Shown one piece after another: positions 1 to 64,000 of a stretch of 64,000 nt of DNA. Position numbers and translations under genes: made by a program. Position 1 is the stretch's first letter, and each line of letters opens with the position of its first letter. Origin of the DNA: Abditibacterium sp. (lineage in GTDB: Bacteria > Armatimonadota > Abditibacteriia > Abditibacteriales > Abditibacteriaceae); the NCBI GenBank assembly GCA_965199495.1, contig CBDASK010000003.1, forward strand, positions 1,792,001-1,856,000, given 5' to 3'. The notes beneath the pieces were generated by a model, which worked only from the letters and a program-made list of their open reading frames with translations, was not told the origin of the DNA and made no database searches.

Positions 1-401
1 TCGCGCCGCTTTACGGCGGCCTGATCATTGACAATCTCACGCGCCAAGCGAGCATGGCCGTGGCTGGCACGGTGCTGGGCCAAGACCCGGCAACTTTCGC
101 GCGCGAAAAAGCCCTTGATGCGGGCAAGCAAACTCTAAGCGCCGCGCGCGAAGGCCGTTTGCGCGAAGAATTGGACAATTTGCGAATTCAAGCCCGCAAT
201 GCAGCCACGCCGATGGCGCGCAAGCAAGCGGTGGATCGGGCGCAGCAAATTGTCAAAGAATTGGCGGCGGGGGGCAAAGATACCGGCGTGTCTCTGCTCA
301 AATCGGGCGTCGCACAATTGTCGGCGTTCACGCTGCTGGTCTGGGCTTTAATCGGCCCACCAATGGGCGCGGCGTGGGAATGCCACAAAACTAAAAGATA
401 A
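1..401 (+). CDS. 3' part of a hypothetical protein, probably truncated by the window edge
   Basis: Frame is open from the window start to TAA at 399-401; hydrophobic C-terminal segment. Confidence 0.5.
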   Translation, partial: APLYGGLIIDNLTRQASMAVAGTVLGQDPATFAREKALDAGKQTLSAAREGRLREELDNLRIQARNAATPMARKQAVDRAQQIVKELAAGGKDTGVSLLKSGVAQLSAFTLLVWALIGPPMGAAWECHKTKR

Positions 402-486
402 TTGTCATCTTCACAATCGCGTTGTCTTGCCCGGCGAACTTCACTAAAATATGGGAATCTCAGCTTATCTGAGAGCTTTCTTAAAA

Positions 487-1263
487 ATGGATTTTTCTTG
501 GATAAATAGCCCCGCCGGTTGGATCGCGCTTTTGACTTTAACTTTGCTCGAAATCGTTCTGGGCATTGATAACGTCATTTTCATCTCGATATTATCGGGC
601 AAACTGCCGCTCGAACAACGCGACAAAGCGCGCAAATTAGGTTTGACGCTGGCGCTCGTCACGCGCATTTTGCTGTTGCTTGGCATCTCGTGGATCGCCA
701 AATTGACGACGCCCTTATTCGAGTTACCTTTGGCGTGGGCGGGCATGGGCGAAGAACAGCGCGGCATTTCGGGCCGCGATATTATTCTTATCGTCGGCGG
801 ATTATTTCTGCTGGCGAAGTCGGTTCACGAGATTCATCACAAACTCGAAGGCCACGATGACCCCGAATTAGCCAGCGTGGCTGCATCGTTCGCCTCGGTC
901 ATCGCACAAATTTTGGTTTTGGATGTGGTGTTTTCGCTCGATAGCGTCATCACCGCCGTAGGCATGGCCGACAACATGACGATAATGATTGCAGCCGTGA
1001 TGATCGCCATCGGTTTCATGTTAATATTCGCCGGGCCGATCTCGAATTTCGTCGAAAAACATCCAACGGTCAAAATGCTGGCGCTTTCGTTTTTGCTGCT
1101 CATCGGCATGACTTTGGTCGCCGAAGGTTTCGAGCAACACATTCCCAAAGGCTACATTTACTTCGCGATGGCATTCGCCGTTATGGTTGAACTGTTGAAT
1201 TTGCGCTTGCGCAAACCAAACGATAAAGCGGTGGAGTTGCACGAACCGGATTCGGTAGGCTAA
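487..1263 (+). CDS. TerC family integral membrane protein
   Basis: LEIVLGIDN, DVVFSLDSVITAVG and KGYIYFAMAF motifs typical of TerC; multiple TM helices. Confidence 0.92.
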   Translation: MDFSWINSPAGWIALLTLTLLEIVLGIDNVIFISILSGKLPLEQRDKARKLGLTLALVTRILLLLGISWIAKLTTPLFELPLAWAGMGEEQRGISGRDIILIVGGLFLLAKSVHEIHHKLEGHDDPELASVAASFASVIAQILVLDVVFSLDSVITAVGMADNMTIMIAAVMIAIGFMLIFAGPISNFVEKHPTVKMLALSFLLLIGMTLVAEGFEQHIPKGYIYFAMAFAVMVELLNLRLRKPNDKAVELHEPDSVG

Positions 1264-1272
1264 TTCAAACAC

Positions 1273-1310
1273 AGAAAACCCCGCCGCTCTTTCGAGCGAC
1301 GGGGTTTTCT
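1273..1310. terminator. Bidirectional intrinsic terminator between convergent TerC gene and fusA
   Basis: AGAAAACCCCGCCGCTC-TTTC-GAGCGACGGGGTTTTCT hairpin flanked by A/T tracts. Confidence 0.8.
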
Positions 1311-1326
1311 ACATTCACGCAACGAA

Positions 1327-3450
1327 CTAACGCTTGACGCCGTTGACTGCTTCCAGAATTTCGGTCTGGACATTACTCGGCACCTGCGCGTATTTGCTCG
1401 GCTCCATCGTATACGTTGCGCGGCCCTGCGTCATCGAACGCATCGAGGTCGCGTAGCCGAACAGTTCCGACAACGGCACTTCGGCCTTGACGATTTGGGC
1501 GCCGCCTTTGTCGGGACGCATTTCGACGATCATGCCGCGACGAGAACTCAGGTCGCCGATGATGTCGCCCATGTTTGCTTCGGGCGTCACGACTTCCATC
1601 GCCATGATCGGCTCCAGAATCACCGGATTGGCTTTGCGAGCCGCCTCGCGCAGACCTTCGGCACCCGCCAACTCGAACGTCATCGCGTTGGAGTCCACGT
1701 CATGATACGAGCCGTGAACTAATTCGACGCGCACGTTTTCCAGCGGATAGCCCGCGATAATGCCGCGTTCCATCGCCGCTTTGCAGCCTTTTTCGACCGG
1801 CCCCCAGAACTCGCGCGGCACCACGCCGCCGACGACTTTGCTCTCGAACTCGAACGGCGCGCGCACGCCGTCTTCGTTTGGCTCGGTCGGCATCACGTTG
1901 ATGACGATGTCGGCGAACTGACCCGAACCGCCCGTCTGCTTCTTGTGAACGTAGCGATACTGGTCAACCGATTTGGTAATCGCCTCGCGATACGCCACTT
2001 GCGGCGCGCCGATGTTGGCCTCGACGTTGTATTCGCGCTTCATGCGATCCACCATGATTTCAAGGTGCAACTCGCCCATGCCGCCGATAATCGTCTGACC
2101 GGTTTCGGCGTCGTTGCGCACGCGGAAGGTCGGGTCTTCGCCCGCCAATTTCACCATCGCGTCGGTCATCTTCTGCTCGTCGGCCTTGGTTTTGGCCTCG
2201 ATGGACTGAAAGATAACCGGCTCGGCGAAGTTGATGTTTTCGAGCAGAATCGGGTTGTTCTCGTCGCAAATCGTGTCGCCCGTGACGGTGTCGGACATTC
2301 CGATGGCGGCGACGATGTCACCGGCTTCGGCGTAATCCAAATCCTTGCGGGTGTTGGCGTGCATCTGAAGGATGCGCGAGATGCGCTCTTTCTTGCCCTT
2401 GCCCGAATTCAAGACATACGAACCCTTCTGCAAGCGGCCCGAATAAACGCGAATGTAGGTCAGGCGACCGAACTTGTCCGAGACGATTTTGAACGCCAGC
2501 GCCGAGAATGGCTCGTCGGGCGAGGGCAGACGCGAAGTCGAATCTTCCGTGCCGGGGACGGTGCCCATGATGGCGGGCGTGTCAATCGGCGACGGCAAAA
2601 ACTCGATAACCGCGTCCAACATCGGCTGCACGCCCTTGTTCTTGTAGGACGAGCCGCAGACGACGCCGATGATGTCGGTTTTGAGCGTGGCGGCGCGGAT
2701 GCCCTTGCGGATTTCCTCTTCGGTCAGCTCGACGCCTTCCAGATATTTCTCCATCAATTCGTCGTCGGCCTCGGCAGCCACGTCCACCAACTGCGCGCGC
2801 AATTCGACGGCTTTGTCCATCAAATCGGCGGGAATTTCGCTTTCCGAAAACGTCGAACCCAACTTGTCGGATTCGGTGTAGCGGACGGCTTTCATGGTGA
2901 TCAAATCAACGACGCCCGCGAAATCGGCTTCGGCGCCGATGGGAATCTGAAGCGGGACGGGATTAGCGCCCAGACGCTCTTTCAACTGGCCCACGACTTC
3001 GTAGAAGTTGGCGCCATCGCGATCCATTTTGTTGATGTAGGCGATGCGCGGCACGCCGTAACGGTTGGCCTGACGCCACACGGTTTCGGATTGCGGCTGC
3101 ACGCCGCCCACGGCACAAAACACCGCGACGAGTCCGTCCAAAACGCGCAGGCTGCGCTCGACTTCGACGGTGAAGTCAACGTGTCCGGGCGTGTCGATGA
3201 TGTTGATGGTGTGCTGGGGGAACTGCTTTTTGGAGCCGTCCCAGAAGCACGCCGTGGCTGCACTTGTAATGGTGATGCCGCGTTCCTGTTCCTGGGCCAT
3301 CCAGTCCATCGTGGCGGCTCCGTCGTGGACTTCGCCGATGCGGTGGCTGACGCCGGTGTAGAACAAAATGCGTTCGGTTGTGGTAGTTTTACCGGCGTCG
3401 ATGTGAGCAGCGATACCGATGTTGCGAGTCAAAGAGAGGTCTTTCGCCAT
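1327..3450 (-). CDS. fusA: Elongation factor G (stand-alone, outside an rpsL-rpsG operon)
   Basis: [34 protein letters not shown] and HDVDS motifs; 707 aa. Confidence 0.98.
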
Positions 3451-3866
3451 GATGTTGGGGTTTCCTTGGGCCGTCTAAAAATTACGCGACGGCGAGAGTT
3501 GATTGTGAAATTGGTTGGTTACGGGCCAGTGGCCCCGGTTAGCAGACAAACAAAAACCGCAGAGAGATATTCCGTATTTGGATAGCGAGCGCACGAAGAT
3601 GAGACAAGTCGAAAAGCGAGTCGGCTTTAGATTAAGCCGTCTGCCCCGTTGTCGTCATCGTCGTCGCTGTCCATTGGATTATCTCGTCTGCGGTTTGAAA
3701 CGTTTGTCTGAAACTGTCGCGCCGCGCGTAACGCGGCACAAAACCGAGTTACATACGCGCAAAGCCGTTAAAGGTTGCGTGATTTTGTGGCGTTTGTCAA
3801 GGGCGTGGGATTCCTGATGATCTTGCGTTTTAACTTTTCTTCAGATGAATATTTTGTTTTACTGGG

Positions 3867-4169
3867 ATGATGCTTGGAACAATCCAAATTGACGGCAAAG
3901 AACTCTTGAAAGATGTGACTGTTTCCATCAGAGAGTTTGAAGATTTCGACTCACCATTGAAAGATTGTTATGGCTCTTTTCGTTTATCATCCTTTGAGAT
4001 TATACATACGCAAGAATTTGTTGAATTTTGCAATAGTGTTTATAATAACATCAGCCCTGTTAAGTTGAATTTAGAAGATGAGCATTCCTTTATTATAATG
4101 ATTGAAGATTGCCGACCCAGTGCATCTACTTCTCTTATTTACTTCAAAGTTTTAGAAGTATTAATTTAG
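3867..4169 (+). CDS. Hypothetical protein in an AT-rich patch
   Basis: 100-aa ORF in a low-GC segment; no recognised motif. Confidence 0.5.
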   Translation: MMLGTIQIDGKELLKDVTVSIREFEDFDSPLKDCYGSFRLSSFEIIHTQEFVEFCNSVYNNISPVKLNLEDEHSFIIMIEDCRPSASTSLIYFKVLEVLI

Positions 4170-4183
4170 GAATCAAGAGAAAC

Positions 4184-4564
4184 ATGACCTTCAAAACAAA
4201 AAAATTCAACAAACGTAAATTCTTTGTCTCAGCATTATCGATTGTAGCCCTCATCTCTTTGACATCGTGCGCAAAGGAAGAGAAGTCCTATACAGTTGTG
4301 TATGAAGTGACAGGAACAGCTAAAAGTGTAGATATATTTTACACGACAGATAGTGTCAACAAAGATGCTGCAAACTCAGTTTCTTTGCCTTGGACTAAAA
4401 CTGTGACCGCCAAGTCCGAAACACCAATAGCAATGGCTATTCAGAATGTATCTGATGGAGGAACCATCGAGGGTAGAATCACTGTTAACGATCAAGAGGT
4501 GAAAACTTGTAGCTCAACTGGGCCAGATTCAATTGCAGAATGTGGAGCAGGATTGTTAGAGTGA
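4184..4564 (+). CDS. Lipoprotein, MmpS-like Ig fold
   Basis: Basic N-terminus and LTSC lipobox; YEVTGT...SLPWTKTV...ITVN pattern resembles MmpS family; AT-rich. Confidence 0.65.
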   Translation: MTFKTKKFNKRKFFVSALSIVALISLTSCAKEEKSYTVVYEVTGTAKSVDIFYTTDSVNKDAANSVSLPWTKTVTAKSETPIAMAIQNVSDGGTIEGRITVNDQEVKTCSSTGPDSIAECGAGLLE

Positions 4565-4582
4565 AGTGAGAGGCTTTGCCTT

Positions 4583-4834
4583 TCATTCCGTTTTGCGGGC
4601 GCGACGCAAATTGTCCAACGTTTTGCGCGTGCCGGGATTGGCTCGATTTTCTTCGCGCGCGCGATTCGCAGCAGCCACGTCGCGTTCGTCCTCCAACTCT
4701 TCGCGTTCTTCATCTCTCAGAGTGGAAACCGCCAAACGCCGCGCGATTTCGGCTTCGACCGAAACGCCGCGCTCGGCGGCTTGCTCGCGCGGGCGCGCTT
4801 CGAGTTGCGGTTCGATTTCGATGGTGAGTGACAT
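4583..4834 (-). CDS. Small hypothetical protein, antitoxin-like
   Basis: MSLTIEIEPQLEAR...AAERGVSVE resembles RHH-type antitoxin N-termini; acidic C-terminal half. Confidence 0.5.
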   Translation of the reverse strand: MSLTIEIEPQLEARPREQAAERGVSVEAEIARRLAVSTLRDEEREELEDERDVAAANRAREENRANPGTRKTLDNLRRARKTE

Positions 4835-4843
4835 AATCTAAAT

Positions 4844-5310
4844 TTACCTTTTCGCTTTCCAATAATCCCGGAAGGCGCGCAGACGTTCCAGCGATTCGCG
4901 GTCTTTGCGGCGGTTGGCGGCTTCTTTGGAGCCGATAATATCGTCGGGATGGCAGACCATAAAACCCTCGACTTCGACGCGACGGGCCAAGCGTCTTCAA
5001 AGCGTTCGATGCCGTCGGGCGCGAAAATCAAATCTAAATCGAATGGGCCGTTTTTCAGTTGAACGAAATCTTTGCCCTGCCGAATCCACATTTGGTCGTT
5101 TTCGTCCAGCTCAAATTCGAGTTCTTCCAATGCGGACACTAATGCCTCGCCGTTTTCGGGCGACTTCTCGACGTAAACGTCGGCGTCTTGGGTTGTGTCG
5201 GGATAGCCCAACAAAATCGCGCCCGATTTGCCGATGAACAAATATTTCACGCCGTGTTTGGTGAACGTGTCGCGGATTTCCTCGGCTTGCCGATATTCAA
5301 AAGTCGCCAT
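4844..5310 (-). pseudogene. Nucleotidyltransferase-family gene with a 1-bp frameshift near 4987
   Basis: N-part has IGKSG...TQDADV (GG/DxD-like); the typical C-terminus (DDIIGSKEAANRRKDR) continues in another frame; span is 467 nt, one base short of a multiple of 3. Confidence 0.75.
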
Positions 5311-5311
5311 T

Positions 5312-5518
5312 TTATTTGCGGCTGTAACCCAACCAATCGGGCAAATTGTCTTCGCACCATTGGCGGTATTCTTCCATCGTTTCCCACGAGCGCGACGGCG
5401 CATCGTCTAAGACCGGTTTGTAGGTTTTGATGAACGCGTATTTGAAACGCTGCTTGAGCGGGCGGCGCGCGGCGGCCTCAAATTCGGCGAGCCATTCATC
5501 GGGAATCGGTTTAGACAT
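5312..5518 (-). CDS. Small hypothetical protein coupled to the nucleotidyltransferase
   Basis: 68-aa ORF whose stop lies 1 nt before the nucleotidyltransferase ATG. Confidence 0.65.
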   Translation of the reverse strand: MSKPIPDEWLAEFEAAARRPLKQRFKYAFIKTYKPVLDDAPSRSWETMEEYRQWCEDNLPDWLGYSRK

Positions 5519-5601
5519 GAAAATTTAGCTCATCGCTCCTTTTCCTCTTTGATAGTTTAACGCGCCAATTCTACGGGAGCGAATTTATTTCGCATACGTA
5601 T

Positions 5602-5621
5602 ATTTAGTAGGCTTACTAAAT
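5602..5621. promoter_or_regulatory. Candidate MarR operator palindrome
   Basis: ATTTAGTA-ggct-TACTAAAT inverted repeat 4 nt upstream of the MarR start. Confidence 0.55.
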
Positions 5622-5625
5622 TTCG

Positions 5626-6045
5626 ATGGAAGAAACTCGCATTATTTCGCGCATCGGGCGCATTCGTAAAGCGCTCAAGCGCGAGTTCGAGTTGCGGGCG
5701 GCGCCGCTCGAAATTACGTCGTCGCAGTTGCAGGTTTTGCGGCGATTGTGGCAAGGCGATGGTATCACGACTTCGGTTTTGACCTGCGAGTGCGCGTCCG
5801 ATGGCGGAACGGTGACTGGCATTTTGGATCGGCTGGAGCGCAAAGAGTTGATTCGACGCGAGCGTAGCCACGCCGACCGGCGCGTGGTGCAAATTTGGCT
5901 CACCGATGCGGGCCGCGACTTGCAAGAGCCGTTGACCAACATCATCGAAGAAATCAATCAAACGGCTCTGACGGGGTTAAATGAAAAAGAGCGAGAACAA
6001 TTAATTGAGGCGTTGGAGAAAGTCGCGGACAATCTCGATGCTTAA
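5626..6045 (+). CDS. MarR family transcriptional regulator
   Basis: wHTH with LDRLERKELIRR...DRRVVQIWLTDAG motif. Confidence 0.93.
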   Translation: MEETRIISRIGRIRKALKREFELRAAPLEITSSQLQVLRRLWQGDGITTSVLTCECASDGGTVTGILDRLERKELIRRERSHADRRVVQIWLTDAGRDLQEPLTNIIEEINQTALTGLNEKEREQLIEALEKVADNLDA

Positions 6046-6071
6046 ACGCTTCGTGCGTAATTTATGGAAAC

Positions 6072-6187
6072 CCCGTAGAGACACCGACCGGGTGCCCTTT
6101 GGGCGGATGTCTAAGATGTCAGAGTCGCAGCAACATTTACGTTTTTAGACATCCGTCCAAAGGGCACCGGGTCGGTGTCTCTACGGG
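6072..6187. repeat. REPIN-like palindromic element, family A (CCCGTAGAGACACCGAC...GTCGGTGTCTCTACGGG)
   Basis: Long inverted repeat starting with a GTAG tetranucleotide; related copies at 25107, 36750 and about 61600. Confidence 0.8.
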
Positions 6188-6219
6188 AAGGCAGCATCTC
6201 GAAGAATAGATTAAACATT

Positions 6220-7554
6220 ATGACACCCAACCAAACTTCGCCCAATCGCGTGCAATTTATGCTGCGCGCGCTGCAACATCGCAATTATCGGCTGTTTTTC
6301 GGCGGGCAACTCGTGTCGCTGGTCGGCAACTGGATGACGCAGATCGCCATGACGTGGCTGGTCTATAAGCTCACCCATTCGGCCTGGACGCTCGGTTTGG
6401 TCGGCTTTTCCGGCCAGATTCCCGCGTTTTTGCTCGGCCCGTTCGCGGGCGTTATCGTTGACCGTTTGCCGCGTCACCGTTTGTTGGTTGTCACGCAAAT
6501 TGCGGCGATGATTCAGTCGGGGATTTTGGCGATTCTAACTTTAACGAATCATATTACCGTTCCACATATCATCGTTTTAATTGTGATTCAGGGAGTTATC
6601 AACGCATTCGATATTCCGGCGCGGCAGGCGTTTGTCGTTGAAATGGTGGACAACAAAGACGACCTGAGCAACGCCATCGCGCTCAACTCTTCAATGTTCA
6701 ATCTGGCGCGTCTGGCCGGGCCTGCCGTCGGCGGCCTTCTCATCGCTGCCGTGGGAGAAGGTTGGTGTTTCGCGCTCGATGCACTCAGTTATATTGCGGT
6801 GATTATCGCTCTGTTAATGATGCGCGTGGCGCCGCACGTCACGCAGTCGAAGCGCGGCAACGCCGTGCAGGAATTGCGCGAAGGTTTGGCTTACGTGGTG
6901 AAATCGGCGCCGATTAGCGCGATTTTGATTTTGCTGGCAGCCATGAGTTTGTTCGCCATGCCCTACGGCGTTTTGACGCCGATTGTCGCGGGCAAAACTC
7001 TGGGGGGCGGCCCGAATGTTCTGGGATATTTGATGGCGGCTTCGGGTTTTGGCGCGTTGTCTGCCGCCTTGGTTTTGGCGGCGCGCGCCAGCATTCGCGG
7101 ATTGGGCCGCCAAATTCCCTATTGCGTTGCCGCGTTTGGAATTGGCTTAATTGGCTTCGGATTTTCGACCAACTTGTATCTTTCGATGGCGCTTTTGTGG
7201 GTGATGGGTTTCGCGGGCATGACGCAGATGGCTTCGTGCAACACGATTTTGCAGACGATTGTCGAGGACGCCAAGCGCGGTCGCGTGATGAGTTTTTACA
7301 CGATGGCGTTCATGGGCGTGATGCCGTTTGGCAGTCTGGGCGCGGGCGCTCTGGCCGATCACATCGGCGTTTCACACACGCTCTTAATTGGCGGCATCGG
7401 TTGCCTCGCCGTGGCTGCGTGGTTCGGCACGCGCTATCCGGTTTTGCGCGACATCGTGCGCCCGATTTACGACCAAATGGGCATTGCGCCCGCCATCGCG
7501 CGCGGTCTGGATGACGCGGCAGAATTGAATACGCCGCCGGTCAGATCAGCGTAG
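6220..7554 (+). CDS. MFS transporter (MFS_3-like)
   Basis: ALQHRNYRLFFGGQLVSLVG N-terminus; motif A GVIVDRLPRH; about 12 TM. Confidence 0.9.
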   Translation: MTPNQTSPNRVQFMLRALQHRNYRLFFGGQLVSLVGNWMTQIAMTWLVYKLTHSAWTLGLVGFSGQIPAFLLGPFAGVIVDRLPRHRLLVVTQIAAMIQSGILAILTLTNHITVPHIIVLIVIQGVINAFDIPARQAFVVEMVDNKDDLSNAIALNSSMFNLARLAGPAVGGLLIAAVGEGWCFALDALSYIAVIIALLMMRVAPHVTQSKRGNAVQELREGLAYVVKSAPISAILILLAAMSLFAMPYGVLTPIVAGKTLGGGPNVLGYLMAASGFGALSAALVLAARASIRGLGRQIPYCVAAFGIGLIGFGFSTNLYLSMALLWVMGFAGMTQMASCNTILQTIVEDAKRGRVMSFYTMAFMGVMPFGSLGAGALADHIGVSHTLLIGGIGCLAVAAWFGTRYPVLRDIVRPIYDQMGIAPAIARGLDDAAELNTPPVRSA

Positions 7555-7579
7555 GTTTACAAATTCAAGGTAATTTTCT

Positions 7580-9181
7580 ATGGCAACTCAAACACTCGCT
7601 CAAAACGTGAACGATGAAGAAGAACTCAATCCCTATCGCTGGATCATTCTGTTTGGTCTGGTCACGGCGGCGATTTTGGAAGTTCTCGATACCACAATTG
7701 TCAACGTGGCGTTGCCGCAAATGGCGGGCAATCTGGGCGCGACTTTTCAGGAGATTAGTTGGGTTTCGACCGGCTACATTTTGTCCAACGTCGTGGTCTT
7801 GCCGATGACGGCGTGGCTGGCGGCGCGCTTCGGGCGCAAACGCTATCTGGCCGCCTCGATTTTGCTGTTTATGATCGCGTCGGCGCTCTGTGGCACGTCG
7901 CGGTCGCTGGGCGAATTGGTTTTGTGGCGCATCATGCAGGGCGCGGGCGGCGCGGCTTTGCTTTCGACGGCGCAATCCACCATCCGCGAAATTTTCCCGT
8001 TTGAACAGCAGGGCATGGTGCAGTCCATTTACGTGATGGGCCTGATTTGCGCGCCCACCGTTGGGCCGACATTGGGCGGCTGGATTACCGATAATTATTC
8101 GTGGCCGTGGGTCTTTTTCGTCAACATTCCCATCGGCATCATCTCTTTTTTCACCGTCACCAGCTTTTTGCAGGACAGCAAATTTAGCGTTGACGCCGGT
8201 AAAGTGGATTGGTGGGGCATCGGATTTTTGGCGGTCGGATTGTCGTCGCTGCAATACGTTTTGGAAGAAGGCAACCGCGAAGATTGGTTCGCCAGCACGC
8301 TCATCGTGCGGCTCTCGATTGTGTCGGCCATCAACATCGCGCTGTTTCTGTGGTGGGAACTTTCGTCCAAAAACAAACAGCCGATTGTCAATCTGCGCGT
8401 CTTGAAAAACCGCGATTTGAGCGCGGCGATGGCGCTGTTTCTGGCGCTGGGCTTTGGGCTTTACGGCGGCGTTTTCATCTTCCCATTGTTCGCCCAAAAC
8501 ATCCTGCATTTCACGCCGACGATCACCGGTTTGGTGTTGATGCCGGGCGCCATAGCCACCGGCGTCGCGGCGATTCTTTCCGGGCGTTTGCTCAACGGCG
8601 CCACGCAACGCATCAGCCCGCGCTATATCATTATTTTCGGCATGATCCTGTTCATCACCTCGATGTGGGATTTGGGCCATCTCACCATTTTTAGCGGCGA
8701 ACCCGACGTGCGAATCGCGCTGATTATTCGTGGCTTTGGTTTGGGCTGTCTGTTTTCGCCGATCAATCTGGCGGCGCTTTCTTCGCTGCGAGGCGCCGAA
8801 ATCCCGCAGGGCGTGAGCCTGCTCAACCTGATGCGACAGTTGGGCGGCTCGTTTGGTATCGCGTATTTAAGCACGCACATCGCCAACATGACGCAGAGGC
8901 ATCACGCCGATTTGGTGCAAAATATCTATCCCGGCAACCCCGCCTTTGAAGAGCGCATGAGCGCCATGACGGGCGCCTTCGTCGCCCGTGGCTACGATGC
9001 CGTTGATGCGCACACGGCGGCGCTGGCCAGCATCGCGGGCATGGTTCAAACGCAAGCCGCCGTGATGAGTTATAACGACGCGTTCTTGCTCATCGGTTTG
9101 GCGACGCTCATCGTTTCGCCGTGCGTTTTTCTGTTGCGCGCCAAGTTCACCAAAGTCGCGGGCGCCGATGCTGGACACTAA
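7580..9181 (+). CDS. DHA2 (EmrB/QacA) efflux MFS permease
   Basis: LDTTIVNVALPQM, WPWVFFVNIPIG and NLMRQLGGSFG motifs. Confidence 0.93.
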   Translation: MATQTLAQNVNDEEELNPYRWIILFGLVTAAILEVLDTTIVNVALPQMAGNLGATFQEISWVSTGYILSNVVVLPMTAWLAARFGRKRYLAASILLFMIASALCGTSRSLGELVLWRIMQGAGGAALLSTAQSTIREIFPFEQQGMVQSIYVMGLICAPTVGPTLGGWITDNYSWPWVFFVNIPIGIISFFTVTSFLQDSKFSVDAGKVDWWGIGFLAVGLSSLQYVLEEGNREDWFASTLIVRLSIVSAINIALFLWWELSSKNKQPIVNLRVLKNRDLSAAMALFLALGFGLYGGVFIFPLFAQNILHFTPTITGLVLMPGAIATGVAAILSGRLLNGATQRISPRYIIIFGMILFITSMWDLGHLTIFSGEPDVRIALIIRGFGLGCLFSPINLAALSSLRGAEIPQGVSLLNLMRQLGGSFGIAYLSTHIANMTQRHHADLVQNIYPGNPAFEERMSAMTGAFVARGYDAVDAHTAALASIAGMVQTQAAVMSYNDAFLLIGLATLIVSPCVFLLRAKFTKVAGADAGH

Positions 9182-11208
9182 TTTTTTGCGCCGGTTTTCG
9201 CGGCATCGAAGAAGATGGCGCTCAGTGCCGCGTTGCTTTTGCTCTGATTTATCACGCGCAATTTGACGTGCCCCTGCACATTCCACCCGTAATAAACGCC
9301 TTCGTCAAAGCCGTTCAGGTTGCGCTTATCCAACAGCGCGTCGGTCGCGGCGTCGCGTACTTCGACGGTTTGATCGCGCCCGTTTCTGTCCCAATCGAGC
9401 GCGTAAAGCGCGATTTGGTGCATTTGGCCGTCGGTCAAATTGAAGTCAAATTCGACGGAATCGCCGCCGATTTGCGCCGCGATGCGTTCGTTATCGTTCG
9501 CCTTTTGTAGTGCGCGCCCATCGTCCGTCTCCTGTGCCCACGAATACGTCCAGCCCTTCGTTGTCACCGTTCCATACGTCGGAGCTTTGGCCGCGCCGCT
9601 ATTGTCGTTGAAAATCGTGGCGCCCTGCGCGCCGTAAACGCCCTTCCAGTTGCCCTGCGTTTTGGTATCCGCCCCGACAAAATGCGCGAACGTCGCGTTT
9701 TTGTCGGGCGATTCCCTCGCCGTCAGGCTCACTAAATTGTAGCCGCCGCTCTCCTGAACCCATTTCAAAACGTGGTCGCCGCTCGAAAGCACCACGGGTT
9801 TGGGCGCTTTCACCGTCACGGTTTTGCCGCCGGTCGCGGGCACAGCCAGCGTGCCGGTCAAGTCGCGCCCGCTTTCGTCTTCGAGATGAAACTTGCCGCT
9901 CGATTTGGGCGCCTTGACGATAAAACTAAAATCATAAGTGCCGCCGGTCGGCACATTCACCGAATATTTATACCATTGCCCCGCGCTCGTCGCGCCGACG
10001 CTTTTGCCATCTGTCGCGCCGCTATTATCGGCGCGATAGCCGGTCAATTTCGCCGCCACCATTTGATGAAACGCGACATTGGCGCCGCCTTTGTCGTAAT
10101 CCGCCGCCCGAATTGTGCCGGGCAAACTCGCGTTTTTGAATGGCTCCAGACCGCCCCCGCTCAGGTAAACGCGGCTGTAATCCCACTCGAAAAATTTGTC
10201 TTTGAGAAGCGCCGCGTCCATCGTTTTATTCACGCTGCCAATTTGGTTATGGCCCCAGCCGCCGTCGAACAGAAAGCTCATATCAATCGGTTCGTCGTCT
10301 TTTTTGTTGCCGAAAGTCCACCAGTAATCGGCGCCCTGCTGGATGAGCTTGCCGTCCACATACATCGCAAAGCTGTTGTCGGCGCGATAGAGCCACGTCC
10401 AAACATGATACTGCGACCCATCGAAATCCGAAATGCCGCGCTCTTTCATGGTGCCACCCCAATCCCAGAAATTCCACGCGTCCTTGCTCGGCTCGGCGAC
10501 CGAATTGGAATGAAAAAAGCGACCGTCGAAGTTGGTATTGCCGCCGCCGTTATCATAGCCGAAACTCTCGACCAAATCGTGTTCGGCGCCCTGAGCGTGC
10601 CCGTCCCATTTCCACTTGTTGCCCGCCGTCCAAATCGCGAACCAAAAATAAGGCGGCGTCACATAACGCGCTCGCGTTTCCCACACGATGTCGCGCCCCA
10701 ACAACGAGCCGCCCCTTGGCAATTTCCATTTCGCCATAAACGAACCGTTGCCGACGTTGTGTTGAACCGGCGAAACCTGCGTCGCGCCATCGAGCGGCGT
10801 CAAATAGGTGACCAACGAATCGGCGGTGAACTGGCGCGTAGGCGCGCTATTGACGCCTTCGACGGGTTGACCGCCAATCGCCGTGGCTGCATCGGGCGCG
10901 ACGGTGTTCGAGCCATAGTTGCCGCCGTTATTAAAGGTGCCGAACTGATCGTGATAGAAAAAATTGGCGCTCATATCGGCGATATTTCGGATGGTGCCAT
11001 TGGCGCCGAAATCCCAATTTTTCACCAAAACCATCTTATCGCCACCCAATTGATAAGAGGGCGCGGGGCCAACCGCCGGATTGGTCACCGTGCCCTCGCC
11101 AATTGTCGCGGGCGCCTTGCCCTGCGCATTGACGTGCGGCACGGCGCAACCGGCCAAGGTTCCAAACAGAAAAAAGAGAGTTCTACGCGCGAAAATTTGA
11201 GTTTTCAT
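9178..11208 (-). CDS. Secreted divergent GH16-like glycoside hydrolase with CBM6 and a C-terminal beta-sandwich domain
   Basis: Signal peptide; FWFAIW followed by EHDLVE (ExDxxE); LPGTIRAADYDKGG...GQWYKYSVNV CBM6-like segment. Confidence 0.7.
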   Translation of the reverse strand: MKTQIFARRTLFFLFGTLAGCAVPHVNAQGKAPATIGEGTVTNPAVGPAPSYQLGGDKMVLVKNWDFGANGTIRNIADMSANFFYHDQFGTFNNGGNYGSNTVAPDAATAIGGQPVEGVNSAPTRQFTADSLVTYLTPLDGATQVSPVQHNVGNGSFMAKWKLPRGGSLLGRDIVWETRARYVTPPYFWFAIWTAGNKWKWDGHAQGAEHDLVESFGYDNGGGNTNFDGRFFHSNSVAEPSKDAWNFWDWGGTMKERGISDFDGSQYHVWTWLYRADNSFAMYVDGKLIQQGADYWWTFGNKKDDEPIDMSFLFDGGWGHNQIGSVNKTMDAALLKDKFFEWDYSRVYLSGGGLEPFKNASLPGTIRAADYDKGGANVAFHQMVAAKLTGYRADNSGATDGKSVGATSAGQWYKYSVNVPTGGTYDFSFIVKAPKSSGKFHLEDESGRDLTGTLAVPATGGKTVTVKAPKPVVLSSGDHVLKWVQESGGYNLVSLTARESPDKNATFAHFVGADTKTQGNWKGVYGAQGATIFNDNSGAAKAPTYGTVTTKGWTYSWAQETDDGRALQKANDNERIAAQIGGDSVEFDFNLTDGQMHQIALYALDWDRNGRDQTVEVRDAATDALLDKRNLNGFDEGVYYGWNVQGHVKLRVINQSKSNAALSAIFFDAAKTGAKN

Positions 11209-11382
11209 GGTGCCGTAATTTGAACAAGAGAAACGCAGCAGAGTTTCTCCTATGCGCCCCTTCAGTCCCCATTTCAAAATTTCACGGAGTTTACGCGGAA
11301 CTTATATTGATATTAGGTTTCTAAAGTTCGAGCGGCTTACAAATTGATGATAACAAATGAAGATTTTGCAAGAGCCGCAGCG

Positions 11383-13944
11383 ATGATGCAAACCACTCAA
11401 AAAATTCTGTTACTGGCCTTGTTCGCGATAGGCGGCGGGACTTCGATGAAGAGCGCGCTTGCGGCGCCGCGCCGTGCGAGCGGTGCCCAGACCAAACGGG
11501 CGAAGGCCAACGAAAAAACGCCCGCAGTCGGCGGCGAACTGCGACTGATTAACGCCAAAGACGAGGCGTTGTTTTCGGCGCTCAGGCATACCGATGTCAA
11601 AGCCCAAATTTCGGGCGGCATCGTTTTGGTCACCGTCGAGCAACAGTTTTCCAATCCATCGAAGGTGCCGGTCGAGGCGGTTTATACCTTTCCCCTGCCC
11701 GACGATGCCGCCGTCAACGCGATGGAATTTCGCGTCGGCAACCGGCGCATCGTCGGCGAAATCAAGCGCCGCGAAGAGGCACGCCAGATTTACGACCAAG
11801 CCAAAAGCGAGGGCAAACGCACGGCATTGCTCGATCAGGAGCGGCCCAATGTCTTCACGCAATCGGTCGCCAACGTCATGCCGGGCGACGATTTACGCGT
11901 CCGAATTTCGTTCGTGCAACGCCTGAAATACAAAGGTGGCGCCTACGAATGGGCATTTCCAACCGTCGTCGGGCCGCGCTATGCGGCGAGTGGCGGCTAC
12001 GCCCAAACCGGACAGCGTGGCGTCGGCGTGGCTGCTAATGTCACGCCGCCGATTGCGCCGCCGCCCACGCGTTCGGGCCATGATCTGTCGCTGAGCGTGG
12101 GCATTGACGCGGGCGTGCCGATTACGAGCATTCGCTCCGAGTTGCATCCGATTGACGTTCGCAAAAACGGCGCGCGCGCGACGGTAAAATTGAAAGACGA
12201 AAACACTCTGCCCAACCGCGATTTCATTTTGCGTTACGCGGTCGCGGGCGGCGAAATCCAGAGCGGTGTGCTATTGCAACGCGACGGCAAAGGCGGCTAT
12301 TTCTCGCTCGTGATGCAGCCACCGGCACGGCCCAAGTCCGACCAGATTTCGCCGCGCGAACTGGTTTTCGTGGTTGACCAGACCGGTTCGCAAGGCGGTT
12401 GGCCCATCGAAAAAGCCAAAGAAACCATGCGTTACGCCTTGGATAAATTGCGGGCGGGCGATACCTTTCAGGTGCTGGGATTTAATACCGGCGTCTATCC
12501 GTGTTTCGATAAACCGGTGAAGCCGACCGCCGCGAATCTGAAAAAGGCGCGCGCTTTCATCAATGGTTTGCAAGCGCAGGGCGGCACGGATATTTTGCAG
12601 GCGTTACAGGCCGCGCTCAAAATTCCGCTCGACCGCGACCGCCTGCGCGTCGTGGTTTATCTGACCGATGGCTTCGTGAATAACGATATGACCGTGGTGG
12701 ATTATCTGCGCAAAAATCGCGGCACCACGCGCGTTTTTACCTTTGGCATGGGCAACAGCGTCAATCGGTTTTTATTGGACAACATGGCGCGCGAAGGGCG
12801 CGGCGAAGCCGAATACGTCACGGTTGATCCGCAGGGAACGCGGCCCGATAACGCGGACGAAGCGCAAGATGCCGTCGCGCGATTTTACCAGAAAATCGCG
12901 ACGCCGGTTTTGATCGATCCGCAGGTTGATTGGGGGAATTTGCCCGTCACAGATATGCAGCCGCAGATTATTCCCGATGTGTTCGAGAACGGGCCAGTCG
13001 TGGTGACGGGCCGCTTTTCCAAACCCGCCAAAGGCACGGTTATGCTGCGCGGCTGGGCCGGAGGCAAGCGCGTGACTCAGCGCGTGGCTGTGGATTTTGG
13101 CGCCGCGAAAGCCGATAATCCGGCGCTCGAAGCGTTGTGGGCGCGCGAGAAAATCGAGCAATTGCAAGCGCAAGATTATCAGGGCGCGCAGAATAACAAT
13201 CCCGATGCGAAAATCAAAGAGCAGATCGTGCAGACCGCGCTCGATCACCATTTGATGTCGCAGTGGACGAGCTTTGTCGCCGTCGAGCAGCGCGTCGTCA
13301 ACCCCGGCGGCCAAAACGCCAAAAACGATGTGCCCGTCGAAGTGCCCGATGGCGTGGATTACGAAAAGGCGACCGGATTGTCCGCGCCCCCAACCAATCC
13401 GTCGCTGCGTTACGGTTTGAGTTCCAACGGTTCGCGTTTCGCAGCGCGGCCCGGCGACCCGTTGATTCGGATTTTCGCGCCCCAAACCGCGCGTCGCGTC
13501 GTGGCGATCTTGCCCGATGGACAAATTCTGCCGCTCACATGGAACATCCAAACCAAAGCGTGGGAAGCGCGCTTCGATGTGCCCGGCTACGTCGCCGATG
13601 GCGCCTATCGCGTCGCGGTTCTTATCGAAAACGGCGAGGGCAAACGCTCGCGGTTCGAGCTGATTTATCAAGTCGACACCAAAAGTCCGAGCGGCGACGC
13701 GGGCATTCAGGTGATCGGCGGACGCGTTCAATTGCAGTTGGCGGCGGGCGCCGACGTGCAACGCGTCACGGCGATTACTCCGTGGAATCAGCGCGTCGAA
13801 TTGAAGCGCGGCACGCTCGCTTCGGCGTGGAGCGGCGCCGTCGAAGTGCCGCAAAACTGGCAGGGCACCGCCGCGCAGGTGCGGTTTGTCTTGACCGACG
13901 CGGCGCATAATCGCACGACAATCGAAGTGGATTGGAGCCGGTAA
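11383..13944 (+). CDS. Secreted VIT + vWA domain protein with C-terminal extension
   Basis: EAVYTFPLPDDAAV (VIT); DQTGSQ MIDAS-like, GGTDI and LTDG (vWA). Confidence 0.9.
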   Translation: MMQTTQKILLLALFAIGGGTSMKSALAAPRRASGAQTKRAKANEKTPAVGGELRLINAKDEALFSALRHTDVKAQISGGIVLVTVEQQFSNPSKVPVEAVYTFPLPDDAAVNAMEFRVGNRRIVGEIKRREEARQIYDQAKSEGKRTALLDQERPNVFTQSVANVMPGDDLRVRISFVQRLKYKGGAYEWAFPTVVGPRYAASGGYAQTGQRGVGVAANVTPPIAPPPTRSGHDLSLSVGIDAGVPITSIRSELHPIDVRKNGARATVKLKDENTLPNRDFILRYAVAGGEIQSGVLLQRDGKGGYFSLVMQPPARPKSDQISPRELVFVVDQTGSQGGWPIEKAKETMRYALDKLRAGDTFQVLGFNTGVYPCFDKPVKPTAANLKKARAFINGLQAQGGTDILQALQAALKIPLDRDRLRVVVYLTDGFVNNDMTVVDYLRKNRGTTRVFTFGMGNSVNRFLLDNMAREGRGEAEYVTVDPQGTRPDNADEAQDAVARFYQKIATPVLIDPQVDWGNLPVTDMQPQIIPDVFENGPVVVTGRFSKPAKGTVMLRGWAGGKRVTQRVAVDFGAAKADNPALEALWAREKIEQLQAQDYQGAQNNNPDAKIKEQIVQTALDHHLMSQWTSFVAVEQRVVNPGGQNAKNDVPVEVPDGVDYEKATGLSAPPTNPSLRYGLSSNGSRFAARPGDPLIRIFAPQTARRVVAILPDGQILPLTWNIQTKAWEARFDVPGYVADGAYRVAVLIENGEGKRSRFELIYQVDTKSPSGDAGIQVIGGRVQLQLAAGADVQRVTAITPWNQRVELKRGTLASAWSGAVEVPQNWQGTAAQVRFVLTDAAHNRTTIEVDWSR

Positions 13945-14006
13945 AATCGCCAGCGCGAGTTCATTAAAACTCTGGCATACGTCATTTTTGAGCGTGATTT
14001 TAAGTG

Positions 14007-14114
14007 CGCGCTCTGTAGAGCAGCGAGGCTGACGCACCCTTCCAATCGGTGAACTTTTCTTCGAGCAAATACCGATTGGAAGGGTGCGTCAGCCCCGCTG
14101 TTCTACAGAGCGCG
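14007..14114. repeat. Palindromic element, family B (GGGGCTGACGCCCTCTTCCAATCGG core)
   Basis: Near-perfect inverted repeat; core shared with copies at 30322, 39805 and 44504. Confidence 0.8.
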
Positions 14115-14160
14115 GTCTGAGGCAAGAGGTCTATTGTAAATTCAGGGACGAGCTTTAATT

Positions 14161-15711
14161 ATGTTTCGCATTTTTCGTATTTCTATTTTGCCGTTGTTGT
14201 TCGTCGCATTGGCGGTGGCTTCGTGCCGCAACATCGAAACGCCCAACGCTTCGGCGCCCGCGCCGATTTACGCGCCGATGGTTGAGCCAACTCAAAACGC
14301 GATTTTCACCGCGACGAACGAAGTTCGCGCGCTCGATTGGGACGGCACGGCGCTTTGGGCAGCCACGGCGGGCGGCGTGTTGCGCATCGAAGGCGAGAAA
14401 ACAACCAAATGGACGCGCCAAAACGGTTTGCCCTCGAACGAAGCGTTCGATTTAGAACGCGAAAACGGAAATTTAGTCGCGCGTTTTCCGACGGCGCGCG
14501 CCATGTGGAATGGGCAAAATTGGGATTCGCAAAATGCAGCCGAATGGCAAAAACGCGCGCCAACGGTCGAATGGAACGGTCGAAAAATCACGGCAAATTT
14601 GGACATTTTGCAAATCGGCAACGAGAAATTCGATCTGCCACCGCAGGCGAGCGGCACGCATATTTCGGCGCTTTTGCCGCGCGAAAAGTTTTTACTCGTC
14701 GCGGTTTTCGGCGATGGTTTATGGCAATTCGACGGCAAAACATGGACGCGCGGGCCGCTCGTCCCCGACGATGCGCGCGAGATTTTATCGTTGGCGGGCG
14801 ATAACAAAACGCTGTTTTTAGGCACGCGCCGCAACGGCATTTTCGAGCGCGACGGCGCGATTTGGAAACCGTTAAAATCGGATGATGAACCGTTCGGCCA
14901 TAACGTGCAAAATTTGGCCGAATTTGACGGAGTGTTGTGGACTTCGACTTTAGACGACGGTTTAATTGCGCGGACGGGAAAAGGTTGGCGACACGTTTCG
15001 CCGCCGCAGATTTCATCGAGCGCGCCGCGTCAAATGCTGAATTGGCGTGACAAATTATACGTGCGTCACGGCAACGGAATTGTGGACGCGTTCGATGGCG
15101 CGAATTGGGAAAAAGACGCGCTCAAATCCATTCCGCGTCGCGGCGTTTACGCGCTCGCGGGCGACGATAAACATTTGCTGGCGGCAGGTTGGGGCGGTTG
15201 GAGCGAATGGGACGGCCAAAATTGGATGCCGCATTATGATTTGCCCGCATTGAAAGGCGTGCCGATCATGAATTTGGCGATGCAGGGCGATGACGTTTGG
15301 GTTGGCACGCAAAGTCGCGGCGTGGCAAAATGGACGAGCGCGACAAACCAAATTAAGTTTTTCGACGAACGCGACGGCCTCAACGACGATTGGATTACCG
15401 CGCTTTTAGTGGATGGCGAGCGCGTCTGGGCCGGAACGTTCGTCGGAGGTTTGCACGTTTACGAAGACGGCAAATGGCGCGCGTTCGAGGAAACCAAAGG
15501 CGAAAATATCACGGCAATTGTATCGGATAAAAGCGGCGGCGTTTGGGCAACCACGCGCCGTGGCTTGTTGAGCGCGCGCGGCGAAACCGCCGAGAAAGTC
15601 AGCGAAAGTTGGCTCGATGACGAACAGCAAGCGTTATGCACCGACGAAAATGGGTTGTGGATTGGTGCGCGCACGAGCCTGAATTATTTAATTACTCGCC
15701 CAAAGAGTTGA
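14161..15711 (+). CDS. Beta-propeller lipoprotein (two-component regulator propeller-like repeats)
   Basis: VASC lipobox; repeated LWxGT/AT-xxG and GLPSN/GLNDDWITAL units. Confidence 0.8.
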   Translation: MFRIFRISILPLLFVALAVASCRNIETPNASAPAPIYAPMVEPTQNAIFTATNEVRALDWDGTALWAATAGGVLRIEGEKTTKWTRQNGLPSNEAFDLERENGNLVARFPTARAMWNGQNWDSQNAAEWQKRAPTVEWNGRKITANLDILQIGNEKFDLPPQASGTHISALLPREKFLLVAVFGDGLWQFDGKTWTRGPLVPDDAREILSLAGDNKTLFLGTRRNGIFERDGAIWKPLKSDDEPFGHNVQNLAEFDGVLWTSTLDDGLIARTGKGWRHVSPPQISSSAPRQMLNWRDKLYVRHGNGIVDAFDGANWEKDALKSIPRRGVYALAGDDKHLLAAGWGGWSEWDGQNWMPHYDLPALKGVPIMNLAMQGDDVWVGTQSRGVAKWTSATNQIKFFDERDGLNDDWITALLVDGERVWAGTFVGGLHVYEDGKWRAFEETKGENITAIVSDKSGGVWATTRRGLLSARGETAEKVSESWLDDEQQALCTDENGLWIGARTSLNYLITRPKS

Positions 15712-16486
15712 CGCGTTGACGCGCCAGAATCACCCATTTCTCGTCGGCTTCGATTCCGATAAAGCGTCGTTTCAACTTTTGCGCCGCAACCAAACTCGAA
15801 CCCGAACCGCAAAATGGATCGAGAACTACGTCATCAACGCGCGACGAAGACGCGATAATCCGCTCCAAAACCGCCAAAGGTTTTTGCGTCGGATGCCCAA
15901 CTTTTTCTTTTGACGAACCTTTAAGCGACGGCACGCGCCACAAATTGGTGGCAAACTTACCTTTTTCGAGATATTCGCGCCGCTTTTCTTTATCCAAATA
16001 ACGCCGATCGCGCAGATACCGCGCGCGCGTGGTTGCATCGTAAGGCTCGCGCACCGCGTCTTTATCGAAACGCGGCGGCGCGCCGGATTGCTTCAAAACT
16101 AAAATTTGCTCGTAAGCCGGAGAAAACGAATCGCGCCTGTCATAACCGACGGCGCGATCCCAAACAATCAAATCGTGAAACTCGAACTCGGCAGTTGCCC
16201 GCGACATCAAATGCAACCAAACGTGTTCGCGTCTGCCAACTTGCCCGAAGATGTAGCACAATCCGCCCGGCACCAAAGTCCGCATCGCCAGACGCAGCCA
16301 CGTCGCCGACCAATCGAGATAAGCCGCTTCGTCAGGCCATTGGTTGTCCCAACTTTCCTTCAAAACGCGAAAATAAGGCGGATCGGCGACGATCAATCCA
16401 ACCGACGCGGATGGCAAATTCGGCAAAACGTCGAGACAATCGCCGTGATGAATGATATTAATTGTCTTCGTCCAAAAGCGCCGCAA
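15692..16486 (-). CDS. Orphan site-specific DNA amino-methyltransferase (beta class, N4C/N6A)
   Basis: GDCL, DPPY (motif IV), HPTQKP and LDPFCGSG (motif I) in beta order; start codon uncertain, overlaps the ParE gene. Confidence 0.9.
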   Translation of the reverse strand: MRRFWTKTINIIHHGDCLDVLPNLPSASVGLIVADPPYFRVLKESWDNQWPDEAAYLDWSATWLRLAMRTLVPGGLCYIFGQVGRREHVWLHLMSRATAEFEFHDLIVWDRAVGYDRRDSFSPAYEQILVLKQSGAPPRFDKDAVREPYDATTRARYLRDRRYLDKEKRREYLEKGKFATNLWRVPSLKGSSKEKVGHPTQKPLAVLERIIASSSRVDDVVLDPFCGSGSSLVAAQKLKRRFIGIEADEKWVILARQRVNSLGE

Positions 16487-16757
16487 TATGGCGCGCGCCG
16501 CTTAAAACGCGCACAATTTCAATTCTTTCTTCGGTCGACTGATAGAAAATCAAGAAGCCCCCAACGGCAAAACTGCCCAAACCTTCGCGCAACTCGCTTC
16601 TCTGTTGCCCAGAATTTGGAATTGATTGGAACATCTGAAATTGGTTGGTGATCGCATCAATCAAACGGCCAGCAACTTCTGCATCACAAGATGCAACAGA
16701 AGTCCAGATGTCGTCCAAATCTGTTTCGGCATCAGGCGAGACAAAGAGCAAAAGCAT
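16458..16757 (-). CDS. parE: RelE/ParE family toxin
   Basis: SPDAETDLDDIW...PNSG..R.EL...LIFY...IEIVRVLSGAR. Confidence 0.85.
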   Translation of the reverse strand: MLLLFVSPDAETDLDDIWTSVASCDAEVAGRLIDAITNQFQMFQSIPNSGQQRSELREGLGSFAVGGFLIFYQSTEERIEIVRVLSGARHIAALLDEDN

Positions 16758-17047
16758 TAGTGCGCACCCACTTTGTTGTCGTTTGCCAAACGCGCACGAC
16801 CTCTACTTTTGATTTCTTCAGCTAACTCCGCCGCCGAATTATAGCGGATTCCTTCGCCGCGCTCCAGCGAATCAATGCCTTTCTGAATTTCGGCGCGCAA
16901 TTCGTTGAGGCGAATCTCGCGCAACTGATCTTGCTCGCGCACCAAACGCAAGCCCTCGCGCACAACTTCCGAAGCCGAATTGTAAAGTCCGCTCTTGACC
17001 TTTTCGGCCACCATCGCCTCAAGTTCGGGCGTTAATGAAACGTTCAT
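16757..17047 (-). CDS. parD: ParD family antitoxin
   Basis: MNVSLTPELE...VKSGLYNSASEVVREGLR signature; stop overlaps the ParE start. Confidence 0.9.
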   Translation of the reverse strand: MNVSLTPELEAMVAEKVKSGLYNSASEVVREGLRLVREQDQLREIRLNELRAEIQKGIDSLERGEGIRYNSAAELAEEIKSRGRARLANDNKVGAH

Positions 17048-17057
17048 AAACTCAATT

Positions 17058-18596
17058 TTACGAATTATCGAGATCGATGTCAATCTTTGTTATGGCCAAA
17101 TTCGCAAAATACCGATTGATAAGTTGCAAAATTTTGCTTTCTTCGTCATTTATTGAACCATCCATCTGCGCAATATTGCGCGCTTGAACCGCGACGTATT
17201 CGACGAACTCACCGTCGAGTTGCGGCAACAATTCTTCCAAAGATTTCGGCGACTCCAAACCGCTCTCGATTGTTTCAATCGAAGCGTCGCTAAAATCCAT
17301 TTCGCGCAGTGCGGCCAATAATTTCGCTTTATCGGTTGCAGGCCGACCCGCCAAAACGACGTGCAACAAAACCTGATCGGCGATTTGTTTCTGTGTTGCC
17401 GAGCTTTCGAGATAAAGTTCCGTGTCTCGCTTAACGAATTTCATCGCTTCGTCAGTGGCACCGACGTTCAAGCGTTTTTCATAGAAGCTGCACGCTGCGT
17501 TGCCCAGCGCATAAATAATGGCGGCGTTGGCCGTGGCTCCTATCGCCGCGCCCATCAATGGCACGTTGCGCAAAACGCCCAATCCGATTTTCTCGACCGG
17601 AACTTTGGTGACGGCGTTCAAACCTTTGGCCGCCAATTCCGAATTGCGAAACAGTTCCAGTCCGGCTTTGCCCGCTTTGTTGCCGCCCAGAACGCAACCG
17701 AAAACCGCCAACATTTCGCCTTTGCGCGCGGGATCGTCCAAATCCAAACCATAAACCGCCGCGATTTGCAACACGAGTTCAGCCTGCAACAGCGAAGTCG
17801 CCGCCACATCGAGCGCGAGCATCGGAATGGCGAGACCGGGCAAACTCGTCGAAAGCCCGACGCCGCCCGCATAAAGCGCCTTTTGCGTAATCAAACGCCG
17901 CGCGATTTGCCGATTCGATTCAGCGGGAAACTCGTTTTTAAGATTCGCCACAACCCGCGCGGCTTTTTCGAGATCGACGTGGCTGCTGATGTCGAGCCAC
18001 TGCTCCAAATTAAACGCCTTCGCCACGCGCCGCAACGGCGAATGATTGGTAATTGACTCGGTAATATTTCCTGCTCGCTCGGTCAACCCGACCAGCAGCG
18101 GCATCGCGCGTTCATCGACAGTTTCGCGCGTTTTGGCGCCGACGCTGCCCGCGATTTCGCCGACCGCGCCATAAGCATTGACGGCTGTATCGGCGACAAA
18201 ATGCCCCGAAGTCGCCGCCGCTCCGCCAATCGCCGACGCCAAATCGCCCGCCTTATCTTTCGCCGCGCCAGCAGCAGCCACGGCGCCGCTGGGCACGCGT
18301 TGCAACCAACTTAATTCGGCTTCATCGTCGCGCACGATGTGCGCAAGCGGCAACGGCGCCAAAGAATAAGTCGTGCCGTTATCTAAACTTTCTTCGATCT
18401 CTTTCGCCGAAGCCGTCTGCAAAAACTGCTGCACCGCCGTTTGCAATTCCGCCCGCGCTTCGACTTCGCCCTCGGCGCGCACGGAAATATCGAGTTCAGG
18501 GCAAGTCGCTTCCCAAAACGTTCTGCGCCATTTCGTGCCGCGATGAACAAGCGCCGTCAGAGCCAGAGAATCGAGGGGAACAATCGCGTCATCCAT
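17058..18596 (-). CDS. Multidomain protein: HicB-like N-terminus, EcsC/DUF697-like core, TerB-like C-terminus
   Basis: N-term CPELDI motif; LVLQIAAVYGLDL and VPLMGAAIGATAN (EcsC-like); IAQMDGSINDEE (TerB-like). Confidence 0.65.
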   Translation of the reverse strand: MDDAIVPLDSLALTALVHRGTKWRRTFWEATCPELDISVRAEGEVEARAELQTAVQQFLQTASAKEIEESLDNGTTYSLAPLPLAHIVRDDEAELSWLQRVPSGAVAAAGAAKDKAGDLASAIGGAAATSGHFVADTAVNAYGAVGEIAGSVGAKTRETVDERAMPLLVGLTERAGNITESITNHSPLRRVAKAFNLEQWLDISSHVDLEKAARVVANLKNEFPAESNRQIARRLITQKALYAGGVGLSTSLPGLAIPMLALDVAATSLLQAELVLQIAAVYGLDLDDPARKGEMLAVFGCVLGGNKAGKAGLELFRNSELAAKGLNAVTKVPVEKIGLGVLRNVPLMGAAIGATANAAIIYALGNAACSFYEKRLNVGATDEAMKFVKRDTELYLESSATQKQIADQVLLHVVLAGRPATDKAKLLAALREMDFSDASIETIESGLESPKSLEELLPQLDGEFVEYVAVQARNIAQMDGSINDEESKILQLINRYFANLAITKIDIDLDNS

Positions 18597-18657
18597 GAGC
18601 CAAATTTAACCGAGCCGCGCGCAAAAAAGCCCGCCTCGAAAGAGACTGGCTTTTTCA

Positions 18658-18870
18658 TCAAGCATCGGCCAAACACGCTTTGATTTCGGCGGGCGAAGCA
18701 ATTTCCAAGAAACCTTCGACCGCTTCCGAAAGCATAACTCGCGCTTCGTCGGCGTTAAAGCCTTGAGAAGCCACGCCGAGTTCGGGGCAGAGCGCCACCC
18801 AAACAGGCGAACCGTCGGAGAGTTTCTCTTTGTGAACGAGCGCGGAGAGCGGCGGAATTGTGAGTGTCAT
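18658..18870 (-). CDS. HicB-like small protein
   Basis: WVALCPELGVASQG...EARVMLSEAVEGFLE. Confidence 0.8.
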   Translation of the reverse strand: MTLTIPPLSALVHKEKLSDGSPVWVALCPELGVASQGFNADEARVMLSEAVEGFLEIASPAEIKACLADA

Positions 18871-18889
18871 CTTAGCTGAGATTTTGATA

Positions 18890-19906
18890 CTATTCTATCC
18901 TTTTGCGGCTTTCCTGCACCATCTGCGACAAAGAAGAATCACTTTCCTTTGCCGCTTGCTGCATCAGCAAACCTAAAGTTCCAATTTGCAATGGTTTTGA
19001 AGAATGTGCTTTTGCAATTTTCCCTTTCTGCGGAATTCTTTTGCCCCGCTTCTTCGGAGGCTTCTTTGAAGGGGTAGTTGGCAACTCAACTTTCACCGCC
19101 TCAGTCTTTAAAGTTTCGACCTTCAAAGCCTCTGACCTACCTTTGTGGTTCGACTTCAATTCCCGAAGCAAAGGATGAAGTGTGCTCTCTTTTAAAGTTT
19201 CACGCCATTCATCGCTCGTTTGCGCTCCTCCTAATATAAACGGAATCTGATTAGTGGCTCTGCTATCCCTACAATTGCGAGATGCTGCGAATCTCTTCCA
19301 ATCATAAATAAATTCTGACTTCAAGGAGTTGATACCTCCAAGTTTTTTAACTTTATGCAAGTTGAGCAACTCGCAACACAACACAAAAGCAAATTTCCCG
19401 TCTATGGGTTTGCGAAGCTGAAAAGCCAACTCTATCAAAAGAGGAAAGCTACTTACGCGAAATCTACCAGTGCTGTCAGGAAAATTCAAACAGGCGTAAT
19501 GACAATGGCAAAGGAACTCGAATATGAGTGCGAGATCTTCCCTACTGGCCTCTTCACTTACTGCTCTATTTTCAAGTCCTGCCAAGTGAATTAAAAGATA
19601 TTGTTCCTCAGGTAGAGGATTGAAACGATACTCCGCTCTCAACCAACAAAGATAGCAATGTCTCTGTCGTGCAGTCAAAACCTCGTAAGATTCAGGGCGT
19701 CCGCTCAATGGTTCGGAACAATCGCAGCTTTCGCGATCTAAATTTAAATAGACTACAAAGGAAGGAATAGATTCCTCGTTGCTACGACAGAAGTAAAATA
19801 ACTTCTTATCATCCCAGACTACTCGATCTGCGCCATCGCTTTTGAAATCTTTGTTCAGCAAATGATCATCGAAATTCTTCGCACCTTTGACACCGGGCCA
19901 ACTCAT
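18890..19906 (-). CDS. AT-rich protein with a TerB_N-like domain
   Basis: PESYEVLTARQRHCYLCWL...YLLIHLAGLENR resembles the TerB N-terminal domain; low GC. Confidence 0.55.
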   Translation of the reverse strand: MSWPGVKGAKNFDDHLLNKDFKSDGADRVVWDDKKLFYFCRSNEESIPSFVVYLNLDRESCDCSEPLSGRPESYEVLTARQRHCYLCWLRAEYRFNPLPEEQYLLIHLAGLENRAVSEEASREDLALIFEFLCHCHYACLNFPDSTGRFRVSSFPLLIELAFQLRKPIDGKFAFVLCCELLNLHKVKKLGGINSLKSEFIYDWKRFAASRNCRDSRATNQIPFILGGAQTSDEWRETLKESTLHPLLRELKSNHKGRSEALKVETLKTEAVKVELPTTPSKKPPKKRGKRIPQKGKIAKAHSSKPLQIGTLGLLMQQAAKESDSSLSQMVQESRKRIE

Positions 19907-19971
19907 GTTCTGCACCTCGTAGAAAAGATTTATCAGTAATTTTAACAGGCCGAAAATCAAACGTCAAGCAC

Positions 19972-20006
19972 AAAAAAAGCCCGTCTCTTTCGAGACGGGC
20001 TTTTTT
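19972..20006 (-). terminator. Intrinsic terminator of the rRNA unit
   Basis: AAAAAAAGCCCGTCTC-TTTC-GAGACGGGCTTTTTT directly downstream of 5S. Confidence 0.85.
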
Positions 20007-20014
20007 CAAAAAAT

Positions 20015-20131
20015 CGCGGCGGCGACCTACTTTCCCACAAAGACAACCTTGCAGTATCATCGGCGCTGAGGGGCTTGACTTCCGTGTTCGGAATGGGAAC
20101 GGGTATTTCCCCCTCGCCAAAACCACCGCAA
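20015..20131 (-). rRNA. rrf: 5S rRNA
   Basis: Reverse complement contains CCCGTTCCCATTCCGAACACGGAAGTCAAG and GGGAAAGTAGGTCGCCGCC; ends approximate. Confidence 0.97.
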
Positions 20132-20228
20132 ACTGATAGAGTTGAGACTTTAAAAAAGTCTTCACCCTGAAAACTGCGTAGAGTGTGAGCCATACATCTT
20201 CGTTCGATGCGTGTTTGTATAAGGCAAG

Positions 20229-23443
<3,215 letters not shown>

Positions 23444-23815
23444 CGCAAAACCGGTATCGCTACCGGCTTCCGCATCTTTAGTTCTTGGTTCTAGTTCAAT
23501 ACTATCATCCAGATTCTATCAACGCAAAATGTTGTTTCTTTACCTTATTTATTCACACGAGTTATCCATCTCAACCTAATGAAAGATTAAGTGGGAACAA
23601 TCTCGAACGAAAATGTATTTCTCACACTCTATGCAGTTTTCAAGGTGCCCAGCATCGAAATTCATCCAAGCCCAAACAGGCTTTTCATAAACTCCGGCTG
23701 ATGAGAACGAGTCGCTCGGACTCGCTCTAATCAACCGTTTCTCTCGCTGTATTTCGTTTCACTTCAAGGTTCGCGCCTCTGCTTTCGGAAAGCTCTTCGT
23801 CAGGGGCAAGAAGAA

Positions 23816-23844
23816 ATTATACGCTAACTCGCTCGGCTTGTCAA
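23816..23844 (-). promoter_or_regulatory. Sigma70 promoter (proximal) for 23S-5S
   Basis: Perfect TTGACA-17 nt-TATAAT on the minus strand. Confidence 0.85.
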
Positions 23845-24087
23845 GGGGCTGGTTCAAACTTTTTTCGCAGTTCCTACTGCGTGGTTGTTGAGCCTCTCTG
23901 CCAGAGCGGGTTATCTAAACGTAAGGCGAAAAACCGGGTTCCAAGATTTTTAAAAATCTTTTTTGGAAAGTTTTTCGACTGACTTATCTTCTTGCTCGCT
24001 GATTCAAAGCTGATGGCTCCAGTTCAGGTCGCAACTCGCTATTCGTTTTCTCTCAAGGAACAAGGCCGCTCGAAGCGGCGAAGAGAA

Positions 24088-24116
24088 ATTCTACGGAAGT
24101 TTGGGCAGGGCGTCAA
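24088..24116 (-). promoter_or_regulatory. Sigma70 promoter (distal) for 23S-5S with AT-rich UP-like tract
   Basis: TTGACG-17 nt-TAGAAT on the minus strand; A/T tracts at about 24128-24150. Confidence 0.75.
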
Positions 24117-24339
24117 GGGTTTCTCGGAAAAATTTTAAATTTAATTTTTTCATCCGAGAATTTGCAGAGTAAAGCCAAATTTTGCGCTTGCATTGACACT
24201 TTCTCTAAGATAAGTTTTGATACAGCAATTTTTCCCTTGTGTGCATTCGAGGCAACAAAGTGGAAAAATTCATTATTTGGAATGACGCTTAGCCAGAATG
24301 TATCGGCGACGCAAATTCCCCAAAATTACGGAGATTCTC

Positions 24340-25095
24340 ATGATCAAAACTCTCCCTCTGTTGGCGCTCACTCTATTTGCATCAACTCCCCTACTGGCGC
24401 AAACCGTCGAGACACCCGCAGAAAAACCCGCGAAAAAGCCCGCCGCTAAGAAAACTGCCGCCGCGAAAAAGACGACGACCGTCGCCGGTATCGCCCACGT
24501 CCGCTTTTTGCACGCTGCGCCCGGTGCTGGAGCTGTTGACATTTATGCGCGCGGCGACGAAAAAATCAAAACCGGCATGACTTACAAGGAACTGACGAAT
24601 TATACAGAAGTCAAATCCGGCAAGATGCCGCTCAAAATTACAGCCACCGGCAAAACCGACGCGCTGATTAGCGGCGCCGTGACTTTAACCAAAGACAAAT
24701 GGTATACGGTCGCGGCTTATATGGACGGCGCGACGCCCGCCGTTATCGGCATCAACGAATCGAGCGGCGTCGAAATGCCCGACAAAGCGCGCGTTCGCGT
24801 AGTGAATTTGGTGTCCGGCTCCGACGGCGTGGCTGTGACCAAGCCCTCGAAACGTGCCGCCGATGGCAGCGCCAATTTCATTGCTAAACCGGTGTTATTT
24901 GGCAAATCGTCGTCGAAGACGCTCAAACCCGCGACCGAGACGATTCAATTCCGCGATTCGGCGGGCAAAATGCTGAAGGAAATGCCCGATATGAAGCTCG
25001 ATGCAAATATGCGTTACACGGTGTTCATCATCGGCAAAGCCGGAGGAACCGGCGGCGATGCGGTTGATGTAATCGTCAAAGACGCCGCGAAGTAA
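24340..25095 (+). CDS. Secreted DUF4397-domain protein
   Basis: Signal peptide; VRFLHAAPGAGAVDIY and ARVRVVNL repeats. Confidence 0.8.
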   Translation: MIKTLPLLALTLFASTPLLAQTVETPAEKPAKKPAAKKTAAAKKTTTVAGIAHVRFLHAAPGAGAVDIYARGDEKIKTGMTYKELTNYTEVKSGKMPLKITATGKTDALISGAVTLTKDKWYTVAAYMDGATPAVIGINESSGVEMPDKARVRVVNLVSGSDGVAVTKPSKRAADGSANFIAKPVLFGKSSSKTLKPATETIQFRDSAGKMLKEMPDMKLDANMRYTVFIIGKAGGTGGDAVDVIVKDAAK

Positions 25096-25106
25096 TGCGA
25101 TTGCTT

Positions 25107-25204
25107 CCCGTAGAGACACCGACTTGTCGTGTCTAAAACGTAAATAAACCACGATGTTTGTGGGCGCCATCACGTTTTAGACACGATAAATCGTTGTCTC
25201 CACA
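25107..25204. repeat. REPIN-like element, family A
   Basis: CCCGTAGAGACACCGACTTGTCGTGTCTAAAACGT ... ACGTTTTAGACACGATAAATCG; right arm degenerate. Confidence 0.8.
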
Positions 25205-25228
25205 AACGGCGCTAAACTTTGCGCTCTT

Positions 25229-26509
25229 ATGCAAAGAGTCGAAGGCACATCAGCCACGCGCGCGGCCATCCAAACCGCCAACGCCGCGCGCGCGTTCACG
25301 GCGTCGCCGCAAATCGAAGCCGCCGTGCGCCAAATTTGCGACGACGTTCGCGCACGCGGCGACGACGCCGTCATCGAAAACTGCCGTCAATTCGATTGCC
25401 CCGATTTACAAATCGAAAATTTGCGCGTCACCGAAGCCGAAATCGAAGCCGCTTGGAACGCGCTGCCCAACAACGCACAAAACGCTTTACAGCGCGCGGC
25501 CAAAAATCTCGAAGCGTTTCACCGCGCGCAAAAGCCGCAGGATTTCACTTTCGATTCACCCGATGGCGCGCGTTTGGGCAATCGTTGGACGCCGATTGTG
25601 CGCGCCGGAATTTACGCGCCCAACGGTCGCGCGGCTTATCCATCAACCGTTTTAATGTTAGCGATACCAGCGCGCGTGGCTGGTGTGAAGGACCTTGTTC
25701 TCGCTACGCCCGCCGGAAAAGATGGCAACGCGCACCCCGTAATATTAGCCGCCGCTTATGTCGCCGGAATTTCGGAAATCTACAAAGTTGGCGCCGCCGC
25801 CGCGATGGCGGCTTTGGCCTACGGCACCGACATAATCCCGCGCGTGGACAAACTCGTCGGCCCCGGCTCGATTTGGATGACGCTGGCGAAAAAACACCTG
25901 TTTGGCGTCGTCGGCATTGACGGTTTATACGGCCCCTCCGAAGTCGCCATTGTCGCCAACAAAGGCGCCGATGCCGCGCAAATTGCCGCCGATTTGCTGG
26001 CGCAGGCCGAACATGGCGCCGATAGTTTCGTGGCGTTTCTGACGCCTTCTCACGATTTAATTAACCAAGTCGAAAGCGAAATAGAAGCGCAATCACAAAG
26101 TTCGCCGCGCGCGAAATTGGCGCGCGCGGCGCTGGAAAACTCGCTTCTGTGCCGCGTCGAAAGCATGGAAGCGGCGTGCGAGTTGTGCGATTTAATCGCC
26201 GCCGAACACGTCGAAATTTGGAGCGACGACGCGCCCAAATGGGCCGCTCAAATTCCCAACGCGGGCGCGATTTTCCTCAATTGTCCGGTTCCCTTGGGCG
26301 ACTATATCATCGGTCCGTCGCACACGTTGCCAACGGGAGCCACGGCGCGCTTCGCGTCGGGCGTGGGCGTTGATACGTTTCTCAAGCGCACTTCGATAAT
26401 TGAAGCGCCCAAAGCGAGCATCGCGCAGTTGGCCGACGATTTGGAAACGATTGCGTTATTGGAAGAGTTGCCGGGACACGCGGCGGCGGTGAAGCGCGCG
26501 GCGAATTAG
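25229..26509 (+). CDS. hisD: Histidinol dehydrogenase
   Basis: YPSTVLM, GPSEV, DLLAQAEHG, AAEHVE and GPSHTLPT motifs. Confidence 0.96.
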   Translation: MQRVEGTSATRAAIQTANAARAFTASPQIEAAVRQICDDVRARGDDAVIENCRQFDCPDLQIENLRVTEAEIEAAWNALPNNAQNALQRAAKNLEAFHRAQKPQDFTFDSPDGARLGNRWTPIVRAGIYAPNGRAAYPSTVLMLAIPARVAGVKDLVLATPAGKDGNAHPVILAAAYVAGISEIYKVGAAAAMAALAYGTDIIPRVDKLVGPGSIWMTLAKKHLFGVVGIDGLYGPSEVAIVANKGADAAQIAADLLAQAEHGADSFVAFLTPSHDLINQVESEIEAQSQSSPRAKLARAALENSLLCRVESMEAACELCDLIAAEHVEIWSDDAPKWAAQIPNAGAIFLNCPVPLGDYIIGPSHTLPTGATARFASGVGVDTFLKRTSIIEAPKASIAQLADDLETIALLEELPGHAAAVKRAAN

Positions 26510-26961
26510 CGCACCGTCGGATGAAGTTCGGCCTGTTTCTGTTGCCAATCTTGCGCGTGCCATACGATGAGTTCGTCTTTGTCCATTTTGCCGGCGATAT
26601 CCGAACTTTTCAACTCCAGCATAAATGATTTATTACCAACCGAAAAATCGGTCGGATCGAGCAATCCTGTTCCCATTGTCCAGATAATTTTCTGCGTTAC
26701 GCCATTCGCGGTTACGACGAAATTTTCGTAAACGAAACCGTTGGGATAATTTTTGACTTTAACGTGCGTTTGCCCCCCGAATTTCAAACTAAAATCAGCG
26801 AACTGAAGCGCCTGACCTTTGGCAAAGCGCACTTTTTGCCCGTAAGGTTGAACCGCATTTTTGGAGCTTGGATTTGAAGAAGGCATAACCGTTTTTGATT
26901 GCGAACACGAGACACCCCAAATCGGCGCGCTGACAAACAGCAGCCACGTCGCGCGTTTCAA
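26506..26961 (-). CDS. Hypothetical exported protein or lipoprotein
   Basis: Signal-like N-terminus with VSC; overlaps the peptidase stop by 4 nt. Confidence 0.6.
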   Translation of the reverse strand: MKRATWLLFVSAPIWGVSCSQSKTVMPSSNPSSKNAVQPYGQKVRFAKGQALQFADFSLKFGGQTHVKVKNYPNGFVYENFVVTANGVTQKIIWTMGTGLLDPTDFSVGNKSFMLELKSSDIAGKMDKDELIVWHAQDWQQKQAELHPTVR

Positions 26962-27953
26962 TCCTCGCCGCCCATGAGTTTCTCAAATTTGCGGCGATCC
27001 TGACGGCGTTTCCACACGCGAAGCGGATTTAAATTGCTCAGGGTAAATTTGTCGTCAAGCGGTTTGTTTTTGGCGCCGCCATTTATCAGGCGCAAGCGCG
27101 GCAATCTCACTCCCGCACGCGCGGGCGCGGCGCCCCAACTTCCCGCGCCTGTGGCTCGCTCTTCTTCCCAAACTTCGTCGGCCATTTGGCGCAGGTTCAT
27201 GCGCGTTTGGTAACAGTAGAAAAACAGCGATCCCATCAAAAACATCATGAAAAGGTTGCCCAACGAAATCAGGAAAATTCCGCCCGCCGTTATCATGCCC
27301 ACGATGCAAGCGACGTTAGTCGCCTGATAAAATCCCAGTTTCGGCCACAAAGCGCACTGCAAAATGCGCCCGAAATCGAGCGGAAAAATCGGCAGCAAGT
27401 TAAATAGGAAAAGTCCCATGCTGGTCGAATAAATCCACCATAAATAGTAAGCGGCGGTTGACGACATTTCCATCCAACCGCCGGTCGCACTGCCGAGATA
27501 AGGCGCGAGAGGGTTGCCCAAAACCCAAGTGCCCTGAATGACACGCAACAACACGGCGCAAATCAGACAAATTATCACGTTGGTGAGCGGCCCGCCCGCC
27601 GTGCCGACAAACGAAGGCCACGGACGGCGCGGCGTCTGAATGAAGGCCAATCCGCCCAAGGGCCACAGCAAAACGTCGTCGCCGCGCCCGCCGACGGCGC
27701 GCGCGGCAAAACAATGCCCGAACTCGTGTAGCAGAATGACCCCAAACAAAATCACGCTCGAAGTTAAGGCGTTGCGCCAGCCGGTCACGCCCGCCGACAG
27801 CAAGTTGAAGGCGAGCAGAATCACCAGCGAAACGTGAATCCGAATTTTGATTCCAAACAGATGGCCGATAGTGAAATCGCCCATAAACAACTGCAACAAT
27901 GGATTGCCGCCGCCTCTGCCCGAACGATTGTAGTCCCGATCTTGAATTCCCAT
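26958..27953 (-). CDS. M50 family (site-2) intramembrane metalloprotease
   Basis: HEFGH, AGGPLTN and FNLLPIFPLD motifs. Confidence 0.92.
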   Translation of the reverse strand: MGIQDRDYNRSGRGGGNPLLQLFMGDFTIGHLFGIKIRIHVSLVILLAFNLLSAGVTGWRNALTSSVILFGVILLHEFGHCFAARAVGGRGDDVLLWPLGGLAFIQTPRRPWPSFVGTAGGPLTNVIICLICAVLLRVIQGTWVLGNPLAPYLGSATGGWMEMSSTAAYYLWWIYSTSMGLFLFNLLPIFPLDFGRILQCALWPKLGFYQATNVACIVGMITAGGIFLISLGNLFMMFLMGSLFFYCYQTRMNLRQMADEVWEEERATGAGSWGAAPARAGVRLPRLRLINGGAKNKPLDDKFTLSNLNPLRVWKRRQDRRKFEKLMGGED

Positions 27954-28088
27954 AAGATAAAAGCACCCGAAAAAGCCGCAGAATTAGACGCCAAACGCCC
28001 GCGCGCGTGCCGCGTCAAACCGATTCCATGTAACCCCCGCGCGCCTTTGGCGTCAGTTGAAAGTTCGATTTTACCGGAACAAAACGTC

Positions 28089-29525
28089 ATGCCCGCTTCA
28101 CCCCTCGTTTCGCCGCCCGCCCGCAAATACAAAAATCAAGTCGAAGAACAAGAACTCGTGCGCATCGAACGCGACAACAAACGCCGCGCCGCCGGATTGG
28201 GCGACATTATGCGTCAAGGCGTCGAAATTAGCGAAATCGAACCCGATTCCATCGCCGAAGAGTTGGGATTGCAACCCGGCGACCGACTTCTGGAAATTGA
28301 CGGCGAACGCGCGCGCGATATTATTCAACTCAAGAAAGCCGATCTGGGCGAAATTATCAATTTGACGGTTTTAACCGGCGACGAAATTGCGCAGTTCGAC
28401 ATCGAAAAAGATGTGATCGAAAGCATCGGAATCGGCGTGGACAGCGAATTATTCGACGGCGTGACGCGTTGCCAGAACAAATGTCCGTTTTGCTTTGTGG
28501 ATCAATTGCCGCCGCGCGTCAAAGGCGGCGACAATTTGCGCCGCACGCTTTATGTGCGCGACGACGATTATCGTTTGTCGTTTCTGCACGGCCATTACAT
28601 TACGCTGACGAACCTCAAGGCGCACGATTACGAGCGCATTATCGAAGAGAAATTGACGCCGCTTTGTGTTTCGGTTCATGCGACCGACCCAGCCACGCGC
28701 ATCAAGATGGTCGGCAACAAAAGCGGCGGCGATATTTTAGAGAAGCTGAAATATCTCAACGACAACGGCATTCGCGTCAACGCGCAAATCGTGCTGTGTC
28801 CCGGCTGGAACGACGGCGAAATTCTGCGCCAATCGGTCGAAGATTTAATGGCGCTTTATCCCAATGTCGAATCAATGGCGGTCGTGCCCGCCGGTTTGAC
28901 CAAATTTATGCCGACCGACCGAGGCATGAATTTGGTCAAACCCGAAGAAGCGCAGCAATGCTTGGAACAGCTCGAACCGTTTCAGAAAATGGCGCGCAAA
29001 AAGTGGGGCGTTCGTTTTGTTTACGCCTCGGACGAAATGTATTTGCTGGCCGGGCAGGAAGTTCCCCATGCCGCTTTTTACGACGGTTTTCCGCAATACG
29101 CCAATGGCGTTGGCATGATTCGTTCGTTTTTGGACGACGTGAAAAAAGTGAAACGCCGCAAAAATAAAGTCGGGCGCGCGCCCAAAATCACGATGGCGAC
29201 GGGAAGTTTGGCGGCTCCGGCGTTGCGCGAACTCGCTCAGGTTTTGCGCGAGAAAAATTTGGCCGACGCGCACGTTTTGGAAATCCATAATACCTACTGG
29301 GGCGGCAACGTGGCCTGCGCCGGTCTGATTATGGGACAGGAATTGGTCGCGCAAAGCAAAGGTTTGAATTTGGGCGAGATGTTGTTTTTGCCGCCCGACG
29401 CCGTTGACGGCAAACGCCGAATGTTGGACGATATTACGCTCGATACGTTGAGCGGGCGTTTGAATACGATGGTGCGCTCAGATGCCAATGGGCCGTTGGA
29501 TTTGGCGGATATTTTGAGCGTTTAA
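28089..29525 (+). CDS. PDZ + radical-SAM-like DUF512 protein
   Basis: CQNKCPFCFVDQLP and DDDYRLSFLHG; start may instead be at about 28209. Confidence 0.88.
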   Translation: MPASPLVSPPARKYKNQVEEQELVRIERDNKRRAAGLGDIMRQGVEISEIEPDSIAEELGLQPGDRLLEIDGERARDIIQLKKADLGEIINLTVLTGDEIAQFDIEKDVIESIGIGVDSELFDGVTRCQNKCPFCFVDQLPPRVKGGDNLRRTLYVRDDDYRLSFLHGHYITLTNLKAHDYERIIEEKLTPLCVSVHATDPATRIKMVGNKSGGDILEKLKYLNDNGIRVNAQIVLCPGWNDGEILRQSVEDLMALYPNVESMAVVPAGLTKFMPTDRGMNLVKPEEAQQCLEQLEPFQKMARKKWGVRFVYASDEMYLLAGQEVPHAAFYDGFPQYANGVGMIRSFLDDVKKVKRRKNKVGRAPKITMATGSLAAPALRELAQVLREKNLADAHVLEIHNTYWGGNVACAGLIMGQELVAQSKGLNLGEMLFLPPDAVDGKRRMLDDITLDTLSGRLNTMVRSDANGPLDLADILSV

Positions 29526-29657
29526 TTTCACACAAAGAACACGAAGATCACACAAAGGGCACAAAGAGAATTAAATTCAACTTTTCTATTTTACAAATCA
29601 GTTGCTTTATTTTCTTTGTGTTCCCTTGTGCGATTTTTGTGTTCTTTGTGTGAAATT
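29524..29657. repeat. Inverted repeat built of CACAAAG-type short units, family C
   Basis: TTTCACACAAAGAACAC...GTGTTCTTTGTGTGAAA between convergent genes; similar design to 59460-59585. Confidence 0.7.
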
Positions 29658-30922
29658 TATTTCCTTACCAGCCGCGCCATATAAAACCCGTCAAAACCGG
29701 TTTGCGCCGCCGAAATCACGCGTTCCTTGCGCAAGTTCCATTCGGGAAATTCGCCAACAAACCACGCGATTTGTTCTTGATTCTCGCTCGGCAAAATCGA
29801 ACACGTCGCATAAATAATTTCGCCGTCGGGCGCGACTAAATCGCGATAACTCGTCAAAATTTCGCGTTGCGTGGCGCGCAATCGCTCCAACCAATCGGGC
29901 GATAATCGCCATTTCAAATCGGGTTGACGACGCAAAGTTCCCGTTCCCGAACACGGCATATCGAGAACTAAAAGGTCGGCCCAACCGCGCAATTGTTGCA
30001 AAGATTTCTCGTTCGCCAGCGCAACTTGCACCTTCGCTCCGGCGCGCGCCGCGCGGCGTGACAATTCGTCCAGCTTCGATGCAGCCACGTCGAGCGCGCG
30101 CAGTTCGCCTTCGTTGTTCATTTGCGCCGCCAGATGTAACGTTTTTCCGCCCGCTCCGGCGCACGCGTCCAAAACTTTCAGGCCCGACGTGGCTGCTGCG
30201 AACGGCGCGACCATTTGCGACGCGGCATCTTGAATCTCGAATAATCCCGCTTTGTAGAGTTCAGTTCGCGTCACGGCTTTGCGCTCGACCAATTGCAACG
30301 CGTCGGGCAAATATGGGCGGACGGGGCTGGCGCCCTCTTCCAATCGGGATTCCGCCTCCGCACCAAGATTGGAAGCGGGCGCAAGCCCCGCTCCTCTATC
30401 TTCAACTAAAACAGTCTCGAAGCCCAATTCGTTTAACTGCGCGCGCAATTCGTCGCGCGCAATTTTTAGCGTGTTGGCGCGCAAAACAACGGGCGCCGTC
30501 TGATTTAACGCCGCGACTTCGGCGCCCCAACGTTCGCCTAATTCGCGCGCGCCCAATTCATCGAGCCAATCGGGAATGGATTGCGCAATCGCTCGTTCGA
30601 TTTCGGGAATTTGCAAACGCGTGCGCATCCACGCGGCGTTGGTATTTTTAAATTCGTCCCAAGCGGGCAATTCTTGATTTGTGCGCGCCAATTGCGCGGA
30701 TAACAGCGCCCAATTATTTTCGTCTTGCGCGGCGAATTCGAGCAAGCGGCGCCAACGCACAATTTCATAAACCGTTTCGGCGACAAACGAACGGTCGCGT
30801 TTGCCCCACTTTGGGTGCGCCTCGAACGATGCAGCCACGGCGCGCTCGGCGACGGCGTTGTTGTCGAAAATTTCGGATAATGTGGCGACGATGGCTTCGG
30901 CCAAATTGCGATGCAGTTTCAC
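29657..30922 (-). CDS. RsmB/NOP family RNA m5C methyltransferase carrying an in-frame palindrome insertion
   Basis: IQDAASQ, DACAGAGGKT, DMPCSGTG and YATCS motifs. Confidence 0.93.
   Translation of the reverse strand: MKLHRNLAEAIVATLSEIFDNNAVAERAVAASFEAHPKWGKRDRSFVAETVYEIVRWRRLLEFAAQDENNWALLSAQLARTNQELPAWDEFKNTNAAWMRTRLQIPEIERAIAQSIPDWLDELGARELGERWGAEVAALNQTAPVVLRANTLKIARDELRAQLNELGFETVLVEDRGAGLAPASNLGAEAESRLEEGASPVRPYLPDALQLVERKAVTRTELYKAGLFEIQDAASQMVAPFAAATSGLKVLDACAGAGGKTLHLAAQMNNEGELRALDVAASKLDELSRRAARAGAKVQVALANEKSLQQLRGWADLLVLDMPCSGTGTLRRQPDLKWRLSPDWLERLRATQREILTSYRDLVAPDGEIIYATCSILPSENQEQIAWFVGEFPEWNLRKERVISAAQTGFDGFYMARLVRK
30322..30390. repeat. Family B palindrome inside the RsmB-like coding sequence
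   Basis: CGGGGCTGGCGCCCTCTTCCAATC...GATTGGAAGCGGGCGCAAGCCCCG matches the intergenic copies. Confidence 0.85.
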
Positions 30923-30952
30923 GAGGGACAGTGTGACGGATTAGACGAGCAT

Positions 30953-31660
30953 TTATTTTTCTGTTAGCACCGACGTATGCCTGTAAGCCCAATCGCCGAT
31001 GCGCTCTATACGTTCACCGGGCAATCGCGTGGGATATTTCCGATCAGAAAAATAATCTAACGATTCGTAGCTCAAAGCAAATCCTGTTCGCACGCGCAAA
31101 GTGTAAAATTGCAGTGCGCCATCGCCCCAATCGGCGCGCGAATAGCGAAAATCGGGATACGAGACCATGCCCGTTTGCGGCACGCGCGCGATGTAGTTTG
31201 GCACCAATGCTTGCAAACTTTCGGGCGCGTGACCTTTATCGGTTTTGTAACTTTCGATAGCAGCAATTAAAGGTTTGGCGTGCGCCACTGCCGCTTCCAA
31301 TCCAGCACGGCGTGTGGGCCAACAGGAAGGCAAATAAGAGAGCATATAGAATAGGGGCGACACGACAATTATGCAAAACAAAACGGCAAGGTAAAATTTG
31401 AGCGGTGGCAATCGGCGATTCTGAAACGCCTCAATCGCGCTCGCCACAGCGACGCAAAATGCACAAAAAGTTAGCAAAGTCCCCAGCAAAAACTGCATAA
31501 CCGACGCATGAGGATCAAACAATATCGCCCAAATTGGCGCGACATCGTGCGTTGAAATCGCGTAACCAACGATAACATTAAGCTGACTCAAATAAAGCGC
31601 CAACGCAATGCAAAGCGTGCCCAAAATAAACGGTTTTGCGCGGCGCCAAAATGTTTTCAT
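30953..31660 (-). CDS. Hypothetical membrane protein
   Basis: Three to four hydrophobic segments, then an IESYKTDKGHAPESLQALVP pilin-like helix. Confidence 0.6.
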   Translation of the reverse strand: MKTFWRRAKPFILGTLCIALALYLSQLNVIVGYAISTHDVAPIWAILFDPHASVMQFLLGTLLTFCAFCVAVASAIEAFQNRRLPPLKFYLAVLFCIIVVSPLFYMLSYLPSCWPTRRAGLEAAVAHAKPLIAAIESYKTDKGHAPESLQALVPNYIARVPQTGMVSYPDFRYSRADWGDGALQFYTLRVRTGFALSYESLDYFSDRKYPTRLPGERIERIGDWAYRHTSVLTEK

Positions 31661-31740
31661 CTCTTCTAATTTGACATTTGTGCGGAGCAAACTCAAGCAC
31701 TTGAGTGTCGCGATTCCAACAACTGAGTTAAGCTCTGATT

Positions 31741-32409
31741 ATGAAACGCGGTTTTACTCTGCTCGAAGTTCTGGTCGTGCTTTTTGTCGTCTGCATTTTG
31801 GCGGCGTTCTTGTTTCCAGTCGGCAGCAGGTCGCGTGAAAGTGCGCGGCGCATTTCGTGTCAGTCGAACTTAAAGCAAATCGGATTGGGCTTCCTACAAT
31901 ACGAGCGCGATTACGACGAAAAACATCCGCTCGCCTACGCCGACGATGATGCTTCGGGCACTTACGACGCCAGTCTTGATCGCGGTTGGATGCAGATCGT
32001 TCAGCCTTATATCAAAAGCACGCAAGTTTTCCAATGTCCGAGCGAACTGGCGAGTTATTCTCCGCCACTGCGCGCGACCGATTATTGGTATAGCGCGACG
32101 ATTTCGCAGACCAAACAGTTGACCGATGTGGCGAAACCCGCGCAAACCGTGTTGTGCGGCGACGGCATCGGAATGCCCGCCGCCTTTGTCGCGACGCATG
32201 GCGCAATTGCTTACAATGGCAACGCGCCCGCGCTCAAATATAACGGCGACATTTGGGACACGACGGAGAAAACCAACGGTCAGGGCGGGCGGCGCCATTT
32301 GGACGGCCTGAACTTTCTGTTTTGCGATGGCCACGTCAAATGGCTCAAGCCCGAAAACGTCGGCGCGGCGAAAGTGAGCGCAGGCGGGCCGACGTTTCGC
32401 GTGAAGTGA
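31741..32409 (+). CDS. Prepilin-type N-terminal cleavage / DUF1559 / H-X9-DG protein
   Basis: [34 protein letters not shown]. Confidence 0.9.
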   Translation: MKRGFTLLEVLVVLFVVCILAAFLFPVGSRSRESARRISCQSNLKQIGLGFLQYERDYDEKHPLAYADDDASGTYDASLDRGWMQIVQPYIKSTQVFQCPSELASYSPPLRATDYWYSATISQTKQLTDVAKPAQTVLCGDGIGMPAAFVATHGAIAYNGNAPALKYNGDIWDTTEKTNGQGGRRHLDGLNFLFCDGHVKWLKPENVGAAKVSAGGPTFRVK

Positions 32410-32549
32410 ATTTGCTAAATGTCTGTGCGTAGCGCGCACAGACTTGTAGCTCAGCGGAGTTGATTCTGCGAAACATCAAAGGCGCGCTCTGCGCGAGTTG
32501 ATTTACCTATTCGCGCTCCAAATCAAAAAAGAGTTAGCCTTAAATTCCC

Positions 32550-34070
32550 ATGATTCAATTGAAACCCTCCGAAATTTGGTTTGTGACCGGCAGCCAGCAT
32601 TTGTATGGCCCCGAAACTTTGCAACAAGTCGCCGCCAACGCGCAGCAAATTGCGCGCGGTTTGGACGACGCGGGTTTGCCATTGAACGTCGTTTTTAAGC
32701 CGATTGTCACCACGCCCGAAGAGATTCGCGCGTTGTGCTTGGAAGCGACGAATGCGCCGCAGTGCGCCGGAATACTCGCGTGGATGCACACGTTTTCGCC
32801 CGCCAAAATGTGGATCGGCGGCCTGAAAGTTCTCGATAAACCGTTGCTGCATTTGCACACGCAGTTCAACCGCGATTTGCCGTGGGGCGAAATTGACATG
32901 GATTTTATGAATCTGAATCAAGCCGCGCATGGCGACCGCGAGTTCGGTTTCATCGGCGCGCGCATGAGAATCGCTCGCAAAATTGTCGTCGGTTATTGGG
33001 AAGACGGGGAAGTCCAAAAACGTATCGCGGTTTGGATGGGCGCCGCCCGTGGCTGGCACGATTGGCAGGGCGCGCGATTGGCACGTTTGGGTGATAATAT
33101 GCGTTATGTCGCCGTGACCGACGGCGATAAAGTCGCGGCGGAAATGCGTTTCGGCTTCATGGTCAACGGCTACGGCATCGGCGATTTGGTCGAACGCGTC
33201 GAAGCGATTTCGGACGCCGCGACCGACGATTTAATCGAGCGATACGAAAACGAATATGATGTCGCGGACAACTTGCGTGTAGGCGGCGACAAGCATCAGA
33301 GTTTGCGCGACGGCGCGCGTATCGAATTAGGTTTGCGCGATTTTCTGGAAAGCGAGAATTTCGTCGGCTTCACCGATTCATTCGAGGTTTTGCACGGCCT
33401 CAAACAGTTGCCCGGCTTGGCGGTTCAGCGTTTGATGAATGACGGCTACGGATTCGGCGGCGAAGGCGATTGGAAAACGAGCGCTTTAGTGCGCGCGATG
33501 AAAGTCATGGCGGTTGGATTGGAGGGCGGCACCAGTTTCATGGAGGATTACACCTATCATTTGCATCCGGGCGGCCATCAGGTTTTGGGTTCGCACATGC
33601 TCGAAATTTGCCCATCTATAACTTCGGGCGCGGCGGGCAAGCCAAAATTGGAAGTGCATCCATTAGGAATCGGCGGCAAAGAAGACCCGGTTCGGCTGGT
33701 TTTCGACGTGCCGTCTGGCCCGGCGATTAACGCTTCGATTGTGGATTTGGGCAATCGTTTTCGCTTGGTGGTCAACGATGTCGAATGCGTGGCGCCGCCG
33801 CAGGATTTGCCCAAATTACCGGTCGCGCGCGCTCTCTGGGAATGTCTGCCCGACTTCAAAACCGCTTGCGCCGCCTGGATTACGGCGGGCGGCGCGCATC
33901 ACACTGGTTTTTCGCAGGCGTTGACGAGCGAACACATGGAAGATTTCGCCGAAATTGCCGGTTTGGAGTTCGTGCCGATTGACGCGCAAACCACGATGCG
34001 CGGATTCAAACAAGATTTGCGCACCAACGAAATTTATTATCATCTGGCGCAGGGTTTGGGAGGCGTTTAA
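32550..34070 (+). CDS. araA: L-arabinose isomerase
   Basis: [34 protein letters not shown] and GGAHH motifs. Confidence 0.97.
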
Positions 34071-35078
34071 ATGAAAACTCAACTCGCCGTAAGATTGCAC
34101 GGCCCCGCCGATTTGCGCGTCGAAAACGTGCCATTTTCCGACTCACTTAGGCCCGACGAAGTCTTACTGCGCATAGCAGCCACGGGCGTGTGCGGCAGCG
34201 ATTTGCATCCCTACGAAACCGGCTCCATCGGCTCGACGACGCTCAATGCGCCTTTGATTATGGGCCACGAATTTAGCGGCGTTGTCGAAAAACTCGGCGC
34301 GAATGTCGAGAATTTGAACGTCGGCGCGCGCGTGGCTGTTGATCCGGCGTGGGTTTGTGGACAGTGTCGCGAGTGTTTGAGCGGGCATCAAAACTTGTGT
34401 CGCAAGCAGCGATTTTGTGGGTTGGCGCCCAACGATGGCAGTTTGCAAGAGCGCATCGTGGCGCCCGCGCGCTTTTGTCACGCGGTTTCGGAAAACATCA
34501 GCGATGCCGAAGCGGCGCTGTTGGAACCTCTGGGCATCGCGCTTCATGCGACCGATTTGGCGCGCATTCGAGTTGGTTGTAAAGTCGCGATTTTGGGCGC
34601 CGGGCCGATTGGTTTGTGTCTGGCGCAAACCGTCCGATTGACGGGCGCGACGACGGTTTGGATCGCGGATATATTGGAATATCGCCAGCAGTTCGCGGCG
34701 CGTTTTGGCGCCCAATCGTTGCCCAACGGTGCCGAAGCGGATGTCGTCATCGAAGCGGCTTGGGCGCGCGAATCGGTTGAGCGCGCGATGGAAATCGTGC
34801 GGCCCGGCGGGACGGTCGTTTTGGTCGGCATTCCGTTCGAGGACAGCGTCACGTTTTCGCATTCGGTCGCGCGCCGCAAAGGGTTGACGATTCTGATGAG
34901 CCGCCGCATGAACCAGACTTATCCACGCGCGATTTCGCTTGTGGAAAGCGGCGCGGTTGATTTAAAAAGTTTGGTGACCCATCGTTTTCCGCTCGCGCAA
35001 ACGCCCGACGCGTTTCGACTCAACGCGCAATATAAGGATGAAGTCATTAAAATTATCATCGAAAATGCAACCCCATAA
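34071..35078 (+). CDS. Zn-dependent (MDR) polyol dehydrogenase, sorbitol/arabitol-DH-like
   Basis: CGSD, GHE, CxxCxxC-x7-C and GAGPIG motifs. Confidence 0.9.
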   Translation: MKTQLAVRLHGPADLRVENVPFSDSLRPDEVLLRIAATGVCGSDLHPYETGSIGSTTLNAPLIMGHEFSGVVEKLGANVENLNVGARVAVDPAWVCGQCRECLSGHQNLCRKQRFCGLAPNDGSLQERIVAPARFCHAVSENISDAEAALLEPLGIALHATDLARIRVGCKVAILGAGPIGLCLAQTVRLTGATTVWIADILEYRQQFAARFGAQSLPNGAEADVVIEAAWARESVERAMEIVRPGGTVVLVGIPFEDSVTFSHSVARRKGLTILMSRRMNQTYPRAISLVESGAVDLKSLVTHRFPLAQTPDAFRLNAQYKDEVIKIIIENATP

Positions 35079-36732
35079 TCAATACGCCATCGGTTTGGAT
35101 TACGGCACCAACTCGGTGCGCGCGCTACTCGTCAATACAGCCACCGGCGCCGAACTCGGCGACGCGACGTGGAATTATGCGCATGGAACAAACGGCGTCG
35201 TGCTGGCGCGCGACCCGAATTTGGCGCGCCAACATCCCGCCGATTATCTGGAAGGCGCTGAGAAAACGATTCGCGAAGTTTTGAAAATCGCGCGCGTAAA
35301 CGTCGCGGGTTTTTCGCCCGATCAAGTCGTCGGCATCGGTGTGGACACGACCGGTTCGACACCATTGCCCGTTGGTAAAGGCGGCCAGCCGCTCGCGTTT
35401 GAAGAAAAATTTGCCGATAACGTCAACGCGTTGGCATGGCTGTGGAAAGATCACACTTCGATTGACGAAGCGGCCCAAATCACCGAATTGGCCGCGCGAA
35501 TGCGGCCCGAATATTTGGCGAAGTGCGGCGGCACTTATTCGAGCGAATGGTATTTCGCCAAAGTTTTGCATTGCCTGAGGGTGGACGAAGCCGTTTTTGA
35601 CGAGGCGCATCGCTGGGTCGAAATCGCCGATTGGATTCCGGCGATGCTGAGCGGAACTGGCGACGCCGAGAATATGAAAACCGGCGTGTGCGCGGCGGGC
35701 CACAAAGCGATGTTCAACGCCGATTGGGGCGGTTTTCCCGACGCCGAATTTTTGGGCGCACTGCATCCCAAACTCGCGCAACTGCGCGAACGCATGCCCG
35801 CCGTGGCTGCTACCGTGGACACGCCCGTCGGAGGATTAACCCCGAAATGGGCCGAGAAAACCGGTTTAAAAGCGGGCACGCCCATCGCCGTCGGCGCCTT
35901 CGATGCGCATTTGGGCGGCATCGGAGCGGGCATCGAACCGGGCACTTTGGTGAAAACTTTGGGCACTTCGACCTGCGATTTGATGGTGGTTTCGGGCGAG
36001 CAGGAATTGAAAGATATTCCCGGTTTGTGCGGCATCGTGATGGGCAGCATTTTGCCCGGTTATCATGGCCTCGAAGCCGGGCAAAGCGCGGTCGGCGATA
36101 TTTTCAACTGGTTCGTCGAATATCTCAAAACCGGGACACACGAAGAACTGACGCGCGGCGCGGGAGAACTTACAGCGGGCGAATCGGGTTTGGTCGCGCT
36201 CGATTGGAACAACGGCAATCGCACGATTTTGGTAGATCAGCGTTTGACCGGACTGCTCATCGGCCAGACGCTCTATACCACGCCCGCCGAAATTTATCGC
36301 GCTTTGATCGAAGCCACGGCGTTTGGCGCCTTGACGATTATCAACCGATTGGAAGAATATGGCGTGCAAGTCGAGCGCGTGGTGAATTGCGGCGGCATCG
36401 CCGAAAAAAATGCGGTCGCCATGCAGATTTACGCCGATATTATCGGGCGCCCGATGTTAGTTTCGCGTTCGAGCCAGACTTGCGCGTTGGGCGCCGCCAT
36501 CGCCGGAGCGGTCGCGGCGGGCGTTTACCCCGATATTCCGGGCGCGCAAAAAGCGATGACTGGTCTCAAAGAAATGGTTTATACGCCAGACAAAAATGCG
36601 CATGAAATTTATCAACGGCTTTACGCGATTTACCGGCAGTTGCACGACGCGTTTGGAACCAAAAGTTGGAATGGCAATTTGAGCAACGTGATGAAAGATT
36701 TGCTCGACATCCGCGACGAGGCGCGCAAATGA
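35065..36732 (+). CDS. araB: Ribulokinase
   Basis: IGLDYGTNSVR, DTTGSTPLP, LWKDHT, YSSEW and GLEAGQSAVGD motifs. Confidence 0.95.
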   Translation: MQPHNQYAIGLDYGTNSVRALLVNTATGAELGDATWNYAHGTNGVVLARDPNLARQHPADYLEGAEKTIREVLKIARVNVAGFSPDQVVGIGVDTTGSTPLPVGKGGQPLAFEEKFADNVNALAWLWKDHTSIDEAAQITELAARMRPEYLAKCGGTYSSEWYFAKVLHCLRVDEAVFDEAHRWVEIADWIPAMLSGTGDAENMKTGVCAAGHKAMFNADWGGFPDAEFLGALHPKLAQLRERMPAVAATVDTPVGGLTPKWAEKTGLKAGTPIAVGAFDAHLGGIGAGIEPGTLVKTLGTSTCDLMVVSGEQELKDIPGLCGIVMGSILPGYHGLEAGQSAVGDIFNWFVEYLKTGTHEELTRGAGELTAGESGLVALDWNNGNRTILVDQRLTGLLIGQTLYTTPAEIYRALIEATAFGALTIINRLEEYGVQVERVVNCGGIAEKNAVAMQIYADIIGRPMLVSRSSQTCALGAAIAGAVAAGVYPDIPGAQKAMTGLKEMVYTPDKNAHEIYQRLYAIYRQLHDAFGTKSWNGNLSNVMKDLLDIRDEARK

Positions 36733-36749
36733 AGGAATGATTGCAAATA

Positions 36750-36840
36750 CCCCGTAGAGACACCGACTTGTCGTGTCTAAAACGTCATAATTGCGGTCAA
36801 ATTGACGTTTTAGACACGACAAGTCGGTGTCTCTACGGGG
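36750..36840. repeat. REPIN-like element, family A, between araB and araD
   Basis: Perfect arms CCCCGTAGAGACACCGACTTGTCGTGTCTAAAACGTCA / TGACGTTTTAGACACGACAAGTCGGTGTCTCTACGGGG. Confidence 0.88.
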
Positions 36841-36892
36841 TTTATCCGAGCATACTCCTGTAAGATTGCGCAAATTCCCAAACTCAAATATC

Positions 36893-37588
36893 ATGTTGGA
36901 ACAACTTAAACAACAGGTCTGCGCGGCCAACTTGAAACTCGTCAGCGAAGGTTTGGTTATCCAAACGTGGGGCAACGTTTCGGGTGTTGACCGAGATAGC
37001 GGACATTTGGTGATTAAACCGTCGGGCGTGCCTTATGCAGAAATGAAAGCTGAACAAATGATTGTCGTTTCGCTCGAAAGCGGCCACGTCGTCGAGGGCG
37101 ATTTAAATCCGTCGTCCGACACGCCGACGCACCGCGCGCTTTATCGGGCGTTTGCCGAAATTGGTGGTATCGTTCACACGCACTCGCTTTACGGCACAGC
37201 GTGGGCGCAGGCCGGGCGCGATATTCCGGCTTACGGCACCACGCACGCCGATTATTTCGCGGGCGCGATTCCCTGCACGCGCCTCATGACGCCCGACGAA
37301 ATCGCGGGCGAATACGAATGGGAAACCGGAAATGTCATCGTTGAGCGCTTTAACGGAATAAATCCAACCCATTTCCCCGGCGTTTTGGTCGCCTCGCACG
37401 CGCCGTTCGCGTGGGGAAAAACGCCCGACAAAGCCGTCGAAAACGCGGTCGTTCTGGAAAACATCGCGCATCTGGCCTCAGAGACTTTGCACATTCGCGC
37501 CGATGTTGAAATCATGCAGCAGGAATTGTTAGACAAACATTTTGAGCGCAAGCACGGCGCGAATGCCTATTACGGGCAGAAAAAATAA
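36893..37588 (+). CDS. araD: L-ribulose-5-phosphate 4-epimerase
   Basis: [32 protein letters not shown] and HGANAYYGQ motifs. Confidence 0.96.
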
Positions 37589-37723
37589 CGCGGCGTGCGC
37601 GGGGAGAATGTTCTAAAATTAATCAGTGATATTGATTTAAATAATTTTGCGAACTCAGAATGAGATAGGAGCAACTGCGTGATTCCTTTTAGAAATGTGC
37701 GCGTTGGAGCGACGGTCTAAATT

Positions 37724-39769
37724 ATGGCAATCTCTTCTCCCCCTCAGTCCATTTCCGACTCCCCAATAGTTTCTTCCAAGCATGATCGCGGCGTGACACC
37801 GCGCGTGGTGATTTTGTCGTTGCTGCTGGCGGCTTTTTTCGCTTACGTCATCCCGGTCATTGACTACAAATTTTTCAATACCTTTTTGGGCGCGACGCAC
37901 CTGCCACCGGGCGCCGTTGGCGCGTTGATTTTGTTGCTTTTAGTCGTCAATCCGCTATTGCGCGTGCTTTCGGCCAAGTTGGCGCTGGCGCGCAACGAAG
38001 TTTTGACGGTCTATCTGACCTGTCTATTTTCGACTTTAACCGTCGGCATCGGCGGCAACAATTATTTCGTTTCGTTTATCATTGGCTCGTTTTATTATTC
38101 GACGCGCGAGAACAAGTGGTTCGATGCGCTCAAAGGTTTGCCATCGTGGTTTACGCCCGCGCTGGGCGCCGATGGAAGTTACAATCGCGCCCTCGTCGAG
38201 AATTGGTATACCGGCATCAATGCGACGCAATCGGTGCCGTGGAGCGCGTGGCTGGTGCCGCTGTGCGCGTGGGGATTATTTTTCGCGGCGGCGTTTTGGA
38301 TGATGGCGTGTCTGGGCGTGATGCTGCGCGCGCAGTGGGGCGACCACGAGGTTCTCTCGTTTCCGCTCTTGCGCTTGCCGCTCGAAATGACGCGCGATAT
38401 GGACGAAAACACGCGCAAGATTCCACCGTTTTTCCGAGATTCGCTGATGTGGTGCGGCTTTGCCATCGTCGTGTTCATTCAGGGTCTCAACGGCCTCAAC
38501 CTCTATTTTCCCGATTTTCCCACGGTGCCGCTCAGCATTGACACCGGGCCGCTTTTGACCGAAGCGCCGTGGAATCAGGTGCCCGGCCTGGGACTGCAAA
38601 TTTGGCCGATTGCCGTCGGCATTTCCTATTTGCTAACCGCCGAAGTCGCGTTTTCGCTGTGGGCGTTTTTCCTGATGTTCAAAATGCAATACATTTTGGC
38701 CTACACGCTGGGATTTCCACCGAACTCGTTGCCCAACGTGCCGCAATCGGGCGATAAAGTTTTCATTGGCTATCAGGAAGTCGGCGCTTACTTGGCTTAT
38801 GCCGTCTTGATTTTCTGGGGCGCGCGCCGCCATTTCGCCCACATCTGGCGCCGCGCGATGGGCCGCGAGCGCGCTGGAACGGTCGAGAAAACCGAAGCCC
38901 TGCCCTATCCGGTCGCGTTTTGGGGCTTTATTGTGGGCTTCCTCGTGATGACCGCATGGGGCGTGGCTGCTGGCATGAGCCTGAGTCTTTCGATTTTGCT
39001 GTGGATTTCGTATGTTGTCATCGCCGTGGTTTTGTCGCGCGTCGTCGCCGAGGGCGGCTTGTTGTTCGTGCATCACACTTGGTCGCCGCTCAGCAGTCTG
39101 GCGGGCCTCATCGGTCAGGGGCCGGGCACGTTGCTTTCGCCTGCGGCGGGCGTGGCCAACGCCGCGTTTGTCGAAGTCGCGACGATCCAAGATTTCCGCG
39201 CCAGCCTAATGCCCTCGTTTGTGCAATCGTTCAAGCTGGCGCACGACCGAGGCATCGCCGCGCGTCCGCTTTTGTGGCTGATTGGCGCAGTGATTACGGT
39301 CGGCATGATCGTCGGTTTCATGATGAACGTGAACATGGGTTATCATGGCGGCGGCGGTCTGGCATTGCAGGGCTGGCTGAAAACTGCGGGGCCGCGCGCG
39401 GCGGCGGGCAACGCTTACGGCATGGCCAACACAACGGTGAACGGCGATCCGATAGCGTGGATTTTTACCGGCGTTGGCATCGCGGTTATCGCCATCACGA
39501 TGCTGATGCGCGCGCGTTTCGCGTGGTGGCCATTTCACCCGCTGGGTTATTTAATGGCGACGAGTTATCCAGCGCACGCGTTCTGGTTCTCGATTTTTCT
39601 GGGCTGGCTCGCCAAAACGCTCATTTCGCGTTACGGCGGTAGCGAAACCAGCCGCCGCGCCCTGCCATTTTTCCTCGGCCTCGCGTTGGGCGATGTGATG
39701 ATGATGCTGTTCTGGATTGGCGTGGATGGCTACTTTGGCCGCACCGGACACCAACTCATGCCTGGGTAG
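37724..39769 (+). CDS. Polytopic membrane protein, OPT-like (DUF6785/DUF6784-type)
   Basis: Many TM helices; QW...E.LSFPL, WWPFHPLGY and PFFLGLALGD motifs. Confidence 0.7.
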   Translation: MAISSPPQSISDSPIVSSKHDRGVTPRVVILSLLLAAFFAYVIPVIDYKFFNTFLGATHLPPGAVGALILLLLVVNPLLRVLSAKLALARNEVLTVYLTCLFSTLTVGIGGNNYFVSFIIGSFYYSTRENKWFDALKGLPSWFTPALGADGSYNRALVENWYTGINATQSVPWSAWLVPLCAWGLFFAAAFWMMACLGVMLRAQWGDHEVLSFPLLRLPLEMTRDMDENTRKIPPFFRDSLMWCGFAIVVFIQGLNGLNLYFPDFPTVPLSIDTGPLLTEAPWNQVPGLGLQIWPIAVGISYLLTAEVAFSLWAFFLMFKMQYILAYTLGFPPNSLPNVPQSGDKVFIGYQEVGAYLAYAVLIFWGARRHFAHIWRRAMGRERAGTVEKTEALPYPVAFWGFIVGFLVMTAWGVAAGMSLSLSILLWISYVVIAVVLSRVVAEGGLLFVHHTWSPLSSLAGLIGQGPGTLLSPAAGVANAAFVEVATIQDFRASLMPSFVQSFKLAHDRGIAARPLLWLIGAVITVGMIVGFMMNVNMGYHGGGGLALQGWLKTAGPRAAAGNAYGMANTTVNGDPIAWIFTGVGIAVIAITMLMRARFAWWPFHPLGYLMATSYPAHAFWFSIFLGWLAKTLISRYGGSETSRRALPFFLGLALGDVMMMLFWIGVDGYFGRTGHQLMPG

Positions 39770-39804
39770 TTGGGAATTAGAGTCGGGTAGAAATTCATTT
39801 ATTC

Positions 39805-39944
39805 TATAGCGCTTCCTACTGAAGAAGCTACAATATCCAGTGGGGCTGACGTCCTCTTCCAATCGGCGGAGTTCATCGAAAGACTGCCGATAGGAAGAGG
39901 GCGTCAGCCCCGCTGCTGTAGCTTCTAAATCAGGAAGCGCTATA
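39805..39944. mobile_element. MITE-like element with TATAGCGCTTCCT terminal inverted repeats and a family B core
   Basis: TATAGCGCTTCCT ... AGGAAGCGCTATA enclosing GGGGCTGACGTCCTCTTCCAATCGG...GGAAGAGGGCGTCAGCCCC. Confidence 0.7.
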
Positions 39945-39955
39945 TGAGTTTGTAA

Positions 39956-42900
39956 TCACACGTTCACCGCGCCCGATGGCAACACGGGAGGCGGCGCGTT
40001 GATCGGCAAAACCGCGCCCGTGTCCATCAGAGAGCAGAGATGGAAAATGCGCTCGACCTCGGCGACAGGCTGAGGGCGACCAAAAAAGTAACCCTGACAC
40101 TTATCGCAACCCAAATCTTGGAGATGCTCGATTTCGCCCGCCGTCTCGGCGCCCTCAGCCACGACGACGAGCTTGAGGGCGTGCGCAAGCGTCACCATCG
40201 AAGTCACGATGGCGCTGTTGTCGGGTTCGCTGTCAATGTTCGAGACGAATTGACGGTCAATTTTGAGATAATCGAACGGAAAAGCGCGCAGATAAGCCAG
40301 ACTGGAGTAGCCGGTGCCAAAGTCGTCAATCGCCAGCGTTAAACCCAGCGTTTTGAGTTCGTTCATTGTCGTCAAAACCTGCTTGGTGCGTTCGACGATG
40401 GCGCTTTCAGTGATTTCTAATATCAATTCACAGGGGTCTAAACCGCTTTGTTCCAAGGCGCGCGCCACCATTGGCACTACATCGGGCAGGTGAAGTTGGC
40501 GCGCCGAGATATTGACCGCCATGCTGAGCGGATGCGCGCTGTTGCGGTTCCACGCCACGGCCTGACGACAAGCGGCCTCCAAAACCTGAAAGCCCAACGG
40601 CACAATTAAGCCGTTTTCTTCGGCCAGCGCGATAAATTCGCTCGGCATCACCAGACCGCGCGTCGGATGATTCCAGCGCACGAGGGCTTCAAAGCCACTG
40701 ACGCGGTCGGCGCCTAAATCCCACGTCGGCTGAAAATACAGCTCGAACTCGCCGTTTTGCAGCGCGCGCCGCAGGTCGTTTTCCAATTCCAAACGTTGCA
40801 GAGCGTTGCCGCTCATACTCGTCTCGTAAATCGCGAAACAGGCTTTGCCGCGTCGCTTGGCCTCATACATCGCCGAGTCGGCGTGACGCAGCAGTTCGTC
40901 GGCGTTGCTGCGGTCTGTGCCCGAAAACGCGATCCCAATCGAGGGCGTGGTGAAAACTTCGTGGCCCTCGATCACAAACGGTTCGCGCATCGCTTCCAAA
41001 ACGCGCTCGGCCACCGTAATCGCGTAACCCGGCGCCTCCAAATCTTCGAGCAAAATCACGAACTCGTCGCCGCCAAAGCGCGCCGCCGTATCGCCCTCGC
41101 GGAGCGCCGCGCGCAATCGCTCGGCCAGCGCCACCAACAGTTCGTCGCCCGCGCTGTGGCCCAGCGAATCGTTGATATATTTGAAGTTATCCAGATCAAT
41201 GAAAATAATCGCGACCCGATCTTCGCCGCTACCGCGCCGTTGCAGCGCGTGTTCCAAGCGGTAGCGCACCAAAACGCGATTGGCCAAGTGCGTCAACGGA
41301 TCGTGGAACGCCTGATGCTTGAGCCGGTCTTCCAAAGCGCGCCGCTCGGTAATATCAGCCACCGACGCGACAATGCCGGAAAACAGACCGCGATCATCGA
41401 GTAGCGGCGCCGCGTTGAGCGACGCGATGATGGTGCGCCCGTCGGCACGGTCAATGCGAAACTCGAACTCATGCAACGCCTCACCCGTCGCCCGCACGAT
41501 TTGAAACGGATGCTTTCCGCCAGCGAATGCTTTGCCTTGCAGATCGAGCAAATTCCAGCGACCATCGTAAATCGTGCGTTCTTCGATGCTGTTGCGGTCG
41601 AGCGCGAAAGTGCGCTCGGCGGCGGCGTTGGCGAACTGGATTTGGCCTTCGGCGTTAATCACCAGAAAAGCGTCGGCGGCGGTCTCGAAGATGCGCTGCA
41701 AACTCTGGCGACTGGAACGCAACTCTTCTTCGTTGCGACGTTGTTCGGTGATGTCGGTGCAAACCGCCAGCAGGCGCGGCGCCCGGTCTTCCGAATCAAT
41801 CAAGCGTTGCAGCAAGCGTCCGCGCAAGCGCCAGACGCGGGTTTCGCCGTCGTATCGAATCAGGCGAAAATCAATTTCGATGGTTTCGCCCGCGCGCAGT
41901 GGCCGCAAGCAAGCGCGCCGCACCTGATTTTGGTCGGCGCTGTGAATATGCGCGATCCACGACTCAAAGGTGCGCTTCATGCCGCCTGCGCTGTGGCCCA
42001 TCATGCCGTCTATGTCGCCGTGCCATTCCAAAAAGTCGGCGCCGACTTTCCAAACCCAGAACGCATCGCCCGCGCCCAACGCCAACTGCGCCATTTGCAG
42101 TTGCAACGCCTCGCCCTGCCGGTGCCGCCGCGTCGCCGCGTCGAGGGCGCTCAACGCCCGATTGACGCCTTCGCCAAACTCCGACCATTCGTCGCGCCCG
42201 CCGAACTGCAACGGCGGCGCCTGTCCCTCGCGATGCACCGCTTCCAGATAGCGCCCAAAACGCGACAAACGGTAGCGATAAATCTCGCCCGGCACCAAAC
42301 CCAACAACAGCATCACCGCGCCCAGAGCGAGCAGCACAAGCGGCAAAAATGCCACAAAAGATCGCTCAGGCGCGCGCTCGCCGGGCGCGCCCAGAACAAA
42401 GAGCGGATTGCCATCGGCAGAGCGCACCAATTCATAGCCCATCACGGCATCGCCCGTCGAATCAAAAACATTGTCGCCAGCGAGATGGCGCCCGGAGCCA
42501 CCGGCACAACTGCCGGTGGCTCCGGTCGAAGACGCTTCCAGCAAATCATTGACGGCGGTCGGCGCTTGAGCGCACAGCCAAACCTTAACATCGCTCTTCG
42601 TCTCTTTCAAACTGCCGCGAATCTGAACCGGCAAAACGCGGCGCCCGATGACGATGGTGCCCTGCTTCACCTTCTGTTTTTCGATGGGCGCGGCACTCAA
42701 AACCCAAAGCTGATTGTTTTTCAGAAAGAACCTTCCGCGCGCCGTCTTGAGCGATTTGAGCAGGGGCAAACCGGGATCGAGTTGACCGCGAATCTCTGAC
42801 GGCAACGACGCCACCTTACCGTTTTTATCGAGATAAATCGCGCTTTTCACGCGGGCTTTGGCATCGAGAACCATTAAAACGCTCACATCAAAAGCGCGCA

Positions 42901-43180
42901 ATGACTTGGGAACTGCGAAAGTCCGCTCCCAGTTCACATCGCGTGGCGAAGCGAAATCGTATTGCATTCCCCACGCGCTCCAACTGCGGGCAACATGAGC
43001 ACCACCCTGCGGATAATTCTCGACCGATGCGCGCGCCTCTTCGATCTTTTTGCGCGCGCTATCTTGTTCATAACTCTGCACGTAATCGTTAAAAAACGGA
43101 ATGCTCCAAGTGCCAAAGCCGAGCAACATCAAGGAAATTACCAGGATGAGGACACCTAATGTCACGGCTCGCAAACTCAT
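39956..43180 (-). CDS. Membrane diguanylate cyclase/phosphodiesterase (CHASE4-like, PAS, GGDEF, EAL)
   Basis: RFGGDEF, FEALVRW and DDFGTGYSSL; two PAS/PAC segments. Confidence 0.94.
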   Translation of the reverse strand: MSLRAVTLGVLILVISLMLLGFGTWSIPFFNDYVQSYEQDSARKKIEEARASVENYPQGGAHVARSWSAWGMQYDFASPRDVNWERTFAVPKSLRAFDVSVLMVLDAKARVKSAIYLDKNGKVASLPSEIRGQLDPGLPLLKSLKTARGRFFLKNNQLWVLSAAPIEKQKVKQGTIVIGRRVLPVQIRGSLKETKSDVKVWLCAQAPTAVNDLLEASSTGATGSCAGGSGRHLAGDNVFDSTGDAVMGYELVRSADGNPLFVLGAPGERAPERSFVAFLPLVLLALGAVMLLLGLVPGEIYRYRLSRFGRYLEAVHREGQAPPLQFGGRDEWSEFGEGVNRALSALDAATRRHRQGEALQLQMAQLALGAGDAFWVWKVGADFLEWHGDIDGMMGHSAGGMKRTFESWIAHIHSADQNQVRRACLRPLRAGETIEIDFRLIRYDGETRVWRLRGRLLQRLIDSEDRAPRLLAVCTDITEQRRNEEELRSSRQSLQRIFETAADAFLVINAEGQIQFANAAAERTFALDRNSIEERTIYDGRWNLLDLQGKAFAGGKHPFQIVRATGEALHEFEFRIDRADGRTIIASLNAAPLLDDRGLFSGIVASVADITERRALEDRLKHQAFHDPLTHLANRVLVRYRLEHALQRRGSGEDRVAIIFIDLDNFKYINDSLGHSAGDELLVALAERLRAALREGDTAARFGGDEFVILLEDLEAPGYAITVAERVLEAMREPFVIEGHEVFTTPSIGIAFSGTDRSNADELLRHADSAMYEAKRRGKACFAIYETSMSGNALQRLELENDLRRALQNGEFELYFQPTWDLGADRVSGFEALVRWNHPTRGLVMPSEFIALAEENGLIVPLGFQVLEAACRQAVAWNRNSAHPLSMAVNISARQLHLPDVVPMVARALEQSGLDPCELILEITESAIVERTKQVLTTMNELKTLGLTLAIDDFGTGYSSLAYLRAFPFDYLKIDRQFVSNIDSEPDNSAIVTSMVTLAHALKLVVVAEGAETAGEIEHLQDLGCDKCQGYFFGRPQPVAEVERIFHLCSLMDTGAVLPINAPPPVLPSGAVNV

Positions 43181-43465
43181 AGTTTGAAAAATAAAGGGGA
43201 GTTATCGGATATTTTCAATTTCGCCCAACTTCATATCATCGCCTGGAGGCTTTCCCGCTTAAAAAACCATTTCCTGACCGACTTAGCAAGTTTTTCACCC
43301 TTTGCGTAAAGTTATATCTTACCAAAGCGGACATTGTCAAAATTCATGGCAAATGTAACGGCGGTTCGCTTGTTGATACGCGCGTTTCGCAGCGCAAGAA
43401 CGAAATATAAAATTCCAAAAAAGAGCCGCTCACAAATGTGGACGGCTCTTTTTTTCTTGCGAATT

Positions 43466-44473
43466 TCACATTAATTCGCTCACCATAACTTCGCGTTTTT
43501 CTTGCGCGCTTTGAATCGCCGCGAAAACCATCGCCAGCGATTTCAAGTTGTCCTGAGCGCCGCACTCCGGCTGGCGGTTATCACGGATGGCAGCGAAAAA
43601 TTCGTCCAACATCGCTTGATCGGCGGGCGCGGTTTCGTCCAATTTAATTTCGCGGTGATCGACTTTTTCTTCGGCGCGATGCAGATGCGAATGGAACAAT
43701 TTATCGTTTTCCCAATCGAGCGAACCCTGCGGGCCTTCGAGGCGCCAGTCGCCATTGTAGGTCGTGCGCGAACCGACGGCGGCGCCGTTGGCGACGTGCG
43801 TGGCGACCAAACCCGACGCGAACCCAAACGTAATCGAATGACAGGCATCGCCCGCGTGCCAGCCCTACGAGGGATTCCACGTTTGGGCGCGCACGCTCAC
43901 TGGGTCTTCGTTGATAACATAGCGCATCATGTCGAAATGATGCACCATCATATCGTTGATGAGCATAAACGGCTCGGTCACATAATGCGAGCCGGGAATA
44001 TCGGCCCAGTTCATGTAAAACTTGATGTCGCACTGGCCGGGCTTGCCGATTAAACCTTCGTCCAAAACGCGGCGCGAAGTGCGCGGCAACGCGCCAAAAC
44101 GATAATTTTGCGTGATCATATGCGTCAGTCCGGCGGCGTGGCTGGCGGCGGCGACCTTTTTGGCGCTCTCGAAATTATCCGATAACGGCTTTTCGCCGAT
44201 GACGTGCAAACCGTTTTCAAACGCCTGAAACGCGATTTCGGGATGAACCGCCGGAGGCGTCACATCCAACACGAAATCGGCGTCAGAATTTTGGATCGCT
44301 TCATCGAGCGAAGCGAAAATCGTGTCGCGCGCGACATCGTGCTTTTCCACGGCGCGGGTAATCGAGCCTTCATAAGGTTCGACAAACGCGACGATTTCAA
44401 CATCGGGATGGCGGCGCGCATTGCCCAGCCAATGTAAGCCACGTCCGCCCAGTCCAGTGAGAATTGCTTTCAT
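43466..44473 (-). pseudogene. Gfo/Idh/MocA oxidoreductase interrupted by an in-frame TAG at 43865-43867
   Basis: GLGGRG, EKPL and HHFD motifs; reads WNPS*GWHAGD and continues in the same frame to the natural C-terminus. Confidence 0.8.
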
Positions 44474-44503
44474 GATATTTGGATTATTTAATTTGACACT
44501 CAT

Positions 44504-44581
44504 CTGCGGGGCTGACGCCCTCTTCCAATCGGCGGTTTTTCGAAGAATTCCACCGATTGGAAAAGGGCGTCAGCCCCGCAG
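44504..44581. repeat. Family B palindrome
   Basis: CTGCGGGGCTGACGCCCTCTTCCAATCGG...CCGATTGGAAAAGGGCGTCAGCCCCGCAG. Confidence 0.85.
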
Positions 44582-44660
44582 AACAATGAAAATTGCGATG
44601 AAACCGCACTGTCAAATTAAAAAGTCAGAATTCAATAACTTACGAAATTTCTGCTACATT

Positions 44661-45485
44661 TCAGGCTTTGTCAATGCACGCGCGAACGTAATCCAAACTT
44701 TTGGCGAGGTTCGCCGCTTTTTCTTCGTCGTTACTGCCGGTGATTCCGCATTCGTAAGCCATATATTGATCGAAACCGTTGGCTTTCAAAACCTTGAATG
44801 ACGCGACGAAATCAATGTTACCCGTCCCCGGTTCCATGCGCGTGTTGTCAGCCAGATGAATCGCGGTCGTATAACCTTTGGCGGCGGCAAAGGCGCCGGG
44901 CAAATCGGTTTCTTCGATGTTCATGTGGAAGAAATCCGATAACAAGCCGATACCAGCCACGCCCGCTTCGTCCATGATGCGCATACCGTCGGCTTGCGTT
45001 TTCAGGTAATGTTGCTCGTAGCGATTGAGCGGTTCGAGCATGAACAACGTGTGGTTTTCGGCGGCAATCGGGCCAAGTTCGCGGCAGGCTTCGATCATCA
45101 AAGCGTCTTCGAGTTGAGCGATGGTGAACGCGGGCGACAAATCGGGCACGACCGGCCCGCCGAAAATCGGTGGCGCGATTTGACCGACGGCGCCCAATTC
45201 GCCGCAAATTTTGAGGATTGATTTAGAGCCATCAATCGAGGCGCGCCGTTTTTTCTTGTCAGCGTCAATGAAGTTAAACGAGGCCGTGCCATCGGGCGTG
45301 GCATTAGCGCACACGCTCGAAACCGGCAATGTGCCGTTGATTTCGTCGGCCTGTCGGCGCAGTTCGTCGTTGGAGACGCCAAACACGCCCAGTTCAATGC
45401 CCTGCGCGCCATGATCTTTGGCCCAATGCGCTTTGTCGGCGGTCGTTTTGCCGGGAATCAAACCCAGTTGAAGTGCGATTTTCAT
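44661..45485 (-). CDS. Sugar phosphate isomerase/epimerase (xylose-isomerase-like TIM barrel)
   Basis: LEPLNRYE, DFFHMNIEE and HLADNTR motifs. Confidence 0.9.
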   Translation of the reverse strand: MKIALQLGLIPGKTTADKAHWAKDHGAQGIELGVFGVSNDELRRQADEINGTLPVSSVCANATPDGTASFNFIDADKKKRRASIDGSKSILKICGELGAVGQIAPPIFGGPVVPDLSPAFTIAQLEDALMIEACRELGPIAAENHTLFMLEPLNRYEQHYLKTQADGMRIMDEAGVAGIGLLSDFFHMNIEETDLPGAFAAAKGYTTAIHLADNTRMEPGTGNIDFVASFKVLKANGFDQYMAYECGITGSNDEEKAANLAKSLDYVRACIDKA

Positions 45486-45514
45486 AAGAATTTTTGCGGA
45501 AGCGACACAAGTCT

Positions 45515-45558
45515 AAAACAAAACCCCGCGCCGAAATTTCGGCGCGGGGTTTTGTTTT
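45515..45558. terminator. Intrinsic terminator
   Basis: AAAACAAAACCCCGCGCCGAAATTTCGGCGCGGGGTTTTGTTTT perfect palindrome downstream of the DUF1559 gene. Confidence 0.75.
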
Positions 45559-45570
45559 CGGATGGGCAAT

Positions 45571-46344
45571 TCAGCCTTTGTCCACGGTCTGCTGCCACCC
45601 GATGGTATTGTCTTTCAACCAAGTTCCAACAGTGCTGGCGTTGGGTTCTTCTTCCGCCGTCCACTGGTTGGTATTTTGAATCGTGGTAATGGGTTTGATC
45701 GCTTTGGCGTGTCCGTCGGCGAACGCGAAAACGCACGTTCCCAGGTGACCTTTGAAGCCAGCCCACGGCACCAACTCGCTGTAAATGTTATTGCTCTCAC
45801 CGATCAAGATCGTGCCTGCACTATCGCCAACGGCGGATAAGGAGAGCGGATCGGCATCAGTGCCGTTGCCGCGTCGTGCGGGGGTTTTGCCGTAACCACC
45901 GCCAACGGTGCTCAAGTTGTCGGTGTTATCCAAACCGTTGATGGCATAAGAGATGTGGAACACCGGCTGGCCAGCGGGCACGACACTGGGGTCGCTATCA
46001 TAAGCCCGAATGGTGTTGCCGGTGTTAGAGGGGCACTCATAAATCTGTGTGCTCTTAACGTAGGGAAAAGTCGTGCGGCGCCACGAATTGTACTCGAACG
46101 TTACACCATTGCCGTTACCAATATAACGCGCTGGATATTTCTCGTCGTAATCCTGCGTGTATTGCATGATTCCCAAACCGATCTGTTTGAGATTCGAGAG
46201 GCAGGACGCGCGACGCGCGTTTTCGCGCGCACGCGCAAAAACTGGGAACAAAATGGCCGCCAAAATCGCGATAATCGCGATAACGACCAAAAGCTCGATC
46301 AAAGTGAAGCCGGAACGGGGGGGACGGGAACCAAAATTTTTCAT
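45571..46344 (-). CDS. Prepilin-type / DUF1559 / H-X9-DG protein
   Basis: [49 protein letters not shown]. Confidence 0.92.
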
Positions 46345-46599
46345 GAAATTTCCTGTGAAGCAAGCGGCTTTTGGAAAGACGCTTAAATATAAATTTTGTG
46401 TAGCCAATTGCCTTATGTCGAAAAGATACCGGTATTGAACATCACAAAAATTGATTTGCCTGAACGCACAATTAAAGTCAATCTTGCGCTCACTTGTTAA
46501 TAAGTATACCCACGACAAGATGGTTTCAAACATCTTTTTCTAAGAATTTTCAAAAAACGCTCGTGCGGGAATTTCCGCACGAGCGTTTTTAAGAGAATT

Positions 46600-48204
46600 T
46601 CACTTCTTTTTCTTTTTGCCTTCGGGATCCGCCAAATCAATGCGCGTTTCGCTCAACACGCCGCCTTCGATGCGAAAGCCTTCGGTCGCAATCGCGTTGA
46701 CGAACGGTTCGTCGTGAGAAGCCACGACGAGCGTGCCCTTGAAACCTTTCAAGGCTTCCATCAAAACCTCGCGCGAATTCACGTCCATGTGGTTGGTCGG
46801 CTCGTCCAATAAGAGTAAATTCGCCGGACGCAACAGAAACTTGGCGAGGGCGACGCGCGTGCGTTCGCCGCCCGACAAAACTTTGACCGGTTTGTAAACG
46901 GCGTCGCCGCGAATCAGCAAACGTCCGAGCAGCGAGCGCGCCATCGGTTCGGGCCGACTTTCCAAGCCGTCGAGAGTTTCGTCCAAAACGCTGCGACTTT
47001 CGTCGAGGGCTTCGGCTTGATGCTGCGCGAAATAACCGATTTCCAAGTTGCGGCCTTCTTCGCGCTCGCCGGTCGTCGGCTTTTCAACGCCCGCGATAAT
47101 GCGCAACAATGTGGATTTGCCCGCGCCGTTTGGCCCCAGCAACGCCAAACGGTCGCCGCGTTTGAGCTTGATGCTCACATCTTTTAAAACCTCTTTCCCA
47201 TCGTAAGATTTGGCGACATCTTTCAAGCGCATCGGCTCTTGCGACGATTGTTTGGCTTCAGGAAATTCGAGGTAAATCTTGCGGCTCGGCCCTTTGGGCG
47301 CCTCGACCTTGTCCATGCGATCAATCGCTTTTTCCTTCGATTTCGCCGCTTTGGCTTTGCTGGCCTTGGCGCCAAAACGCGTAATGAACTCTTGCTGGCG
47401 CTCGATTTCTTTCTGCTGGCGCTCGAAAGCCGCCAACTGATTGTCATAGTTTTTCTGTTTCTGCTCGACGTAATCCGAATAATTTCCGGCGTATTGTTCC
47501 AGTTTGCCTTCGTCCAACTCGACGATTTTCTCGCAGGTCGCGTCCAGAAATTCGGGATCGTGCGAAATGGTAAAAACCGAGCCGGGGTAAGTCGCGATAT
47601 AACCCATCAGCCATTCGATGGTTTTGGCGTCGAGATGGTTGGTCGGCTCGTCTAACATCAACAAATCGGGCTGGCGCAACAGCAATTTCGCCATCGCGAT
47701 GCGCATTTGCCAGCCGCCGCTAAAAGTATCGGTCAGCCGATCCAACGCGTCTTGCGGAAAACCCAGACCGTTCAAAACCTTGCCGATGCGCGCTTCCATT
47801 GTTTCGGTGCTTTGCATTTCCAAGTCGGTCTGGGCCTGCGACAGTTGCCGCAACGCATTGCGCGCTTCGTGGTCGCGCGCGGTTTCCAATTTTTCGGCGA
47901 GCGCTTCGATGCGATTTTGCGCCTCGTCGGTTTCGGGAAACGCCGATTGCATTTCCTCGCGCACGGTGATGCCCAGACGGCACTGCGATTCCTGCGACAA
48001 CATACCGACGGTTTTATGATCGTCCATGCGCACGGTTCCCGTATCGGGTTCTTCGTCGCCCATGATCATTTTGAAGAGCGTGGACTTGCCAGTTCCGTTG
48101 GGGCCAACTAAACCGACGCGGTCGTCGGGGCCAATAAAAAGATCGGCGTGGTCGTAGAGAACCTGCACGCCGTATTGTTTTTGAATTTTATCTATTGATA
48201 ACAC
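46600..48204 (-). CDS. ABC-F family ATPase
   Basis: Two NBDs (GPNGTGKST / GPNGAGKST, SGG, LDEPTNH), coiled linker, no TM domain. Confidence 0.95.
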   Translation of the reverse strand: MLSIDKIQKQYGVQVLYDHADLFIGPDDRVGLVGPNGTGKSTLFKMIMGDEEPDTGTVRMDDHKTVGMLSQESQCRLGITVREEMQSAFPETDEAQNRIEALAEKLETARDHEARNALRQLSQAQTDLEMQSTETMEARIGKVLNGLGFPQDALDRLTDTFSGGWQMRIAMAKLLLRQPDLLMLDEPTNHLDAKTIEWLMGYIATYPGSVFTISHDPEFLDATCEKIVELDEGKLEQYAGNYSDYVEQKQKNYDNQLAAFERQQKEIERQQEFITRFGAKASKAKAAKSKEKAIDRMDKVEAPKGPSRKIYLEFPEAKQSSQEPMRLKDVAKSYDGKEVLKDVSIKLKRGDRLALLGPNGAGKSTLLRIIAGVEKPTTGEREEGRNLEIGYFAQHQAEALDESRSVLDETLDGLESRPEPMARSLLGRLLIRGDAVYKPVKVLSGGERTRVALAKFLLRPANLLLLDEPTNHMDVNSREVLMEALKGFKGTLVVASHDEPFVNAIATEGFRIEGGVLSETRIDLADPEGKKKKK

Positions 48205-48240
48205 GTAGGATTAGTTTAAACGGTTGGTAGTTCGGAAGTC

Positions 48241-48406
48241 AGAAGTTAAGCCGTGTTGTCATTCTGAGCGAAGAGAGGCACGAACGAAGTCGAAGAATCC
48301 ATGACGTAAGGTTCTCAACGAAAGCGAACTTCATGCGCAACTTCATGGATTCTTCGACTTCGTTCGTGCCTCTCTTCGCTCAGAATGACAACACGGCTTA
48401 ACTTCT
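48241..48406. repeat. Perfect 64-bp inverted repeat with a 38-bp spacer
   Basis: 48241-48304 is the reverse complement of 48343-48406; contains GTCATTCTGAGCGAAG...GAAGAATC. Confidence 0.9.
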
Positions 48407-48459
48407 CCGCGAATTATGCTAAATTTAAAAGGAGAATTCCCCTCGCAAGAGATTTTATA

Positions 48460-49017
48460 ATGCCAAATAACGTGATTTCCCAGATGGAAAAGCGCATGAA
48501 AAAAGCGCTCGAAGACCTTGATAGCGATTTTGCCATCCTCCGCACCGGACGAGCCACGCCGGCTTTGCTCGACCGCATCATGGTGGATTATTATGGTTCG
48601 CCCACGCCTTTGAAAGGTCTGGCGACGATTTCGACGCCCGACGCCCGCCAATTATTGGTTTCGCCGTTCGACAAATCGGCGTCAGGTCAAATCGCCAACG
48701 CGATTGCCAAAAGCGACTTGGGCGTCGGCGCCAATGTGGACGGCAATAACGTCCGCGTTTCCGTTCCCAACCTGACCGAAGAACGCCGCAAAGAGATGGT
48801 CAAATTGGCGGGCAAACACGCCGAGCAACACAAAATCGCCGTGCGTAACATTCGCCGCGACGCCAACGACGAGTTCAAGAAAATGGAAAAAGAAGGCGAC
48901 ATTTCCAAAGACGAACTGAAAACCTACGAAGGCGACGTGCAGAAAGTCACCGATAAATATATTAAGGACATTGACGAGGCCAAAGCCTCGAAAGAAGTCG
49001 AGATTATGGAAGTTTAG
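48460..49017 (+). CDS. frr: Ribosome recycling factor
   Basis: LRTGRA, VDYYG, LTEERRKE and VRNIRRDAN motifs. Confidence 0.97.
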   Translation: MPNNVISQMEKRMKKALEDLDSDFAILRTGRATPALLDRIMVDYYGSPTPLKGLATISTPDARQLLVSPFDKSASGQIANAIAKSDLGVGANVDGNNVRVSVPNLTEERRKEMVKLAGKHAEQHKIAVRNIRRDANDEFKKMEKEGDISKDELKTYEGDVQKVTDKYIKDIDEAKASKEVEIMEV

Positions 49018-49084
49018 AATTGCGGATATTTTCCCTCACCCGGCTTCGTGTGAGGGAAAATATCCGCAATCGCCACGGAAATAT

Positions 49085-49312
49085 ATGTCCCTGCTCAACT
49101 TGCCGCTCGCCGTGGCTGTTAGTCTCGCGGGCGAGCGCGAACTCGAAATTATCGAGACCGCGCCGCCGCGTGAGCCGCGTCATTATACGCCGCAGTGGGG
49201 CGATTGGCGCGTGGTTCGCGAGCGCGAAACCGAAAATGGCGCGTTGCAATTGACCGTCGCGCGTGAACTATTGAAAGAACATTCGCACGAATCGCGCCCG
49301 AAAATTCGCTAA
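49085..49312 (+). CDS. Small hypothetical protein
   Basis: 75-aa ORF filling the frr-uppS gap on the same strand. Confidence 0.5.
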   Translation: MSLLNLPLAVAVSLAGERELEIIETAPPREPRHYTPQWGDWRVVRERETENGALQLTVARELLKEHSHESRPKIR

Positions 49313-49363
49313 ACTTGCCCACTTGCGCGCGTTTTATATTTCGCAATCAGGCCCGCAACCGCT

Positions 49364-50176
49364 ATGTTTCTTCGTAACGTGAAACCCGAAGTCGCTTTCC
49401 TCGATAATCCCGATGCTCCTACAAACGGCCATTCCAATGGGGACAGCCACGGCGCGCCCGGCGAAGAGCCGCTCGATATGAGCCGCTTGCCCAAGCACAT
49501 CGCCATCATTATGGATGGCAACCGGCGCTGGGCCAAAGATCAGGGTTGGCGCGCGATTCGCGGCCACAGCGTCGGCGCCGACGTGACGCAAAACGTGATT
49601 CAGGAATGCGTGGATTTGGGCGTTCACGCGTTGACGCTTTATACGTTTTCGACCGAAAACTGGAAGCGTTCGAGCGCCGAAGTCGGCGCTTTGATGCGCC
49701 TGATTACGCGCAATTTGAAAAGCCAGTTGCCGCGCATGCAACGCAACAACGTGCAAATTCGCCACATCGGTTTGCGCGATAATTTGCCCGATTATCTGCT
49801 CAATCAGTTGGACGAATGCACAAACACGACGGTGAAAAACACCGGATTAGTGTTGAATTTGGCTTTGAATTACGGTGGACGCGCCGAAATCGCCGATACC
49901 TTTCGCAAATTGATGGGCAAAGTGCAAGACGGTTTATTAAAGGCCGAAGAGATTACCGAAGAAGTGATTGGCCGCGCGCTCTATACCGGCGATTTGCCCG
50001 AACCCGATTTGATGATTCGCACCGGCGGCGAAATGCGCATCTCCAACTTTTTGCCGTGGCAAATCGCCTACGCCGAACTGTGGATCACGCCAACGCTGTG
50101 GCCCGAATTCAAACCCGTCGAACTGCGCCACGCCATCCGCGAATTTCAGTTTCGCGACCGCCGCGTCGGAAGCTAA
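49364..50176 (+). CDS. uppS: Undecaprenyl diphosphate synthase
   Basis: HIAIIMDGNRRWA, FSTENWKR, NYGGR and RTGGEMRISNF motifs; follows frr. Confidence 0.96.
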   Translation: MFLRNVKPEVAFLDNPDAPTNGHSNGDSHGAPGEEPLDMSRLPKHIAIIMDGNRRWAKDQGWRAIRGHSVGADVTQNVIQECVDLGVHALTLYTFSTENWKRSSAEVGALMRLITRNLKSQLPRMQRNNVQIRHIGLRDNLPDYLLNQLDECTNTTVKNTGLVLNLALNYGGRAEIADTFRKLMGKVQDGLLKAEEITEEVIGRALYTGDLPEPDLMIRTGGEMRISNFLPWQIAYAELWITPTLWPEFKPVELRHAIREFQFRDRRVGS

Positions 50177-50240
50177 TTCAGCAACAAAAAAGCGGGCGCA
50201 ACTTTTGGAAGTTGCGCCCGCTTTTCTTTTCGCCTGATTT

Positions 50241-50933
50241 TTACCGGTTGCGCGTGACGGTTACGCTGGCGTTACGAATATCGTTGTTGCCGGAACGCTG
50301 GCCGTAGATGCGCACCTTGTCATTCTTGCTCAAGCGCGGCGCCGCATTGTTCGCGTAAACGTTGTAAGTCGTGCTACCTACGCGAACATCAAATTCGCGG
50401 CTGTTGCGCACGCTGGTGACAATTCCAATGAAATTCTGGTAACGATTACCATCGTTGTTGTCGTCACGGCGTGGGTCGTTGCGGTTGTTACGAGTGATGC
50501 GAACTGTGGCGTTGCGAATATCGTTATCGCCGTAAGGGCGCCCGTAAACGCTTACTTCGTCGCCTTTGCTCAAACCGCGCGGAATGCTGGACGAAGTGTA
50601 GATGTTGTAGGTGCGACCATTGGCGCGCAAATCGAAGCTGTTGCCGCTACGCACGTTGGTTACGGTGCCGCCGAAACTCGCGCTGTCGCGATTGTTGCGC
50701 TCATCACGGTCATAGCGCTCGCGATAATCGCGGTCATTGTCGTAACGCTCGCGGTCATAACGCTCGATGCGACGCTCCTCTTTTCTGGCTTGCTTGTCTT
50801 TGGCGCGGCGACCATAAGCGGGCGCGTGAGACGGTGGATCGGCTTGAGCCATCGGCGCCATCAAAGGAGCGATGGCGAAGCCGCTCGTCAAAACGGCGGC
50901 CAGTAGGGTGCGTGAAATTTTAGTTGTGTTCAT
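50241..50933 (-). CDS. Secreted protein with R/D/Y-rich linker and two OB-like (DUF5666-like) repeats
   Basis: Signal peptide, PPSHAPAYGRRAKD, and repeats F.G.VT.VR...FD.R...TYN.Y...L..GD.V..YG....NDIRNA. Confidence 0.75.
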   Translation of the reverse strand: MNTTKISRTLLAAVLTSGFAIAPLMAPMAQADPPSHAPAYGRRAKDKQARKEERRIERYDRERYDNDRDYRERYDRDERNNRDSASFGGTVTNVRSGNSFDLRANGRTYNIYTSSSIPRGLSKGDEVSVYGRPYGDNDIRNATVRITRNNRNDPRRDDNNDGNRYQNFIGIVTSVRNSREFDVRVGSTTYNVYANNAAPRLSKNDKVRIYGQRSGNNDIRNASVTVTRNR

Positions 50934-51057
50934 GGTGTTTCCCTGCGAGCGAACATAGACCTACAAATTTACGCGCGAGTTCAAAAAAGCCTGCGTCCTT
51001 AACGTGAACAAATCTGAATTTTCAGGCGAACGAAACTTTTTAAGTCACCAAAATCTG

Positions 51058-52443
51058 TTACTCAACATCCGACACCCAAAAATAGTTCAGCACGCCGCCG
51101 TTGGCCTCGAAGCCGGGCAGCATCGGCAATACGAAGCGAACCGGCTTGCCCTTGATATAAAGCGGCGTGCGTGTGAAATGATACGACGAATGCGAGATGA
51201 AAGCGCCGCCGTGGCTGCTGCGAAGCGCGAGTTGCGTGGATTCGCCGCCGTCGAACAAAACCGCGTTTTTTACGTTTTGTTTTTTCCAAAATTGTTGGAC
51301 TTGCCGCACATCCCAGCCGCCGACTTGAACGTTACGCTCGCCCGCCTTTTCGCGTTGGTCGGCGCGCAAACTGGCCGCTTCGCCATCGGGATCGCGCACG
51401 CTGAGAATAGTGAATCGGTCGCCGTTCCAACCAACCGAAGTGCGCGAACATTTCAAAGTTGTGCCGCCCATGCCCGGCTTCAATTCGCGCGCTTGGCCAT
51501 CAACGATCAGCGCGCGCACGCCGCCCAACGCGCCATCGAATTGGCGCGCCAAATTCGCAAATTTTGCGTCTTCGACAAGGGTAAATTTCAGTTTGCCTTC
51601 CGCGCGTTTCCAGCCCAACAAACAATTTTGCGTCGGCCAATCGTCTTCTAAAACGCGCGTATCGTAATGCGCGACGCCGTTGCGCACAATCGGCGCTTCG
51701 TGCAACGCGACATAGGGAAACCGCGCGCCGAAAAATCCACCATTGACCGCGCATAAAGTTTTGCCGCCGTTGTAATTCTCGATTTTGCGCCAAACCAGCG
51801 GCATCGCTTGGCCGAGCCAACTCGCGTTTCGATTATCGAAAGGCCGCGCATCGTCGAAATCGGCGTCATAAACGCCCGCGTCAATCGCGCGCACATCGTA
51901 AGATAATAATCGGATTTGCGTGCCGTCATTCTCTTCGCGCGCGAAAATTAAGGCTTTACTTTCGACGTTTCGATAACTCGAACTCGTTAAATATTGCGCG
52001 CTCCACAAAGCGCACAATATCAGCGCCATAATTGCCGTAAGCGTCAATTTACGCGAAAATCGCGCGCCCAACAATCCGCCCGCCATCGCGAACGTGATCG
52101 CCAAAACCCAACTCAGCAAATGCGCGAAAGTTAATCCGCCCAATCCATCGCGCCACCAACCGAGGGGCGAAAAGCGTCCCATCAACAGCAGCCACGCCGC
52201 CAGCCAAAACGTGACGGCGCAAACACCGACGCGCCAACCCGCGCGTTTGAGAATCACGCCGCCTACAAATAATCCGCATAAGGGCGCCCAAACATCGCCG
52301 ATCATCAAAGTTTCGGGCGCGAAACTCCACAGGCAAATGCTCAGACTGAGCCAACCAGTGAGGCCGATTGCCACAAGCAAAGCCAAAAGGCACGCTCCCA
52401 CAATGGGAAGCGTGCCTTTGAGCCATTCAGGAATGCGGTGCAT
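51058..52443 (-). CDS. Membrane-anchored phosphodiester glycosidase (NAGPA-like) family protein
   Basis: About five N-terminal TM helices; AVNGGFF, SRTSVG and AVLFDGGES motifs. Confidence 0.75.
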   Translation of the reverse strand: MHRIPEWLKGTLPIVGACLLALLVAIGLTGWLSLSICLWSFAPETLMIGDVWAPLCGLFVGGVILKRAGWRVGVCAVTFWLAAWLLLMGRFSPLGWWRDGLGGLTFAHLLSWVLAITFAMAGGLLGARFSRKLTLTAIMALILCALWSAQYLTSSSYRNVESKALIFAREENDGTQIRLLSYDVRAIDAGVYDADFDDARPFDNRNASWLGQAMPLVWRKIENYNGGKTLCAVNGGFFGARFPYVALHEAPIVRNGVAHYDTRVLEDDWPTQNCLLGWKRAEGKLKFTLVEDAKFANLARQFDGALGGVRALIVDGQARELKPGMGGTTLKCSRTSVGWNGDRFTILSVRDPDGEAASLRADQREKAGERNVQVGGWDVRQVQQFWKKQNVKNAVLFDGGESTQLALRSSHGGAFISHSSYHFTRTPLYIKGKPVRFVLPMLPGFEANGGVLNYFWVSDVE

Positions 52444-52452
52444 CCCTTTATT

Positions 52453-53091
52453 TTACCGATTGCGCGTAATCGAGACGTTGGCGTTGCGGATATCGTTGGA
52501 GCCAGAGCGACTGCCATAAACGCGCACGCTATCGCCAACGCTCAGGCTACGCGTCGAAGATGAAGCGTAAACGTTATAGATTGTGCCACCAACCTTGACA
52601 TCGAAATCGCGGTCGCTGCGGACTCTGGTCACAACGCCGCTGAAGGTGCGAGCGTCGGTATTGCCGTAGTTGCCGTTGTAATTGCCGCGTCCGCCGGTAT
52701 TGCCGTAGTTGCCGTTGTAATTGCCGCGTCCGCCGGTATTGCCGTTGTAGTTGCCACGGTCGTAGTTATCGCGGTCGTAGTTATCGCGATTATCATTATC
52801 GCGGTCGTAGTTATCGCGGTCGTTGCGGTCGCGATCATCGTTGTTGCGGTCGTAGTTATCGCGGTCATAGCGGTCGCGGTTGTCGTTGTTGCGAGCATCG
52901 TCGCGCTTATCGTATTTTTTGTCCTTCTTATATTCCTTGTTTTTGCCCTTATCGTGGTCTTTGGCGCGGCGACCGTAAGCCGGAGCGTGGCTGGGCGGAG
53001 CGGCCTGAGCGGTCGGTGCCATTAAAGGAGCGATGGTCATAGCACCTAAGAGAGCCAGACCGAGAGAGATGCGAGAGTTGATGTTCTTCAT
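52453..53091 (-). CDS. Secreted paralog with low-complexity D/N/R/Y repeats and one OB-like repeat
   Basis: Same PPSHAPAYGRRAKD motif and C-terminal domain as 50241-50933. Confidence 0.75.
   Translation of the reverse strand: MKNINSRISLGLALLGAMTIAPLMAPTAQAAPPSHAPAYGRRAKDHDKGKNKEYKKDKKYDKRDDARNNDNRDRYDRDNYDRNNDDRDRNDRDNYDRDNDNRDNYDRDNYDRGNYNGNTGGRGNYNGNYGNTGGRGNYNGNYGNTDARTFSGVVTRVRSDRDFDVKVGGTIYNVYASSSTRSLSVGDSVRVYGSRSGSNDIRNANVSITRNR
52656..52750. repeat. 39-bp coding tandem repeat (about 2.5 copies)
   Basis: CGGTATTGCCGTAGTTGCCGTTGTAATTGCCGCGTCCGC twice plus a partial copy; encodes GGRGNYNGNYGNT. Confidence 0.85.
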
Positions 53092-53243
53092 GTTGTTTTC
53101 CTTGGAAGGTTGATCTTCTGTTGCGTTTTGACTCCAGCGGCAAAGCGGAGTTCATCAAATCAATGGGGATGACGAAGAATAACGCGCAGCCAAAACGCAA
53201 AGGCGCGCCCGATAAATGAGCGCGCCTTTGCGAAATTCGCATC

Positions 53244-54152
53244 TTACCGATTGCGCGTGATATTCACTTTGGCCTCGCGAATATCGTTGCTGCCGACACG
53301 CTTGCCGGTCACACGAACCGTGTCGCCACGACTCAGGCGCTTAGGCGAGTTGTCGGCGTAGACGTTATAGGTGTGACCGTCCACGCGAACGTCGAATTCG
53401 CGGTTATTTTTCACGTCGGTGACTTCGCCCACATAGGTATCGAAGTCGCGCTGATCCTTGGTATCGCCGGGACGCCAGTTGTTGTCGCGGTCTTTGTCGC
53501 GCCAATTGTCGTCGCGGTTTGCATCGCGATAATTCTCGGCGGTGACGCGCGCGCCGCGAATATTGACGCCGCGATCCATCTGGCCATAAATCGTAATCGG
53601 GTCGCCCACGCGCAAATCGCGGGTGGATTCGACCGCGTAAATCTTGTAAATGCGACCATCAATGCGCGCGTTGAACTCGTTATTGGGCAGCAAAATTTCG
53701 ACGGTGCCGCGATAGTTGCGCGGCGAACTCTCGTTTCTGTCGCCACGATTATCGTTCCAGTTGTTATTACGGTTGCCATTGCGATCATTATTGATGATCG
53801 AGACATCGGCGCGGCGCAACTCGTTATTGCCGGTAATTTGTCCCGAAACGCGCACCGTGTCGCCGACGCTGAGCGCGCGCGGCAATGACGACTGCGTAGT
53901 GACATTGTAAGTCCGATTGCCTACGCGCACATCGAAACGGTTGCCGGCGCGCACGTTCGTCACAACTCCAGTGAACGAGTCATCGCGGTCGGTATTGCGA
54001 TAATCGTCGCGATTGCGGCGGTCATTTTGCGAAGCGCGCGGATTGGGATCGGGCGCGGCAGTAGCAGTGGTAGTTACGAGGGGCGCACCGACCAAAGCGG
54101 CCAGCAATGCGATCTCCCAAACTCTGTTGGATTTGGTATCGAAATTTTTCAT
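53244..54152 (-). CDS. Secreted paralog with three OB-like repeats
   Basis: Three copies of the same roughly 60-aa module; ends ITRNR like its paralogs. Confidence 0.75.
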   Translation of the reverse strand: MKNFDTKSNRVWEIALLAALVGAPLVTTTATAAPDPNPRASQNDRRNRDDYRNTDRDDSFTGVVTNVRAGNRFDVRVGNRTYNVTTQSSLPRALSVGDTVRVSGQITGNNELRRADVSIINNDRNGNRNNNWNDNRGDRNESSPRNYRGTVEILLPNNEFNARIDGRIYKIYAVESTRDLRVGDPITIYGQMDRGVNIRGARVTAENYRDANRDDNWRDKDRDNNWRPGDTKDQRDFDTYVGEVTDVKNNREFDVRVDGHTYNVYADNSPKRLSRGDTVRVTGKRVGSNDIREAKVNITRNR

Positions 54153-54228
54153 GGTTGAACTTCCTGATGAGTGAAATTCGACGCGAAAAATCTGGCGGTT
54201 GTTCAACAAATTAACTTCCAACAAAGTT

Positions 54229-56931
54229 TCATTCGCCGCGTTCGCCGCCGCTTTGCTGAATCAGTTTGGCGACCAGAGCCGTCCAACCGGTTTGGTGCAT
54301 CGCGCCCAATCCGGCGCCATCGTCGCCATTGAAATACTCGAAAAACCAGACGTAATCTTTGAATTGTGGGTCGCTCTGCCACTTTTCTACTTCGCCAAAC
54401 GAAGGACGATTGCCGTTGTCGTCGCGTGTAAACAAGCCGGTCAGGCGCCGCGACAATTCACCAGCCACGTCCCACAGATTCATTTGTCGGCCACTGCCGC
54501 TTGGACATTCGATCTGGAAATTATCGCCGTAAAAGAAATCGAATTTTTGCAGCGATTCGATGAGCAAATAGTTAATCGGCATCCAAATCGGGCCGCGCCA
54601 ATTCGAGTTGCCGCCAAATAGCGTTGTCGTCGAGGCGCCCGGTTCGTAATCGAGCGAAAACGTGTGACCGTCCAACTGCAAATAAACCGGATGGTCGCGG
54701 TGATATTGCGAGACAGAACGCAAACCGTGCGGCGACAAAAACTCGTCGGTCGAAAGCATGCGCGACAAAATGCGACGCAAACGATTTTCGTCAACAACAG
54801 CGAATAGATGACGCTGCGCCTGTCCTTGCTTATGCAGCGACGCCGCGTTTTTGGTTAAATCGGGGCGATGCTGCAAAAACCAGTTCAAGCGCCCGGCGAA
54901 CGACGGCAACTTTTCCAACGTTTCGCTCGACAAAGTTTCGACGGCCAACAACGGCAACAATCCAACCAGCGAACGCGTTTTGAGAAACTCGGCCCCTCCA
55001 TCGGGGCGCACTAAAACGTCGTAATAAAAGCCATCGTCTTCGTCCCATAAATCGAAGTTGGCGCCGCCGCTCATACTTTTATTCATGGTTTCGCGCCCAT
55101 TCATGGCGTGCGCGATATAAAAGAAATGCTCCAAAAATTTGGTCGCGACATCTTCATAAACCGGATTATCTACGGCGAGTTCGAGGGCAATCGCCAGCAT
55201 ATTCAGGCAATAGGTCGCCATCCACGCGGTGCCGTCGGCCTGCTCCAAAATCATGCCTGCGGGCAAAGGCGCGCTGCGGTCGAAAATGCCGATATTGTCC
55301 AAACCCAGAAAACCGCCCTGAAACAGATTGCGTCCGTTAGCATCTTTGCGATTGACCCACCACGTAAAATTGAGCAGCAACTTTTGAAAGACACGCTCCA
55401 GAAAATCGGTATCGCCCACGCCGGTGCGCTTGCGCTCGATGCGAAACACGCGAAGCGAAGCCCACGCGTGAACCGGCGGATTGACATCGCCAAAACTCCA
55501 TTCGTAGGCGGGCAACTGGCCGTTGGGGTGCATATACCATTCGCGCCCCAAAAGTAGCAGTTGATCTTTGGCGAAATCGGCGTCAACCAGGGCAATCGGG
55601 ATGCAGTGAAACGCCAAATCCCACGCGGCAAACCACGGATATTCCCACGTATCGGGCATCGAAATGATGTCGTGCGCCGCCAAAGTCGTCCAATGCGCGT
55701 TGCGTCCGTGCCAACGCGTTGCCGGTGGCTGCGGTTGGCCCGGATCGCCTTTGAGCCATTTGCGCACATCGTAATGATAAAACTGCTTGCCCCACATCAG
55801 CCCGGCGAACGCTTGACGCTGCACTAATTTCTCGTCGTCCGAAGCGCCCGGCGGCAATTGCAACGCATAAAATTCGTCGGCCTCTTTTCTACGCGTGGCG
55901 AAGATGTTATCGAACGCCTCGCCAAACGCATCGCTGGGATGAGTGCCGCCGCTTTCCTCCAAATTCGTCAGCCGCATTTTTATCGTCGCCGACTGGCCCG
56001 CTTCGATTTGCAACGAATAATGCGCCGCCATCTTGGTGCCGATTCCGCGCGGACTGACGCATTTTTTGTTGCCTTCTACAACGCAATCGTTGATGCCATC
56101 TTTGGGATACGGCGTGAGGTTATCCGAACCGTAAAGCCGCTTGTTGTTGGTCGCGTTCTCGCAAAATAGCAGTTCGGGGTCTTGATTGATGTTCTCAAAG
56201 AGCAGCGAATATTGTCCCTTCAACAACGGATGCGTCACGTCCACGCGCGTTTCCGTCACCGATTCGACGCGCGCGATTTGCGCGCGATATTCGGGATTGC
56301 CCCAACTCCAAATGTCGCGGCACCACAGCGTCGGCAACAGATGAATCGGCGCGGTTTCCGGGCCACGATTATGCACCGTAATCGAAATTAGAATATCTTC
56401 GGCGCTGGCCTTGGCGTATTCGACGAAAACATCGAAATAGCGGTCTTCGTCCCACACGCCGGTCTCGTGCAGTTCGTATTCGGGCTGACTTTTATCGCGC
56501 GCGGCGTTGCCTTCCAATAATTGCTGATAGGGAAATGCCTGTTGCGGATATTTATAGAGAAACTTCTGATAAGCGTGCGTCGGCGTGTTATCGAGATAAT
56601 AATAGGTCTCTTTGACATCCTCGCCGTGAACGCCCTGATTGCCGGTCAAACCAAACGGGCGCTCTTTGAGAATCGCGTCTTTTTCGTTCCACAACGCGAG
56701 CGAAAAACACAAAAATTGGTTGTCATCGCAGATGCCGCCCAACCCGTCTTCGTTCCAGCGATAGGTTTTGGAGCGCGCCCAATCGTGCGGCAAGTATTCC
56801 CACGCGGTGCCATCGGCGCTGTAATCTTCGCGCACCGTGCCCCACGCGCGCGCCGACAAATACGGCCCCCACTTTTTCCAGGGTTCGCGATTGTCGCGCG
56901 CCAGTTGCAGACGATGTTCTTCGGCGTTCAT
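54229..56931 (-). CDS. MGH1-like / GH63-related glucosidase
   Basis: [37 protein letters not shown] and [11 protein letters not shown] motifs. Confidence 0.9.
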
Positions 56932-56939
56932 AATTTTTA

Positions 56940-57032
56940 GGTGACAAGTTTCAAGTGGCAGGTGGCAAGTAATATCCGTTCATCGCGCATTTACCACTTC
57001 AACTCGCCACCTGAAACTTGCCACTTGCCACC
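56940..57032. repeat. Inverted heptamer-type repeat (GTGGCAA/TTGCCAC units)
   Basis: GGTGACAAGTTTCAAGTGGCAGGTGGCAAGT ... CCACCTGAAACTTGCCACTTGCCACC. Confidence 0.6.
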
Positions 57033-57034
57033 TT

Positions 57035-57814
57035 TTAATAAGCCGTCACTTGCTGCGTCAATCCGCCGTCCACGTAGTAGGTGCTGCCGGTCACGTAATC
57101 GGAATCGGACGAGGCCAGAAACGCAGCCACGGCGGCGACTTCTTCGGGCGTGCCGAAGCGGCCCCACGGAATTTCGCCAATCGCGGCGGCTTTGGCTTCG
57201 GGGCTATCCAAAACTTTCTGGTTGATCGGCGTGGCTATCGCGCCCGGCGCGATATTATTCACGTTGATTTTATGCGGCGCCAATTCCATCGCCAAATTGC
57301 GACAAACCATCCTCATACCGCCCTTGGAGGCGCAATACGCCGTGTAACCGGGAAACGGAATATCTTCGTGAACCGACGAGATATTAATGATTTTTCCGCC
57401 GTCGCCCTGCTTGACCATCTGTTGCGCGCCGATCTGCGAAACCACGAAACCGCCATAAAGGTTGACCGCAATCACTTTATTCCATTCGGCGTCGGTGACT
57501 TCGAGGAACGGTTTATTGATTTCGATGCCCGCGTTGTTGACGACGATATCAATGCGCCCAAACTTGGCGATAACATCGGCGAACATCTTTTCGACTTGGT
57601 CGCGCTGCGAAACATCGGCAGCCACGGCGATGCCGGTTTCGCCATAAGTTTTCTCGAAATCGTCCACCTCAGACTGCGAATCAGTGGCGTTCTGATTTAT
57701 CGGCAAGTAATTGACGGCGACGTGCGCGCCTTCCTGCGCGAATTTGGTGGCGATGCCCTTGCCAATGCCCGAATTGGCGCCCGTGATGAGCGCGACTTTA
57801 TCTTTGAGTTTCAT
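57035..57814 (-). CDS. SDR oxidoreductase, glucose 1-dehydrogenase-like
   Basis: TGANSGIG, NNAG, SSVHE, YCASK and PGAIATPIN motifs. Confidence 0.9.
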   Translation of the reverse strand: MKLKDKVALITGANSGIGKGIATKFAQEGAHVAVNYLPINQNATDSQSEVDDFEKTYGETGIAVAADVSQRDQVEKMFADVIAKFGRIDIVVNNAGIEINKPFLEVTDAEWNKVIAVNLYGGFVVSQIGAQQMVKQGDGGKIINISSVHEDIPFPGYTAYCASKGGMRMVCRNLAMELAPHKINVNNIAPGAIATPINQKVLDSPEAKAAAIGEIPWGRFGTPEEVAAVAAFLASSDSDYVTGSTYYVDGGLTQQVTAY

Positions 57815-57907
57815 GATTTTTCTCTGTAAATGCAGCGGATACCACAGAGAAAAATTGGTGCCGCCACGCGCTTATAAATTAGGGTTGTGAGGATTCACAC
57901 CTTGAAA

Positions 57908-59431
57908 TCAATCCGCCGTCGCGTCATCCAACAATTCAATCGGATGTTTGATTTGCACTTTCGGCCCGAACTTCTGCGCGCCCAGCATCAATTGCATCGC
58001 GCAACCGGGATTGCCGGTCACGCAAACCGTCGCGCCGGTTTGGCGAATTTTTTCCATTTTGCGTTTCAACAAATCGCTCGCCATTTGCGGTTGCGTGATG
58101 TTGTAAGTGCCCGCCGAACCGCAACACATCTCGCTTTCGGCGAGCGCGATAATTTGCGCGTTTGGCAACAGCGCCAACAGTTCGCGCGGCGGCAGTCGAA
58201 TGCCCTGACCGTGCGCCAAATGACAGGCGTCGTGATAAGTCACCGTCAATTCATTCTTCGGTTTCGGCTGCGGCAACTTCACGTCGTCGGTCAAATTAGA
58301 ATCGGCAGGTTCGGCCAATAATTGTTCATCGGGCGCGCCCGCCGAATCGCCTTCGTTCAGCGTCGCCGCGCCGCCGACGTTGGGCGTAGTTTCGCGCGCG
58401 ACATCCATTTCGCGCGCTTCCAATTTTTGATTTGGTGAAACATTCATTTGCGCGGCCAGCTTCTCTTTATAAGGAGACATCGCCAGCCATTCCGAGACAT
58501 CGCGGACTTTATCGGCCAAACGTTGTGCGCGCGCTTCCCACTCATCATCGCCCTTAAACCAGTGCGGATATTCCTTCAACGCCGAGCCGCAACCCGCCGC
58601 ATTAACGATAAAAGCGTCCCATTCGCCGTGTTCGCGCTGCCAATTTTCAAACGCCACGATATTGGCGCGCGCCAACGATTTCGCGGTTTCCATCGCGCCG
58701 GTGTGCGCGTGCATTGCGCCACAACAATTTTGCGATTTTGGCGCACTTACTTCGCAACCCACGCGCGTCAACACGCGCGCCGTGGCTGCATTGACGTGGG
58801 GCAACATGACGGGCATCACGCAACCAGTCAGCATTCCGACATTCGCGGTTTTCTCGCCCTTCGCCGCCCATTTTTGTGGAAATTTATGGCGTCGGCCCGG
58901 TGCGGGCAAAGGCGGCAACAACATTTCCATATCGCCCAATTGTCCGAACCATTTCATCACGCCCAACTTGCGCATTAACGGCAAAACGCCGGTTTTACGC
59001 AAAACGCGAATCGGAAATAGAAGCGGCTCCAACCGATTCGGATAGGGAAATGTGTTTTCGGCGGCTTTGAGAATCAACGCGTCTTTGCGGCTTTTGCGAA
59101 CGCCGGTTTCGCGCAAATGCGCGCGCGTGCCTTCCAATAAATAGCCGTATTGCACGCCCGAAGGACACGCCGTCTCGCAGCCACGACAACCCAGACAACT
59201 GTCCAAATGCGCGACAACATCGGGCGTGGCTTCGATGCGTTGCTCGAACAACGCGCGCATTAAATAGATGCGACCGCGCGGCGAATCGGCTTCGACGCCG
59301 TTCTCAGCATAAGTCGGGCACTGCGACAGACACAAACCGCAGTGAATGCAATCCATCAAACGCTCATGTTCGATATGCAAATTGGCGATGCCAACTTTGT
59401 GGCGCGGTGTGAGTTCGATGGGTTGCGACAT
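57908..59431 (-). CDS. glcF: Glycolate oxidase iron-sulfur subunit
   Basis: CIHCGLCLSQCPTY, CLGCRGCETACPSGV, two CCG domains and YHDACHL. Confidence 0.88.
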   Translation of the reverse strand: MSQPIELTPRHKVGIANLHIEHERLMDCIHCGLCLSQCPTYAENGVEADSPRGRIYLMRALFEQRIEATPDVVAHLDSCLGCRGCETACPSGVQYGYLLEGTRAHLRETGVRKSRKDALILKAAENTFPYPNRLEPLLFPIRVLRKTGVLPLMRKLGVMKWFGQLGDMEMLLPPLPAPGRRHKFPQKWAAKGEKTANVGMLTGCVMPVMLPHVNAATARVLTRVGCEVSAPKSQNCCGAMHAHTGAMETAKSLARANIVAFENWQREHGEWDAFIVNAAGCGSALKEYPHWFKGDDEWEARAQRLADKVRDVSEWLAMSPYKEKLAAQMNVSPNQKLEAREMDVARETTPNVGGAATLNEGDSAGAPDEQLLAEPADSNLTDDVKLPQPKPKNELTVTYHDACHLAHGQGIRLPPRELLALLPNAQIIALAESEMCCGSAGTYNITQPQMASDLLKRKMEKIRQTGATVCVTGNPGCAMQLMLGAQKFGPKVQIKHPIELLDDATAD

Positions 59432-59459
59432 GAACTGTTGAGTTTACGCGACGTTTTGC

Positions 59460-59585
59460 TTTAGCCACAGAGGGCACAGAGAAGCACAGAGAGAACGAAG
59501 AATTTTAGAGGAAAAATCACTCGCTTTCTTCTCTCTTTTGATTTCTTCGTTCTCTCTGTGCTTCTCTGTGCCCTCTGTGGCTAAA
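59460..59585. repeat. Inverted repeat of CACAGAG units, family C
   Basis: About 43-bp perfect arms TTTAGCCACAGAGGGCACAGAGAAGCACAGAGAGAACGAAGAA and its reverse complement. Confidence 0.85.
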
Positions 59586-59593
59586 ATAAAGAT

Positions 59594-59800
59594 ATGGACG
59601 AATTTGGAATCAACACCGAAAACCCTTACGACTGCGCGTTTTGCGGCGAAGAAAACAGCGTTTTCGTGGACGCGAGCGGCGCACGCGTGCAACAATTCAC
59701 CGAAGATTGCACGATTTGCTGTCGCCCCAATCTGCTGACCATCACCATCGAGCGCGACGATTCGGTTTGGATTGATGTCGAACGTGAATACGATGCTTAA
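59594..59800 (+). CDS. CPXCG-motif cysteine-rich small protein
   Basis: CAFCGE...QQFTEDCTICCRP. Confidence 0.85.
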   Translation: MDEFGINTENPYDCAFCGEENSVFVDASGARVQQFTEDCTICCRPNLLTITIERDDSVWIDVEREYDA

Positions 59801-60588
59801 TCTTCGGCGATGTAGGCTTCGCGCACGTCGAATGCGATGTTCGAGAGCAAATGGCATTTGTCGCATTTGAAATCAAATTTGCCATGCCACGGTTCTTTTA
59901 GCAACCAGTCGCCGCCGCACTTCGGGCATTTGCGGGCGACTTCCAAATCGATGTTCGCCCCGGTTTGAACATACAAATAGTAATAAACCGGCTGTTTTGT
60001 CGAAGCCGAAATCAAGCGACAAACTTCCAATCCTAATTTGGTGAGCGCGCTGTTTGGTTGCGACATTTGGCGCATTGTCGAACGTTCTAATACCGTGCAA
60101 CCCATTTGTAAAGTGTCACACGCTTTGTAATCAGCTTCCCAACGGCCTAATTTCCAATATTCGCTTTCTTGTTCTGGGCGCACGCGGTATAGCGGCACTG
60201 GCCCGAAACAGAACGCACAACGTAACGGCGACTCAAACGATATAAAAGTGGTGTAAAGCACATAACTGCTGGGCTGAGTGCATTCGCAAGCATCAAGGCT
60301 TTCGAGGTTACGCCCCACGATAATAAATTGTGGCCGCCGACCTCCCACTTTCATAAAGCGAGTGATCAGCATTTCGACAATCGTATCATTGTGCTTCTCG
60401 TGTAGAGCCTCTTCGTCGGGCACAAGGACAAAAGATGCGAACCCCTGCGGAGATTCCAACAAACCATATTCGTTGCTGGAAATTTGTCCACTAAAATACA
60501 TGGCGTCCAAAATGTCCGATGCAATATCTTCTGCCTCATCGTTCTCTTCCGTCGAATCGAAGGGAAATTGAATTTGTGCGACAAACAT
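59797..60588 (-). CDS. Zn-ribbon protein (DUF2310-like)
   Basis: SPLRCAFCFGPVPLY, ACDTLQM, PVYYYLY and CPKCGGDW...FKCDKCHLLSN. Confidence 0.8.
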   Translation of the reverse strand: MFVAQIQFPFDSTEENDEAEDIASDILDAMYFSGQISSNEYGLLESPQGFASFVLVPDEEALHEKHNDTIVEMLITRFMKVGGRRPQFIIVGRNLESLDACECTQPSSYVLYTTFISFESPLRCAFCFGPVPLYRVRPEQESEYWKLGRWEADYKACDTLQMGCTVLERSTMRQMSQPNSALTKLGLEVCRLISASTKQPVYYYLYVQTGANIDLEVARKCPKCGGDWLLKEPWHGKFDFKCDKCHLLSNIAFDVREAYIAED

Positions 60589-60600
60589 AGCGGGCTTAGT

Positions 60601-61575
60601 TTATGCGCACAATTGTTCGAGCCAAAATTTCGTCGTCGCGCCGCGCACGATATGATAAATCGCCGTCTGAGCAGCCACGTCGACGGGATGTTTGGCGGTT
60701 TCCCACAATCGGCCCGATAACGCGAAATGATTGGCGCCGTGAATTACCAATTTTTGCTTCAAACCTTCGGGCGCGTGCCGATAAGTTTCTAATTTCTCGC
60801 GATAACTGCGGCCCCACACGGTTTTATCGCGGTCGCCGGTAATCAGCAAAAATGGCGCAGTTAAAGTTTTCCACACGCTTTTGGGCAGACGTTTGGCGCC
60901 GTGTTCGCCCGAAATTGACAAAACCGCTTTGAAGCGTCGGTCGCGCATCGAAAAGCGACCGTTACGCGCCATCAACTGCGCGCCACCCATCAAGCACGCG
61001 ACGTGCGCGCCATACGAATAGCCGCCGATGCCGATGCGATTCACGTCAATGCGCCCGTCAAAATCGCCGATTTCATCTAATAAACGCGAAATGTCGTTGC
61101 ACCTCGCGCGCCACATTCGCTCTTCGCCCAGAACCAAACCCCAAACGTCCCACGTCGTGCGCCAGTGCGCCCACAAAACCGATCTGGAAACGTGATGATA
61201 ATGGGTGAACGAATCGAAGTGAACCGGCTGCAACACCACAAAGCCGTGGCTGGCCCAGTGATGCGCCAGATCGATATAGCCTGAACCGTCGTCGCCGCCG
61301 CCGCCCGAAAATACAATCGCCGGAAACGGCCCGTCGCCAACCGGAGTAGTCACGCGATAACGCGCCTCGCTGCCTTCGCGAATCGGGAAAAACTCTGAAT
61401 TGACGATGGCGCCATAGCCGCCATCTTCGTAATCATGCGGGCCAGTTGCGGCCAGTGGCTGCAATTCTTCGGGCACGCGTTGCAAGGGCGCCGCGCAGTT
61501 CGTCAGTTCGGGGTAAAAGCGCGCCAGTTGATAGACGACGCGCGCGGTTTGATACCATTCAAAAGGGCCAAGCAC
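60601..61575 (-). CDS. Alpha/beta hydrolase (chlorophyllase/dienelactone-hydrolase-like)
   Basis: GYSYG nucleophile elbow, TGDRD and GANH. Confidence 0.82.
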   Translation of the reverse strand: MLGPFEWYQTARVVYQLARFYPELTNCAAPLQRVPEELQPLAATGPHDYEDGGYGAIVNSEFFPIREGSEARYRVTTPVGDGPFPAIVFSGGGGDDGSGYIDLAHHWASHGFVVLQPVHFDSFTHYHHVSRSVLWAHWRTTWDVWGLVLGEERMWRARCNDISRLLDEIGDFDGRIDVNRIGIGGYSYGAHVACLMGGAQLMARNGRFSMRDRRFKAVLSISGEHGAKRLPKSVWKTLTAPFLLITGDRDKTVWGRSYREKLETYRHAPEGLKQKLVIHGANHFALSGRLWETAKHPVDVAAQTAIYHIVRGATTKFWLEQLCA

Positions 61576-61598
61576 AGGGAAAGTTTAATTTTCGATTT

Positions 61599-61696
61599 CG
61601 GGGTGACGCCGATTTATCGCGCCTAAAACGTTAAGTTCGCTTCGACGTTTAGGAATGCGATACGTTTTAGACGCGATAAATCGGCGTCTCTACGGG
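61599..61696. repeat. REPIN-like element, family A (diverged)
   Basis: GACGCCGATTTATCGCGCCTAAAACGT ... ACGTTTTAGACGCGATAAATCGGCGTCTCTACGGG. Confidence 0.75.
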
Positions 61697-61752
61697 AGCA
61701 AACGCGCGAAAACCTCACGCCAAACAGCGCGAGGTTTTTTGCGGCTCAAAGT

Positions 61753-62259
61753 TTAATTGTGAGCGTTGCCATTGCTCTCATAGCCGTTGGGATTGTAGCC
61801 GGTTAAAGCCGTCATCTCATCCGCCGAAGGCGCGTCGGGACGCGTGATGCCGGGCGTGTAGGCGGTCACATGAGGAGCCACGGCGCCGGGCAACATCGTG
61901 GTTTCGTTGTTGTATTCGAGGCCGCGACGCAATACGCAGGTCTCGACTTCGGCCAAGCCAAACGCTTCCATCAACAAGTCGCAGGTATAAGCCGGATCGA
62001 ACTCTTTGCACGAGAACACATCAATGGCGACTTCGCCGCGTTCGGGAAAAGTGTGAACCGAGATGTGCGATTCGGCGATCATGACGAAACCGGAAATGCC
62101 CCAATCTTCGGGCGTGACGCCGACATAACGCGTCACAATCGGTGGCATGATTTTCGTCATGTTGATGCGGCCCGGCAAGGTGTCGAGCAGTTCGTAGAGA
62201 GCGGGCAAATCCTGGAGTTTGTGCCAGTCGCCACCGCGACCTTCGATGATGAGATGCAT
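61753..62259 (-). CDS. speD: S-adenosylmethionine decarboxylase proenzyme family (pyruvoyl-dependent)
   Basis: MHLIIE; IAESHISVHTFPE self-cleavage motif; DVFSC; GGGAGG SD before ATG at 62259. Substrate could be Arg/Orn in some homologs. Confidence 0.88.
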   Translation of the reverse strand: MHLIIEGRGGDWHKLQDLPALYELLDTLPGRINMTKIMPPIVTRYVGVTPEDWGISGFVMIAESHISVHTFPERGEVAIDVFSCKEFDPAYTCDLLMEAFGLAEVETCVLRRGLEYNNETTMLPGAVAPHVTAYTPGITRPDAPSADEMTALTGYNPNGYESNGNAHN

Positions 62260-62642
62260 AATATGAGCTGCCTCCCTGGCAGCGTTTGGCCGGGGCATTG
62301 TGACCCCAAAACCGAAAAAAGCCCGACAGTTAGAAATCCAGTGAGCGTGCCCAATTAAGGCGACGTGGCTACAAGTGAGTGAGACAATTGAACTGGATTT
62401 TTTAGGAACCGGGCTGACCTCCTGCGGCAATGAAATTCACAGAGAAGGGGCCGCCCTTCAATTTCTCTGCGGCTTATTGGAGCGTCTTTCGCGGCGAGAC
62501 TTCGTGAAACTGGGCAAAAAAAAGCCACACCGAAATGGAAATGTGTCCATTTGCAACGGGAAATTCCCGGGTGCGACTTAATTGCTGGATTTCATTGAAG
62601 AATCGAACTGCCGTTCCAAACGCTTTTAAGCGGATTTATTAT
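62260..62642 (-). promoter_or_regulatory. Long structured 5' leader of speD with -10 box, uORF and terminator-like element
   Basis: TATAAT at 62637-62642; ATG AAA TCC AGC AAT TAA at 62595-62578; branched stem followed by U8. Confidence 0.55.
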
Positions 62643-62715
62643 ACGAATTTTGCGCGCGTTTGGTTGCGATTTTTCGTTGATACTTTGCCAAAAACTGAAC
62701 GCTTGAAAACCCGCC

Positions 62716-63918
62716 TTAATCGCTTTCGCTCTGGCGCTTTTTCTCTTCGCCCTTCAACAGTTCGTGCGCCGCGCGCATATAATCGGGAATTCGAGCGGCA
62801 AACGGACTGCTTTTGAGTTGGGCGCCCAAAGTTTCCCAGCCGCGTTCGTCCAGAACTTTGACGTTTTCGCCGGGAAACCAATGGCCCGCGTTGCCCAGCA
62901 GGTTGTAGCGCATTTTGCCCCACTCGACCAAATCCAGACTTTTGGCGTAAAGATACAAACGCAAAATTTCGCGCACGTTGACATCGCCGACCAAGTCGTA
63001 ATGTTCGGGCAAATTTTCGTTCCAATTTTGGCACCATTCGGCGCCAAACTCGCGCTCCATTTCGGCGCGCAAACGCGTTTCAATCGGCGCGATTGTCGCC
63101 GCGATATCGTCGTAGAATTCGAGCGCGTCAACGTGCGCATCGAAATCGGACGGACGCGCGGCGCCAATTGACAAAGTGTGAACTTCGGGTTTGTTCAGGC
63201 ACCACAAATCGTTGAAACCCATCGGCGTGAGCGGCTCGCAGAGTTCTTCCATTTTGCGCGGTGGCTCGAACAATTTGCCGCCTTTTTCCGACGGCGAAAT
63301 GATAAACACGCCCATGTCGTGGCGCGTGGCTGCTTCAATCGAGGGCCAATTTAATTCGTTGACGAAATAATAGTGCAGGTTGACGTAATCGAATTCGCCG
63401 GTTTCATTGGCCGTCGTAATCATCCGTTCCGAGCCGTGCGTCGAGTAGCCGACGAAACGCACGCGGCCTTCGCGTTGCAACTGGCGCGCGACTTCCATGC
63501 AGCCACCGCGCAGCAAAACTTGATCGGTCAATTCCTGCGTGTTGATGCCGTGAAACGACAACAAATCGACGTAATCGAGTTTCAGATAATCCATCGATTT
63601 CTCGAAGGTTTTCAAGAACTCTTTCGGGTCTTCGTTTGGCCCGACTTTGGTCTGGATAATCATCTTCTCGCGCGGCAACTTGGGCAAAATCCAGCCCAAC
63701 TGCATCTCGGACGAACCGTAGCCACGCGCCGTCTCGATGTGGTTGATGCCCAGTTCGAGAGCGCGATGAATCGTCTGTTCGAGATTTTCCTGCTGTGCGG
63801 CTTCGATTTCGTCGGGTGCGAGGTCTTTCCACGCTTGTTGGTAGCGCATTCCGCCACAGGAAAAGACGGGCATTTGCAGTTCGGTGCGCCCAAAACGGCG
63901 ATATTTCATGTTCGACAT
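62716..63918 (-). CDS. Aldo/keto reductase family protein
   Basis: YRRFGRTEL, GINHIETARGYG, IIQTKV and GYSTHG motifs. Confidence 0.9.
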   Translation of the reverse strand: MSNMKYRRFGRTELQMPVFSCGGMRYQQAWKDLAPDEIEAAQQENLEQTIHRALELGINHIETARGYGSSEMQLGWILPKLPREKMIIQTKVGPNEDPKEFLKTFEKSMDYLKLDYVDLLSFHGINTQELTDQVLLRGGCMEVARQLQREGRVRFVGYSTHGSERMITTANETGEFDYVNLHYYFVNELNWPSIEAATRHDMGVFIISPSEKGGKLFEPPRKMEELCEPLTPMGFNDLWCLNKPEVHTLSIGAARPSDFDAHVDALEFYDDIAATIAPIETRLRAEMEREFGAEWCQNWNENLPEHYDLVGDVNVREILRLYLYAKSLDLVEWGKMRYNLLGNAGHWFPGENVKVLDERGWETLGAQLKSSPFAARIPDYMRAAHELLKGEEKKRQSESD

Positions 63919-64000
63919 AAAGTGGATGAGAAGTATAAAGAAACCAAGAGAGTGCCCAGCCTATTTTTGACCTTTCTTTCTGGCATTGGAATCGCAGTTT

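What the first reader, a model, noticed from the sequence alone, without database searches (positions are those of the whole stretch)
201..63333. Strongly over-represented non-palindromic 9-mer GCAGCCACG: candidate DNA-uptake or HIP-like genome signature
Seen (manual count): GCAGCCACG at 201, 2774, 4671, 14359, 16294, 18274, 26940, 30081, 30831, 34176, 52188, 57123, 57618, 59177, 60671. Its complement CGTGGCTGC at 876, 3253, 7410, 10882, 12027, 17978, 30188, 35802, 38962, 51210, 58781, 63325. That is 27 exact copies, plus roughly 18 more of the 8-mer core CAGCCACG. A simple base-composition estimate predicts about 1 copy of the 9-mer in 64 kb. Copies lie inside unrelated genes and are read in different frames (A-A-T, V-A-A, T-W-L, S-S-H, R-G-C), often using GCA/GCT codons that seem otherwise uncommon here, so the constraint appears to act on DNA rather than protein. 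I saw none in the rRNA or AT-rich inserts. Established: Neisseria DUS, Pasteurellaceae USS and cyanobacterial HIP1 show this pattern, while Chi and KOPS are strand-polarised. Inference: a lineage-specific uptake, recombination, methylation-repair or nucleoid-protein binding signal; I do not recognise this motif from any described system.
Basis: partly seen in the sequence, partly recalled or inferred. Interest (0 to 1): 0.85.

Follow-up and report, generated by a model that had tools for sequence, protein, structure and literature searches.

The report
Strand-tracked genome-wide 12-mer in a planctomycete
A short DNA word is written about 2,800 times across this bacterium's chromosome against the grain of its codon usage, and copies on the same strand keep about 1 kb apart while copies on opposite strands ignore each other, which points to an undescribed strand-reading "self" signal for DNA recombination or uptake.

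Summary
All 27 copies sit at the stated coordinates, against 0.63 expected from shuffles. The motif is genome-wide. The chromosome holds 1,780 copies of GCAGCCACG. The real unit is wGC-AGCCACG-B-CG, and its core AGCCACGBCG has 2,799 copies (1,407 on one strand, 1,392 on the other) with no replichore polarity.

The constraint acts on DNA, not protein:
- Synonymous-codon shuffles give 94 copies against 1,645 observed in coding DNA.
- 563 of 1,435 Ala-Ala-Thr tripeptides are spelled with the motif, against 13 expected.
- Synonymous sites inside the motif are 3.3 times more conserved between sister species.

The motif is missing from the plasmid, the phage-like contig, integrated mobile elements and rRNA. 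Among 27 genomes of the family it occurs only in a clade of three species.

New here: same-strand copies exclude each other within about 1 kb (g 0.1-0.25 below 500 nt), while opposite-strand copies are independent. Samples of Neisseria DUS and E. coli Chi did not show this pattern.

The three carriers lack the AddB-like protein found in all ten congeners. They carry a Dna2-like nuclease-helicase instead, but that protein is not sufficient for a motif elsewhere.

Best reading (about 0.35): a self signal read on one strand for recombination, Chi-like in logic. The mechanism is unproven.

The parts
201..209 (+). GCAGCCACG copy (followed by CCG: full unit)
876..884 (-). GCAGCCACG copy (9-mer only)
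2774..2782 (+). GCAGCCACG copy (9-mer only), inside EF-G gene
3253..3261 (-). GCAGCCACG copy, full unit, inside EF-G gene
4671..4679 (+). GCAGCCACG copy, full unit
7410..7418 (-). GCAGCCACG copy, full unit
7809..7819 (-). core-only copy CAGCCACGCCG (no leading G)
10882..10890 (-). GCAGCCACG copy, full unit
12027..12035 (-). GCAGCCACG copy, full unit
14359..14367 (+). GCAGCCACG copy, full unit
16294..16302 (+). GCAGCCACG copy, full unit, inside DNA methylase gene
17978..17986 (-). GCAGCCACG copy, full unit
18274..18282 (+). GCAGCCACG copy, full unit
24825..24835 (-). core-only copy CAGCCACGCCG; conserved in G004
26940..26948 (+). GCAGCCACG copy, full unit; conserved in G004
30081..30089 (+). 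GCAGCCACG copy, full unit; G004 and G011 differ by substitutions
30188..30196 (-). GCAGCCACG copy, full unit; conserved in G011, one-off in G004; convergent partner of 30081
30831..30839 (+). GCAGCCACG copy, full unit; conserved in G011; G004 has CCGCCGCCACGGCG (substitutions, no indel)
34176..34184 (+). GCAGCCACG copy (9-mer only)
35802..35810 (-). GCAGCCACG copy, full unit; absent at the aligned place in G006 and G012
38962..38970 (-). GCAGCCACG copy (9-mer only)
40156..40166 (+). core-only copy CAGCCACGACG (rare A at the variable position); conserved in G011
44134..44144 (-). core-only copy CAGCCACGCCG; conserved in G011
49108..49118 (-). core-only copy CAGCCACGGCG
49444..49454 (+). core-only copy CAGCCACGGCG
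51210..51218 (-). GCAGCCACG copy, full unit
52188..52196 (+). GCAGCCACG copy, full unit
57123..57131 (+). GCAGCCACG copy, full unit
57618..57626 (+). GCAGCCACG copy, full unit
58781..58789 (-). GCAGCCACG copy, full unit
59177..59185 (+). GCAGCCACG copy (9-mer only)
60671..60679 (+). GCAGCCACG copy, full unit
63325..63333 (-). GCAGCCACG copy (9-mer only)

Best explanation
The word wGC-AGCCACG-B-CG is a lineage-specific 'self' signal. I propose it is read on one DNA strand, or in one direction, by the recombination machinery. It is Chi-like in logic but is not classical Chi.

Proposed working:
1. A motor-nuclease moves along one strand of a broken chromosome end, or of incoming DNA from relatives. 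It degrades or rejects the DNA until it meets the word in the right orientation, then hands the DNA to recombination.
2. DNA carrying the word is therefore kept and recombined preferentially. Alleles that spell the word spread by selection, by biased gene conversion, or by both. They spread even at the cost of rare codons and amino-acid changes.
3. Once one copy serves a stretch of a strand, a second copy on the same strand within about 1 kb adds nothing. That leaves a per-strand 'shadow'. The other strand is a separate track.
4. Recently arrived DNA (plasmid, phage, islands) lacks the word.

Shown: DNA-level constraint, lineage restriction, origin by substitution, strand symmetry, same-strand exclusion, and absence from mobile DNA.

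For: - Scale and sharpness: AGCCACGBCG has 2,799 copies. The 11-mer CAGCCACGGCG has 1,051 copies against 11.7 expected from a Markov-3 model. One-off variants in the AGCCAC core are at or below expectation, for example CAGCCGCGGCG 0 against 27.9.
- DNA-level force: shuffles give 94 or 55 copies against 1,645 observed. 563 of 1,435 AAT tripeptides use the motif (12.9 expected). 732 of 1,834 VAA tripeptides use GTGGCTGC (67.6 expected). The AAT and VAA peptides are 1.5-fold enriched.
- Conservation between G000 and G011: synonymous differences per motif codon are 0.067 against 0.224 in the background. Against the motif-less G006, non-synonymous differences are 0.438 against 0.262. Motif windows are conserved in 92 of 141 cases, against 26-33% for phase-matched controls.
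- Strand-specific reading: same-strand pair correlation is 0.0-0.26 below 400 nt, about 0.5 at 500-700 nt, and about 1 beyond 1.5 kb. Opposite-strand g is about 1 throughout.
- Adjacent pairs within 120 nt: 138 inverted against 12 direct.
- Permutation among AAT/VAA candidate sites: same-strand pairs within 500 nt are 10 observed against 85.8 +/- 8 (minimum 60 of 300 permutations). Opposite-strand pairs are 98 against 105.8.
- The exclusion follows the DNA strand, not the transcript sense. In neighbouring genes of opposite orientation there are 13 same-strand against 51 opposite-strand pairs.
- The exclusion is strongest between full 12-mers, g 0.07-0.14 below 500 nt. It is replicated in 400-kb samples of G011 and G004.
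- Self marker: plasmid C1 has 0 copies against 14.6 expected. Phage-like C2 has 2 against 38.3. The chromosomal deserts hold serine recombinases, ParB and DUF932.
- Origin by substitution with nested accumulation. G000 sites are kept in G011 in 96 of 145 cases, in G004 in 28 of 136, and in G006 in 0 of 27. Indels occur at 3 of 145 and 3 of 136 sites.
- Enzyme swap: an AddB-like 1,124-aa protein is found in 10 of 10 non-carriers of the genus and in 0 of 3 carriers. Long AddA-like UvrD_C ORFs are seen in G006 and G012 but not in the 3 carriers.
- A 1,421-aa PD-(D/E)XK nuclease plus SF1 helicase is found only in the 3 carriers of the genus. Its best solved relative by sequence is mouse DNA2, an enzyme described as threading ssDNA through a tunnel (abstract of PMC4716839, seen in the listing).
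Against: - There is no replichore polarity at all, 1,407 against 1,392, and no correlation with GC skew. That polarity is the hallmark of known Chi sites.
- E. coli Chi itself shows no same-strand exclusion. Among the first 100 forward sites there are 10 pairs within 500 nt against 9.5 expected (my count on the listing). The spacing argument is therefore logic, not precedent.
- Known Chi readers are absent: RecC in 0 of 13 genomes and AddB-like in 0 of 3 carriers.
- The Dna2-like candidate is weak. The three carriers are one clade, so the co-occurrence is a single evolutionary event.
- The G011 copy covers only residues 680-1421 and is split by a frameshift, yet G011 keeps the motif.
- Homologues at 39-45% identity in G141 (340 kb), G049 (60 kb) and G016 (60 kb) come with no comparable motif.
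- G017 has the homologue and a hyper-abundant word, but that word is a non-coding palindromic hairpin.
- No directional asymmetry of divergence is seen around sites.
- A 10-12-nt site kept about 2,800 times needs a strong force, and none was demonstrated.
Confidence: 0.35

Rival explanations
1. DUS/USS-like DNA uptake signal. A surface or periplasmic receptor of a competence system prefers DNA with the word, and the word accumulates by molecular drive through transformation. One variant has the word read on the single strand that enters the cell. That variant would also give per-strand tracks and overlaps with the best explanation.
For: - The pattern is the same in kind as DUS/USS: a non-palindromic word, equal on both strands, evenly spread, lineage-specific and rare in mobile DNA.
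- ComEC (862 aa), DprA and 6-8 secretins are encoded.
- DUF1559 proteins with prepilin N-methylation motifs are present in the window.
- In G004 the shared core CAGCCACGT sits as inverted pairs in terminator-like intergenic hairpins. 50 of 51 close pairs are in the same arrangement, which recalls DUS pairs in Neisseria terminators.
- As in Haemophilus and Neisseria, the word shapes the proteome (PMC2817400, abstract in the listing).
Against: - Spacing is strand-specific in G000. In a 400-kb Neisseria sample the depletion at 100-500 nt is mild and alike for same-strand pairs (g 0.47-0.80) and opposite-strand pairs (0.44-0.88).
- In Haemophilus, uptake was reported as independent of orientation (PMC1939737, passages).
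- Copies are enriched in coding DNA, with 7.5% non-coding against 14.2% of sequence. DUS/USS are reported as over-represented in non-coding DNA (PMC1939737, passages).
- Competence genes are equally present in non-carriers.
- No ComP_DUS domain was found in 13 genomes, but the control rang nowhere, so this is uninformative.
- I found no report of natural transformation in Planctomycetes. The six papers mention the terms only in passing, judged from titles and abstracts.
Confidence: 0.25
2. HIP1-like signature. The word is kept by a modification or repair system (a methyltransferase with a VSP-type or other biased mismatch correction) or serves chromosome structure through a nucleoid protein. 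The spacing would reflect packing rather than recombination.
For: - Purifying constraint on synonymous sites and a quasi-regular spacing parallel what is reported for HIP1 (PMC13756078, abstract and passages).
- The depletion of some one-off neighbours, such as 0 against 27.9 and 0 against 11.9, is what biased correction toward the word would give.
- C5 methyltransferases are present in all three carriers.
Against: - The word is not a palindrome.
- Vsr is found only in G004. G000 has only a sub-threshold 24.5-bit match.
- The window's N4/N6 methylase and the C5 methylases do not track the motif across the genus.
- Ten to eleven specified bases are more than usual methyltransferase sites have (general knowledge).
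- A double-strand-binding structural protein does not explain why only same-strand copies repel each other.
Confidence: 0.2
3. Remnants or targets of a mobile element (REP/RAYT, MITE) that spread by copy and paste.
For: G004 and G017 carry hairpin families with long conserved arms in intergenic DNA. G000 has its own GTAG-type REP doublets.
Against: - In G000 nothing is conserved beyond 12-13 nt.
- 92.5% of copies lie inside genes in several frames.
- Orthologous comparison shows substitutions, not insertions, with 3 of 145 and 3 of 136 sites at indels.
- In the G004 hairpins the inner and outer stem parts vary while the 18-nt arms stay fixed. That is not what simple copying gives.
Confidence: 0.03
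4. By-product of codon, dicodon or peptide bias with no DNA-level function.
For: Two frames (AAT and VAA) hold 75% of coding copies.
Against: - The shuffles give 17-fold to 30-fold fewer copies.
- The word uses rare Ala codons.
- It is absent from 24 of the 27 family genomes, which share the general codon style.
- Same-strand exclusion is not reproduced by permuting among the same peptides.
Confidence: 0.01

Closest known systems
DNA uptake sequences: Neisseriaceae DUS and Pasteurellaceae USS
   Same: - A short non-palindromic word in about a thousand or more copies, equal on both strands, with no replichore bias.
- Lineage-specific 'dialects', rarity in mobile DNA, and an imprint on codons and peptides.
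- In G004, inverted pairs in terminator-like hairpins.
   Different: - The phylum is different (Planctomycetota, inferred), and no transformation is known there.
- The word is enriched in coding DNA rather than non-coding DNA.
- Same-strand copies exclude each other within about 1 kb while opposite-strand copies do not. The Neisseria sample showed only mild, orientation-blind depletion.
- No ComP-type receptor domain was found (uninformative control).
Chi (crossover hotspot instigator) sites of RecBCD/AddAB
   Same: - An over-represented oligomer of the resident chromosome that marks 'self'.
- Chi is read on one strand in one direction, which is the simplest way to get independent per-strand tracks.
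- The carriers differ from their congeners precisely in the end-processing helicase-nuclease.
   Different: - No leading-strand skew.
- 10-12 nt rather than 5-8 nt (the Chi lengths are recalled).
- About 90-fold enrichment, against about 4-fold for E. coli Chi measured against its reversed control.
- RecC and AddB-like proteins were not found in the carriers.
- E. coli Chi shows no same-strand exclusion.
HIP1 (GCGATCGC) of cyanobacteria
   Same: Hyper-abundant, conserved in coding DNA by purifying selection, quasi-regular spacing, function still debated (PMC13756078, passages).
   Different: HIP1 is a palindrome tied to two methylases and is phylum-wide. This word is asymmetric, is restricted to three species, and no methylase tracks it.
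REP/REPIN elements with RAYT transposases
   Same: Hundreds of copies. G000 has true GTAG-type REP doublets, and G004 and G017 have hairpin families.
   Different: The G000 word is 12 nt long, has no hairpin, lies mostly inside genes and arose by point substitution.

Membership tests
DUS/USS uptake sequences | Hyper-abundant short asymmetric word, both strands equally, no replichore bias | tested here: met
   1,407 + and 1,392 - copies of AGCCACGBCG. 100-kb bins are flat.
DUS/USS uptake sequences | Competent cells take up DNA with the word preferentially | not testable with these tools
   Needs an uptake or transformation assay.
DUS/USS uptake sequences | Cognate receptor (ComP minor pilin with the ComP_DUS domain for DUS) | tested here: inconclusive
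   PF16732 matched in 0 of 13 genus genomes, but the control genomes did not ring either.
DUS/USS uptake sequences | Competence machinery encoded | tested here: met
   ComEC, DprA and 6-8 secretins are present in each of 5 genomes, carriers and non-carriers alike, so this does not discriminate.
DUS/USS uptake sequences | Orientation-independent action and spacing | tested here: not met
   Same-strand g is 0.0-0.26 below 400 nt, while opposite-strand g is about 1. The Neisseria DUS sample has g 0.47-0.80 (same strand) and 0.44-0.88 (opposite strand) at 100-500 nt.
DUS/USS uptake sequences | Excess in non-coding DNA and terminator pairs | tested here: not met
   In G000, 209 of 2,799 copies are non-coding or partial, against 14.2% non-coding sequence. 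G004 does have a hairpin class: 81 of 97 paired sites are non-coding.
Chi sites | Co-orientation with replication (leading-strand skew) | tested here: not met
   No polarity. Correlation with GC skew is r = 0.21, p = 0.16.
Chi sites | Recognised by RecBCD or AddAB | tested here: not met
   RecC (PF04257) in 0 of 13 genomes. The AddB-like protein is in 0 of 3 carriers and 10 of 10 non-carriers.
Chi sites | Read on one strand in one direction | tested here: inconclusive
   Per-strand exclusion fits this reading. It is indirect, and E. coli Chi lacks such exclusion.
Chi sites | Over-represented in the core genome and rare in foreign DNA | tested here: met
   C1 has 0 copies against 14.6 expected. 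C2 has 2 against 38.3. The deserts are mobile elements.
HIP1-type iterated palindromes | Palindromic word | tested here: not met
   GCAGCCACG differs from its reverse complement.
HIP1-type iterated palindromes | Cognate methyltransferases tracking the word | tested here: inconclusive
   The window MTase and the PF00145 genes do not follow the carrier/non-carrier split. No methylome is available.
HIP1-type iterated palindromes | Conservation by purifying selection and quasi-regular spacing | tested here: met
   Synonymous differences are 0.067 against 0.224 per codon. Same-strand gaps below 500 nt make up 3.3% against 13.8% for Poisson.
REP/RAYT or MITE | Intergenic palindromic unit with extended conserved sequence, spread by insertion | tested here: not met
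   Flanks carry no information beyond 12-13 nt. 92.5% of copies are in genes. Indels occur at 3 of 145 and 3 of 136 orthologous sites.
KOPS / architecture-imparting sequences | Strand polarity pointing to the terminus | tested here: not met
   The cumulative forward-minus-reverse count stays within +/-25 over about 2,800 sites.

The most novel reading that the evidence does not exclude
A previously undescribed class of genomic self signal. It is a 10-12-nt word read on single strands by a Dna2-like nuclease-helicase that replaced AddAB in a young planctomycete clade. The word spreads by biased gene conversion strong enough to rewrite about 40% of the matching tripeptides. Each copy casts a roughly 1-kb shadow on its own strand only. 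This would be a 'Chi without replication polarity', and its statistical footprint (per-strand exclusion) could be used to find such systems in other phyla.
Probability: 0.2. Interest if true: 0.9.

Novelty: new variant of a known kind. Interest (0 to 1): 0.8.

Why it matters
Hyper-abundant genome words with an established function are known from very few lineages: DUS, USS and Chi, with HIP1 still debated. This case lies in Planctomycetota (inferred), where neither natural transformation nor a Chi-type signal has been described in anything I could find.

The clade is young. Three species carry the word, at 81-87% DNA identity to each other in the compared stretches. Motif-free sister species are available, so gain of the system can be dissected by comparison.

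The per-strand exclusion zone is a new and easily computed statistic. In my samples it separates this word from both Neisseria DUS and E. coli Chi.

It would also give a handle for genetics in a phylum that is hard to manipulate.

Tried and rejected
- Chi/KOPS-type polarity: none.
- ComP_DUS receptor domain: no match in 13 genomes, with an uninformative control.
- Vsr endonuclease: a real match only in G004. It does not track the motif.
- Window N4/N6 methylase and C5 methylases: no carrier-specific pattern.
- RecC: absent from the whole genus.
- Competence genes ComEC, DprA and secretins: present everywhere tested, so uninformative.
- Dna2-like homologue as a sufficient cause. G141 (340 kb), G049 (60 kb) and G016 (60 kb) show no comparable word. 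Positive controls of 60 kb from G000 and G017 did show theirs.
- AddB-like query outside the genus: nothing rang in G017, G016, G020, G141 or G049, so mutual exclusion of the two enzymes could not be tested.
- Directional asymmetry of G000-G011 and G000-G004 divergence around oriented sites: flat.
- Compensatory turnover between G000-only and G011-only sites: 4 same-strand pairs against 4.3 expected, too few to say.
- Literature. The motif strings occur only as primer-like hits among the 20 listed of 487 papers. Planctomycetes plus 'DNA uptake sequence' gives 2 unrelated papers. Planctomycetes plus natural transformation gives 6 papers with passing mentions, judged by titles and abstracts. None of the 10 listed Chi/AddAB papers mentions Planctomycetes.
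- Earlier notes of this scan hold nothing on this motif.
A smaller one gave 60 kb of G016.
- Not run: a strictly dicodon-preserving shuffle, and a full orthogroup comparison of carriers against non-carriers.

Full report
**1. Observation**

The pattern search finds 27 GCAGCCACG in the window, 15 on + and 12 on -. 100 dinucleotide-preserving shuffles give a mean of 0.63 and a maximum of 4.

The window is G000:C3:1792001-1856000 of a 4.81-Mb assembly with three contigs. On the 4.72-Mb chromosome the 9-mer occurs 917 times forward and 863 times reverse. The two small contigs have 1 and 2 copies.

The window has 46 CAGCCACG, that is 19 beyond the 27 9-mers. It has none of the 7-mer core in the 23S/5S stretch.

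**2. The real unit**

Aligning all 1,780 sites shows information only from position -1 to +11: (A 49% / T 29%) GCAGCCACG (G 46%, C 32%, T 20%, A 3%) C 85%, G 79%. Nothing is conserved beyond that.

Single-mismatch counts around the 13-mer AGCAGCCACGGCG (349 copies) show a very sharp core. Changes within AGCCACG or the final CG leave 0-15 copies each. The leading G and C are softer, at 56-80 and 12-23 copies.

AGCCACG followed by GCG, CCG or TCG occurs 1,374 + 863 + 562 = 2,799 times. That is one per 1.7 kb, 1,407 forward and 1,392 reverse.

A Markov-3 model expects 11.7 CAGCCACGGCG where 1,051 occur. Several one-off neighbours in the core are at or below expectation: CAGCCGCGGCG 0 against 27.9, and CTGCCACGGCG 0 against 11.9.

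**3. The constraint is on DNA**

I used my own ORF-based gene calls: 3,632 genes covering 85.8% of the chromosome. This is a home-made caller, so the frames are approximate.

- 1,645 of 1,780 9-mers lie in genes.
- 563 read GCA-GCC-ACG (A-A-T) in sense. 676 read xxC-GTG-GCT-GCx (V-A-A) in antisense. 406 lie in the other four phases.
- Shuffling synonymous codons within genes leaves 94.2 +/- 7.0 copies. Shuffling codon order leaves 54.6 +/- 6.6 (30 shuffles each).
- 563 of 1,435 AAT tripeptides use the word, against 12.9 expected from codon usage.
- 732 of 1,834 VAA tripeptides use GTGGCTGC, against 67.6 expected.
- GCA and GCT are rare Ala codons, at 6.3% and 10.4%.
- The AAT and VAA peptides themselves are 1.5-fold over amino-acid expectation.

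**4. Who has it**

The pattern GCAGCCACGNCG was counted in 41 genomes: G000 and 40 relatives drawn from the genus out to the phylum.

| Genome | Count |
|---|---|
| G000 | 1,350 |
| G011 | 1,047 |
| G004 | 431 |
| each of the other 38 | 36 or fewer, like the reversed control |

In all 27 genomes held for the family, AGCCACGGCG gives 1,374, 1,198 and 304 in those three genomes and 59 or fewer elsewhere.

The three carriers are also the closest relatives. Identity to the window DNA is about 85-87% for G011 and 81% for G004. It is 75%, 73% and 71% for G006, G003 and G012.

Pfam hits in the window are ordinary housekeeping genes plus DUF1559/prepilin-type proteins. With the unlinked single 16S, this suggests Planctomycetota. 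That is an inference from general knowledge. No taxonomic tool named the organism.

**5. How sites arise and persist**

I fetched 400 kb each of G004, G011 and G006 and aligned them to G000.

| Comparison | Sites kept | Other outcomes |
|---|---|---|
| G000 sites in G011 | 96 of 145 | 28 one-off, 3 at indels |
| G011 sites in G000 | 96 of 123 | |
| G000 sites in G004 | 28 of 136 | |
| G004 sites in G000 | 28 of 38 | |
| G000 sites in G006 | 0 of 27 | |

The word therefore arises by point substitution and has accumulated in a nested way.

Motif windows are conserved between G000 and G011 in 92 of 141 cases, against 26-33% for phase-matched control windows. Between G000 and G004 the figures are 27 of 134 against 19-24%.

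Per codon inside the motif, synonymous differences between G000 and G011 are 0.067 against 0.224 in the background. Against the motif-less G006, non-synonymous differences are 0.438 against 0.262. The word is thus protected at silent sites, and making it has cost amino-acid changes.

**6. Where it is missing**

- Contig C1 (24.7 kb; RepA_C, TraG/TraD-type coupling protein) has 0 copies where chromosomal density predicts 14.6.
- Contig C2 (64.6 kb; Mu-type portal, S49 protease, tape-measure protein) has 2 copies where 38.3 are predicted.
- The longest chromosomal gaps, 23.6 kb at 429,846 and 23.1 kb at 1,203,633, hold large serine recombinases, ParB, DUF932 and a PD-(D/E)XK protein. These mark integrated mobile elements.
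Another called the second piece of the assembly a phage.

**7. The new feature: per-strand exclusion**

Among adjacent sites no more than 120 nt apart, 138 pairs are inverted and 12 direct.

Pair correlation g(d) over the whole chromosome:

| Distance | Same strand | Opposite strand |
|---|---|---|
| below 400 nt | 0.0-0.26 | about 1 |
| 400-500 nt | 0.26-0.39 | about 1 |
| 500-700 nt | about 0.48 | about 1 |
| 700-1,200 nt | 0.58-0.84 | about 1 |
| beyond 1.5 kb | about 1 | about 1 |

Opposite-strand pairs range from 0.84 to 1.36 across these distances. Tight palindromic pairs below 50 nt are the exception, at 1.6-1.9.

Controls and extensions:
- Only 3.3% of same-strand gaps are below 500 nt, against 13.8% for a Poisson process.
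- Permuting motif status among all AAT and VAA tripeptide positions gives 85.8 +/- 8.0 same-strand pairs within 500 nt (minimum 60 of 300 permutations), against 10 observed. It gives 105.8 +/- 9.4 opposite-strand pairs against 98 observed.
- The rule follows the DNA strand, not the transcript. In neighbouring genes of opposite orientation there are 13 same-strand against 51 opposite-strand pairs at 50-700 nt. Within genes, both sense-sense pairs (26) and antisense-antisense pairs (67) are rare against 363 mixed pairs.
- The exclusion is strongest between full 12-mers, with g 0.07-0.14 below 500 nt.
- It recurs in the G011 sample. Same-strand pairs are 0 observed against 8.7 expected below 200 nt, and 6 against 13.1 at 200-500 nt. 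Opposite-strand pairs are 11 against 8.5 and 21 against 12.9.
- It recurs weakly in G004's coding-type sites: 0 against 3.7 for same strand and 8 against 3.7 for opposite strand.

**8. Comparators**

In 400 kb of a commensal Neisseria (reached through), the DUS 10-mer has 241 + and 226 - copies. At 100-500 nt it shows g of 0.47-0.80 for same-strand pairs and 0.44-0.88 for opposite-strand pairs. This is a mild and orientation-blind depletion. There is also the known peak of convergent pairs below 50 nt.

For E. coli K-12 Chi, the first 100 forward-strand sites listed contain 10 pairs within 500 nt, where 9.5 are expected. This is my count on that listing. It covers the forward strand of the first 533 kb only.

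Neither paradigm therefore shows the strand-specific exclusion in these samples.

Passages of PMC1939737 state the following:
- Uptake in Haemophilus does not depend on the orientation of the sequence.
- 65% of uptake sequences in H. influenzae and 35% in N. gonorrhoeae lie in ORFs.
- Uptake sequences exceed expectation in non-coding DNA.

In G000 the opposite holds for location. 7.5% of sites are non-coding or partial, against 14.2% of the sequence.

**9. Relatives with related or other words**

G004 has two classes that share the core CAGCCACGT.
- The coding type is aGCAGCCACGtC, at 76 per 400 kb.
- The second type is an intergenic hairpin whose 18-nt arms, GACACCAGCCACGTCCTA, are fixed. The inner and outer stem parts vary but stay complementary. 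The hairpin is often followed by a T run. 50 of 51 close pairs have the same arrangement. 81 of 97 paired sites are non-coding, and 94 of 123 single sites are coding.

G006 has no such word. Its top k-mers are a CRISPR-like repeat.

**10. Candidate machinery**

- ComP_DUS: no match in 13 genomes, with an uninformative control.
- Vsr: only in G004.
- RecC: none in the genus.
- A PD-(D/E)XK search showed a split, which direct protein queries confirmed.
- The AddB-like 1,124-aa protein of G006 is found in 10 of 10 non-carriers and in none of the 3 carriers. It has a C-terminal PDDEXK_1 domain and weak rexB/addB matches.
- A 1,421-aa protein of G000 is found only in the carriers. It has a RecB-like nuclease at residues 112-288 and an SF1 helicase at residues 969-1372. 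G004 has it at 86% identity over the full length. G011 has only residues 680-1421, split by a frameshift.
- Long AddA-like UvrD_C ORFs occur in G006 and G012 but not in the three carriers.
- The best solved relative of the 1,421-aa protein by sequence is mouse DNA2, E = 7e-13 over the helicase part.
- A bacterial DNA2-like helicase-nuclease has been characterised as an ssDNA motor (PMC7430649, abstract only).

**11. Limits of that link**

The three carriers are one clade, so the co-occurrence counts as one event.

The homologue occurs in 21 of 401 sampled genomes of the phylum at E <= 1e-30.
- G017 (42% identity) has its own word, AGTACGGTCGA, with 1,188 + and 1,224 - copies. Each of the other 26 family genomes has 5 or fewer.
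- That word is mostly a 24-bp palindrome in non-coding DNA with A-run and T-run flanks. 275 of 379 sites are non-coding.
- G141 (340 kb, split gene), G049 (60 kb) and G016 (60 kb) show nothing comparable. Controls of 60 kb from G000 and G017 do show their words.

The protein is therefore not sufficient, and the G011 copy looks damaged although G011 keeps the motif.

ComEC, DprA and secretins are present in carriers and non-carriers alike. Methyltransferases do not track the motif.

**12. Interpretation**

Any explanation must account for six things:
- a roughly 90-fold excess of a sharp 10-12-nt word;
- silent-site conservation;
- amino-acid cost;
- absence from newcomer DNA;
- perfect strand symmetry;
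- a roughly 1-kb shadow on the same strand only.

A receptor for double-stranded DNA that ignores orientation, as reported for USS, predicts orientation-blind spacing. That is what the Neisseria sample shows and what G000 does not.

A reader that sees one strand makes each strand an independent track. Such a reader could be a translocating helicase-nuclease at DNA ends, or a factor acting on the single strand that enters during transformation. It also makes a second nearby copy on the same strand redundant.

I therefore prefer a strand-read recombination 'self' signal, with drive or selection through recombination with relatives' DNA, at about 0.35. A DUS-like uptake signal, including a single-strand-reading variant, stands at about 0.25. 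A HIP-like modification, repair or structural signal stands at about 0.2. Mobile-element and codon-bias explanations are essentially excluded for G000.

No bench evidence exists. E. coli Chi does not show the spacing rule that my argument rests on.

**13. Novelty**

Three sets of searches found nothing:
- The motif strings are not used as a genomic signal in the 20 listed of 487 papers that hold them.
- Searches for uptake sequences or transformation in Planctomycetes found nothing on either.
- A search for Chi in Planctomycetes found nothing.

HIP1 is reported as quasi-periodic and under purifying selection (PMC13756078, abstract and passages), but it is a palindrome.

I rate this a new variant of a known kind (hyper-abundant genome words). 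Its per-strand spacing property is one I did not find described.

Noticed in passing
window 20228-23442 (-) and 20014-20130 (-); L001 = G000:C3:1859471-1863987: The 23S rRNA match spans 3,215 nt against a 2,925-position model, which suggests an insertion or intervening sequence. The only 16S gene lies about 45 kb away on the other strand, so the rRNA genes are unlinked.
   Followed up: no
window about 36750-36840, between the genes ending at 36732 and starting at 36827: An inverted doublet of a GTAG-type REP-like element (GTAGAGACACCGACTTGTCGTGTCTAAAACG...). The 13-mer GTAGAGACACCGA occurs 153 times in G000. G004 holds many 83-93% identical copies on both strands.
   Followed up: partly
G000 chromosome (not located in the window): A family of 131 identical 14-mers that together read CTCACAAGACCCGATTAAAAC. 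It looks like a large CRISPR array repeat. G006 has an 85-copy repeat ending in ATTGAAAC within 400 kb.
   Followed up: no
window 15692-17083 (-): An N4/N6 DNA methylase (PF01555) lies directly beside a ParE/ParD toxin-antitoxin pair. Orthologues at 56-89% identity occur in several congeners, but none was found at that level in G004.
   Followed up: partly
G017 (L097-L116 = G017:C14:380001-780000): About 2,400 copies of AGTACGGTCGA, mostly as the 24-bp palindrome AGTACGGTCGAWWTCGACCGTACT flanked by A and T runs in non-coding DNA. This looks like a single conserved stem shared by a large share of terminator-like hairpins. It is unique to this genome among the 27 of the family.
   Followed up: partly
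G004 (L019-L038 = G004:C8:1600001-2000000): An intergenic hairpin family with fixed 18-nt arms (GACACCAGCCACGTCCTA) and variable but complementary inner and outer stem segments. This pattern is hard to explain by simple copy-and-paste.
   Followed up: partly
G000:C3:4111368-4115630 (-) and neighbours (L085): The carriers lack the AddB-like and AddA-like genes of their congeners. They carry a Dna2-like nuclease-helicase next to a bacterial topoisomerase IB gene.
   Followed up: partly
non-carrier genomes of the family (table): In most non-carriers AGCCACGGCG is rarer than its reversed control, for example G009 0 against 34, G006 11 against 45 and G012 13 against 50. This may be mere composition. 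I did not test it.
   Followed up: no
G000 contigs C1 and C2 (L397-L402): C1 is plasmid-like (RepA_C, type IV coupling protein). C2 is phage-like (Mu-type portal, S49 protease, 2,400-aa tape-measure protein, a LAGLIDADG-containing protein).
   Followed up: partly
whole genome G000: At only 55.7% G+C the most frequent 8- and 9-mers are CG-alternating words (CGCCGCGC 4,957 copies, CGCGCGCGC 3,093 copies). That is a strikingly CpG-rich composition.
   Followed up: no
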